Made by a program: the position numbers and the translations under genes. A model generated the notes under the pieces. It did no database searches. It was not told the DNA's origin and saw nothing but the letters and a program-made list of their open reading frames with translations. DNA of 64,000 bases from Malacoraja senta. Lineage: Eukaryota. The stretch lies in assembly GCA_038087875.1 (NCBI GenBank), contig JAXLNO010005840.1, positions 1-64,000 of the forward strand, in the 5' to 3' direction. Shown one piece after another: positions 1-64,000 of this stretch (positions within the stretch are counted from its first letter, which is position 1; each line of letters begins with the position of its first letter).

Positions 1-428
1 GAGGTAGAGGGAGTGGGCTCAGTACAGAGCCCTGTGGAACGCCGGTGTTGAGGGTGAGGTTTGAAGAGGTGTGGTTGTCCAACCTAACAGACTGGGGTCT
101 GTTAGTTAGGAAGTTCAGTAACCAGTTGCAGAGGGAGGTTGATGCCCAGGTCGCTGAGTTTGGTGTTCAGTTTTGAGGGGATAATGGTGTTGAATGCTGA
201 GCTATAGTCGATGAACAGCATTCTCACGTAGGTGTTTGTGTTGTCGGCTTGGGAGAGGGCGGAGTGGAGTGCCCTTGATATGGCATCCTCCGTACTCCTG
301 TTCTTGCGGTAGGCAAACTGATAGGGATCCAGTGTGGGAGGTAGGCAGCCTTTGAGGTGTGCCAGGACCAGCCTCTCGAAGCACTTGGTGATGATGGGAG
401 TAAGTGCAACTGGGCGGAAGTCAGTCAT
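1..428 (-). mobile_element. Rex1/Babar LINE RT fragment
   Basis: [53 protein letters not shown]. Confidence 0.88.
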
Positions 429-536
429 GTCAAGTCAAGTCACATTTATTTATATAGAACATTTAAAAAACAACTTTCGTTGGCCAAAGTGCTTTACATT
501 TGTTATAAGAATAGCATAAACAAAACAAACTACATA

Positions 537-570
<34 letters not shown>

Positions 571-2524
571 TGATTTTATTTATATAGCGCTTTTCAGGAC
601 TCAAAGTCGCTTTACAATTGAGAGTCAGGAATAAACAAAACAAAATAGAGCAGTAAGACAGAGGGGAGGGGGACATGGGACTAAGGGTATGCAGAGGTGA
701 AGAGATGGGTCTTGAGGCGGGACTGGAAGATGGTGAGGGACTCAGAATTTCGGACCGGTTGTGGGAGGGAATTCCAGAGCCTGGAGCTGCCCTGGAGAAG
801 GCTCTGCCTCCAAAAGTGCAGAGGTTTGATTTCGGAGTGGAGAGGAGACCAGCTGATGTGGATCTGAGGGACCGTGAGGGTTGGTAGGGGGAGAGGAGGT
901 CAATGAGATAAGGGGGGGCCAGGTTGTTGAGGGCTTTGTAGGTGAGGACCAGGATTTTGTAGGTGATCCGGTGGAAATGGAAGCCAGTGAAGTTCTTTGA
1001 GAACTGGGGTGATGCGGTGCCAGGATTTGGTGTGGGTAATGAGTCGAGCGGCTGCATTTTGGACCAGTTGGAGTCGTTTGATGCTGCTGGAATTGATTCC
1101 GAAAAAGAGTTACAGTAGTCCAGTCGGGAGGAGATGAAGGCATGGATGAGTCTTTCAGCAGCGGAGGGTGTGAGAGACGATCTGATTTTTGCAATGTTGC
1201 GGAGGTGAAAAAATGATGTTTTGACAACATCGCGGATGTGAGGTTCAAGGGAGAGGGTTGAGTCAAGGATCACGCCAAGGTTGCGTGCCTGAGGAGATGG
1301 AGAGACAGTGGTGCCGTCGATAGTGAGAGTGGGGTTGTTAATTTTAGTGAGTGTTGATTTGGAGCCAATGAGGAGAAATTCTGTTTTGCTACTGTTTAAT
1401 TTAAGGAAGTTGAGTTGCATCCAAGATTTGATGGCTGATAGGCAGGAGTTGATATGGGAGAGAGGGAGGTGGTGGGGGGACTTGGTGCTGAGATAGATCT
1501 GGGTGTCATCAGCATAGCAGTGGAAGTCCAGGTTGAAGTGCCGGAGTATATGACCAAGGGGGACCAAGAACGGAGCCTTGGGGAACGCCTTGAGTGACAG
1601 TGGCTGTGGCAGAGGTGTGGTTATGGAGAGAGATGAAGTGGGATCGGTTGGAAAGGTAAGAACGGAACCAGCTGAGTGCAGAACCTTCAATGCCAAGGTC
1701 CCTAAGTCTGGTGAGCAGGATGTTGTGGTTGACGGTATCGAAGGCTGCACTCAGGTCGAGGAGGATGAGGATATTGAGGGAGCCAGAGTCAGCAGAGGTA
1801 AGGAGGTCATTGAGGACTTTGAGGAGAGCGGTTTCTGTGCTATGGAGGGGGCGAAAGCCAGATTGGAGGGGTTCGAATAGGTTATACGCGAGGAGGTGGG
1901 AATGAAGTGACGCGACGATGCGCTCCAGGGTTTTTGAAAGAAAGGGGAGGTTTGAGATGGGGCGGTAGTTAATGAGAGAGGAGGGATCAAGACCAGGTTT
2001 CTTTAAGATTGGTGTGACAGCAGCAGTTTTGAAAGCAGAGGGGACAATTCCTTGGGACAATGAGGAGTTGAAAAGATTAGTGAGGTAGGGGCAGAGAGCA
2101 GGGAGGCATGACTTCAGCAGGGGAGTGGGGAGAGGGTCAAGGGAGCAGGTAGTGGTTTGGAAGAGCTGATGAGTTTGGAGATTTCAGTAGGGGTGACCGG
2201 GTCAAACTGGGAGAGGAAGCAGTGAGGGGGAGGGGTATGGAGATCAGCGGAGATGTTGAAAGGAGGGACCTTGGTAGGTGGTGGAGTAGATGCTGGGGAG
2301 TCGGGTACAGGGGATAGGGATTGATAGATGGTGCTAATTTTATCAGCAAAAAAGTGGAGGAATGAGTTGCAGAGATCCGGAGTGGAGGTAGGGAGAGTGA
2401 TGGCTCGAGGCTTGAGGAGGTTGCAGACTGTGGAGAAGAGGGTTCTGTGGTTTAGGCAGGGGTCAGTGAATATGGAGGAGAGGTATGCAGATTTAGCAGC
2501 AATGAGGTAATGACAGGTTTCCAT
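537..2524 (-). mobile_element. L2-clade LINE, 5'-truncated, frameshifted RT
   Basis: [57 protein letters not shown]. 3' end tgtaaagcgactttgag...gcgctatataaat followed by an (ATT)n tail. Confidence 0.93.
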
Positions 2525-3114
2525 GGTGATAAACTGACAATGAAGCCATCAGACAACGGCATTTTTGGTTTTTATTTCACATTTGCAGCATCTGCAGTCT
2601 TAGGTTAGTGACTCAGCATGGAAATGGGCCATTCGGCCCACCAATTCCATGCCAACCATCGATCATCTTTCACACTAGTTCTATGTTATCCCAAAATGGA
2701 CACAAAATGCTGGAGTAAGTCAGGGGAAACACTCTGAGGAAGGGTCTTGACCTGAAAAGTCATCCATTCCTTGTATCCAGAGATGCTGCCTGTCCCGCTG
2801 AGTTACTCCAGCACATTGTGCCTATCTTTGCTGTAAACCAGCACCTTCAGTTCCTTCCTACACATCTATGTAATCCCACTTTCTCACCCATTCTCAGCAC
2901 ACAAGAGTAATTTACAGAGCCCAATTAACCTACAAACTCTCACGTTTTCAAGATATGGGACGAAACCGGAGCACCTGGAGGAAATATCTGTGGTCACAGG
3001 GAGAACGTGTAGTCAGGATCAAACCTGGGTCTCTGGCACAGCGAGAAATTTCTTTGAGATGTTTTTTTATGAACATTGATCACACTCCAATTGTATTGAA
3101 ATGAATGAAATAAC

Positions 3115-3375
3115 TTGCTGTTTTGTTCTGCCTCCGCATTCATTCATCGACTTGCCCTTTGATGATTCCATGAAAACCAGTTTCAGAGACCGTATTTGTT
3201 ACCCAGTAATTCCTGTCAAATGCAGCCGCCATCCATTTCTGTCTTGGAACTGTAATTACCATGTTTTTGTCATAATACTGTATCTCACAACCGTCCAGTA
3301 CACCCACGACACTATATTCTGGTAGATGAGTACTCCCGTGGTTCAGGGTGTAGTAATAGATCAGTGTGTGAGGCC
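3115..3375 (-). pseudogene. MHC class I-like locus B, alpha1 exon with premature stop
   Basis: Acceptor ttttctttgtgtctag|GG, then PHTLIYYYTLNHGSTHLPEYSVVGVLDGCEIQYYDKNMVITVPRQKWMAAAFDRNYWVTNTVSETGFHGIIKGQVDE*MRRQNKTA. Y7, Y59/W60, R84 and the N86-K-T glycan site are present. TGA at 3140-3142; the donor is weak. Confidence 0.92.
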
Positions 3376-3744
3376 CTAGACACAAAGAAAATAATACAAT
3401 TATTGTCAAGTAATAGAAATTTCTATGGATAGGAAAGGTTTGGAGGGAAATCGGCAAAACACCAATTGGATTTACATTGCACTAAACATGATATCCTTTA
3501 ACCTGTATCTATAGATTGTGAACGGCTTCATTGTAATGTAGTCTTTTCACTGACTGGATAGCACACAAGAAACATTTTCACAGTAAAACAGTACACGTGA
3601 TATTAATAATAAATTAAACTAAGCTAAAATATAGATAGGTGGGTCAAGGGTAGATGGGGCATCTTGGCTGGCATAGATAAGCTGGGCTGAAGGGCCTGTT
3701 TCTATGCTGTACACGATTCTAAATGTCAAGCTTACTTAGATTAT

Positions 3745-4037
3745 TTTAGTTTAGTTTAGAGATACAGTGTGGAAACAGGCCCTTCAGCACGAGTCGGCAC
3801 AGATCCCCGCACATTAACACTATCCTACACACGAAGGACAATTTACATTTATATCAAGCCTATTAACCTACAAACCTGTACGTCTTTGGAGTGTGGGAGG
3901 AAACCGAAGATCTTGGCGAAAACCCACTGGTCATGGGGAGAATGTACAAACTCCGTACAGACAGCACCCATAGTCAGGATCGGACCCGGGGCTCTGATAC
4001 TTTAAGGCAGCAACTCTATCGCTGCCCCACCGTGCCG
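3745..4037 (-). mobile_element. HE1-like SINE
   Basis: Reverse complement of the same consensus with a (ctaaa)n tail. Confidence 0.85.
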
Positions 4038-4889
4038 TGACTGAAGTCTGAAGAAGGGTTTCGGCCCAAAACTTTGCCTATTTCCTTCGCTCCATAGATG
4101 CTGCTGCACCCGCTGAGTTTCTCCAGTATTTTTGTGTACCTTCGATTTTCCAGCATCTGCAGTTTCTTCTTAAACACTGTTCCAATGCTATATCTCTATA
4201 TCATTTTGAGCTGCAATATACAGTAAGTTGTCCAAATCGGATTGCATCATGCCAGTACATCAAGAGCAAACTCTAAAAATATCAATGTAACATTTAACTT
4301 CTACTTTGATATGACCTCCTGGTGACTTGTTCACTACATCCCCCTTTGTCAGGGAGTTCCCCAATCATCTCACTGGAGAGGCCCCACATTCACACTTACT
4401 CAAATACCACATATTTCCTGCTAGACTAGTTTTTCAACTGTTTACTCTCACAGTCTGCCCTGTGAACATGCAGAAATTAACATCACAAAACATCAGGATT
4501 GAACAACTCATTATCAACCTTAGACACAGAGTGCTAAAGTATCTCAGCGAGACCGGCAGCATCTCTGGAGAAAAAGGCTGGATGACACTTTGGGTCGGGA
4601 CCCTACTTCAGTCTCAAGCAGGATTAGTCTGAAGAAGGGTCCCAACCCGATACATCAGTCTGAAGAAGGATCCCAACCTGAAGCTTCACCCAGCATCACC
4701 CATCCTTTTTCTACAGAGATGCTGTAGAACACCTCTGACCCGTTGAGTTACTCCAGCACTTTGTGGCTCTCTTTGGTACAAACCAGCATCTGCAATTCCT
4801 TGTTTCTACATCATTATCTATCTCTTTGAGAAAGCGTTCCCATAGAATTTGCATCCTAACAAAATAAGATCATACAAAGTTACCAATAA

Positions 4890-5212
4890 GGGCGGCACAG
4901 TGGCACAGTGGTAGAGTTGCTGCCTTACAGTGTTTGCAGTGCCAGAGACCCGTTTTCAATCCTGACTATGGGTGCTGTCTGTACGGAGTTAGTACGTTCT
5001 CCCCGTGACCTGCGTGGATTTTCGCTGAGATCTTCGATTTCTTCCCACACTCCAAAGACGTGCAGGAATGTAGGTTAATTGGCTTGATGCATGTGTCAAA
5101 TTGTCCCTCGTGTGCATAGGATAGTATTAGTGTGCGGGTTAGTCGCTGGTCGGTGCAGACTTGGTGGGCTGAAAGGCCTGTTTCCGCGCTGTGTATCTAA
5201 ATTAAAAAACTA
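4890..5212 (+). mobile_element. HE1-like tRNA-derived SINE
   Basis: ggcggcacagtggcacagtggtagagttgctgcc head, central ttctccccgtgacctgcgtgg, CR1-like 3' end with a ctaaa tail. Confidence 0.85.
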
Positions 5213-5669
5213 AAGAACCTATTTTACATATCTCACTTCCTTTGGTTCACGCAGTGTTCTCTCTGGTGTAGACTGATTGAGCCATTTTCAGTGCTTATTC
5301 TGGCTAATAGAGATAGCAACATGAAAACCACAGAAAGAATCTTAAAATAAACTGAATCCTGCAGCATATAAACAGGCCCATTTGCCCAATCTTGTCTATG
5401 CTGACCGAGATGCTTATCTACAATTACATGAATTACGCCCTTATCCCTCCCTGACTTTCCTACCAAAAGTCCAAATGCTTTATAGACATTGTGATTATAT
5501 CTGCCTCTACCATCTCCCCTGCAGCTCATTCCAGATAACTACTGCGGTGAGAAACGTCTGCTCAGATCCCCTTGACATTTCTCTCCCATCACCTTAAACC
5601 TCCAGTTCTAGTCTCCACTGCCCTGGGAAAGAGACAGTTACTCTCTATCCTATCTATACCCCAACGATA

Positions 5670-6110
5670 GACACAAAATGCTGGAGTAACTCAGCAGGGC
5701 AGGCAGTATTTATGGAGAGAAGGAATGGATGATGTTTAGAAACGTCACTCATTCCTTCCCTCCAAAGATGCTGCCTGTCCTGCTGAGTTCCTCCAGCATT
5801 TTATGTCTGTCTTCGGTGTAAACCAACATCTGTTAATCCTTCCTGAAGAAGGATGTCGACCCGAAATGTCACCCATTCCTTCTCTCCAGTGATGCTGCCT
5901 GTCCCACTGAGTTACTCCAGCATTTTACATCTGTCTTCAGTATAAACCAGCATCTGTAGATCCTTCCTGAAGAAGGGTTTCGACCCGAAAAGGTCTCGAC
6001 CCGAAATATCACCCATTCCTTCTCTCCAATGATGCTGCATGTCCCACTGAGTTACTCCAGCTTTTTGTGTCTTTCTTCAGTTTAAACCAGCATCTGCAGT
6101 TCCTTCCGAC
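5670..6110. repeat. Array of Penelope terminal repeats (one inverted, about three tandem, period 124 bp)
   Basis: Recurring unit CTGAAGAAGG..GACCCGAAA..TCACCCATTCCTTCTCTCCA..GATGCTGCCTGTCCCACTGAGTTACTCCAGC; CTGA at 5843 and 5967. The same repeat recurs at more than 20 other sites in the window. Confidence 0.85.
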
Positions 6111-6409
6111 ACAATCTATAGCCCTCATTATTTCACTCCTGCATTCTAGTGAGAATAAATGCAGCCTATCCAATCTCTTCACATAACACCAGACCTCTAT
6201 TCCAGGCAACAACCTGGCAAAACCCTTCTGCACTACTTTTGATGCCATCACATCCTTTTTAGTTTAGAGATACATTGCAGAAACAGGCCCTTCGGCCCAC
6301 GCCAACCAGTGATCCCCGCACAGTAATGTTAGTAGTGGAGCGACCAGAACTCTACACAATACTCCATGTGCAGCCTAACCAATGTTTTGTTTGATTTCTC
6401 AACTCTTAT

Positions 6410-7010
6410 ACTTGATGCCAGAGTCTATTCAGTTATACAGGGCCCTGGTGAGACTGCACCTGAAGTATTTTGTGCAGTCTTGGTCACCTAGTTTGAAGAA
6501 GGACATTCTTGCTATTGAAGGAGTGCAGCAAAGTTCACCAGGTTACTTCCCAGGATGGCAGGACTGACATATAATAAAAGAATGAATCGACTGGGATTAT
6601 ATTCACTGGAATTCAGAAGGATGAGAGGGGATCTGATAGAAACAGAATACTTACAAGGGATTTGACAGACTAGATGCAGGAAAAATATTCTCAATGTTGG
6701 GGGAGTCCAGAACCAGGGGTCACAGTTTACGGATAAGCGGTAGGCCATTTAGGATTGAGATGGGGAAAACCTTTTCACCCAGAGTGTTGTGAATCTGTGG
6801 AATTCTCTGCCACAGAAGGCAGCGGAGACCAATTCAATGAATGTGTTCAAGAGAGAGTTAGCTCTTAGGGTTAACGAAATCAAGGGATATGGGGAGAAAG
6901 CAGGAACAGGGTACTGATTCTGGTTGATCAGCCATGACCATATTGAATGGTGGTGCTGGCTTGAAGGGCCAAATGGCCTACTCCTGCACCAATTTTATAT
7001 GTTTCTATGT
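6410..7010 (+). mobile_element. CR1 LINE 3' fragment
   Basis: QLYRALVRLHLKYFVQSWSP, followed by the typical CR1 3' UTR. Confidence 0.85.
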
Positions 7011-7692
7011 CTAAGTGGACAAACATGCCAAAGTGCATTTTTTGCTTTCCTGTCTCCCCTTGTCGGCATTTTCACGTATCAATGAACTTGCAACCCAAGG
7101 ACTCTGTATATTAACACCCCTCAGGTTCTTACCGTTTATGTCCTACCAGAACATGACATGCCGACACGCACAACTTCACACATGTCTGGATTACATTCCT
7201 TCTGCTATTGCTCCATCCAGCTCTCTAGCTAATCTGTATCCCACTGGATCCATAGACAACCTTCTTCAATGTACATGTCATCTGCAAACCTACTAATCAA
7301 ACCACCAATATTCACATCCACATCATATATACTATTCACTGCAAAACACAAAGGGCTGCAGAGACTCAGCAGGTCAGGTAATATCTGGAGGGATTTTATC
7401 CCAGCCAAAAATAAACATTATTCAGAATAATGAAATATATACAAAACAAGAACAGTGCAAACAACATTTCTGCCATTCTCGGTGTCCACACATGGATTAA
7501 TTACAGTTATTTTTGGTTGTGTTCACAAACTATCCTTATCTCAAGCACCCTTGCCACTTGTATAGCCCTCCTGGGTTAATAGCCCTTCCCTTGTTTGAGG
7601 GGCGTCTTCACCAGTTGCAGCCCCCCAATGTATTGCCACGAAGGACTCTAGACTGTAGACCTCCACTGAGCCTTGGTGTTGGCTGCAACAAG

Positions 7693-8043
7693 CTCCAGTG
7701 AGTCCCTCAGCGCGTACTCCTGCAGTCTGGAATGGACAGATGATGTTTTGGGTCAGACACTTCTTCAGACTGATTGTAATAGAAAGCTGAAAAAGAGTTG
7801 TGGGGCTGGGACAAAGCCTGGCAAGTGATACAGGTGATAAGACATAAAAAGCTGGAGTAACTCAGTGGGACAGGCAGCATCTCTGGAGAGAAGGAATGGG
7901 TGATGTTTCACTTGCCAGGCTTTGTCCCAGCCCCACGTCTCTTTTTCAGCTTTCTATTACAATCAGTCTGAAGAAGCGTCTGACCCAAAACATCATCTGT
8001 CCATTCCAGACTGCAGGAGTACGGGCTGAGGGACTCACTGGAG
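7693..8043. repeat. 136-bp inverted repeat with a 79-bp spacer (Penelope terminal-repeat derived)
   Basis: 7693-7828 is the reverse complement of 7908-8043 with about 4 mismatches. Confidence 0.9.
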
Positions 8044-8449
8044 AGTTTTAACCAGCATCAGCAGTTCCTTCCTGTACATCCTGCCTTGTGCAGCATTGTT
8101 CTGTGTTTACAAATAGAGTGTAAATAAAACTTGGCATCCTGTGTTCCATTTAAATCATTTATGATTGATGTATATTTTTATTCCATGCAATCCTACAAAG
8201 TATCCCATAAATACACCACTCGGCAGCATTCAGTGGATGGTGCCTGAGGCAAGGCAGCTCTTTGAACTAGTTCATGGATCACATGTGTATTCATTTTACA
8301 TTGTCTTTTACAATTTAGTTGACCAATTAGTTTAAATCTTTTCCCCCCAAGTCACTGAACGTTTTCCACAGGAAGTACTTTATTATGGCCCATTCTAGTG
8401 AGAATATTGTTGACTGAAAAACAAGAAAACTGTTCTTCTGTACTCACTC

Positions 8450-9180
8450 TAAACTCATGACTGCGTAGCCAGACATAGTCCGAACTCCATCATCAAGTTC
8501 GCCGACGACACCACTGTTGTGGGACGAATCACTGATGGTGATGAGTCAGAGTATATTAGTGAGATCGACCGATTGACCAAATGGTGCCAGCACAATAACC
8601 TGGCCCTCAACACCAGTAAAACCAAGGAACTGATTGTGGACTTTGGTAGAGGTAGGATATGAACCCACAATCCCGTTTATATCCCGGGACGATGGTGGAA
8701 AGGATCAAGAACTTCAAATTCCTGGGCGTGCATATTTCCGAAGATCTTTCCAGGTCCCAGCACACTGATGCAATTATAAAGAAGGCACATCAGCGCCTCT
8801 ACTTCCTGAGAAGATTACGGAGAGTTGGTATGTCAAGGAGGTCTCTTTCGGACTTGTACAGGTGCACAGTAGAGAACATGCTGACTGGTTGCATCGTGGC
8901 TTGGTTCAGCAACTTGAACGTCCAGGAGCGGAAAAGAATCCAGAAAGTTTGTGACTACTGCCCAGTCCATCTTCGGCTCTGACCTCCCTTCCATCGAAGG
9001 GATCCATCGCAGTCGCTGCCTCAAAATGGCTGCCAACATCATCAAAGACCCGCACCATCCTGGCCACACACTCATCTCTCTGTTTTATCTCTGTATTATG
9101 TTTACATATTCTGTTGTGCTGCAACAGGCAAGAATTCATTGTCCTATCTGGGACACATGACAATAAAACTCTCTTGACTT
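8450..9180 (+). mobile_element. Rex1/Babar LINE 3' fragment
   Basis: IIKFADDTTVVG, VERIKNFKFLGVHI, KKAHQRLYFLRRL, IIKDPHHPGH, and the family tail caataaaactctcttgactt. Confidence 0.85.
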
Positions 9181-9865
9181 TTGGGCAGCACTATTATGGG
9201 TGGCAGTAGAGGTAGAGTGACTGCCTCACAGTGTCAGAGACCCGGGTTCTGTAGACCTGGTAGAGTGACTGCCTCACAGTGCCAGAGACCCGGGTTCGAT
9301 CCTAACTATAGGTGCTGTCTGTATGGAGTTTGTACGTTCTCCCTGTGACCTGCATGGGTTTTCTCCAAGACCTTTGATTTTCTCCCACACTCCAAAGACG
9401 TACATGTTTATAGGTTAATGGGCTTGGTGTAAATATTAAATTGTCCCACGTTTGTGTGTAGGGTAGCGTTAAGGTGCGTGAATCGCTGTCCGGTGCGGAC
9501 TCGGTGGGCCAAAGGGCCTGTTTCTGCTCTATATCTCTAAACTAAACTATTAACATGTGCACCAAATCACTGAGGAGAATAAAGTCATCGAACACAGAAA
9601 TTTGTGTCATAGTTTAAAAATAAGGGATAGGCCATTTAGGAATGAGATAAGGAAAAACGTTTTCACCCAGAGAGTTGTATATCTGTGGTATTCTTTGCCA
9701 CAGAAGGCAGTGGAGACCAATTCACTGGATGTTTTCAAGATAGAGTTAGATTTAGCTCTTAGGGCTAATGGAATCAAGGATATGGGTAAAAAGCATGAAC
9801 GGGGTACTGATTTTGGATGATCAGCATGCGTGCTGGCGCGGTCTTCACCCTCTGACATCTAGATT

Positions 9866-10310
9866 ATGAAGGGTATCTTCAACTCAGGCCTAGGGACGTG
9901 GAGATATGGGTTGTTAACATTGTGCTACGTCCATTCGCCGGTGGGCTCCAGCTACATCCCTGTCCTTGGTCAAACTCACTTACTCGTGATTATGCTCATG
10001 GCGCTGAGTTCAGCGCAACGGGTCCAGTCATTGCATAAGTTAACACTGGATAAGAAGATCTGCGGGCAATAATAAGGTTTTATGTTTATGACTTAGTCAA
10101 GCAGAGTAGACCAGGGGCATAAGGTCAAACTAGATGTTTGCATATCCCATGGACCTTGGGCTGTGTGGGGTCACACATCTACACCAGAATGTTAAGGTCC
10201 CCAAGAGCCTTATAGACTCTGAACTAGCAATATTGTTAGTTACATAAAACCTCGTTAGAAGGTATCACTACAGACCATCTCCAGGGGGTTAAACGGGTCT
10301 GGCTTACGTG
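9866..10310 (+). mobile_element. DIRS-type retrotransposon tyrosine recombinase relic
   Basis: Frame-broken translation gives MKGIFNS, LMALSSAQRVQSLHKLTLD, YDLVKQSRPG, AYPMDLGLC and VSYIKPR*KVSLQTISR, the motif series of DIRS YR domains. Confidence 0.75.
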
Positions 10311-11994
10311 CCTACTCCTGCACCTACAGTATTTTCTATGTTTCCATGTAAATCTCACATTCCAATTAATCTCCTCTCTCAATTTTCCCACCACCCACAT
10401 TCACTTGGGGAAAATTATCTTCCAGTCAAATAACCTGATCCTACCTCACAAATGTTTATAAACACTTTAAGTGTAACCTTGTTAAATGTCTTCTGAACAG
10501 AAGTGATTAATCTTCCCATTTTCTCTACCATCTCAAAAATGTACATACTTCAGCCGGCATAACTACACTTTTACACATCCTTACTCTTCTCTCTGATAAA
10601 TTCACAGCAGTTCAAGAGCACAATTGCTCAAGCCCTGAGGAATGTATTGCTGGACTCGACTCAATATTAATCAGCAAAGGACCTATGTTCTAGGCTATGA
10701 TTACATTACAAATCTATCAAACAACCTTTCCATTTTCAGTGGAAAATAAGGTAAAATAATGACATGGTGCTATAAACTTGACACAGAAATATGACATGTT
10801 AGAAATGATCCAACAGCATCTGTGGAGGTAAATAGAGTTGGAACATTTTAGTTGCCAAATTAAATGATGATGGTCTAGAACGTGAATTCAGATTTCCTCT
10901 CCTTAAGCTTGAACTTTTCCTTGCTTTCTGGGTATTTAGTTTAATTTAGAGATACAGTGCAGAAACAGGCCACTGAATCCTCGCCGACCAGCGATCCCCG
11001 CACACTATCACTATTCAATGCACACTTGGGAGAATTTAGAATTTTACTAAGCCAATTGGTATGTCATTGGAGTGTGGGAGGAATCCGGAGGAAACCTGCG
11101 CCTGTCATGGGAAGTACGTACTAACTCCATGCAGAGAGAAACCGTAGTCAGGATCAAACCCGGGTCCCTTGCGCTGTAAAACCACCGTGCCTAACCATAT
11201 TTTTAGCATTTCCTGCCAAATCCTAAACTGTATCAGAAGATGACTTCTCATGCAGTCTTGGTCTTATGCCATCTCAAATATTGTTTTGAAAATATTACTA
11301 CATGGTTTATGAATAATAGAAGTGATACCAGTTAAAAATCATTGTGAAAAATGTAATTCCCTCCAAATTACATTCCCTTCTGTTGTGCAGCAAGTACGAA
11401 TTTCATTGTCCTATCTGGGACATATGACAATAAAATACTCTTGACTCTTGAAGATGTGAGGAAGGGTCTCAACCTGAAATGTCACCTATTTCTTTTTGCC
11501 AGAAATGCTGCATGACCCACTGAGTTACTCCAGCATTTTGTGTCTATCTTCGGTGTAAACCAGCATCTGCAGTTCCTTCTTACAAAGATATTCCTCTACC
11601 ACCTGAGTTCCTACAGCAGTTGTTTTTATGATACTAGGTTGACATGCAATTGAGACATGCTGTGAGCTTCCTTTCAAAGGAGGACAATTAAGCCCATATG
11701 CTCAATCCATGCACATTTTTACCAATGACGTATAGTAAAGCCTTAACAGTACAATTTACATTCAGCTTTCAGATAATGTATTCGACCACAAACAGATGTC
11801 TATCTCATTAAATTCTACCAGATAAGGCTTGGAAAGTCTGAAAAAGGGTCTCGACCCGAAACGTCACCCATTCCTTCTCTCCAGAGATGCTGCCCGGCCC
11901 ACTGAGTTACTCCAGCTTTCTGTGTCTATCATTGAAAGACATTCTCCCTCCCCCACACTTCCTGCAGCTTAACATGCTTCTTTTTTTTCTCCTA

Positions 11995-13070
11995 GAAAAA
12001 GACACAAAGTGCTGGGACAACTCGACGGGTCAGGCAGTATCATTGGAAAACATGGATATGTGGTGTTGTGGAACAGGATCCTTCTTCAGACTCATTGTGG
12101 GAGGTTGGGGGGGGGTGGTATGGGCATTGTAGAGGGGGAGGAGGAGGGGGAGATGAAGGAAACTGGATGAAAGGCGGGGCAGGTAATAGGTTAACATAGG
12201 TGAGGAGGCGGTAATGGGGGGAGTTGATAGGGAGATTATTGGACAAGGGCCAGAGATAAAAATACAGAAGGTGCGCAACACAATAATTGAAAAGTTGCAA
12301 ATGGCAAATTTAGAAGGAAGGGGGTGATGAGGGAAATAGGTGCAAGTCCAGGTGGGCTACAGGGGAGCGGGGCAACGGTGGGGAGAAATATGGGTGTGGG
12401 GGAGAAAGGGGAGGAGGAGGAGGAGGAGAGTAGGGCTTAGGTTTCCTAAAATTGGCGAGTTCAATATTCACACCATCAGGTTGAAAGCTACCCAAGAAGA
12501 ATATTAGGGGCTGTTTGCATGTGACCTCACACTGGCAATGGAGGAGACCCAAGACAGAAAGGTCAATATGGCAATGGGAAAGGAAGTTCAAATGGTTAGG
12601 AACCAGGAGATCCAGTGCAGAAGTCCATGGCAGATCCAGTGCATATTTTCGGCAAAATGGTCGTGGAGTCAATGCTTGGTCTCGTCGATATACAGGAGGC
12701 CACATTGGGAACACCGGATGCAATAGATCAGTTTAAAGAAGGTGTACATGAATCTCTTGTCTCACCTAGAAGGACTGCTATGGTCCCTCAAGGCAGACCA
12801 CAGAGGAGGTACAGGAACAGATGTTACATCCGCAGTTGCAGGGGAGATTACCTGGGATGCGATGGTTTGGGTGGGAAGTGATGAGAATTTTAGGTAACAT
12901 AACCCCCCCATTTCTTCCCCTCCCCTGTGCCCCATCTGGACTTGCATCTATTTCTGCCCTTCCCCCGTCACCTTCACATTCCTCTATTCTCACAATTCAC
13001 CATTCTTTAATTCCTTTTGTCTTTTCATCTCTGGCCTTTGTCCAATCATTTGCCTGTCGGAAAATCCTCT
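11995..13070 (-). mobile_element. Penelope-like element fragment, degenerate
   Basis: DLSVLGLLHCQ and PLIFFLGSFQPDGVNIE are homologous to the 34.6-35.0 kb copy. Confidence 0.75.
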
Positions 13071-16000
13071 CTGCACTGCAACACTTTAGTTTAGTTTATT
13101 GTTACGTGTACAGACGTACAGTGAAAAGCTTTTGTTGCCTGCTAACCAGTCAGCGTAAAGACAATTCATGATTACAAACTAACCATTTACAGTGTAGAGA
13201 TACATGATGAGGGAATAACATTTAGTGCAAGGTAAAGCCAGTAAAGTCCGATCAAAGAAAGTCCAAGGGTCACCAATGAGGCAGATAGTAGTTCAGGACT
13301 TCTCTCTCATGTTGGTATCTATCACCTATCATCTGCCATACTTTGTTCTGCCCCTCCTCTCTTCCAGCTTTATTTACCCCTACAATCAGTTTGATGAATG
13401 GTCCTGACCCAAAACCTTAGCATCCCACGCTCTCCAGTAATGCTGCCCGTCCCACTGAGTTATTCCAACATTGTGTCTTATTTTGTTAACCATCATCTTC
13501 AGTTCCTCCTTTCTTCTTTCTCCTCCTTCCCAGTCCTGAAGGGTCTCTGGCCTGAAACATTAGCTCTGCTTTCCTGCCCACAGATGTGGCCTGACCTACT
13601 GCATATTGCCAGTGTGTTCGGTATTTTACTAAAGTCAATTTTACTAATACTATTCCTGCATGCATGAATGAATTACTATCCTTTTCAACTATGTTCAAGG
13701 TATGGCCATTTCAGCATGCAATTCTACCGTAAAAATATCATAAAAATATCAAACAACAGTGTTATTCAAACAAGTAGTTAATATCGAGACATGTTGGAAT
13801 CTTGAGCAATGAAATACTGGAGGAACTCAGTGAGTCAGGCAGCATCTGTGGCTGGAATGGACAGGTAATGTTTTGAGTTAGGACCCGTCTTCAGTAGTTT
13901 AAATAGTTTTGAATCTAGCTACTTGCAATAAATCAGTAATTTTAGTGGTTTTTATGGTTAGTTTAGAGTTACAGCATGGAAACAGGCCCTTCGGCCCACT
14001 GAGTCCATGCTGACCATTGATCTACCATTCACTCTAGTTATTCCACTTTCTCGTCCATTCTTTACACACTAGGGGCAATTTACATAGGCCAATTAACCTA
14101 CAAAGCTGCATGCCTTTGGGTTGTGGGAGGAAACCGGAACACCTGGAGGAAACCCACTCGGTCACAGTGAAAATGTGCAAACTCCACATAGACAGACCTG
14201 AAGTCAGGATTGAACCTGGGTCTCTGGCGCTATGAGGCAGCAACTCTCTACCATTGCACCACTGTGCTGTACTTCACAAAACCCATTAGCCAGATCAACA
14301 CACGTAAATGGCAAAAAAAAATCAAAGGAGCATTGGCGGCCACGGATGCCTGTGTTATATGGAAAGTAAATTGTGAGGAATAGGACTGATGAATGAAAGA
14401 ATGATTGAATGATACTCTATTGTCACATGTACCCAAGGTATCTGGGTATAGTGAAATGCTTTGTTTTCCATACAACCTCGGTCTATCCTTGACCGGACTT
14501 TGCTGACTCCACCTTGCACTAAACATTATTCCTTTATCATGTGTCTCTACATTGTAAATGCATTGACTGTAATCATGTATTGTATTTCTACTGACTGGTT
14601 AGTAAGCAACAAAAACCTTTTCACTGTACCTCAGTACACGTGACAATAAATTAAACTGAACCTAGGCAGTACAAAAATGTCGTCATGTGTTGGCGCAGAG
14701 AAAGTTACAAAAGTACCGAACAGTCCTATCCACTGCCTGTTGCCGCACATGGCAGCAGACCCCATCCCCACCAGTTCCCCCTTCCCCACAGTACCCCCTT
14801 TGTTCTCATCCCCCCAATGGGACAGCCTCCATGTACAGAAGCAAAGCTCACTGTTGGACTTTGTACCTGCAAACCTTTATTACTTTGTTGGTCTCTTTGA
14901 ATACAAACATTCTTGGGTGTTCTTGTCTGTACAAACTAAAATGTGTTGGTTTCTCTGTGACGTTTGAATTCGGGTATCATGCTCACCAATCTTTTTGAAC
15001 AGATGCAGCATGGAAACAGGCCTTTCTGCCCACTGAGTCTGCACTGACCATCAATCACCCATACACTAGTTCTATGTTTTCCCTGTTTTACATCCAACAC
15101 ACTAGGGGCAATTTACAGCGGCCAATAAACCTACAAACCCACACGTCTTTGGAACGTGGGACGAAACAATAGACAATAGAGAATAGACAATAGGTGCAGG
15201 AGTAGGCCATTTGGCCCTTCGAGCCAGCACCGCCATTCAATGTGATCATGGCTGATCATCCCCAATCAGTACCCCATTCCTGCCTTCTTGTCATATCCCC
15301 TGACTCCGCTATCTTTAAGAGGCCCATCTAGCTCTCTCTTGAAAGTATCCAGAGAACCGGCCTCCACTGCCCTCTGAGCACCCAGAGGAAAGCCGAGCGG
15401 TCACAGGGAGAACGTATCAACTCCATACAAACAGAACCCATTGTTGGGATCCTTCTTGTGTCTGTGTAGGAAGGCATTGCAGATGCTGGTTTACACCAAA
15501 GATAGAGACAAAATACTGGAGTAACGCAGTGGAACAGGCAGCATCTATGGATAAAAGGAATGTACCTTCTTGTATCCCACTCGTTATATATTAATTTATT
15601 GTAATTGGAGCAGTCTGCAAAACTCTCCATAGACGAGACAAGTTTTTATGTGGATTGCCTACCATTAAACTCTAGTCCCCCGCAATAAAATGCAGATTTA
15701 GCATTTTACAGATCAATACTTTGAGGGCCCCGTTTACAATGATATGTGCATCCCATCATTTAGAATGCCCCTTCACCTACTCTTTCGAAGCCTTCTCCAC
15801 ACATATAGTCACAGAGACACGCAAACAGAACCTTCAGCCGACAGTCCACTCTGACCATGAAGCACTCATTCCATACCATTCCATCCCACCATTGATCTAC
15901 AGGAGGTGTTGCCTCAGAAAGACAGCTAATATCATCAGAGACCCACACCACCCTGGCCATACTCTCAGGGCCGGCCACCCTGGACCAGGAATTCACCCGG

Positions 16001-19000
16001 AAGATCTGGCCCATCCATCATGGACCGAGTACTTGCTCGCTGTGGACCATGGATGGAGGACCCACCTGGAAGGCCCAGCTTGCCCGCCCAGAGTGGAAGG
16101 AGTCAGATGGATGGCTTATAGGCAGACAGGCTGCGGGAGGGAATGGACTGCCTCAACAGTGGAGTGGGTGCTGGAGGCCCTACAGCAGCCTGGGGCTTGG
16201 CTGTTCCAGGCGCTGCTCCAAGAGGCCGGGCACATGGACCAGTTGCTCCCTGCAGCAGTAGAGGACACCACAGCTTCGATTGGACAGGTCAACCCTGCAA
16301 CAACACCAGGACAATGGGCCTCATGGTCAGGCCAAGAACCCTCACTTACAACAACTGGGACGTGGAAATGGCACCAAAAACTGGCGACACTGTATACTGT
16401 CTCAGCGTACTACTGCTGTACACTTGTACTGTATCTGAGATGCTTATCTAAGATGTATCTAAGGACTTATATATAGTGATACCTGTACTAAACTGTATAC
16501 AATAATGAATTTCACTGTACCTCGGTACATGCCACAAATAAAATACCGTTGAACCAATCAACTGCCTCTGAGGTTAGAGAGCCTGGGAACTGTTAGCTCC
16601 AGGTTTAAGAGCAGCTTTTTTTCTCATGAGCAGCAGGCATTTAAACACTGCACAACACTAACCACAACCTTACCTCAACAACTCTGATCTGTGATGGACT
16701 TTATTTTGGTTGCAGCAAGGACATTTTGTTTTTCCACTGTTATGGTCTGGTTACCTAGTATAACTAATATTAATTTATTTTACCATTGATTGTTGTATAT
16801 TTAATATGTGTATAAGAATTTCATTATTCCATTGCCAGTACAGATGACAATTAAACCCTTGCTCTTGACCAACCCATTCTTATTCTCTGCAAATTCCCAT
16901 CATCTCTCTCCAGATTCTATCACTTACCTACAAATGACAGTCAATTTACACTGTAGAAACAAGGAACTACAAATGTTGGTTCACAAAGAGATGCAAAGTG
17001 CTGGAGCACCTTAGTGGGTCCGGCAGCATCCCTGGAGATCACGGATATGTGATGATGGATCGATGTTTCGGGTCAAGACCCCTTCTTCACTCTGTAGAAG
17101 GGTGTTTACCCTAAACGTCATCTAGCCACGTTCTCCGGAGATGCTGCCTGACCAGCTGAGTTACTCCAGCACTTAGCGATAGACACAAAATGCTGGAATA
17201 ACTCAGTGGGACAGGCAGCATCTCTGGAGAATAGGAATGGGTGATGTTTCGGATTGAGGCCCTTCTTCAGACTTTGTCATCATTGTGCTAACTTGCTCCA
17301 TCCCATTCACCCATCATCTTTCTGATTGAAAAATATTCAGATTTCAAACTCTGATCATTGTATTTAAATATCTAAGACCAACAGCTCTTTCATTCAAAGC
17401 ATATATTTCAATCATTTGTTCTTATATCTCTCTATATCACCCCCTGTATCTCTCGTTTCCCTTTCCCCTGACTATCAGTCTGAAGAATGGTCTCGACCTG
17501 AAACGCTACCTATTCCTTTGCTCCAGAGTCGCTGTCGGACCCGCTGAGTTACTCCAGCATTTTGTGTCTATCTTCGGTTTAAACCAGCATCTGCAGTTCC
17601 TTCCTACGCAGCTCCTCCCTCGGCATGCATACAGTCCATACACTTTCACAGTTGAGGTTAACGTTGTGTATTGTTCACGTGCGTGATAGTTGTTGGGAAG
17701 AAGCTATTCTTGAACCTGGAGGTCATGGTTTTCAAACACGTGTACTTTCCACCCCATGGTGGGAGGTAATGAAAGCGTGGCCAGGGGGATGATGTTGCCT
17801 TCCTTTTTGAGGCAGCGTCTCGTGTGGATCCCTTCGATGGTGGTGAGGTCAGAACCCACGATGAACCGGGCAGTATAACTTCCTGATTATTCACAAATTT
17901 AAGTATTTCATCTGAAGAGCAGGCCTAAGTCATAGAATTGCTCTCTAAATATCCCTTCCTTTAAGATGCACCTTAAATGTTTATTTTGCTAATTGTCATG
18001 TCATGCAATTATACTGCTCGAAGTAAAATGTTACAGAATAATATTCTTACGAATCTCATTGAAGCATTTTTCTACATTGGAACTGCTATAAATGTTATTC
18101 TTTATATCTATGCCTGTTTCCCCATTCACCAAATTAGATTATTACCATCAAAGGAGAATGTCATTGTTTTGTTTGGCTCTGGAGATGCGTGTTGGAATGT
18201 GATCATTAAAATCTTCCCGTATATTGAACCCTGAACTACACTACACTCAGCTATGATTAATGAACAAAATAAAGACAAAGTGTTGGAGTGACTCAGCAGA
18301 TCAGGCAACATCGCTGGTGAGAATGGATAGGTAAAGTGTCGAGTCGGACCCTGTAGACCTATGGACTATCTTTGGTTAAACTAAGCATTTGCGGTGTATT
18401 TGCACATGTATTGGGATTATCAATTAACTGGATTTTTAGTATGTTATCTATTTGTATTGTCTTACAGGTCTGCTACATGAATGTCATTGTTTTGTAGTCA
18501 GCACATATGACAATTGAACATTCTATACTCTCTTTCCTTCTGGACTCTCTTGTGGAGTGGGAACAAACCTAACATAAGCAAAATGTTGCCATTCATCCTT
18601 TGTTCCCAATCTCTGATATTCTATAAGATCATAACCGATCCTCTAGCAGACCACCATTTTTCCGAATTCCGGATTCCTTTTGTATCCAAGCATATTCCTA
18701 TCCCTGCCTCAAGCATCTGATTGACTGAATGCCCACAGCCTTCTTGGACAGAGAATTTGAAAGACTAATTAAAACTAATTTCATCTCATTACTGCACTGA
18801 ATTCAATGATTCAATGATATTTTATTGTCACATGCACCTAGGTACAGTGAAATGCTTCGTTTCGCATACAACGGTAAAATCATATAGCAGACCTAACCTA
18901 GGCAATACACAAGTGTCACCATTGTTTTGGTGCCATAAGAATGTCTGAACCCTTATTTTTAAACTGTGAATTTTGGTTCCAGACACACCAGTCTGGGGAG

Positions 19001-19251
19001 AAATAAAAAGATCATCCCTCATGTTCTGAACTTTGACTCACTTCATAAGTCAAAGGTGCAGAATTTGGTTGTTCAGCCCATCGAGTTTACTCCACAATTT
19101 AATCATGGCTGACCTATCGTTACCTCTCAGTGCCGTTCTCCTGTCATCTCCCTGTGACCTTTGACACTCTTACAAATCAGGCGGCATTTTCTGTTTTTGT
19201 ATTCCAGTCCTCTTGATATATATCACCTTCCTGACTACCGATTCAATTTGC

Positions 19252-20822
19252 AAATTAACCTTTTTGGGAGTCCTTCACCAACACTCCCATGACACTGTGT
19301 GCTTCCGATTTCTGGATTCTCTCTCCATTTGTAAAATAATCTACACCTTTATTCTTTTTTTTTAATTTATTTTTTATTTTTTTTATTTTAATTTTATTAG
19401 AAGTACAATTGTATACAATCATATTTTCATAATACCTTTTATGTACAGCTTCTTATTTAAAAAAATTTTTGAAATAAAGAAGAAAAAGAAAAAAAGTTAG
19501 ATAATGAAAAATAGAAAAATGTGAGATATATAGTGTGTGAAAAAGAAAAATAAAGAATGAAGAAAGAAAGTTGAGACATAGAAAATAGAAGAAAGAGAAT
19601 AAAAGAAGAGGAGAAGAAAAGAAAATAGAAGGAGATCATTTATAATCTTGACCATCCGCAGTCACGGATTAGCTTTTACACCTGTTTTGCACCATACGTT
19701 TCCAAAAAGACGACAAATGGAGACTAACTCGTTATGAATTGGTCAAATTTATCTATTAGGAGGAATCGCATTTCCTCAAGATGTGCGGTATCCAACATAC
19801 TTGCAATCCACATTTTGAGCGTTGGTATTGGTGTATTTTCCCAAAATTTCAATATTAATTTTTTTGCTATTATTAAACCATAATTAAAAATTGACTTTTG
19901 AGATGAGCTCAATTTGTTCCCGTCTTCCATTACCCCAAATATAATCAATTCATTATTGGGTTCCATTTTTGTCTTAAATAGTTTTGTAAATATTTTGAAA
20001 ATATCACTCCAAAATCCATGAAGTTTTATACAAGAAACAAAAGAGTGTGTTATAGTTGCGTCTTGGGTTAAACATTTATCGCAAATGGGCGATATATTTG
20101 GATAAAATTTATTTAATCTTGTTTTTGAGTAATATAATCTATGTAAAATTTTAAATTGGATTAGATTATGTCTAGCGTTAATCGAACACTTGTGAATGTA
20201 TGTCAAATACTTTTCCCATGTAGCCTTCGTAATTTTTATCAATAATTCCCGTTCCCACTCTTCTCTAATTACCTCGGTCACAGGTAAATCTATATTTAAG
20301 ATACTATTATATAAATATGATATTAATTTTTGTGTATCAGCTTTTATATTCATTACTTCTTCTAGTAAATCAGGAGTTATTTTTTGATATCCCTGTATGT
20401 ATGTCTTCAAAAAATTACAAATCTGAAAATATTTAAAATAATGAGTGTTTTTCAGTTTAAATTTTAATTGTAATTGTTGAAATGATAATAAATCTCCCAT
20501 TTCATACATGTCCCCAATCCTTTTAATTCCTAAACTTTCCCATTGATTATATATTTTATCCATCATAGATGGTTTAAATAAAGGATTATTCGCTATCGGT
20601 GTTAACAATGATAGGTTTCTTAATTTTAAGGATAATTTTATTTGTTTCCATATTCTTATTGTATCTTGTATAATTGGGTTTTTCTTATATATTGTATTGT
20701 TCATTTTTTTCAGGGAGAAGAAAATTAACCTTTTTGGGAGTCCTTCACCAACACTCCCATGTCACTGTGTGCCTCCGATTTCTGGATTCTCTCTCCATTT
20801 GTAAAATAATCTACACCTTTAT

Positions 20823-20824
<2 letters not shown>
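19252..20824. repeat. 103-bp direct repeat (19252-19354 and 20722-20824) flanking the truncated L1
   Basis: aaattaacctttttgggag...ctacacctttattc occurs twice with 2 mismatches; the sequence is CR1-derived. Confidence 0.95.
19355..20721 (-). mobile_element. 5'-truncated L1 of a second subfamily
   Basis: 326-aa ORF homologous to, but clearly diverged from, the C-terminus of the neighbouring ORF2; a different 3' UTR; an A-rich tail at 19355. Confidence 0.93.
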
Positions 20825-20862
<38 letters not shown>

Positions 20863-21250
20863 TTATTTATTAGAAGTACATTACATCACAGCCACATACA
20901 TTAATACTCGTCATTTATATCTTCTTACAATTAATGTACTCCCTTTATTTATTTTTTACACTAAAGAAAGAAAAGATTGAAAGAGAGAAGAAAGTGAAGG
21001 AAAAAGTGCAAGTGTAGAAAAGTGTAGAAAATGTAACAACAAAAAAGGACGAAGACCCTATGAGAGCGAAATTAAAAACAAAAAGAAAAAGAGTTAAGAA
21101 ATAGGCCCTAAGAAAAGAAAAGAGAAAGAGAAAAAAAGAAAAACAAATGTTTTTTTTTGAGCATCACGTAAATAGGACATACCAACTCTTCAACTATCAT
21201 CCCCCCTTACCCGACCTCAATTTTTTATTTTTTTAAAGTACTTTTGCACC

Positions 21251-24200
21251 CTATGTTTGTAATAATTCTATAAATGCAGACCACGTCAGGTGGAAGTGAT
21301 CTGGTTTACCTGCTAGGAGGAGTCTTATCTCTTCAAGGTGTAGTGTTTCAAACATATTTGAAATCCACATATTTATAGTTGGTATTGGAGCCTTCTTCCA
21401 AAATTTTAGAATTAGCTTTTTTCCAGTTATTAACCCATAATCCATTAATTTCTTTTGAAACACATTTAGTTCTGGATCATCTTCCGTTATTCCGAAGATA
21501 ATCCATTCTGCTTTGGGTATCAGTCTTGTTTTAAATAACTTTGTAAAGATTTCAAAAATTTCATTCCAAAATTTTTGAATTTTTGTACAGAAGACAAATG
21601 AGTGCGCTATAGTTGCTTCTTGGGATTGACATTTATCACAAATAGATGATACGTTTGGGAAAATTTTATGAATTTTAGTTTTCGAATAATATAATCTATG
21701 TAAAATTTTAAATTGTATTAAAGTGTGTCTTACATTAATCGAGCATTTATGTACTTTTAATAAGTATTCATTCCAACTTTCCTTTGAAATTTTAATAGCT
21801 AACTCTTGTTCCCAGTCTCTTCTGATACCCTCCGTAGATGGTATTTGTACATTTAAGATAATATTGTACAAATATGATATTAAGTTTGCTGATTCCGCTT
21901 TTATCTGCATTGCCTCGTCCAGTACATCTGCTGGGTTATTATGATGATCTTTTATATATTTTTTCAAATAGTCGCATATTTGAAAGTATTTAAAATATTG
22001 ATTATTTCCGAGTTTATATTTTATTTGTAATTGTTGAAATGAAAGTAATTTTCCAGTTTCATACAAGTCACCAAGCGTTTTAATTCCTAGTCTATCCCAT
22101 TGTGTATAAGCTTTATCTATAATAGAAGGACTAAACGAAGGGTTATTGACTATAGGTAATAAAAGTGATAAGTTTCTTAATTTTAAATTTTGTTTTATTT
22201 GTTTCCAAATACGGATTGTACTATGAATAATTGGGTTCTTATTATAGTTTATGTTATTCAATTTCATTGGAGAGAGGAGGATCGCTCCAATGTTTCTAGA
22301 GGAGCAATCCTCTTTCTCCATTACAATCCAGTCTACTTGCTGGGCGGAGTTATCCATCAGTTGAATCATGTTTTTAATATTTACTGACCAATAATAATAC
22401 ATAAAATTGGGTAGTGCTAGACCCCCCAATACTTTAGATTTATTCAGATGGGTTTTTTGTATTCTATGTGATTTATAGTCCCATATAAAATTAGTGATAT
22501 CTGAGTCGAGTTTTTTAAAAAACTTCTTAGGTAAGTATATAGGAATTGATTGAAATAGGTATAAAATTTGTGGTAAAAAGATCATTTTTATTGCGTTTAT
22601 TCGGCCTATTAAAGACATCGGAAGCGTTTTCCAGAATTTAATTAATGTATTCAGTTTATTAAGTAGGGGGTCAAAATTTGCCCTGAGCATACCTTGATAT
22701 GCTCTGGTAATTTCGATTCCCAAATATTTAAATTTTTCTGTAGCTATTTTAAAAGGGAATTTTAAAAGATGTGTTGAATCTTTCGGTTTTATTGACATAA
22801 TTTCACTTTTATTCCAATTTATTCTATATCCAGAAAAAGATCCGAAGTCTTCAATTAAATTTAATATATTTGGTATAGTGATTTGAGGTTTTGTAATATA
22901 CAATAATATATCATCCGCGTATAAAGATATTTTATTATATGAGTCTTTAGTATTATATCCATGAATATCAGGGTGTATTCTAATTTTTTCTGCTAGCGGT
23001 TCAATAATGAGAGCAAACAGCTGTGGTGATAATGAGCATCCTTGTCTATTTCCCCTTGATAGTTGAAATTTCGAGGATAATATGTTATTAGTAAGTATTC
23101 TAGCTGTAGGTTTGTTATATAGTAACTTAATCCATAAAATAAAATTCTCTCCCAGTTGAAATTTTTGTAATACTTTATCCATATAATTCCATTCTACTTG
23201 ATCAAATGCTTTTTCAGCATCCAGCGAAATAATTGATAATTCTTGATCTTCAGATTTGTGTGAGTGCATTATGTTGAGTAGACGTCTCATATTATTAGAA
23301 GAGTATCTCTTAGGGATAAACCCTGTCTGATCTGGGTTTATTAATTTACTAATGTATTTACTTAATCTTCTGGCTAATGTTTTCGCTAATATTTTTTGAT
23401 CTGTGTTTAACAATGCTATAGCTCTATATGAGCCAGGTTCTTCTAAATCCTTATTTTTCTTAGGTATTAATGTAATCGTTGATTCCGCTAATGTATCAGG
23501 TAGTATTCGTTTTTTAAAAGCGTATTGGTACATTTTTTGTAATCTTGGTATTATTTTATCATAAAAGTTTTTATAAAATTCATTAGTAAATCCATCAGGG
23601 CCTGGTGTTTTTCCATTTTTTAGTGAGTTTATTGTATCTTCTAATTCCTTAATTGAGATTTGTGCACCCAGTTCCTCTTGTTCCTTCAGCTCTAACTTTG
23701 GAAGATTACAGGTATCCAAGAACTTTGTGATATTATTGGAATCAATTATCGTTTTAGATGTATACAAATTCTCGTAAAATTGCGCAAACCTTTTATTAAT
23801 ATCCTTCGGTGTTGTTAATAATTCCCCTTTATCTGATTTGATCTTTGGTATAGTATGTTCCTTTTCTCGTTTTTTTAGCTGGCGAGCCAAAAGTTTATGC
23901 GGTTTATCCCCAAATTCAAAGTGCTCTTGTTTTGTAATTTGAAAAAGTCTTATAAGTTTGGCAGATAATAATTTATTTAATTTAAATTTTAAAATTATTA
24001 TTTTATTATGTTTATCTATTGATGGATCTTTAGCATTATCTATATCCATTTGTCTAATAAGTTCTTCTAACTGTCTTTGTTCATTCTTATTCTTTTTATT
24101 TTGAAAAGCTTGATATGAAATTATAATACCCCTAATGTATGCTTTAAAAGATTCCCAAAGTAAAGTAGGCGATATATCTGAAGTATCATTTGTTTGAAAA

Positions 24201-25042
24201 AAGACCTCCATTTGTTCTTTTAAATATATACTCGCTTGTGGATCTTTTAAAATTTGAGAGTTAAATCTCCAGAATGAATTATTCTCAGACAATCCTTCCA
24301 GTTTTAAAAAGAAAGTTAGTGGAGAATGGTCTGAAATTGAATTTGTATGATATATTGCATTAGATGTTTGGGGGATTAATTTTGTATCCAGCAGAAAGTA
24401 GTCTATACGTGAGTATGTCTTATGTACCATTGAGTAAAACGAATATTCCCTGCCAGTTGGATTCACAATTCTCCAAACATCTGCTATATTAGTGTTGTTT
24501 ATGTAGGTATTGAGGAGTTCCCCAGTTTTCGATTTCATATTCCCTCTCTGTTTTTGACTTGATTTATCTAAGTACGGGTCTAAAACACAGTTAAAGTCTC
24601 CGCCTATTATAACATTTTGATAGTTTGACTCTGCAATTATATTGAAGACTTTATTGAAAAAGTGGGGGTTATCAAAGTTAGGGGCATATATATTTACCAA
24701 AGTAAGTGGAGTGTCATGGATTTCTCCATTAACTATTAGGTATCTCCCTTCTATATCTGTTATAATATTCTTTGCTTTAAATGGTATACCTTTTCTTATG
24801 ATAATTGACGTGCCTCTAGATTTTGAAGTGAATGAAGAGTGGTATGTTTGACCTATCCATTTCGCCCTCAGCCTAACTTGGTCCTGAGGTTTTAGGTGTG
24901 TTTCTTGTAGGAAGGTAATGTCAGAATTATACATTTTTAGCTGAGCTAATATCTTACCCCTTTTGATAGGTTCATTAATACCTCTTATATTCCAACTACA
25001 AAATGAGACTCCTCCTAGGTTCTTTTGTGTGGTGTCATGCAT
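21251..25042 (-). CDS. L1 ORF2p (AP endonuclease + reverse transcriptase + C-terminal Cys domain)
   Basis: 1263-aa open frame with SWNIRG, FLQETH, GGDFN, SRIDYF, SDHSP, LDAEKAFD, RQGCSLSP, YADD and CDKC. Confidence 0.97.
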   Translation of the reverse strand: MHDTTQKNLGGVSFCSWNIRGINEPIKRGKILAQLKMYNSDITFLQETHLKPQDQVRLRAKWIGQTYHSSFTSKSRGTSIIIRKGIPFKAKNIITDIEGRYLIVNGEIHDTPLTLVNIYAPNFDNPHFFNKVFNIIAESNYQNVIIGGDFNCVLDPYLDKSSQKQRGNMKSKTGELLNTYINNTNIADVWRIVNPTGREYSFYSMVHKTYSRIDYFLLDTKLIPQTSNAIYHTNSISDHSPLTFFLKLEGLSENNSFWRFNSQILKDPQASIYLKEQMEVFFQTNDTSDISPTLLWESFKAYIRGIIISYQAFQNKKNKNEQRQLEELIRQMDIDNAKDPSIDKHNKIIILKFKLNKLLSAKLIRLFQITKQEHFEFGDKPHKLLARQLKKREKEHTIPKIKSDKGELLTTPKDINKRFAQFYENLYTSKTIIDSNNITKFLDTCNLPKLELKEQEELGAQISIKELEDTINSLKNGKTPGPDGFTNEFYKNFYDKIIPRLQKMYQYAFKKRILPDTLAESTITLIPKKNKDLEEPGSYRAIALLNTDQKILAKTLARRLSKYISKLINPDQTGFIPKRYSSNNMRRLLNIMHSHKSEDQELSIISLDAEKAFDQVEWNYMDKVLQKFQLGENFILWIKLLYNKPTARILTNNILSSKFQLSRGNRQGCSLSPQLFALIIEPLAEKIRIHPDIHGYNTKDSYNKISLYADDILLYITKPQITIPNILNLIEDFGSFSGYRINWNKSEIMSIKPKDSTHLLKFPFKIATEKFKYLGIEITRAYQGMLRANFDPLLNKLNTLIKFWKTLPMSLIGRINAIKMIFLPQILYLFQSIPIYLPKKFFKKLDSDITNFIWDYKSHRIQKTHLNKSKVLGGLALPNFMYYYWSVNIKNMIQLMDNSAQQVDWIVMEKEDCSSRNIGAILLSPMKLNNINYNKNPIIHSTIRIWKQIKQNLKLRNLSLLLPIVNNPSFSPSIIDKAYTQWDRLGIKTLGDLYETGKLLSFQQLQIKYKLGNNQYFKYFQICDYLKKYIKDHHNNPADVLDEAMQIKAESANLISYLYNIILNVQIPSTEGIRRDWEQELAIKISKESWNEYLLKVHKCSINVRHTLIQFKILHRLYYSKTKIHKIFPNVSSICDKCQSQEATIAHSFVFCTKIQKFWNEIFEIFTKLFKTRLIPKAEWIIFGITEDDPELNVFQKKLMDYGLITGKKLILKFWKKAPIPTINMWISNMFETLHLEEIRLLLAGKPDHFHLTWSAFIELLQT

Positions 25043-25847
25043 TTTGAATAATTATAGTACCTTTGAATCTTGTGGTGCGTCCATATCCCAGGTCTTTAGG
25101 TATTGGGGGAGTTTTTGAATTATTAACTTTTGTTGGTATGTCCATATTATTCTTATCACTAAACACAAAACACAAACAAGTGATTTTATGTAATAAAAAA
25201 AAAACTAAAAAAGTGAGGCTACAGTGTCTATAGTCGGCACTGTAGCAAGTGACCCACCTGTAGGTGGGAAAAAACCTTATTTTGACTTCCATTGCGTTGT
25301 TGCTCAACTCGCTCCGCTCTCTTAGTTAATCATAACATATTAAAATATTAAAACGAGGCCTCACATTCATATATATAATACAATTTTACCCTGATATTTC
25401 CTTATAACATATATATATATCAGAGTTTAATTATTAAACCAATATTTTTGATTTCAATAAGAATCAGCTGTTGGTTGAAGGGGTTAACGAGACGTGCTCC
25501 TGGACATAAGCCAGGAGCTCGTTTCTCATCCCCTCCTCCCGCTTATAGACAAGGTTACAATTTATTAAAAATTCATATTAGTATGTTAGTTCATTATTTT
25601 TTTGGTTTTTTTGTTAGTATTCTAATCTAACCTGCATAACTTTTAAAGTTGTTAATAGGATAAGTTCTTACAATTGGTTATAGCATTTTAATCAATAAGC
25701 AATTATTTTCTAATTCATATCCCGTTATAAAGTTGTTTACACGTTTTGAACAGAAAATGTCCTTGCTTCAACATTCCGGAGATAACAATGTAACTATCCC
25801 CAGACAAAACATAGCTGAGAATTATTCGGATCTGCCAAAGCTCCCTT

Positions 25848-26918
25848 TTATTTCTGTCTTTCAACAATCGTTTGGGCATATTTGAAAGCGTCTTCAGGCT
25901 TAACAAATGACTTTTCAAGACCATTAAAAGAAATACGCATTTTAGCGGGATAAAAAACCCCGAATCTGACCCCTTCTCTCCCTCTTAAAAGATCTTTAAC
26001 CTTATCAAATTTGTTTCTTTTTTGCACAATTTCATGTGGGTAGTCCCTGAATATCTTAATAGTGTCTTTGTCCAGCCGTAATTGTACACCATATTTGATT
26101 TTTGTCATAACATATTCCAGTTCTGCAGTGTCTCGAAATTTCACTATAATATGTCGTGGATAAGCTTTTCCCGCATCAAATCTTTTTCCAAATCTTGGGA
26201 CACGATGAGCCACTTCGATTTTCGGTTCCTTGGGAAGATTCAACAGTTGTTTCAACAAGCCCATGGCAAATTCACGTACCTGTTCCCCTTCTGCCCCCTC
26301 TGAAACACCAAGAATCCTCAGATTCTGGCGTCTAGAACGAGCTTCCAGGTCCAGGCATTTGAATGAGACTTTCTCTAATTGAGTCCCCATTTGTAGTGAT
26401 GCTTGTTCGTTTTCTCGCCTCATTTGCTCATGTTCTTGCCTCAATTTCGCCATGTCTTCGACCAGTCGTGCCGTATTTTTCTCCAATTCCGTAATTGTCT
26501 GCATACTTGCAGCTACTGTTTCAAGTACAGCCGTGAACTTATCCGTAGTAATTACATCCATCTTATCCATTTTCTCTGATAGTCCATCTTTCACCTCATC
26601 AATTCGTTTATTCATAGTGTCCAGTAAATCCGTCATATTCTTCTGGTTACCAGCATTTAAATCCTTCATCATCTTCTGCATTCCTTCCATCATTTTTGCC
26701 GAATTTTCCTTCATTTCCTTCTTATCTTCCACCCTATTATCCGAGATCTCATCTTTCAAATTTTTCATTGATTTTTTCAAGTCATCAAAGTCTTTCTTAG
26801 ATCTTGTATCCATTTCTGCAGCCACTTCAGAGACTTCAGAGGTAACTTCAGTTTCGAACTGTTTCGACAGTTTATTCACAGCTCTCTGAGGGCTCACAGC
26901 TGGAGTCAATTTACTCAT
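25848..26918 (-). CDS. L1 ORF1p (coiled coil + RRM + CTD)
   Basis: 356-aa open frame with a heptad-rich N half and the L1 ORF1 motifs DLEARSRRQNLRILGVSEG, IEVAHRV and PRHIIVKF. Confidence 0.95.
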   Translation of the reverse strand: MSKLTPAVSPQRAVNKLSKQFETEVTSEVSEVAAEMDTRSKKDFDDLKKSMKNLKDEISDNRVEDKKEMKENSAKMMEGMQKMMKDLNAGNQKNMTDLLDTMNKRIDEVKDGLSEKMDKMDVITTDKFTAVLETVAASMQTITELEKNTARLVEDMAKLRQEHEQMRRENEQASLQMGTQLEKVSFKCLDLEARSRRQNLRILGVSEGAEGEQVREFAMGLLKQLLNLPKEPKIEVAHRVPRFGKRFDAGKAYPRHIIVKFRDTAELEYVMTKIKYGVQLRLDKDTIKIFRDYPHEIVQKRNKFDKVKDLLRGREGVRFGVFYPAKMRISFNGLEKSFVKPEDAFKYAQTIVERQK

Positions 26919-27469
26919 TTAAAGGGCTTCAAACCACCGTTTAAAACATCGCGTTTAACGATGACGTCATCAGCGCGGTAACCAGAAGCTCCGGTAAGGT
27001 TTTTAAAAACAATCCCGATTTTCGGACCCGTTTTACACGATAAATCGTGAAGTTTTTCGGGAGAGGAGCTGGGTGCACGTCTGTTAGTCTAACATGACGC
27101 CACCGTCTTATTACCAAATACATGTCTCCACACTTTGCTATACTGAATTTCATCTGCCACTTCTCTGCCCACTCTCCTAACCCGAACAAGTCCTTCTGCA
27201 AAGTCCTTGCATCCTCTACACTGCCTGCCCCTCCACCTATTTTAGCATCATCTGCAAACTTGGCCACAAAACATTCAATCCCCTTATCCAAATCATTAAT
27301 AAACCACGTAAACATGACGACCGCACGTTTGGAGCTAAGAGTTGTCACTCAATCAATAACAAAATCCACAGTGTGTGCTAATCGTTTATTGATTTCGCAT
27401 TGTACTAGTGCCTCACTCTCTTCCCACATTTGGCCATAAACATGAACCTGTCAAACAATGCACTTTGTG

Positions 27470-28400
27470 TAAGAAAGAACTGCAGATGCTGGTCTAACTC
27501 AAAGGTAGACACAAAATGCTGGAGTAACTCAGCAGGCAGGCAGCATCTCTGGAGAGAAGGAATGGGCGACCTATCGGGTCGAGACCCTTCTTCAGTCTGA
27601 TGTCAGGGGAGTTGACGGGACAAAGATAGAATGTAGTTGAAGACATTAAGACTGGTGGGAGAACTGGGAAGGGGGAGACGATAGAGAGGGAACGCAAGGG
27701 CTATTTAAAGTTAGAAGTCAATGTTCATACCGCTGGGGTGTAAACTACTAAAGCGAAATATGAGGTGCTGTTCCTCCAATTTGCACTGGGCCTCACTCTG
27801 ACCATGGAGGAGACCCAGGACAGAAAGGTCAGATTGTGAATGGGAGGGGAAGTTGATGTGCTGAGCAACCAGGAGATCAGGTAGGTTAAGATGGACAGAG
27901 CGGAGTAGTTCAGTGAAATGATTGCCGAGCCTGTGCTAGGCCTCGCTGATGTAGAGAAGTTGGCTCCTGCAACTGCGGATACAGTAGTTGAGGTTGGAGG
28001 AGGTGCAAGTGAACCTCTGCCTCATCTGGAAAGACTGTTTGGGTCCTTGGATGGAGTCGAGAGGGGAGGGAAAGGGACATGTGTTGCATCTCCTGCAGTT
28101 GCAGGGGAAAGTACCTGGGGAGGGGGTGGTTTGGGTGGAAAAGGACGAGTTGACCAGGGAATTTCGGAGGGAACGGTCTCCACGGAAAGCAGAAAGAGGT
28201 GGAGATGGGAAGATGTGGCCAGTATTGGGATCCTGTTGGAGGTGGCAAAAATGATGGAGGATCATATGCTGTGCGACGGCTGATGGGGTGGAAGGTGAGG
28301 ACAAGGGGGACTCTGTCCTTGTTACGAATGTGGGGGGAAGGGAGAGCAAGAGCGGAGCAGCGAGGAAACCCTAGTGAGTGCCTCGCTCCTGTTTGTTTTA
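27470..28400 (-). mobile_element. Penelope-like element fragment (GIY-YIG)
   Basis: CNCRRCNTC, FTCTSSNLNYCIRSCRSQLLYISE, plus the terminal repeat. Confidence 0.85.
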
Positions 28401-28656
28401 CACGAGTTAAAATCAGTTTAAACCAATATCTGCAGTTCCTTCTTCCACAGAGGAAACGGGGCATTGTGCAAATCAATGCAGAAATTCCAGTCTGGATTGT
28501 ACTGAAACAGTGGAGATTAAACCCTTTTAACGTCCGCATGAACCAGACTGAATGTGTATTGCGCGCTTTTTTAAACTCAGTCGCCTCCGGTCAAGATTGA
28601 GATAAAGCCAAGACGCTTTTAGCCAGTAGCGAATAAAATGAGAATCATTAACTTAC

Positions 28657-28708
28657 CTGCTTGAGCCCCTTGTACGCGGAAGAAACTCAACAAGATGAAC
28701 AGAATCAT
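28657..28708 (-). CDS. MHC class I-like locus B, leader (signal peptide) exon
   Basis: ATG ATT CTG ... = MILFILLSFFRVQGAQA, then G|gtaagt: 52 nt with a consensus phase-1 donor. It splices in frame to the alpha1 exon (AQA-G-PHTL). Pairing with that alpha1 exon is inferred. Confidence 0.8.
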
Positions 28709-28782
28709 TTCACGCACAACCTCTCACATCAACAGCAGCAACTGAGCCAAACTTCACCAACATCAAAGCAGGATCTCATCAT

Positions 28783-28825
28783 GCAATCAGAATCAAAATA
28801 CCACGGGTCGTCACCAGTTGTCGAG
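28783..28825 (-). promoter_or_regulatory. MHC-type X1X2-Y promoter module upstream of the locus B leader
   Basis: Minus strand CTCGACAACTGGTGACG (X1-like plus CRE half-site TGACG, 28825-28809), an 18-nt spacer, then CTGATTGC (Y-box-like, 28790-28783), about 75 nt upstream of the leader ATG. Confidence 0.65.
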
Positions 28826-31800
28826 CGATGTCATTGAACCAGCAGGAAACAATTGACTGTAATGGAGACACGAGGAGGTGCTGATGCTGATTTACAACAA
28901 CAAAAGACACAAAGTGCTGGTGTAACTCAACAGGTCAGGTGGCAACTCCGGAGGGCATAGATAGGTGACGATAGACACAAAGCGCTGGAGTAACTCAACG
29001 GGTCGAGCAGCATCTTTGGAGAAAAAGGATAGGTGACTATTGTCAGTCTGAAGTAGGGTCCCAATCTGAAACAGCGCCTGTCAATGTCCTCCAGAGATGT
29101 TGTCCGACCTGCTGAGTTACTCCAGCACTTTGGTTTTATCACACTCTATAGCAAATGGAATGGAAAGGCAGGGCGTAGTTGCCTGGAACTGTAATTACGT
29201 TTCAGATAACTCCATTCTTATGCTGCTAACTGCTCCTTATGTTATGATTCAGGAGACCCATAAATCCAATGCCTATCCTGACTTGAATCATTACAATGCA
29301 GAACAAAAAGGAGGAAACCAAACACTGTACACAGCAGGTAGAGCTGCTGCCTCACAGCACCAGAGACCAGCGTTAGATCCTGACCTCTGGTATTGTCTGT
29401 GTAGATTTTCTTTAAGAAAGAACTGCAGATGCTGGAAAAATCGAAGGTAGACAAAAATGCTGGAGAAACTCAGCGGGTGAGGCAGCATCTATGGAGCAAA
29501 GGAATAGGCGACGTTTCTGGTCGAAACCCTCCAAGAAGGGTCTTGACCCAAAACTATTCCTTCGCTCCATAGATGCTGCCTCACCCCCTGGGTTTCTCCA
29601 GCATTTTTGTCTAGCTACTGTATAGATTTTGTTCCTTCTTCCTGTGACCACCTGGGTTCTTCCCGGGTGCTCTGGTTTTCTCCCACATTCCACAGGTGTG
29701 TGGGTTTGTCAGTTAATTGACATCTGTAAATTTCCCCTAGTGTGTGTGGGGATTGGACAAAAAAGTGGGATAACATTGAACTAGTATGAAGGGGTGACCG
29801 GTGGTCAGCATGGTGGGCTGAAGGGCCTGTTTCCATGTTGTATCTTTCAACTCAAAATGGAATTCTGTAAAACAGTTATATTGGAAACTAGTTTGGACAT
29901 TGAAACTGTGGAGCAAATGGTGGTGGATATAGACGGCGATGGTGTCTACAAATTTATCAAGGATCTATATCCGATATGGGGAGAACTTACACAATAGCAT
30001 TGGTATTGGTTTATTATTGTCACTTGTATTGTGATATAGTGAAAAGCTTTTATTTGCATCCTAATCAAACCAGATCAGGAATGACTGAGGGATTGTATTG
30101 AACAACAGGGCAGGCTTGTGGGCCTGTTTCAATGCAATAAACTCCATATCAATGTACCATATAAAGAATGCAGGTGCTGGTATGGTTGGTGATGAGCCCA
30201 AAATATTGCTTTTGTAATTCAAGATATCCTCAGTGTTGCAACGGTAGAGTTGCTGCCTATAGCAGCAGAGACTCAGGTCGATTCTGACTAACGGTGCTGT
30301 CTGTACGGTGTTTGTACATTCTCCCTGCATCTCCATGCGTGACTGCATTGTTTTTCTCTGGGTGCTCCAGTTTCCTCCCACATCTCAAAGAAGTACAGGT
30401 TTTTAGGTTAATTTGCTTTGGTAAAATTGTAAATTGTCACCTGTCGTGGTATAGTACTATTGTACGGGGAGTTAGCGAGGACTCGGTGGGCCGAAGGGCC
30501 TGCTTCCATGATGTACCTCTGAAGTCTAATGTCAAAATGTTAATTTCTATTCATTTTAAGTTTCAGCTCTTAACCAAAATCATTTCAATCAACCCAAAGA
30601 TGTCTGTGTTTCTCCCTCACTACATCAGATTTAAGTCTGCATTTTTAAAAATGCTTTTAATTTTGCTCGGATAGTGCTGAACTAATTTGCTTATGTTACT
30701 GGAGTTATAACTCACAGCAGTGACCACAGTAAGCAAGAGACATCAAATACATGAACACAAGAAAGGAGAAGCAGGAATAGGCCCACAAGCCACTGGCAGA
30801 ATTAGTCCAAACCAATGTTTTAGTCCATATTACTCAACCACTGATAGAGGCCACATTATTCTGCTCCCTTCTCCCTAAAGTTGAGTTTATTATTGTAATG
30901 TGTACAAAAATACGGTGAAATACCATGTTTTGCATGCTATCCAGTCATAATACACCATACATGAGTGCAATCATAAACAAGTAAGAGTGCAATGATTGTA
31001 GTGGGTAATTGTAGAGATCACAAGAAAAATGAAGTACTTGTTGGCCATGAGTAAAGTCTGTTCTGCAGCTCAATTAGGTCATGACTGATCTACTCATGAC
31101 CAGAAGAGTCTGTAGCCAGTAACCAACAACTTCCCAAAGAAACAAATCCATCCTTCTCAGTAACGTAATGAATCTACACTCTGCAGTTGAAAATTCCCAT
31201 GATTCGTTATCATCTGGGAGAAAAATAAAACAATTTTCTCCTCAGTTTGAAACCTTGGCCTCCAAGGTGTAGTTTCCTCCATGAGGGGAACTATCAAGAA
31301 CAGGAGGAAATAGAACAGTAGTAGGCTATCAGCCCCTGAGAATAGTCACCAAACTTGTCCCACCATTCAATAAAATGATCACTGTTCAGTTGGCCTCAGC
31401 TCCTTAGATTAGTTTGGTTTAGAGGTACAGCCTTGAAACAGGCCCTTAGGCCCACTGAGTCTGTGCTGACCAGTGATCCCCCCACACTAACACTATCCTA
31501 CACACACCTGGGGCAATTAACCTGCAAACCTGCATGTCTTTGGAGTGTGGGAGGAAGCTGGAAGCCCCAGAGAAAACCCACACAGGTCACAGGGAGAACG
31601 TAAAAAATCCATACATACAGCACCCATGGTCAAGATCAAACCTGGGTCTCTGCCACTGTAGCAACTCTACCGCTGCTACTCCGTGCCACCCCTTTGCGTC
31701 ACCATGCTGCCTACACAGTTCTATCCTATACACATAGGACAATTTACAGATGCCAATTAACCTATAAACCTGCAGGTCTTTGGAACTGGGAGGAAACGAA

Positions 31801-32689
31801 AGCACCAGGGAAAACCCATGCAGTCACAGAGAGAACATACAAAGTTGGTACAGACAGCACCCTTAGTCAGGATCAAACCGGAGTCACAGGTACTGCAAGG
31901 AAGTAACTCCACTGCTGTGCCCCTCTGATTGAAATGTTGGTTGCAAGTTCTAACTTTATTCATGAGGGTAATCGTCCACAACACAAGTAAAAATAGCAGA
32001 AGTGGACTACTCCTCTGTTCCTTTACCCCAAAACCGTCAATTGCCTGAATCTTTCAAAGATTTCTCTATCTGTTCATAAGCATATCTAATGCCTTAGCCA
32101 CCACCACCTCTGGGCACAGAATTCCAGCGATTCACACCGTTCTGAAAGAAGTAATTTTTATGTACCTCACTTTTAAACAACTGGTCCCTTATTCTGTAGT
32201 TGTTTCCCATTGTTTTTAGACTTTCCCACCAGTGAAACATCTCAACATCTATCATGAAAAGCCCCTTAAGATATTGCATGTGTGAATAAGGTCACTCATC
32301 ACTTTCTACACTCCAAGGAATGCAGACCTAAAGTGTTTACCGCTCTTGATGGGACAACCTTTTCATCTCTTGACTTAGTTTGGTGAATTTCACCTGGTCT
32401 GCATCCAATGCTCCTATACCCTATTTAATGTTAAACTGTGTGCGGTTTTCCAGTTATTGACTCACTATCATCCTGCATAATTCCAATATAACTTCCCTGT
32501 TCTTAAATTCCATCCCCTTTGCAGTAAAGACTGCATTTTTTCCATTGGTTACTGGGCCTGCTACTAACTTAATTTGATGCATGCACTTGAATACCAAGAT
32601 CCCATCTGAACTTCACTCAGTTACAGTCTCTCTCCATTTAGACAAGAATCCACCATTTAAGGTTTAGCTTGAGGTTTGTTATTGTGATG

Positions 32690-33400
32690 TGTACCAAGGT
32701 ACGGTGAAAAGCATTGTGTTTGCTGTTGTATACATAAATACTATCAAGCCAAACGCAAGTACAATAGGCAGACTGAAGGATAAGATACAGAGTGAAGAAT
32801 ATAGCTCTCAACATTATTGTACAACAGTTCCAGAGACAAAATCCAATGGCCATATTGAGGTAAAGGAGAATTGGGAATGGGTCCTAGCACATGGAACATT
32901 CAAAAGCCTGATAACAGAGGAGAAGAAGCTGTTCCTGTGTCTGGTGCTCTACACCTTTAAGCTCTGCATCTTCTGCCTGATGGAAGTGGAGAAAAAAGGA
33001 ATCACTAGTGTGAGAAAGGTCTTTGACTATGTTGGCTGTCTTCCTGAAGAGGCAGGAAGTGTAAATGGAGACAATGATGGGCAGTCTGGTCTGTGTGATG
33101 GACTGTGCTACATCTACACCTCTCTGCAATATCTTGTGGTCTTGGGCAAAGCTATTCTGAAAACAAGCTGTGATGTAACCTGATAGTATGCTTTCTATGG
33201 TGCATCTATGGAAGTTGGTAAGAGTCATTGGACACATACCAAATTTCCTCAGTCGTCTGAGGAAATGGAGGCATTGGTGTGCCTTCTTGGCTGTCCCTTC
33301 AATGTGGTTGGTCCATCAAGGTTCGTTGGTAATATTTACACCAAAGAATTTTAAGCTCTCAACCATTTCTACTTTGGCACCATTGATACTGATTGGGGCA
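32690..33400 (-). mobile_element. Rex1/Babar LINE 3' fragment
   Basis: VEMVESLKFFGVNI, LTNFHRCTIESILSGYIT. Confidence 0.75.
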
Positions 33401-34221
33401 AGCTGACTTGATTCCTTATGCCAAAGAGCATGACTCGAAACATCACCAATTCTACCTAGAGATGCTGCTTGTCCTGCTAAGTTACTCCAGCATTTTGTGT
33501 CTACCTTCAGTGTGAAGCAGCATTTGCAGTTCCTTCCTACACAATTTGGCTGCTCCACTGAGAAATCTCCTCAAGGTATGCCTACTTTGAAGAAGTTCTC
33601 CTCTCTCCAACGAGAGTTCTACAGTCCGAAAATGGGTCTCGACCTGAAACGTCACCCATTCCTTCTATCTAGAGATGCTGCCTGTCCCGCTGAGTTATTC
33701 CAGCATTTTGTGTCTATCTTCAGCATGACCTCACAGTTTCCCACATTAAACACATTAGCCAGGTTTTGACTAATCACTCAAGCTATCTATATCCTGTTGT
33801 AAAATCATACTTTCCTCATTAAACCGTGCCATTTCATCTATTTTTGTATCATTGCCAAAACTGTCCTTACATTGGTTCCCTGCTCCAATTAGTTGAGGGG
33901 AGCCCTGATAGAAGTATGTAAAATTATGAAAGGCATGGATAAGTTTGGCTCCCGTTTGGCAGAAGGTGCAGAAGATTGAAGGCACGTACCACCAGCCTCA
34001 GCGACAGCTTCTTCCCCTCTGTTATCTGGCTACTGAACTGTTTTTCTGTAGGTTATGGTAAGTATGATTTACCTCTATCCACTGAGATCATTGGTGTTTC
34101 TCACTGGAACTGATGCGCTACAATGCTGAGATCGTTATGCTGCATGATATTATTCCCCTTTTAATTGATTATATCTGTGTATGGTATATCCAATCTGTTT
34201 GGATAGCATGGCATGCCTAGG

Positions 34222-35255
34222 TCCTTGGATGGAGTTAAGGGGGGAGGTAAAGCGACAAGTGTAGCATTTCCTGCAGTTGCAAGGGAAAGTACCAGGGGAG
34301 GGAGTGGTTTGGGTGGGAAGGGACAAATTGACCAGGGAGTTACAGAGGGTGCAGTCTCTTCAGAAAGCTGAAAGGGGAGAAGATGAGAAGATGTGGCCAG
34401 TGATGGGATCCCGTTGGAGGTGGCGAATATGTCGGAGGATTATCTGTTGTATGTGACGGCTGGTAGGGTGTAATGTGAGGACAAGGGGGACTTGTCACGA
34501 GTGGGGGGATGGGGAGTGAGAGCGGAGCAACGAGATATAGAAGAGACCCTGCTGAGAGCCTCATCTACAGTCGAAGAGAAGAAGCCCCGTTCCTTAACCT
34601 TCCCCTCCCCTGGCACTTTCACTTGCAACCGCAGGAAATGCTACACTTGTCGCTTTATCTCCCCCCTTGACTCCATCCAAGGGCCTAAGCAGTCTTTCCA
34701 AGTGAGGCAGAAGTTCACCTGCCCCTCCTCCAACCTCATCTATTGCATCCGCTGCTCTAGGTGTCAACTGCTCTACATCGGTGAGACCAAGCGCAGGATT
34801 GGCGATCGCTTCGCCCAACACCTCCGCTCAGTCCGCATTAACCAACCTGATCTCCCAGTGGCTCAGCACTTCAACTCCCCCTCCCATTCAGAATCCGACC
34901 TTTCTGTCCTGGGTCTCCTCCACGGCCAGAGTAAGACCCTCCGCAAATTGGAGGAGCAGCATATCATTTTTCGCTTGGGTAGTTTACACCCCAGCGGTAT
35001 GAACATTGACCTCCATTTTCAGGTAGTCTTTGCTTTCTCCCTCCTTCCCCTCCCCTTCGAAGCTCTCCCACAGCCTACTATTTCCACCTCTTCCTTTCTT
35101 CTTCCCGCCCCACACCCCCATATCAGTCTGAAGAAGTGTCTCGACCCAAAACGTCACCTATTCCTTTGCTCCATAGATGCTGCCTCACTGCTGAGTTTCT
35201 CCAGCATTTTTGTCTACCTTGGATTTTTCCAGCATCTGCAGTTCTTTCTTAAACA
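34222..35255 (+). mobile_element. Penelope-like element: GIY-YIG endonuclease end with inverted 5' duplication and terminal repeat
   Basis: CNRRKCYTC, NLIYCIRCSRCQLLYIGETKRRIGDRFAQHL, LPVAQHFN, EQHIIFRLGSLHPSGMN. 34222-34490 is an inverted copy that includes the sequence at 34590-34690. Confidence 0.9.
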
Positions 35256-35662
35256 TGTACTTGTTCCTTGTACTTTTCCTGAGTGTATGGTGGGGGTAAT
35301 ATGGAGTGAGCTTTACCCAAAATCAAATGCGAGGTAAGAGTTGTTTAATTGTCATATGTATCAACAATAGAACAACAAAATTCTGACTTGCTGCAGCTTC
35401 ACCTGCATGTAACTGCAATAACACAGAGATAATATAAAACAATCAATATAACAATAAATTAATAACTGTAATACTGGACTATCATAATAGTGCAAAAAAC
35501 TAAATTCATATTACATTCAAAGACAGTCCGTAGATGATCATAGATGCTGAAGTTAGTTTTGTGTGGTGTTGAAGAGCCTGATGATTGCTGAGAAGAGACT
35601 ATTCTTGAATCTGGTTGTCACGGTTTTCAGGCTGCTGTATCTTTCCCTATATCTATACTTAG

Positions 35663-35968
35663 GGGCGGCAGGGTGGCACAGCGGTAGAGTTGCTGCCTTA
35701 TAGCACCAGACACCAGGGTTCGATCCTGACTATGGGTGCGGTCCACACGGAGTTTGTATGTTGGGTGAACGCATGGGTTTTCTCCGGGTGCTCCAGTTTC
35801 CTCCCACACTCCAAAGACGTACAGGTTTGTAGGTTAATTGGTTTGTAAATTGTAATTTGTACCTAGTGTGTGTAGGAAAGTGCCAATGTAAAGGGATCAT
35901 TGGTCTTCGCAAATTTGGTAGGCCGAAAGGCCTGTTTCCATGCTGTATCTCTAAACTAAACTAAACTA
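35663..35968 (+). mobile_element. HE1-like SINE
   Basis: Full head to (ctaaa)n tail. Further copies lie near 9195, 10937, 13958, 30190, 31405, 36574, 50219, 51205, 61620, 61980 and 63457. Confidence 0.85.
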
Positions 35969-36014
35969 ATTCTGCCCTGAGAGTGTGTGCATGGACAACG
36001 CAGACACAGCTTAA

Positions 36015-36329
36015 AGGCCCTGTCCCACTGTACGAGCTAATTCAAGAGTTCTCCCGAGTTTCCCCTGATTCGAACTCGGAGAATTACGGTAATAGCCGCT
36101 CGTAGGTACTTGGGGCTCTCGTGGACTTTTTTCAACATGTTGAAAAATCTTCACGAGTCTTCACGAGCTTACCGCGTTTCCCGAGTACCTGCCGTTAGCG
36201 TTACGAGCCGCTAGGAGATGTCCCGAGCTCCGACGTACCAGCTACGTACCATCTACGTGCTTACCACGAGTTTGATTTTTTTTTAAACTCGGGAGAGCTC
36301 TTGAATTACCTCGTACATTGGGACAGGCT
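36015..36329. mobile_element. MITE with long TIRs, TTAA-type target (Kolobok/T2-like)
   Basis: ttaa-AGGCCCTGTCCCACTGTACGAGCTAATTCAAGAG ... CTCTTGAATTACCTCGTACATTGGGACAGG; ~45-bp TIR; a second copy at 49128. Confidence 0.8.
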
Positions 36330-37124
36330 TTGAATTTTCTTTTTAAAAGGCAGTACATTGAGGCAACTGGCAGAATTGGTGCCCCTCTGCTACAGCAACT
36401 TGGATTCAATCCTGATCTCGGGTACAACGTGTATCATTTTCTTGTTCTCCCTATGACACGTGGATTTCCACCAAATGCTCCGTTCCTCCTATATCTCAAA
36501 GACATGCGAGTTGGTTGGTTAATTGAATTTTGTAAATTGCCCAGTGTGTGATTGGATGACAGATGTTGTCTATGTTTAGTTTAGTTTAGAGATACAGTGA
36601 GGAAACAGACCCAACAGCCCACCGGGCCTGCACCGACCAGCGATCCCCACATTTTAACACTACCCTACACACACTAGGGGTAATTTTACCTTTTATACCA
36701 AGCCAATTAACGTACAAACCTGTACGTCTTTGGAGTGTGGGAGGAAACCGAAGATCTTGGAGAAAACCTACGCAGGTCACGGAGAGAACGTACAAACTCC
36801 ATATAGAAAAGCACTTGTAGTCAGGATTGAACCCAGATCTCTGGCACTGTAATGCAGTAGCCTTACGACTATGCCACCATGCCATCCTTCAGCAAGGCCC
36901 CACATGGGTGGCTGGTCCATTAGGTTGGAAAACATGTGATCCAGGGTGAGCTAGTCAATTGGACACAAAGTTGGCTTGGTGGTAGGAGTCAGAGAGTGGT
37001 AGTGGAGGGTTGTTTTTTTTACATAGGAAGCCTGTGACCAGTGGTATGCCTCAGGGACTGATGCTCTGATGTCATTCAGTCACACACAGTGCTCTCAGAC
37101 TGATTAATGATTTCAATTTGCAGA

Positions 37125-37262
37125 AATGAAAGAGATGAAGGAAAGAGAGATAGAGCTGAGGGATGAGAGATGGAGAGATAAATAGATGGAGGGAAATAGG
37201 GAGATAGAGAGAGAGAGATATATATAGTGAGATGGAGAGAGATGATAGATAGAGAGAGGGAT
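37125..37262. repeat. GA-rich low-complexity tract
   Basis: Degenerate (GA/GATA)n. Confidence 0.8.
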
Positions 37263-39179
37263 AATGTGATTGATACTTGTTGAGAGCAGAGCTGAAAATA
37301 GGTGAGGTGCCCTTGGGAAAGTGTGGACACAGGATGTCTGGGGATGACCAGTTTATTAACTGGACTACAGTATGAAGCAAAATAGATCAATGTTAAGAGT
37401 TCTCAAGCCAGATAAGCAACACTAAGATGTGTTTTGTTATTCAGTCCCTGGATGAGTGGCAACTTGAATTTCTTGATTTTCTTTTCGGAGTTCAGAACTT
37501 GGATTAGAGTCTATTGTGCAACAAATCAGCTGAGCCCCTGGACAGATTAATGGTTGCCTGTTCAACATTCTGTACAACTGTAACACGACACCCCAACCCT
37601 AGTCCTCAGTACCATGGCTGAGGAAACAAGGCACAACATATACTCTGTGTAGGAATGAACAGCAGATGCTAATGTAAACCGAAGATAGACACAAAAAGCT
37701 AGAGAGACTCAGCGGCAATATTTCTGGAGAGAAGGAATGGGTGACGTTTTGGATTGAGGCGATTCTTCAGACATATATTCCCTTCACTACCCTATCAAAC
37801 TATGATGCCATTTTCAGGGAACTATGTAATTGTACACCAAGGTACAGCTCCATTTACAATCCTGCAATAGATTTGGCCAGTCATGATTTGAATTCCCAAA
37901 ATGCATCAAATCACACTTGTTTGAGTTAGATTTCAACTGGCATTCCTTCCCCCCCCCTCACCTCCCATCCCCTCACCTCCATACCTTTCCGGTTGATCAA
38001 CATTATTTTGTAATCTTAGATAACAATTATCATTACCTAATATACTTATCAATTTTGTTGTCAACTCTGGCAAAGAAGAATCCAAAGATACTTTATGTAC
38101 ATTCAAGAATCAATATTGTTTTATTGTCATACCAGACCAAGTGCAGACCCGTTGGGTCTGCTCCCCCAACGCAATATTCCAGCACTCACCCGTTCCCCCA
38201 ACGCAACCCGTTTGGCTTAAAAAAACACTTTAATCATGATGAGGGGGAGGGGGCAGGGGGTGTGGCACTCGGCAGCTTGAGAGCCCATCGTGATTGGTGC
38301 ACTGGAGGGGGGTGGGGAGGGGGGAAGGAGAGTTGGAGCACTGGAGTGTCCGTCCCTCCTGGAGTGGCCCTGTCCTGCCTTGCGAGTGCATTGTGAAGTC
38401 ACTCGGATTTTGTTTCCAAAATGGAAGAGTTTGAAGAAATCAAACTGTTTTTAAAATTTAACGATTAATAACTTCGGAAATATAGGTGGAAATGTGATGG
38501 GAAGATGTTTATTGCCACCACGGGAAAAATGTGAGTAAGATGTGTGAAAATAGGAAGGCTGTGGCCTAGCATTAGGAAGAAGACAGGAATTTACCAGATT
38601 GACACACACACAGACACATCGTGGGCACAAACAAGCCAAAGACTTTTAGTTATATAGAGATGTCCTAGATAGAACAATGACATTCTTACTTGCAGCAGCA
38701 CAACAGAATATGTAAACATAGTACACTGTAAACAATATAAGAAACATGAAATAAAAATATCTGGGTGTGCATGTATACACATACTCACAAATACACATAT
38801 ATAGAGACCATATTCGTATATATATATACACACACACACACTCATATGTACACACAAAAAACAAACAATAATAGTGCAACAATAACAATAATAGTCTATG
38901 TAGTTAAGAGCTTGTTTAAGGCTGTAGTGTTTAATAGCCTAAAGGCTGTAGGGTAGAAGTTATTGCTGAACCTGACGTTACAATTTTCAGGCTCCTGTAC
39001 CTTCTACCCTATGGCAGGGGTGAAATAAGTGTGTGGCCAGGGTGGTGTGGGTCTCTGATGATCCTTGCTGCCTTTTTGAGCTTCCTTCGATGGTGGGGAG
39101 GTCAGAACCCGTGATGGACTGGGCAGTGTTCACAAGTTTTTACAGTCTTCTTCGCTCCTATATTAAATGAATGAGGGTA

Positions 39180-40085
39180 ACTTGATAAAGAATAAATCCA
39201 CTCAGAAAATAAAAGCTGTCATCTCTGTGAGGAGCTGCATGAGATGAGCAAGATTTTCAATGAGTATTTCTCCCCTGTTTTTACTGTGGAGAAAGATTTG
39301 AAGATGAGGGAGCTTGCAACAGGAAATGGAGATGTCTGGAGGACAGTCCGTGTTATGGCCGATGATGTGCTGGACATCCTAAGACATATGAAAGTAGATA
39401 ATTCACCCAGACCTGATCAGATATATCAGAGGACACTGTGGGGAGCTAGAGAAAAAATTGCAAGCGCCCTGACTGAGAGATATGAATCATTGTTAGAAGG
39501 ACTACAGGGCATAGCCTAGAAACTATAAATCAGTGGGCCTACAATCTGCAGTAGGTAAGTTACTGGACAGGATTCTGAGAGATAGGGTAAATATGCATTT
39601 GTAGAGACAGGGGCTGGTCAGTGTGGTTTTGTACGTGGGAGATCATGCATCGCCAATCTGGTAGTTTTTGGAAAAAGTAACCAAGAAGGTTGATGATGAT
39701 AAGGTCATAGACATTGTACATATGGTCTTTAGCAAGGCCTTTGATAAGTTTCTGCATGGTAGGCTGCTCTGGATGATTAGAGCTCATGGAATTCAGGGAG
39801 AACTAGCTGCCTAAACAAAGAATTACGTTCATGGAAGCATAGGGTGATAGTGGAAGTGCTTTTCACACTGGAGGCCTGTGACTAGAGGTGTCCCTCAGGG
39901 ATCAGTGCTGGGCCCATTGCTGATTGTGGTTTATATAAGCAACTTAGATGAAAATGTGCGGCATGATTAGAAACTTTGCAGATGACATTGACCTAGTTGG
40001 TATCATAAACAGTGAACATAGTTATCAAAAATTACAGCTGGATCGTGATCAGTGAGACAAGTGGGCTGAAGAATGGTTAATGGAG
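39180..40085 (+). mobile_element. CR1 LINE RT fragment, degenerate
   Basis: SKIFNEYFSPVFT, DNSPRPDQIY, gtccctcagggatcagtgctggg (VPQGSVLG). Confidence 0.8.
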
Positions 40086-40089
40086 CTTC

Positions 40090-40610
40090 CAGGCCTGACC
40101 TACTGACACTGTTGATCATGCCACCATCGGCCCACAAAGCTTCCAGGCCATGTTTGCCGCCAACCTTTACCTGTACTCTAGCCACTCGTGGGCCCATTGA
40201 CTCCGCCGATCCTCGCCTCTTCACCGGCCACCAGTCGGCCAAAGACATCAACACATGGTTTGCAAGCCCCTTTTCCGGCCGTGGGCCTCTACGCTGCTGG
40301 CCCCGACAATATACAGTAAAGCTCTCCGGGGTCCTTCCCCCCCGACTTCCTTCTGATACAGAACAGTCAGTCTTGAACTGAGGCCTTATCTTTGTATCCC
40401 TACGCCCCCACCTCAACAAATTCAGGGCTCACCATGATGTAGAGATCTTCTTCAGTTGCCTCCGCCTCCAAGCCTTTTTCTACGGGAAGGAGTCCTCACC
40501 TCCCGGTGAAAACACAGTCCTCCTTATCCTACAAACCCCATCCTCTTTGACCCCCTGTGCCAGCCTTCTACCCTCTCCCGACCTGTTTATTTCGAACTGC
40601 TGGCATGACA
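40090..40610 (+). mobile_element. Penelope-like element, N-terminal ORF fragment
   Basis: GLIFVSLRPHLNKFRAHHDVEIFFSCLRLQAFF resembles the Penelope N-terminal domain. Confidence 0.6.
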
Positions 40611-42439
40611 TATCTCTAAACCAAACTCAATTATGAACAAATGGTGATTCATTTCTAAGTCAGGATGGATCCCAGGTCAGGTTCCCACACATCTGCTGAC
40701 CTTGTTGTTCTTGTGCTTGAGATGTTGAGTTTGGAATGTTCTGATGGACTAGATGACACGTATCTGCAGTGTGTTTTGTCACTGGTTGAAGCTTGTGGTG
40801 CAGTGAATAAATGAGGAAATGAAATTGAGCTTTGTGCAATCAACAACAGACAATCACTTTTGACTTTATAATGGAAGGAAGGTCACTAAAGTACCAGATC
40901 TTGATTATTGAGTACTCCACATCTTCCAGGCACCTAACATTGATTTACCTTGATTGGGTTACTTGGATCTGCATAAGGAATGGGAACAGCTTCAAACAAT
41001 CTACTTGATTGTTGTTAATTAATTTTATTAATAATATCATAGAGTCATAGAGTGATACAGTTTGGAAACAGGTCCTTCGGCCCAACTCGCCCACACCGGC
41101 CAACAATGTCCCAGCTACACTGGTCCCACTTGCCTGCGATTGTCTAACTGTTTCTTAAAGGATAGGATAGTCCCAGCCTCAACTACCTCCTCTGGCAGCT
41201 TTTTCCATACACCCACCAGCCTTTGTGTGAAAATGTTGACCCTCGGATTCCTATTAAATCTTTTTCCCCTTCACCTTGAACCTATGTCCTCTGGTCCTCG
41301 ATTCCCCTACTCTGGGCAAAGTCTCTGTGCATCGAATAACAGTTGATTGCGTTATCATTTCAATGTGTGCTGATCTTTCAGGAAACTTTCCAAGTCAATC
41401 CATGTTCACCACACTCATAGTCACTTTGAGGTAACATTGGCAGGGCAGGTTGTCCCTTATGGTAATCTTGATAAGGAATGTCTGGCCAAGTGTACAATGG
41501 CCAATTAATTCATGAAATCAGATTCAAGTTGGGGTTGTGGACCAGTGTCTGTTCCATGCAAGAATAATCCTGATATTATGAACTTTACACTAATACCAAA
41601 CATTGTGGGCTAAACCCTGCAGCTCCAAACCGGTGCTGCCACCAAAGCAATAGGTTATCAGGTCAAGTTAAATCTCTACATTGTTTATAACTTTGGAGTT
41701 TTGATTTATGCAAAATGTTAGTGGAAATCAATACAAATTGTGTATTGTCTCAATGTAATCTATATTTCCTGTAGTCTTGTACTAAAGTATGATTGTCCTT
41801 GTGTATTGTAAATGTTTGACAGAACTGTAGGCAAAAAGTAATTTCACTGAACCCAGGTATATGTGACAATAAAGTACCATTGAACCATTGAATCAATGCA
41901 CCCACTGTCACTTGAATACATAAGCAGGTTATAGACAAGAATTATTTTAAAATTCATTTGCCCAGGTTTATGCACAGGTATGAAGTATTAATAGTCTCAG
42001 TTCAGTTTAGTTTATTGTGAAATAGTGAAAGCTGTTTACAGTGAAAAGCTTTTGTTGTGTGCTAACCAGTCAGCAGAAAGTCAATACATGATTGTAATCG
42101 ATCTGAAGATAGACACATAAAGCTGGAGTAACTCAGCAGGACAGGCAGCATCTCTGGAGAGAAGGAATGGGTGACGTTTCAGGTTGAGACTTTCTTCAAT
42201 TCTTCTCTCCAGAGATGCTGCCTGCCCCGCTGAGTTACTCCAGCTTTTTTATGACTATCTTCTGTTTAAACCAGTATCTGCAGTTCCTTCGTACACATTA
42301 CAATCGATCCATTTACAATGTATCACAGCAACTGGAGAAAGAATCTCATCCTTTAATCCCATTTTTTCCCTCAGTCCAACACACTGAACACAATGGAAAT
42401 TAGCTGACTGACCGGAGATGTGTTCTCCATGACTTTGCA

Positions 42440-43670
42440 CAACTCAAGCTGTGGAAGCTCTACAGAGCTGTAGATGTTGTGTACATGGATTTCAGAAAGG
42501 TATTCGAAAAGGCTCCGCATGGTAGGCTGCTCTGGAAGATTTGATCACATGAGATCCAAGGAGAGATAGCTGAATGGATAGCAAATGGCTCCATGGAAGG
42601 AAGCAGAGGGTGATGGTGGAAGGTTGCTTCACTGATTGGAGGCGTGTGACTAGTGGTGTGACTCAGGGTTCGGTGCTGGGCCCGTTACTGTTTGTCATCT
42701 ACATAATTGATTTGGATGATATAATACGGGGCAAGATTAGCAAGGTTGCTGATGATACAAAAGGGAGTGGTTTTGCAGATAGTGAAGATGGTTGTGAACG
42801 GTTGCAGGTAGACAATGGTTGTGAACGATTGCAGCAGGATCTGGATCGATTGGCCAGTGGGCCGAGGAATGGTTGATGGAATTTAATACAGAGAAGTGTG
42901 AGGTGTTGCTTTTTGGGACGTCTAACACAGTAAATAGTCGGTCTCTGGGGAGTGTTGAGAGGAGAGGGATCTAGGAGTACAAGTGCAAGGTTCCTTAAAG
43001 GTCGAGTCATAGGTAGATAAGGTGGTCAAAAAGGCTTTTGGCACATTGGCCTTCATCAGTCAGAATAATGAGTACAGAAGTTGGGAGGTCATGTTGCAGT
43101 TGTATAAGATGTTGGTGAGACCGCATTTAGAATATTGTGTTCAGTTCTGGGCACCATGTTATAGGAAAGATATTGTCAAGCTTGAAACTGGTCAGGAAAG
43201 ATTTACAAGGATGTTGCCAGGACTAGAGGGTGTGAGTTATAGGGAGAGGTTGAGTAGGCTGGGTCTCTATTCCTTGGAGCGCAGGAGGATGAGGGGTGAT
43301 CTTGTAAGAGGTATACAATACCATCAGAGGAATAGTTCGGGTAGATGCACAGAGTCTTTTGCCCAGAGTAGGGGAATCGAGGACCAGATCACATAGTTTC
43401 AAGGTCAATGGGATAAGATTTAATAGGAATCCGAAGGGTAACGTTTTCACACAAAGTGTGGTGGGTGTATGGAACAAGCTCCCAGAGGAGGTAATTGAGG
43501 CTGGGACAATCCCCTCGTTTAAGAAACAGTTAGACATGTACATGGATATGACAGGTTTGGAGGGATATGGACCAAAGGCAGGCAGGTGGGACTAGTGTAG
43601 CTGGGACATGTTGCCCAGTGTGGACAAGTTGGGCTGAAGGGCCTGTTCCCAAACTGTATCACTCTATGAC
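42440..43670 (+). mobile_element. CR1 LINE 3' ~1.2 kb
   Basis: SGVTQGSVLGPLLFVIYI, SKVADDTK, LYKMLVRPHLEYCVQFWAP. Confidence 0.9.
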
Positions 43671-45829
43671 TCCATAACTAAAAGTCATGGAAGGAAGGAG
43701 ATAATTTTCATTGGAGATGGGTTGTATGATGTGAAAGTGTTCATCGAATGTAAAATTTCTGTTTGCATTCGACTAGGTCAGTTTATCTTGGCATTACATT
43801 CGGCATATACATTGTGGGCCAAAGGGTGAGTTCCTGACCTGTAATATTCTGTATCTGATAGTCTACAAATCACACATTCACCCTGCCTCTGTTCCTGTAC
43901 CTCTTCTGACTGATCTGTTGGGCTGAGACTCCAACCCCAACCTCTTACACAATGTGAGATTTGTGGAATGACAAATACATTTCCATCACTTAGTGACTGG
44001 AGCACCTCAGGCACTGGGCCAAGTGTTTGCTGATAAACTGTCCACTATTGCCTGGGTTCTTGAGTGAACAAGGAACTCTTTCAATACCTTCTCAACTATC
44101 TAAAAGATCAAGTAACAGGGTGGAACGTAATTAATTCAATTTGGTTCATATTTATGTTATAAAATTAGATATGATAAATGTAGATTAATTGCATAAATGT
44201 ATCTGTCATTGATAAACTTGATCTGTTCACACCATTTTGAATCACATGCCCGTTCAAAAATTCCTCCATTCACACCATTCTGAATCACATACCCCATTCA
44301 AAAATGCCCCCACCAACACCATTCTGAAGCTTATACCCATTCAAAAAATTATCCATTCACACAATACTGATTCACATACCAAATGTGTAGGAAGGAACTG
44401 CAGATGCCAGTTTACACGGGAGACAGACACAAAATGCTGGAGTAACTCACAGGCAGCATCTCTGGAGAGAAGGAATGGGTGACATTGTGGGTCGAGAGCC
44501 TACTTCAGACCAAGATGTGTTCAGATCCAATAGACTACTTTTAAATTCTGTGCATTCACATTTCCATCCAAATCCCACTGACTCACATTTCAGTCAACAT
44601 CTCCATTCTCATTGACATGCGATTTACACATAGGCCAGGATGATTTTTTCCCCAAAGGATCTCAACCCAAAACATCACCCATTCCTTCTATCCAGAGCTG
44701 CTGCCTGTGCCTCTGAGTTACTACAACATTTTGTGTCTATCTTCAGCTTAAACCAGCATCTGCAGTTCCTTCGTGTACATTAAGAATTCCTTGGACTTGT
44801 TTAGCATGGTTTGAACTCATTGTTTGAAAGCAGAATTCATTAACATTGTCCAATAGGGAGTGTGAGTATTTCTTGAAGTAAATGCCACAATTTGTTTGCT
44901 TTTCCTTGTGAAAGGCTGTGCTTGGTATTGGGTTTCCTGAATTCAACTGTAATCAATATCAGACTGACAGACAAAAAGCCTTGATCTCACCATTAACTAT
45001 AGAGTAGCATGCAGTCTAGTTCAGGCTAGGCTGTGATGTCTCCCAGTAAATGAAAATAGCTCTCAAACATACCATGTGCAAACTGATCCTCAAAGTTCGG
45101 TCGTGTGAGAAAGGTATTGTAGAGAGTGTGTCTACTTACAGCTAAAGCAGAACAAGAGGTCAGTGCACTTGTATCAGAGAAATTGATTAAAACATTTTTA
45201 AATAACCTACGCCTTTCCAGAGAATGCCATCTTGTAACAAAAGGCCTGTTATCAATAGATTATGAGAGGTGGCTGTTGATTGAATTGAATTGAATACTTT
45301 ATTGTCACATGTGACAAGTCTCAGTGACATTCTTTGCTTGCACACACAAGGTATGGAAATATTTGCTCATAAAGGGCGTTTACAAAGTTACAAATCTCCG
45401 TCCCCCACGCCGGGTCCTCCTTTGCTCCTTCCCTCAGCAGCGGCGTCCTCAATTCCACGAGTCCGTTCTCGTCCATTGGTCGGCGCCATCATCGACCGCC
45501 ACACTGGCCTTTTCATTAACGCTGCCGGGTGATCTCCGGACACCTTTGTGGCACTGACCCAAGCCCCCGCTGCGGGCTCCATCCACCCAGGCAAGAAGTA
45601 ACTGTGAGTTGTGTGCAAAACATTTTTTTCATGCGGTGTCAGCCACAGCATATCTCCATTCTCAGTCAGAGAGCCACGGGTCAATATCCCACCAAAGAAA
45701 CACCAGTGGAATCTAGTGCTATACGGGACGTTCTGCAGAGTTTGTGATGCAATTTTACAACCACATGTTAAAACAAAATACTACCAGGCCGGCACAATGG
45801 CACAACTGGCAGAGCTGCTCCCTCAGTGC

Positions 45830-46380
45830 TAGAGAATATTGTGAGCAATTTTGGGCACTATATCTGAGAAAGGATGTCCTGGCTCTGGAGAGGGTCCAGA
45901 GGAGGTTTACAACAATGATCCCAGAAATGAGTAGATTAACCTATCATGAACATTTGTTAGCACTGGGCCTGTACTCTCTGGAGTTTAGAAGAATGAGGGG
46001 GGACCTCATTAAAACCTACAGAATAGTGAATGGTTTGGATAGAGTGGATGTGGAGAGGATGTATCCACTAGTGAGAGAGTCTAGGACTGGAGGCCATAGC
46101 CTCAGATTTAAAGGACGTTCTTTTAGGAAGATGAGGAGAAATTTCTTAAGGCAGAGGGTGGCAAATCCATGGAATTTGTTGCCACAGAAGGCTGTGGAGG
46201 CCGTCTGGATATTTTTAAGTCGAAGATAGATAGATTCTTGATTGGTACAAGTGTCCGAGGTTATGGGGAGAAGGCAGGAGAATTGGGGTGAGGAGGGAGA
46301 GATAGATCAGTAATGATTGAATGGTGGAGTGAACTAGATGGGCCGAATGGCCTAATTCTACACCCATTCCTTATGACCTG
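45830..46380 (+). mobile_element. CR1 LINE 3' fragment
   Basis: EYCEQFWALYLRKDVLALERVQRRFT, followed by the CR1 3' UTR. Confidence 0.85.
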
Positions 46381-49127
46381 GCCTTGATCCTGCCCTCAAG
46401 TACTGTCCGTGTGGAGTTTGCACCTTCCCCCTGTGACTGCGCTGGCTACCTCCAGGTGGTCCAGCTTCCTCGTACACCACATGCTGGCTTGTTGCTTAAT
46501 TGGCCTCCGTGAAGTCAAAATGTGATGCATACATGTGATAACTCTGAACTGGTGTGAACGGATGGTCAATGACTGGTGTGGATTCGCTGGGCTGAATGGA
46601 CTGATATATATTTCAGCCCTCTAAAAAATAATCCCAAAACGTTATTTAAGGAATACAGGTTAATCCCAGAATCCTCATTGATATTTATCTTGCAGTTGAT
46701 ACCACCGAAGAACACAGATCATCTGTCGCTCATCACATTTCCCTTTGAATGAAAATTGAAAGCAGTGTTTGAGAGTGTCAGCGGTGAGGACAGGTTGGAC
46801 AAACTTAGATCATTTGCTCTTGTGGAGTTGGAATATGAGGGGGGTGGGGGACACCTGATGGAAGTATATATAATTATGAGAGACACAGAGTAGAGAGGAG
46901 TAAATCTTAAATTATTTTTTACACAGAGAGTGGTGGGTGCTTGGAGCATGCTGTCAGAGGAAGTAGTGGTAACAGATATGATAGCAATGTTTAAAGGCAT
47001 TTAAACAGGCATGTATGTGGTACTGCTCTATGTTTTATGTTAACTAATAAATTGATTTTGACTGTCACGCCACACAGTGGCTCTTTTATTTTTTATTTTT
47101 ATTATTATCTTGTTTATCTATTTATACTCTGTTTATGGGCCTGTTAGGCTGCTGCATGTAATAATGTAATTGTTCTGTTGTTGGAACATTTAATTAGACA
47201 TTTCATTAAAGAAGCTTTCTCTTGTCTCTCTTGGGTCGTGACATGTGAACAGAGAGGAAATGAAGGGGTGTGTGGAAAGGAACAGCAGATGCCGGTTTAA
47301 ACCAAAGGTAGACACAAAAATCTTGAGTAACTCAGCGGGAAAGGCAGCATCTCAGGAGAGAAGGACTGGGTGATGTTTTGGATCGATGCCCTTCTTCAGT
47401 CTGGATAGACAATGTGTAGGAAGATGGGATTAGTTTGTAAAGGCAACATAGCCAGCACAGACGTTGTGATGCTAGGGCTTATCCCTGTGTGATCCTGCTC
47501 AATGTTCTCTGTTTATTCATTCAATAGTGTTTACATTAGTGGTTCTAAATGTTTTTAAAATGTTGTGAAAGGTTTTACAAGAATGAATCTATATATTTTA
47601 CTTTTTTCTCCGTTTTTCATATTCTGATTTACATTGTAAAGAATCTCATTGTGTACGCACACAGAAACCAACCAAACAGTATCATACTTCAAGGCCAGAG
47701 TTTATGTTGCACTTGAACCTGCAAACACCCTTGTTGGTATAACTTTATCAGTGTAACCATCTGTTGGCTTGTTATTTATTTGTTTATCGAAGCAGCTTGC
47801 TGTTAAATAAAGGTGATATATTTACCACAGCTTCTCACTATGTAGCAGATCTCCCCCCTTGTCAATCTTTTCCGACAGTCTCCCTTCTTTATCTCTTTCC
47901 TTTGCTGCTACATTTTCCTTGATCTCCATTCCCTTTGTCCTGTTTTCACATCTTACACGTCCTTATCTATACACTTCCTTATCTATCGACCTCCCATTCC
48001 CCTGACATCAGCCTGAAGAAGGGTCTCGACCCAAAATGTCACCCATTCCTTCTCTTCAGAAATGCTGCCTGTCCCGACGAGTTACTCCAGCATGTTGTGT
48101 CTATGTTCTGATTGGATCTCTTGTTGTTTCCTTGCATTCTTATTTTGATTGTCATTAAAGTTGTTGGCGTTGCCTGTACTGGATCCCACCCCTGGCCCAA
48201 GACAAGCAACAAGACACAATGACATAAAAGTTAACATAAACATCCACCACGGCAGATTCCCACATTACTCACTGTGATGGAAGGTAACAAAGTCCAATCT
48301 TCTTTCTTTTTATTCTCCCGCGGTCGGGGCAGTTGAAGCACCTGTGTCAGGGCGATAGAAGCTCCTGTGTTGGGGTGGTCAAAGCACCTGCGGCTTGGAG
48401 CTCCCGAGGTCGGTCTCTGACCAGAGACCGCGAGCTCCGTGATGTTAAGTCCGCAAGCACCCACAGTTGGAGCTCCGAGGTCGATCCCTGGCAAAGAGAT
48501 TGTGAGCTGCGTGATGGTAACTCCGCAGGCTCCCGTGGTGGAGCTGTCAAAAGTCGGCCTCCACCAAAGGACGGCAACTCCTGGATGTTAGGCTGCAGTG
48601 CGGACCGAGATACGATACAGAAAAAAATCGCATCTCCATCGAGGTAAGATATTAGAAAAGGTTTCCCCCAACCCCACACCCCACCCCACGTAAAACAAGC
48701 TAAAGAACACTAAAAACATACATTTAACACATGGGTCAGCATCCTTGTTCTGCATAGGAGCCAGGACCCATGTCTGTGAGTGGATGGAGGGCCACATCTG
48801 TCACCATAGTTAATAATTAATTAATTATAGTTTTAAAAAATCGTAACAAAAAGACAATTACCCCCGGGACAAATACGACTAAAGTGCAACACTGTGGCCT
48901 GAGCGGAATTGCTCACCGACCTCGCTGATGCTTTGTTTTCCTCCAGCCCGTCCACCGCTGGGCTCCCGAAGAAACCGCTCCAGCACAGCGTTGTCGAAGT
49001 CGCTCTCATCCCGCTGCAGTTTCACACAAGCCGCAGCACCGAGGTGGGGGGGGGGGGCGCTTTCACTTCGGGTGGTCGGGAGGATGGAAGAGGGGGTGGA
49101 AGGGTAGGGACGGGGAGAAAGATTTAA

Positions 49128-49441
49128 GGGCCTGTCCCACTGTACGAGGTAATTCAAGAGCTCTCCCGAGTTTAAAAAAAATCAAACTCGTGGTAAGTAC
49201 GTAGAATGTACGTAGCGGGTACGTCGGAGCTCGGGACGTCTCTTAGTGGCTCGTAATGCTAACGGCATGTACTCAGGAAACGCGGTAAGCTCGTGAAGAC
49301 TCGTGAAGATTTTTAAACGTGTTGAAAAATGTCCACGAGAGCCCCGAGTACCTACGAGCGGCTATTACTGTAATTCTCCGAGTTCGAATCATGGGAAACT
49401 CGGGAGAACTCTTGAATTAGCTCGTACAGTGGGACAGGCCC
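49128..49441. mobile_element. Second copy of the same MITE, opposite orientation
   Basis: ttaa-GGGCCTGTCCCACTGTACGAG ... CTCGTACAGTGGGACAGGCCC-ttga; the internal sequence is the reverse complement of 36015-36329. Confidence 0.8.
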
Positions 49442-49474
49442 TTGAGTCGACAGGTATTGTGATATGGAATTGGC

Positions 49475-49478
<4 letters not shown>

Positions 49479-49505
<27 letters not shown>

Positions 49506-49506
49506 G
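49479..49506. repeat. (GT)n microsatellite
   Basis: Pure GT run. Confidence 0.9.
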
Positions 49507-50218
49507 AGAACTACTCTCGGATAAGTGTTGTGTGTGTTTTGTGTTACGCCTGCGTGCCGGATGATTTCGAGTTACAGACCGGATCTGGGCCGTAGGTTGC
49601 CAACCCCTGATTTAACACAAACTGTTAAAACACAAAGAAGGAAGGGACAGACAGACTGTTGGCGAGACAGCCATTGCTGGCGCCACCCAGTGGTTGGGTT
49701 GGTTAGTTAGTTTGCAGGCGCCACCAACATTGATGGAGTTGCGAACAGTGAAGAAGGCTGCCCAAGTGTACAATGGGAAATACATCAGATACAGAAATGG
49801 GCAGAAAATTGCAAATGGAGTTCATTTTGAGCAAGTATGTTACACTTTGAGTGGTCGAATGTAAAGGAAAAGTATACAGTTATTGGCAAGACCCTTAACA
49901 GCATTAATCTACAGAGAGATCTTGGGGTTGAATCTTGGGTTTCTAGAGACAGGAAGTCATAATACAGTTTTATAGGGCTGGGTAGTCCACATTTGGAGTA
50001 TTATGTGTAGTTTTTGTTGACCCATTACATAAAGGATGTAGAGGCATTGGAAAGGGTGCAGAGGTTTACAAGAATGATGCCTCAACTAGGGTGTGTTGGC
50101 TACATGAAACATATGGACAGACATGGATTGCTACCGCTACAATGCCGGAGTTTGATGGGACACCGGATAGAAGTACATAAAACTATGAGAGGTATAGATA
50201 GGATAGATAGTCAGAACA

Positions 50219-50545
50219 GGGGCAGTCACTGTGGCGCAGCAGTAGAGTTGCTGCTTTACAGCGCTTGCAGCGTGGGAGACCCAGGTTCGATCCCGACCAT
50301 GGGTGCTGTACGTGTGGAGTTTGTACGTTCTCTCCATGACAGCATGGGTTTCCTCCGAGATCTTCGGTTTCCTCCCACACTCCAAAGATGTACAGGTATG
50401 TAGATTAATTGGCTTGGTGTATGTGTAAATCGTCCCGAGTGTGTGTAGGATAGTGCTAATGCCCAGGGATCACTAGTCGGTGCGGACTCGGTGGGCCGAA
50501 GGGCCTGTTTCCACGCTGTATCTCTAAACTAAATTAAACTAAACT
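50219..50545 (+). mobile_element. HE1-like SINE
   Basis: Full head to (ctaaa)n tail, inserted within a CR1 fragment. Confidence 0.85.
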
Positions 50546-53500
50546 CAACATGGATGGAAACATTAAATACAAGAGGGCATAGTTTTAAGATGAATGTTTA
50601 AAGGAAATGTGCAGGGCATGTTTTTTCACAGACAGTGACGAGTGCCTGGATGGCACTGTCTGAGGTGCGGTTGAGGCTGCTTGTAAATATATTGTCTTGC
50701 CTTCAGAGGTGTTGGGTCAAAATCTTGCAAACCCCTCCAAAAAGTCTGTAACAGTCAAGTTTCTGCCTCATCTCAGTCCTTGCGATGAATCTCACACCTA
50801 AGCAATAAATTCAGGGTCATCCAGATTGAAAACACTGATGGAAACAAGCCAATTATCATTTGGTGTAACATTAAACTCACAGTTAAATATTAACAGAAAA
50901 TAAATATCAGTACATCAAGAAAGTTGATGTTTCATGCTGACTAGGGTGTGGGAATTAGATGACTCGGGAATGGAATTTAGTTTTGTCTGAATATTTAATG
51001 TACCTAGTAAATACACTTAAGATATCAGCAATCAAGTAATTATTATGTGTTTTCACAATCACCACAATAGATCAGTACAACACAGGAACAGGCCCTTTGG
51101 CCCACAATGTCTGTGTTGAACATGATGCCAAGACCAACTCCTATCTGCCGGCACATAATATACCTCCATTCCCTGCACATCCTACAACAATAAGGGCAAC
51201 ATGGTGATGCAACACTGGAGTTGCTGCCTTATGTGCCACACAGCCGGGTTTGATCTTGACTATGGGTATGTAGGTTAATTGGGTTGGTATAAATGTAAAC
51301 CTGTTCCAAGTATGTGTAGGATAGTGTTAGTGTGCGGGAATTGGTGCGGACCCTGTTTCTGCCCTGTATCTCTAAACTAAACTAAACTAAATGTGCTAAC
51401 CAGTCAGTGGAAAGACAATACATGATTACAATCGAGCCATCCATAGTGTACAGATATATGATAAAGGGAATAACGTCAATAACGTTTGGTGCAAGATAAA
51501 GGCAGTAAAGTCCGATCAAAGATTGTCCAAGGATCTCCAATGCAGGAGACAGTAGTTCAAGACTGCACCCTGGTTGTAGGTAGGATGGTTTCAGTTACCT
51601 GATAACAATTGGGAAGAGACTGTCCCTGAATGTGGAGGTGTGAGTTTTGACAATTGGTTATATGAAGAGTAAAGTTGTTGTTATTCTGTTCAAATGAGCA
51701 TTTGACGGCACTAGGCCTCTACTCGCTGGAGTTTAGAAGGATGAGGGAAACCTCATTGAAACTTACCTGATAGTGAAAGGCCTGGATAGAGTGGATGTTG
51801 AGAGGATGTTTCCACTAGTGTCAGCATCTCACCAGAGGGCAAAGCCTCACAATTAAAGTACACTCCTTTAGGAAGGAGATGAGGAGGAATTTCTTTATTC
51901 AGAGGGTGGTGAATCTGTGGAATTCTGCCACAGAAGGCTGTGGAGGCCGTCAATGGATATTTTTTTATGGCAGAGATAGATAGATTCTTGAATAGAACGG
52001 GTGTCGGGGGTTATGGGGAGAAGGTAGGAAAATGTGGTTTGGAGGATAGGATAGATCAGCCATGATTGATGGGACGAATGGCCTAATTCTGTTCCTATCA
52101 CTTATGATCTTATGAACTTATGATTGAGTAAATAGCTGTCTGTAGTATTAACAATGACAAAACAAGTATATAGGTCAGTGTAGCATGCTAAAGTCTTGGT
52201 AAAACTCATTCAAAAGTATTTTATTAAATGCTCATAATTCAGAAATGACACTGGTGGATATACAATGAAATTCTCAGTCTGTTGCACATAAAACACTTCC
52301 ACAGCTATTACACCACAGCTTTGATAATGAGTATTGTTACCTGTGATCTGTCAGGTCAACAAAACACAGCCCCCATACGTTACCATGTTCCATAAATATT
52401 CACAGGACATGGGACTGGGATGTTGTCTATGTGGAGTTTGCATGTTCTCCCTGTGACCACGTGGGATTTCTCCCGGTGCTCCGGTTTCCTCGCACATCTC
52501 AATGATGTACAGGTTTGTAGGTGAGTTGGCCTTTGTAAAATTGCCCTAGTGTATCGAAAGAGGATGTGAAAGAGGGATAACAGAACTGGTGTGTTGGATG
52601 GTTGGTATCAACTCGATGAGCTGAAGGCTCTGCATCCATGCTGTATCACTCAACTAAACTAAGCAATATTATCTAAGCTGTGGTGTAGAGCGTGGTTCGT
52701 ATTGAAAACAAAGATCCTTGTTGACTGGCCCATCAAATACTTGAAGCACTGAGTGAAGCATTAAATGCAAAGGCAATTACTTCTCCACTACACCATCAGG
52801 TATGTGAACAAGGAATGCAGGTTACAGTATGTGACAAAGAGAAGTGGCAAAATAACTAGGAACGAACTGCAGATGCAGGTTTAACCCGAAGATAGGCTCA
52901 AAAAGCTGGAGTGACTCAGCGGGTCAAACAGCATTTCTGGAGTCTGAACAAGGGTCTCATCCCGAAATGTCACCTATGCCTTGTATCCAGAGATGCTGAC
53001 TGACCCGGTGAGTTTCTCCAACTTTTTGTGTCTATCTCTGGCAAGATATGTATATGATGTTTGAGAGGCTTTTAGATCGACAAACTGATCTGCAGGAAAT
53101 AGAGGGATATGGATCATGTTGCAGTTGGATGGGATCAGTTTAGCATCTCATCATGTTCACCACAGACATTGTGGGCCAAAGGGCCTCTTCCTGAGATGAA
53201 CATTTTTATGTTTTATATAAAATAAGATTAGTAATCAGCTGTAAGCCCCCTTGAACAGACTGCATCATTCAATAACTTTATGTCCAATCTGATTTTGATC
53301 AGTTTACTGCATAATTCCTGCAATTTTTGATTCATTTCTGATCTAAAATTCTCTATATCTCAACCTAGAAAATATTCATTCACCTTGTCTTCACAGCTGG
53401 AATAGAAAGTTCAGGCAAATCATACACCTCCTGGAAAATAAATCTTCTTCGTAACTATTTTAAAGAGGGACCCAACATGGGAGGACTGCCGAGAACAAAG

Positions 53501-53869
53501 ATAACAAAGAGGGTCCCGGGGTTGGGGGGGGGGGCGCGGATAACACAGGTGAACCCAACATGGAGGGGCTGCCGAGAACAAAGAGGGACCATTGGGGACT
53601 GTAATGATTACTTTGTAACTGTGTCGACACCCTATACATGGTGACTTGTGTATGTATACTTTGTGTATGTTATGCAAAGCAAAGAATTTCACTGTGACAT
53701 GTCACATGTGATAATAAAGTATCAATCAATCAAATAGGCGACCTTTTATTCCAAAATGTGGCGCAATGTATGACTTTGGAATCACAGGGTAACTGCAATG
53801 AAGACAGCATTTGAAAAATTAATGGCTGAATGTAAAGTCATCAGTCAGCATTGATACAATAAAGAGCAT

Positions 53870-54344
53870 AGAACAGTACAGCACAAGAACAGGCCCTTTG
53901 ACCCACAATGTTTGTGCCGAACATGATGCCAAGACCAATTGTTATCTGCTTGCACATAATCCATATCCATCCATTCCCTGCATATACATGTGCCTATCTA
54001 AAAGTCTCTTAAATGCCACTATCATATCTGCTTCCACCACCACCTCCAGCAGCACATTCCAGTCACTCGCCACCCTTGGCGTAAAACACTTGTCCTGCAC
54101 ATCTTTTTTTAACTTTGCCACTCATTGTAAAGCAATACCTGCTCTTATTTGATATTTCCTTCCTGGGTAAAAAGTCTGATGGTCTACCCTATCTCTACTC
54201 CTCCCAGTTTGATATATTACTGTCAGGTCTCCCCTCAATCCCCGACATTCCAGAGAAAACAATCCAACTGTCCAGTCTGTCCAACTTCTCCCTGTGGCTA
54301 ATACCCCACTAATCCAGGCATCATTCCGGTAGACCTCCTCTGCA
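53870..54344 (-). mobile_element. CR1 LINE 3' fragment abutting the MHC cytoplasmic coding sequence
   Basis: Minus strand tgcagaggaggtctaccggaatgatgcctggatt (QRRxTxMMPG-like) through to a CR1-type 3' end. Confidence 0.8.
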
Positions 54345-54541
54345 TCCCAAAGGAAGCTGATTGTGCTTCATGGTCCTCTCCTGGTCTCTGCTGTTGTCAG
54401 CTGGTACCTGTTCATTGAAAGGTTTTCTCTTTTTCCTCTTCTTCCAGCAACCAATTCCAAGGATGATCCCCAGGAGAATGAGAGGAACAATTACAGCTCC
54501 AGTCACGATCCTAATCTTCATATCTTCTTTCACTGCCCTCT
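54345..54541 (-). pseudogene. MHC class I-like locus A, transmembrane/cytoplasmic exon
   Basis: Phase-1 acceptor ccaacag|AG joins alpha3 in frame to give ERAVKEDMK-IRIVTGAVIVPLILLGIILGIGCW-KKRKKRKPFNEQVPADNSRDQERTMKHNQLPL: a hydrophobic span followed by a basic stop-transfer. The 3' boundary is uncertain (possible donor CAG|gtacca, or run-on into CR1). Confidence 0.8.
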
Positions 54542-54858
54542 CTGTTGGCATATACAGTGGCTTGCAAAAGTATTCATACCCCTTGAACTTTTCCACATTT
54601 TGTCACGTTACAACCACAAGCGTAAATGTATTTTATTGGGATTTTATGTGATAGACCAACATAAAGTGGCACATAATTGTGAAGTGGAAGGAAAATTATA
54701 CATGGTTTTCAAATTTTTTTACAAATAAAAAACTGAAAAGTGTCGCGTGCGAAAATATTCAGCCCCCTTTACTCTGATACCCCTAAATAAAATCCAGTGC
54801 AACCAATTGCCTTCAGAAGTCACCTTATTAGTAAATAGAGTCCACTTGTGTGTAATCT

Positions 54859-55202
54859 CGGGACGACAGATGGCGCAATGGGCTAAGTGTTCGGCTGGCA
54901 ACCGGAAGGTAGCCGGTTCGAATCCCGCTTGGAGTGCATACTGTCGTTGTGTCCTTGGGCAAGACACTTCACCCACCTTTGCCTGCGTGTGAATGTGTGT
55001 GAGTGATTGGTGGTGGTCGGAGGGGCCGTAGGTGCAGATTAGCAGCCACGCTTCCGTCAGTCTGCCCCAGGGCAGCTGTGGCTACAGAAGTAGCTCACCA
55101 CCACCGAGTGTGACTGAGGAGTGAATGAATAATGCGATGTAAAGCGCCGAGTATTAGAAAGGCGCTATATAAATCCCATCCATTATTATTATTATTATTA
55201 TT
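54859..55202 (+). mobile_element. tRNA-derived CORE/AFC-like SINE with an L2-type tail, nested in the Tc1
   Basis: Pol III-like head (gatggcgcaatgg ... ggttcgaatccc), CORE-like gtccttgggcaagacact, ctgccccagggcagctgtggctac, and tail tgtaaagcgcc...gcgctatataaat-(ATT)n. TSD TAATCT at 54853-54858 and 55202-55207. Confidence 0.85.
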
Positions 55203-55282
55203 AATCTAATCTCAGTATAAATACAGCTGTTCTGTGAAGGCCTCAGAGGTTTGTTAGAGAACATTAGTGAACAAACAACATC

Positions 55283-56292
55283 ATGAAGCCAAAGGAACAC
55301 ACCAGACAGGTCAGGGATAAAGTTGTGGAGAAGTTTAAAACAGGGTTAGGTTATAAATAAATATCCCAAGCTTTGAACATCTCACGGAGCACTGTTCAAT
55401 CCATCATCCGAAAATGGAAAGAGTATGGCACAACTGCAAACCTACCAAGACATGGCCGTCCACCTAAACTGACAGGCCGGGCAAGGAGAGCATTGATCAG
55501 AGAAGCAGCCAAGAGGCCCATGGTAACTCTGCAGGAGCTGCAGAGATCCACAGCTCAGGTGGGAGAATCTGTCCACAGGAAAACTATTAGTCGTGCACTC
55601 CACAAATCGGGCCTTTATGGAAGAGTGGCAAGAAGAAAGCCATTGTTGAAAAAAGCCCATAAGAAGTCCCGTTTGCAGTTTCCCACAAGCCATGTGGGGG
55701 ACACAGCAAACATGTGGAGGAAGGTGCTCTGGTCAGATGAGACCAAAATTGAAGTTTTTGGCCTAAATGCAAAACGCTATGTGTGGCGGAAACCTAACAC
55801 TGCACATCACCCTGAACACACCATCCCCACTGGGAAACATGGTGGTGGCAGCATTATGCTGTGGGGATGCTTTTCTTCAGCAGGGACAGGGAAGCTGGTC
55901 AGAGTTGATGGGGGAAGATGGATGGAGCCAAATACAGGGCAATCTTGGAAGAAAACCTGTTAGAGTCTGCAAAAGACTTGAGACCGGGGCGGAAGTTCAT
56001 CTTCCAGCAGGACAACGACCCTAGAGCTACAATGGAATGGTTTAGATCAAAGCGTATTCATGTGTTAGAATGGCCCAGTCAAAGTCCAGACCTAAATCCA
56101 ATTGAGAATCTCTGGCAAGACTTGAAAATTGCTGTTCACAGATGCTCTCCATCCAATCTGACTGAGCTTGAGCTATTTTGCAAAGAAGAATGGGCAAAAA
56201 TTTCAGTCTCTAGATGTGCAAAGCTGGTAGAGATATACCCCAAAAGACTTGCAGCTGTAATTGCAGCGAAAGGTGGTTCTACAAAGTATTGA
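55283..56292 (+). pseudogene. Tc1 DD34E transposase, disrupted
   Basis: MKPKEHTRQVRDKVVEKF..., TAA at 55358-55360, GRPPKL, WSDETKIE, a frameshift near 55910, FQQDNDP with the following KHTA segment deleted, SPDLNPIENLW, and AKGGSTKY at the end. Confidence 0.93.
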
Positions 56293-57659
56293 CTCAGGGG
56301 GGCTGAATACTTTTGCACGCGACACTTTTCAGTTTTTTATTTGTAACAAAATTTGAAAACCATGTATCATTTTCCTTCCACTTCACAATTATGCACCACT
56401 TTGTGTTGGTCTATCACATAAAATCCCAATAAAATACATTTACGTTTGTGGTTGTAACGTGACAAAATGTGGAAAAGTTCAAGGGGTATGAAAACTTTTG
56501 CAAGCCACTGTGTAGTGCATTTTAAACATTTAGTGATCAATAACAACATTGTAATGATTTTATTATCTAAATTAAAGTAGCACTGTTCATATCTAATTAA
56601 AAAGTAATAACGTTTTAGATTTAAGTATTTATACAGAGGATGGATGTGCTTAAAATGATCAATGAAAAATCATTAAGTTCATATTAGCATTGAGGTATTG
56701 AGATTTTATCTGCAGCATTTAATTAAGAATTTAAAGAATCAAGTACGTCAGAAATATATGACTATTTACAGTGTAGAGGTCAACAAGGCCATTTTCTTAT
56801 GTTGATGATTGTTATTATAGCAAATAAAAGTGAACCCATTTATAGTTGATAAAACTTCAAAGGTTTTAATCTTTGCTGATATTTCAATGATATCTGAGTT
56901 TAATTTTCTCACATACACATGCTCTCTCTTTCTCTCTCTCTCCCCCTCACTGTCTCACACACATGAGCCCACACACACATACACACATAGGCACACACAG
57001 ACATTAACACTACTGTCTATTTGTACTGACCAGCAATCTTAACCATGTCAGCTTGGCCCTGGTGTGAAGATCTTTGCAGAGGTCTTGTCTGGAACAAATA
57101 AGTCAGCTACAGAACAGGTGCTGCTACTTCAGCCTGATAATATGGCACCACTATTGGTCTTTTGTGTAACTAGCTACTATCAGAAAATTAGCTAGATGCC
57201 CAAGGAAGAAGATAAGAGACCTTGTCCAGGATCAGCCTATCTTGCTTCCACTGTTCCTACATTTGGATGGGTGAGTTAAGGGTGACATAAGAATAATTTT
57301 GACCATAAGATATTGGAGCGGAATTATGCCTTTCAAGTCCATTGAGTCTACTCCACCATTCAGTCATAGCAGATCTATTTTTTACCGCTAAATCCCATTC
57401 TCTAGCCTTCTCCCTGTAACCTTTGTCACCCGTACTCATCAAGAACCTATCAATCTCTGCTTGAAAAATATGCAATGACTTGACCCACACAGCTGTTTGT
57501 ATCAATGAATTCCACAGATTCACCACCCTGTGACTAAAGAGATTCCTCCTCATCTCCATATTGAAGGTAGGTATTTTTATTGTGAGGCTGTGCTAGACTC
57601 TCCCATTACTGAAAACTTCCTTTCCCATCAACTAACCAGGCATTTCATTATCTGGTAGG

Positions 57660-59450
57660 CAGGGCCGGATTTACATATAAGATGGACAAGCTTCAGTTTA
57701 GGGCCTGGAGATCTAGGAGGGGCTCGCAGAGCCGGATTTACCACTAGGCTTCATAGGCTGAAGCCTGGGGCCCTGAAATATAGGGGGCCTCCGGCCAAGG
57801 CAGGACACCAGCCGTTCAACTCTGGGCGGGGCGGCCCCCCTCTCTATCTCTATCTCCGTCTGTCACTCTCCGTGTCCGGGTCTCCGTTCTCCGCTCGCTC
57901 CTCATCCGCCGGCACGGCCGGCCGCCTTGCACATGCACACTGCTACGGCCAGCACGTCCTCCCCTGCACATGCGCACAACCACAGCCCGCACGTCATCGG
58001 CCGCCCTGCGCATGCGCACTGCCACGGCAAATGGTCGGCGCTGGGCACTTTCTCCCTCGCTTTGAATTGTGGGAGATTTGGCCGCCATTGCTGCCTCGCC
58101 GCAACCGCTGAAAACTAACACAGAATCACTCCCTGACCCTGGATCAGGAGTATCTCCCTGGAGTAACTCTCGCTTCTGGTTTCCTGATCCTCCATAAATA
58201 TTCTAAAAGGAATTTAAACTGGAGGTGGTAGAGGGCTGAACAATAACAGCCTATTGCATTTTATCTATTTATTTATTGTGTATATATATGGTCTATGGTA
58301 TATAAACACACTGAACTTTTATCTCCTGTTCTGTATTATGTTCACATATTCTGTTGTGCTGCAGCAAGCAAGAATTTCATTGTCCTATCTGGGACACATG
58401 ACAATAAAACTCTCTTGACTCTTGACTTGGACTTAAGCAAAAAAGGGTTCTTGGGGAAAAAAGAGGTACCTTAAATTTAGTTGCGTCTGGTTGGGTAACT
58501 ATGGTAGGGTGAAGACTATTCCATGCTTTAATTGTGCGGGGGAACTCCATGGAGCAGCCAGCAACTCAGGATAGAAGAAATTGGGTGACGTTTCGGGTAG
58601 AAACACTTCTTTAGACTCCCTCTGGTTTTAGTGTCTTTAGCTAAATTTGAAGATACAGCGTGGAAACAGGCCCTTCAGGCCACCGAGTCCACGCCGACTA
58701 TTGATCACCCGTACACTAGTTCTTTCCCACACATTAGCGAAGTAAGTCAAGAGTCAAGAGTTTATTCTCTCACGTCCCAGTTAGAACAATGAAATCCTTA
58801 CTTGCAGCAGCACAACAGAATATGTAAACATAGTACTCTGTAAACAATGTTATAAACGAGAAAACAAAACGGTGTATATTTATAGCTGTGGTGGAGACAA
58901 TCGCTGCTGCTACCCGACCCCCGGAGATTCGGAGGCTACAACCGCGGGTCTGGCGGACGGCAACACCGGAAGCCCGTGGGTCCCCTGGTGGGACACCGCT
59001 TTTCGGGGCATCCGCAGCGGCGACTTCTCCCGCCCGAGTTGCGGGGTTGAAGAGCACCTGGAGGGGGGCTTTACATCACCGCCCCGCGCGGCTTGGAATG
59101 GCCGCCGGACTTTGCGAGCGCGCGCCGGGGCTCTAACACCAAGACGCGGTGCGCGACCCTGCATTAACCGGTGTGGCTTTAATGGCCGCGGGATAATCAC
59201 CATCGCCCGCCGGGGGCTTTGACTTTGACTCTGACATCGGGGGGTGGGGGGGGGGAGTGCAGTGGAGAGATACGTTTTTTTGCCTTCCATCACAGCGCTG
59301 TGATGGATGTATGTGTAAATTGTGTTGTGTCTCGGGTCTTCTTCGTTTTGTAATGTATGGCTGCAGAAACGACATTTCGTTTGGACCTCAACGGGGTCCA
59401 AATGACAAATTTGTCCAAAAGACAAATAAAATTGTATTGTAATTGTATTG

Positions 59451-59482
<32 letters not shown>

Positions 59483-61174
59483 CATAGTATATATACCCAC
59501 ACGCACACACACACAATTTCCCTCCTGGGATTAATAAAGTTCTATCGTATAGTATCGTGTGTGTAGGAAGGAACTGCAGATGCTGGTTTAAACTGAAGAT
59601 AGACACACAAAGCTGGAGTAACTCAACAGGTCAGACAGAATCTCTGGACAAAAGGGAAATATTACGTTTAGGGTTGGTTCTGAAATAGGTTCCTGCACAC
59701 CTTTGGAATGTGGAAGGAAACAAGAGCACCCGAAGAAAACCCATGCGATCAAAGTGAAAAGGAGCAAACTCCAAACAGACAACACCCATATTCAGGATCA
59801 ATTCCAGGTCTCTGGCACTTTTAGGCAGCAACCTTATGGCCAATGTACAGCCCCATTGTCTTGAACTTAATTAAAACGCCAAGTGTAGCATTTCCTGCAG
59901 TTGCAATGGAAAGTGCCAGGAGAGGGGGTGGTTTGGGTGGGAAGGGACAAATTGACCAGGGAGTTATGGAGGGAGCGGTCTCTATGGAAAGCCAACAGGG
60001 GAGGAGATGGGAAGATGTGGCCAGTTGTGGGATCCCATTGGTAGACAAAAAAGCTGTAGAAAATCAGCGGGTGAGGCAGCACCTGTGGAGCGAAGGAATA
60101 GACGATGTTTCGGGTCGAGACCCTTCTTCAGATTGATGTGGGGGGGGGGGAATGACATGAAAAATAAAGGAAGAGACGGAGACAGTAGGCTGTGGGAGAG
60201 CTGGGAATGGGAGGGGAAGGAGGGAGAAACAAGGACTACCTGAAATTAGAGAAGCCTATGTGCATAGCGCTGGGGTGTAAACTACCCAAGCAAATATGAG
60301 GTGCTGCCCCTCCAATATGCGGTGGGCCTCACTCTGGCCATGGAGGAGGCCCAGGACAGAAAGGTCAGATTCGGAATGGGAGGGGGAGTTGAAGTGCTGA
60401 GCCACCGGGAGATCAGGTTGGTTATTGCGAACTGAGTGGAGGTGTTGTGCGAAGCAATCGCCAAGCCTGCACTTGGTCTCACCGAGGTTGATCATACGCT
60501 GAATAATCCAACCACATTTTTTTTTGGAAGTGGAAAGAAATAATAGAAATTGCATTCATTGCAACGTGTAAAAAGAGTTAAGATACAGTATTATAATTGT
60601 GCTGCATGTCATTGTGGTATATATCATGTCCTGATTGGTGAATATGTTTAGTTTGTGGCTTTATTTGAAGCAGAAATAATATGTGAATGCTTCATTGAGC
60701 ATAATTCTGACTGGTCGTCCGAGCACATTATCGCACGTGTCATGCAAGCCATCTTAAATAACCACCTAAACTGTCATTTGGCAACTTAAAAAGCTACCAA
60801 GGTTGCCCGGCTGACAACAGAGAAAAAAAATTAAGTGAGAGCCCTGCAAGGTGTATAATATTTTTGACACTGTCATAGGCCTTTCTTACATATGCTGTCA
60901 CAACGCACTGTAGTCTCTAAACAACACTTCAGTAATTTTCCTTGCCCTCCATTTCAGAATAATAGTGTTTTAAGCCAATAACTCGACACTAGCAGTGGCA
61001 ATAAATAAATAAATAAAGCCCAGCTTTCCAGCCCCTTATCTCATTGGCCACGCTCGGCTGCAAATCGGTGTCAATCTGGTGGACCATCTTCCTCTGGTCG
61101 TGGGGGTGGGGGATTGGGGGGGGGCCTCACAAGTGGAACAGCTTAGGGCCTCTCTTCATCTAAATCCGGCCCTG
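57660..61174. mobile_element. Non-autonomous hAT DNA transposon (3.5 kb)
   Basis: 14-bp TIR CAGGGCCGGATTTA...TAAATCCGGCCCTG and a perfect 8-bp TSD CTGGTAGG (57652-57659, 61175-61182). It splits a CR1 fragment. No transposase ORF was recognised. Confidence 0.92.
59560..60490 (-). mobile_element. Penelope-like element fragment nested in the hAT
   Basis: GETKCRLGDCFAQHL, LPVAQHFNSPSHSESDLSVLGLL. Confidence 0.85.
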
Positions 61175-62368
61175 CTGGTAGGTTTCAATGAGATTCCCAC
61201 CTCATCCTTCTAAATCCCATGAGCACAGGCACAGAGACTTCAAACACTCCTCATACGTTAAATCAATCATCCCCAGGACATACATCCTCTCGACCCTCTC
61301 CAAAGCCAGCACATCCTTTCTAATATGGAGCCCAAAACTGCTCACAATATTCCAAATGTGTCTTCACCAGTGCCCGATAAATCCTCAGCATTATATTATT
61401 GTTTTTATATTCTACGCCCCCCGAAATGAATGCTGGCATTGCATTTGCCTTACTTACCACTGACTCAATCTGCAAATGAACTATTTGGGAATCCTGCACT
61501 AGTACTCCCACTTTGTAGCTCAGGTTTCTCAATTCTCTCCCCATTTAGAAAATAGTCTATGTCTTTATTCCGACTGCCAAAATGTAAAACCAGACACTTG
61601 CTACACTGTATTCCATTTGGCTCTGCTTTGCCCACTCGGTGGAACTGCTGCCTTACAGCGCCAGAGACCCGGTTCAATTCTGACTACGGGTCCCGTCTGT
61701 ACAGAGTTTTGTACCTTCTCCCCGGGACTTGCGTGGGTTTTGCCTGGATCTCCGGTTTCCTCACTCAGTCCAAAGACATACAGGTTTGTAGGTTAATTGG
61801 CTTGGTATAATTGTAAATTGTCCCCTAATTAGTAAGATAATGTAAGTGTGCAGGGATCGCTGGTTGACGCAGACTCGGTGGGCTGAAGGGCCGGTTTCTG
61901 CGCTGTATCTCTTAAACTAAAACCACATTCCATTGACTATCAATAATTATGAGCAATTAGATAACCACAAATTAATAATGGGTGGCACAGTGGCGTAGCG
62001 GTAGAGCTGCTGCCTTACTGCACCAGAGACCTGGGTTTGATCCTGACTACAGGTGCTGTCTGCAAGGACATTGTATGTTCTCCCTGTGACTGCGTGGGTT
62101 TCCTCCCACACTACAAAGACATACAGGTTTGTAGGTTACTTGGCTTAGGTAAAATTGTAAATTGTCCGTACTGTGTAGGTTAGTGTAAATGTATGGGTTG
62201 ATCACTATTCAGCGAGGACTCAGTGAGCTGAGGGGCCTGTATCTGCAGCATATCTCTAAAGCCTAAAGTCTAAATCCACAGCTTAGTTAAGAGTGTGAGT
62301 TGAGACTGTTATCTCAGTCCAGGAGATTTATGGTCTCAAGTGATCAGCCTCATTGACTTGCCACTTAC

Positions 62369-62641
62369 CCTGTGGAACATTGACTCCCTGCAGCAGAGTT
62401 GCATGTTCGATGTAACAGGAGAATTTTGCCACATCTTCTCTATTCAGTTGAATTGTATTCTTCAGCTGGTAAGTCCCATCCCAATTGGGCAACAGATCAC
62501 TGGATTCAGACTCATGGACCCCCTCACCATCTCTCAGCCACGTTACATCGATGGCCCGTGGCTAGAAGCCTGTGACAAGGCAGGAGAGTCTCAGTGATTG
62601 CGACCCATCACGTTTAATCCCAATAAACACCTCAGGGGTTT
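62369..62641 (-). pseudogene. MHC class I-like locus A, alpha3 (Ig C1) exon with nonsense codon
   Basis: Acceptor cttgcag|AA, then TPEVFIGIKRDGSQSLRLSCLVTGF*PRAIDVTWLRDGEGVHESESSDLLPNWDGTYQLKNTIQLNREDVAKFSCYIEHATLLQGVNVPQ, then G|gtaagt. 273 nt, phase 1/1. TAG at 62562-62564 replaces the Tyr of GFYP. Confidence 0.95.
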
Positions 62642-63456
62642 CTGCAAGTGTAAGAAGAGTCAGAATCAGTGAAGACATGAACAAAAGCCTTCAATTGTAA
62701 GATCACTGCAACTCACCACTTTCCCAATCAGAGTTTTTTCTCTGGCTGAACTAAGTTTTCAGTCTAGACCCAAAATGCTGGAATAACTCAGCAGGTCAGG
62801 CAGCATTCTGGAGAGAAGGAATGCCCAGAGATGCTATCTGACCCACTGAGTTACACCAACATCTTCTATCTTCAGTGTAAACCATCATCTGCAGTTCTAT
62901 CTTGCACAAAGTTTACAGCCTTTTCTCTTTTCATTTTGCATTTCTGGCAAAACAACAAAACATTTAGCTTTAATATCACTGACATGCTCCTTATCTTAGC
63001 TCCAGGCTTTAACTGACAGCACAGATGAAAGGGGAATGCAGGCCCAATGGAGGAGTATAACTCACCATTGGGATTGATACTGTAGACATGATTGCTTCTA
63101 CCTGTTCATGAATCTCTGCTGAATAATAACACTAAATATTCCAAGAGGGAATGGGAGGAAGAAGTTCTTCAAATAGAGAACTGTTGGAAATTGAATGTCA
63201 CCATCCCAAGGAGTAATAGAGGCAAATAGAGAATCTGATTGGGTTTCTGATCAGTTCAGCAACAGACCCTTCAGGCCACAAGGTCGGTGCTAAACATAAG
63301 ACCAAGATACATATTCCTCCATTTCCTGAATATCTATATGACTGTGGATAAAGGACACTGGTACAATATTTATCTTTCACTTGCACTTCCTACCCACTGG
63401 TTCCATCTAAGAGGCACGTTGCCAGACAATTTACTGATACCCACGTTGTAGAACAG

Positions 63457-63746
63457 GGTGGCGAAGCGATCGAGCTACTGCCTTACAGCGCCAGAGACCT
63501 GGGTTTGTTACTAACTACGGGTGCTTGTCTTTACAGAGTTTGTACGTTCTCCCTGTGACCTGCGTGGGTTTTATCCGAGATCTTCGGTTTCCCCTCACAC
63601 TCGAAAGACGTACAAATTTGTAGTTTAATTGGATTGGTATAAATGCAAATTGTCCCTAGTGTGTGTAGGATAGTGTTAGTGTGCGGGCATGGCTGCTCGG
63701 TGCGGTCTCGGTGGGTTTCCGCGCTGTATCACTAAACTAAACTAAA
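63457..63746 (+). mobile_element. HE1-like SINE in the alpha2-alpha3 intron of locus A
   Basis: Same consensus with a ctaaactaaactaaa tail. Confidence 0.85.
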
Positions 63747-63845
63747 TAATTACTCAAGTGACAGCCTGAAGTGCATGATATTTCCCACCTGATCTATCCA
63801 GAGGATATCCTCTGGCCCATCAGTCAGAGTGCCTACGTCGTGTAC

Positions 63846-64000
63846 CTCTCCTCTGTAGTGCTTCTTGTCCACACTCCAGATATATCCGCAGCCACTTCAC
63901 ACAGTCCTTCTCCAGGAGATCTTTAAAATACTTGTTATGAAGGTGTTGACATTCCACCGATCTGCTAGCATCTGGAAATCTGGACGTAGTGCAATCCAGC
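63846..64000 (-). pseudogene. MHC class I-like locus A, 3' part of alpha2 exon (runs off the window end), frameshifted
   Basis: Minus strand reads WIALRPDFQMLADRWNVNT / (1-nt shift at 63940-63941) / HNKYFKDLLEKDCVKWLRIYLECGQEALQRR, then G|gtacac, a phase-1 donor. This is the alpha2 helix pattern with W147, C164, W167 and Y171. Confidence 0.92.

Follow-up and report, generated by a model that had tools for sequence, protein, structure and literature searches.

The window, a stretch of 64,000 nt from Malacoraja senta (contig JAXLNO010005840.1), contains parts of two adjacent skate genes of the non-classical MHC class I-like type. Both lie on the minus strand and are designated here locus A and locus B. 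Five minus-strand exons are present, all at the coordinates given in the original prediction. Inspection of the sequence and comparison with skate orthologues showed that every junction is in phase 1 and that the splice sites are conserved. The features of the region are the following:

63846..64000, minus strand: locus A alpha2 exon, 3′ part; donor G/gtacac; continues past the window end; covers MHC_I profile positions 156-179
62369..62641, minus strand: locus A alpha3 exon of 273 nt, encoding a C1-set Ig domain, with phase-1 junctions on either side; acceptor ttgcag/AA, donor G/gtaagt
54551..56514, plus strand: Tc1/mariner DNA transposon of ~1.96 kb; 224-nt terminal inverted repeats (54551-54774 and 56291-56514); TA target duplication
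54321..54541, minus strand: locus A exon for the connecting peptide, transmembrane segment (TM) and cytoplasmic tail; acceptor caacag/AG; open frame including the stop codon; aligns with the C-terminal end of P0006 from the little skate
28806..28857, minus strand: block upstream of locus B, ~100-150 nt before the ATG; kept in four skates, as judged by alignment
28657..28708, minus strand: locus B leader exon, coding part (MILFILLSFFRVQGAQAG); ATG at 28708; consensus donor CAG/gtaagt after 28657
19252..27107, minus strand: L1 retrotransposon nest in the first intron of locus B; one copy has an open ORF1 (25848-26918) and an open ORF2 (21251-25042, 1263 aa)
3115..3375, minus strand: locus B alpha1 exon of 261 nt, flanked on both sides by phase-1 junctions; acceptor tctag/GG, donor A/gttatt

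Each domain has an exon to itself and the introns between them are in phase 1, as in MHC class I genes, and the exon boundaries are identical to those in the skate gene models. The Pfam MHC_I domain was recognised in the alpha1 exon (E 1e-4) and in the alpha2 end (E 3e-3), values that for such single exons lie below the whole-protein cut-off. The alpha3 exon of locus A matches the C1-set domain above the cut-off (E 7e-9) and keeps both C1-set cysteines, in the motifs LSCLV and FSCYIEH; in tblastn it shares 87% identity with P0006 of the little skate (E 3e-47). The alpha1 exon of locus B hits class I chains in the PDB, down to E 2e-33 for the solved structure 9ch4, and its best match in a search of 1.84 billion proteins is 87% identical (E 4e-39). 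Read against the standard class I numbering, it keeps Tyr7, Tyr59 and Arg84. The prediction of two class I-like loci in tandem on a single strand of a cartilaginous fish was correct. The description of these loci as hidden holds only with respect to the open reading frame track, since their orthologues are already annotated genes in related skates. Besides the five exons, no class I exons were detected in the window by tblastn with six relatives as queries. The leader and alpha1 exons of locus A and the alpha2, alpha3, TM and tail exons of locus B lie outside the window.

The leader had been assigned to locus B and lies 25 kb upstream of the alpha1 exon. It matches the N-termini of annotated skate proteins at 16 of 18 residues and is a genuine exon of this locus. 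Another in-frame ATG is located upstream of the leader start (28729-28727) and is followed by TGA. This was considered as a further lesion and rejected: Rhinoraja has a stop (TAA) at the same place, and translation of its protein begins at the downstream one of the two ATGs, which is therefore the real start of locus B. The first intron is 25 kb long, including 7.9 kb of L1 sequence, compared to 18 kb in the little skate. The greater length is explained by the L1 nest, which is not present at this place in the little skate or the thorny skate.

The phylogenetic tree assigns the two loci to different lineages. Locus A falls in a clade of 13 rows (100/100) made up of P0006 and its orthologues from sharks and rays; within this clade the window sequence is the sister of the little skate P0006 (100/100). 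Locus B falls with the 9ch4 orthologues in a clade of 17 rows (100/100) and is nested among skates. The two clades are sisters (97/91), and each includes both sharks and rays. Judged from this placement, locus B is a member of the 9ch4 lineage of sharks and rays (chain A of 9ch4 is deposited as "Ig-like domain-containing protein" and is a shark class I-like heavy chain); locus A belongs to its sister lineage, which is likewise found in sharks and rays. The sequence searches agree with this. The thorny skate protein P0154, of the B type, aligns to 9ch4 across the entire ectodomain with an E value of 9e-118. For P0006, of the A type, 9ch4 is also the nearest solved structure, with an E value of 3e-60. 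Intact skate members of the B lineage end in a Tyr-Gln-Asn-Ile tail, seen in the orthologues P0154 and P0156. No skate relative of PDB 8gm8 was found among the proteins retrieved.

Neither locus is part of the large clade of shark sequences annotated as "F10 alpha chain-like", and neither groups with the classical UAA. The nurse shark UAA (PDB 6lup) shares the fold and likewise devotes a single exon to each domain, but it is far more distant (about 1e-40 for both P0154 and P0006, against 1e-118) and falls in a separate clade. Two such lineages described from sharks and rays, UFA and UGA, are reported to be CD1-like lipid binders (PMC12562908, personal communication cited there). They are MHC-linked non-classical class I genes of elasmobranchs, of an age that lets sharks and rays have them in common, and described as single- or low-copy (PMC12562908; PMC10751288 for UFA). 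Loci A and B may be members of these lineages. No published name was found for the P0006-type lineage of locus A, and the literature yielded no paper describing 9ch4 or tying it to the name UFA or UGA.

The window is colinear, at 88-91%, with a little skate scaffold and a thorny skate chromosome. On the little skate scaffold JAMYXN010000384.1 the counterpart of locus A is P0006 (XP_055486430.1, "MHC class I-related gene protein-like, partial") and that of locus B is P0157 (XP_055486429.1, "class I histocompatibility antigen, F10 alpha chain-like"); order, strand and exon boundaries are as in the window. The same order, A then B on one strand, is also found in the sawfish, where the two genes are ~42 kb apart. 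A reading of the two loci as recent duplicates is contradicted by these data. Since each clade is supported at 100/100 and spans sharks and rays, loci A and B are not tandem duplicates of each other. From the tree and the gene order, they are an old conserved pair of neighbours from different gene lineages.

Only the leader and the alpha1 exon of locus B are contained in the window, which would also fit an alpha1 exon that is an orphan fragment outside any multi-exon locus. In the little skate, alpha2 and alpha3 are located 26 kb and 36 kb past alpha1, and only 3 kb are left in the window; the absence of these two exons is thus expected. In addition, complete genes of two other skates are colinear with the window across leader, intron and flanking sequence. 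An orphan exon is for these reasons regarded as very unlikely.

Three lesions had been reported in the two loci, each of them a single-base difference from the orthologues; in the little skate copies the corresponding positions encode Tyr and Trp, and the frame is intact. The first lesion, the TAG at 62562-62564 in the alpha3 exon of locus A, replaces the Tyr of the GFYP motif, encoded by TAC in the little skate. It is borne out by contigs from two public runs, X1 and X2, which cover 62333-62713 with zero differences and without an alternative letter. The second lesion is a 1-nt frameshift in the alpha2 exon of locus A. One base is indeed absent from the assembly between 63936 and 63937 (CAT-AAC, against CATGAAC in the little skate), but an additional C behind 63936 puts the sequence back in frame; it is seen in X1 at 160/160 depth and in X2 at 3153/4098 depth, and two clipped X2 contigs likewise show it. 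As all contigs aligned to this position include the missing base, the frameshift is either an error in the assembly or a private variant.

The Tc1/mariner element in locus A is located 13 nt upstream of the acceptor of the TM exon. Its transposase frame is broken into two ORFs (55373-55963 and 55918-56292), and the element is not present at the corresponding spot in the little skate. Such an insertion would be expected to disturb the splicing of locus A. The dN/dS values of locus A, which rest on 14 to 20 changes per exon, are 0.78 for alpha3 and 1.40 for the TM exon and suggest near-neutral substitution. Locus A is probably disabled in this copy, with the premature TAG in alpha3, the transposon in front of the TM exon and near-neutral substitution.

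The third lesion is the TGA at 3140-3142, near the end of the alpha1 exon of locus B. The codon is TGG in three other skates, and Trp is also found in 9ch4. The TGA is known from the assembly alone; a 91-base word search around it found no sequencing run that covers the site, the one matching word of eight being common to many organisms. Of the stop codons predicted in both loci, both are present in the assembly, and only that of locus A was also seen in reads. They would probably abolish the function of the respective loci. The block upstream of locus B is a putative promoter, as judged by its conservation; within it, the CCAAT of three other skates, retained upstream of B in the little skate pair, is changed to TCAAT in the window (28837-28833). 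The dN/dS of the alpha1 exon is 0.15-0.33, based on a small number of changes (14 to 20 in each exon), and apart from its lesions locus B still appears to be marked by purifying selection. Locus B may have been disabled by the TGG to TGA change and the altered CCAAT box, and this loss would be recent, since the remainder of the locus still shows purifying selection.

Some points count against the loss of both loci. One of the lesions reported for locus A, the alpha2 frameshift, is possibly an assembly error, and the case of locus B rests on a single TGA. The low dN/dS of the alpha1 exon is equally compatible with a working gene.

Both loci could still be functional, with lesions that are either errors of the assembly or rare null alleles carried by the haplotype that was sequenced. 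The contradicted frameshift, the purifying selection on B alpha1, the conservation of every splice site and the intact orthologues of the little skate and the thorny skate are in line with this. It is at odds with the TAG in alpha3, and with the transposon next to the splice acceptor and the dN/dS near 1 in locus A. Furthermore, base substitutions are a rare type of error in current assemblies. Functional loci are considered improbable. A word search revealed no RNA runs containing a stretch of either locus, and an RNA run aligned to the window matched repeats only. The introns are kept. We propose as the likely explanation that the window represents the junction of a sister-lineage gene, A, and a 9ch4-type gene, B, which form an old pair and are both disabled in this copy.

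The original prediction also regarded the loci as part of a birth-and-death cluster. This does not explain the pair itself but is plausible for the two-gene module as a whole, copies of which are located on at least three scaffolds in the little skate. This module might have undergone a large, skate-specific amplification with birth-and-death turnover, the pair being one of its units; the copy in the window would be a dead paralogue and not the orthologue of the single thorny skate locus. We hold this to be possible, yet not the favoured reading. The little skate copies on the at least three scaffolds are diverged (84-91% alike), and one of them (L003) has a stop of its own in alpha2. Outside repeats, the window has a very high word depth and minor variants at 19-31%, but this depth is uncalibrated against a single-copy gene. 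The window is ~10% distant from the little skate and the thorny skate alike, which are themselves 93-98% alike here; this distance and the position of locus B in the tree fit a skate outside the Amblyraja/Leucoraja group equally well.

Under the preferred reading, an old pair disabled in this copy, loci A and B are ordinary decaying copies of lineages already annotated in related skates. These lineages have been recorded before as non-classical class I genes, probably of the lipid type, and the finding alone is of little weight. New here are the Tc1/mariner insertion before the TM exon of locus A and the altered CCAAT box upstream of locus B. One of the three reported lesions failed the read check, a reason for caution where single-base indels of this assembly are used to call pseudogenes. 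The sister-lineage gene and, after it, the 9ch4-type gene form a fixed pair of neighbours from skates to sawfish, which aids the annotation of elasmobranch genomes. Only tentatively can it be suggested that amplification has given skates tens of copies or more of this module, with most copies in decay, even though the two lineages are described as single- or low-copy. If the hints on copy number hold, a CD1-like system would have expanded and turned over in skates to an unusual degree. A CD1-like antigen-presenting system would then have expanded by birth and death in a cartilaginous fish, and the window would be one dead unit of it.

Translation of the minus strand at the predicted positions yielded typical class I sequence, and the five exons, with their limits and phase-1 splicing, are exactly those of the original prediction:

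Class I-like exons of loci A and B in the window
ends at 63846, minus strand: alpha2 exon of locus A, donor G/gt
62641..62369, minus strand: alpha3 exon of locus A, 273 nt, phase-1 junctions
starts at 54541, stop at 54321-54323, minus strand: TM/tail exon of locus A, phase-1 junction
28708 (ATG) to 28657, minus strand: leader of locus B, followed by gtaagt
3375..3115, minus strand: alpha1 exon of locus B, 261 nt, phase-1 junctions

All junctions are in phase 1, and every acceptor and donor is identical in three other skates. Pfam assigns alpha1 and the end of alpha2 to MHC_I and alpha3 to C1-set. Among solved structures, the top match of both B-alpha1 (E 2e-33) and A-alpha3 (E 7.5e-15) is 9ch4_A, a shark class I-like heavy chain. 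A tblastn search with six relatives as queries revealed no additional class I exons within the window. The pair is real and its limits are correct; it was, in part, misread.

The B-alpha1 exon was searched against 1.84 billion representative proteins; it shares 87% identity with the little skate protein P0001 (XP_055521884.1). The N-terminus of P0001 contains MILFILLSFFHVQGALAG, with which the putative leader agrees at 16 of 18 residues. This indicates that the B leader, 25 kb upstream of alpha1, is genuine. In the little skate B-type gene, alpha2 and alpha3 lie 26 kb and 36 kb past alpha1, so that the remaining exons of B must fall outside the window. The alpha2, alpha3 and TM regions of another little skate protein, P0006 (XP_055486430.1), are about 88% identical to locus A. 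The genes of P0006 and of the B-type protein P0157 (XP_055486429.1) are located on one 127-kb little skate scaffold, on the same strand, the A-type gene coming first. At 88-91% identity, introns and spacers included, the window is colinear with this scaffold and with the chromosome of thorny skate that bears the B-type P0154; Rhinoraja shows about 85% identity. The same order and orientation are found on one sawfish chromosome (13.956-13.978 Mb and 14.020-14.057 Mb), and in Heptranchias the A-type and B-type proteins are each recorded from a 530-kb contig of equal size. The A-type/B-type neighbour pair is conserved.

Two features of the little skate annotation were observed. The P0006 gene model (L001:12983-13021) uses a donor 33 nt past the conserved G/gtacac, and so gains 11 residues, TRPRHSDWWNG, which most likely belong to the intron; the counterpart in the window, 63813-63845, carries a stop. 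On a 249-kb scaffold (P0151-P0155, P0254), a B-type class I gene is joined with the adjoining GPR139-like receptor gene. These fusions, named 'uncharacterized protein LOC129716032' isoforms, are probably artefacts of read-through gene models.

In twelve sharks and rays, each species has a single clear A-type orthologue (54-72% identity; next matches at most 36%), and B-type orthologues are likewise present across sharks and rays. The B-type P0154 aligns with 9ch4 over the full ectodomain (E 9e-118) and P0006 matches it with E 3e-60; the classical nurse shark molecule 6lup gives values near 1e-40 with both. A careful maximum-likelihood analysis covered 53 rows and excluded two with long branches, a CD1b from a mammal and P0177, a fragment from little skate. 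The reconstructed domains group with class I-like chains, as had been predicted: locus A is the sister of P0006 (100/100), and locus B falls among skates, between Rhinoraja and thorny skate plus little skate. The A clade and the B clade are each supported at 100/100 and are sisters (97/91); inside each, batoids stand apart from sharks. Since both clades span batoids and sharks, the loci represent two old sister lineages. The predicted tandem therefore holds as a same-strand pair, but not as a pair of mutual duplicates.

Three inactivating lesions had been proposed, each a one-base departure from the orthologues:

Proposed lesions
62562-62564, minus strand: A-alpha3 stop, TAG; TAC (Tyr of GFYP) in little skate
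3140-3142, minus strand: B-alpha1 stop, TGA in the assembly; TGG (Trp) in three skates, Trp also in 9ch4
between 63936 and 63937, minus strand: A-alpha2 missing base, CAT-AAC; CATGAAC in little skate

Contigs of two sequencing runs from one organism, X1 and X2, were aligned to 62300-64000. They cover the alpha3 exon without difference, which shows that the TAG is real in these data. The A-alpha2 frameshift did not survive the comparison. A plus-strand extra C at 63936 is carried by all X1 depth and by 3153/4098 in X2, where the two clipped contigs likewise start or finish with it. It restores the frame to ...NTFMNKYFKD..., the same as in P0006. The frameshift is thus either a mistake of the assembly or a variant restricted to the assembled copy. 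X1 and X2 are not identical to the assembly, since about 1 kb of non-repeat sequence contains three more single-base differences. For the B-alpha1 TGA, a word search with 91 surrounding bases identified no run that truly contains the site; this stop stands in the assembly only.

Further damage may affect both loci. At 13 nt before the acceptor of the TM exon of A lies a Tc1/mariner insertion about 1.96 kb long. Its 224-nt inverted ends are 94% complementary, it has a TA duplication, and its transposase frame is split; the little skate site is empty. The insertion displaces any branch point located upstream and could harm splicing. A 50-nt block upstream of B, a putative promoter element, is kept in four skates, and its CCAAT is changed to TCAAT in the window only. 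The upstream ATG of the B leader, followed by TGA, was considered as a lesion and rejected: the Rhinoraja sequence also has a stop, TAA, at this position, and the protein of that skate begins at the second ATG.

Nei-Gojobori dN/dS was estimated against orthologous exons. The values are 0.78 for A-alpha3 (10 non-synonymous, 4 synonymous changes), 1.40 for A-TM (15 and 3), and 0.33, 0.33 and 0.15 for B-alpha1 against three skates. These small counts fit an A locus drifting for some time and a B locus whose constraint lasted until recently, or may persist in B if the TGA is an error.

Little skate and thorny skate are 93-98% alike at the locus, and the window differs from each of them by about 10%. 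It thus represents an older paralogue, or else the orthologue from a skate that is more distant. Little skate copies on other scaffolds are 84-91% alike, one with its own stop. Uncalibrated word depth in the non-repeat part of 62300-64000 is very high (X1, 140-375; X2, about 1000-10000), and minor variants make up 19-31% of it. Together with the little skate copies, this hints at several to many copies; depth and variants resemble several near-identical copies, or a pool of samples, more than one diploid locus. The little skate copy with the stop is a third one of the A type (L003:11843-14271, JAMYXN010000412.1), 84-90% like the others. Its alpha2 cysteine codon is changed to TGA (GAC TGA GTG), yet it is annotated as the 263-aa protein P0177.

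The spacer between A and B is mostly transposon debris. GIY-YIG endonuclease motif fragments of Penelope-like retroelements lie at 34492-35337 (plus), 27910-28539 and 59821-60555 (both minus), and reverse transcriptase fragments at 102-2524, 42574-42876 and elsewhere. The first intron of B contains a full-length L1-type retrotransposon (21251-26918, minus) whose two frames, ORF1 (356 aa) and ORF2 (1263 aa), are both open; ORF2 codes for endonuclease, reverse transcriptase and zinc-knuckle domains. The element is missing at the matching place in little skate and thorny skate, so it is probably young and possibly active. The truncated tail of a second L1 occupies 19724-20704.

The window holds an ordinary, conserved pair of two lineages of known type, and its copies most likely give no working protein. 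Intact A-type and B-type members are membrane class I-like heavy chains, and in skates the B-type proteins have Tyr-Gln-Asn-Ile as their terminal tail. Complete B-type proteins of 334 aa, from a 90%-identity skate cluster, are encoded by Logan contigs of 1.4-3.5 kb; these contigs have the length of transcripts, so intact copies are probably expressed. PMC12562908, citing a personal communication, presents UFA and UGA as CD1-like genes of sharks and rays that bind lipids and exist in single or low copy number, and describes lineages of this kind as lipid-presenting; UFA is also mentioned in PMC10751288.
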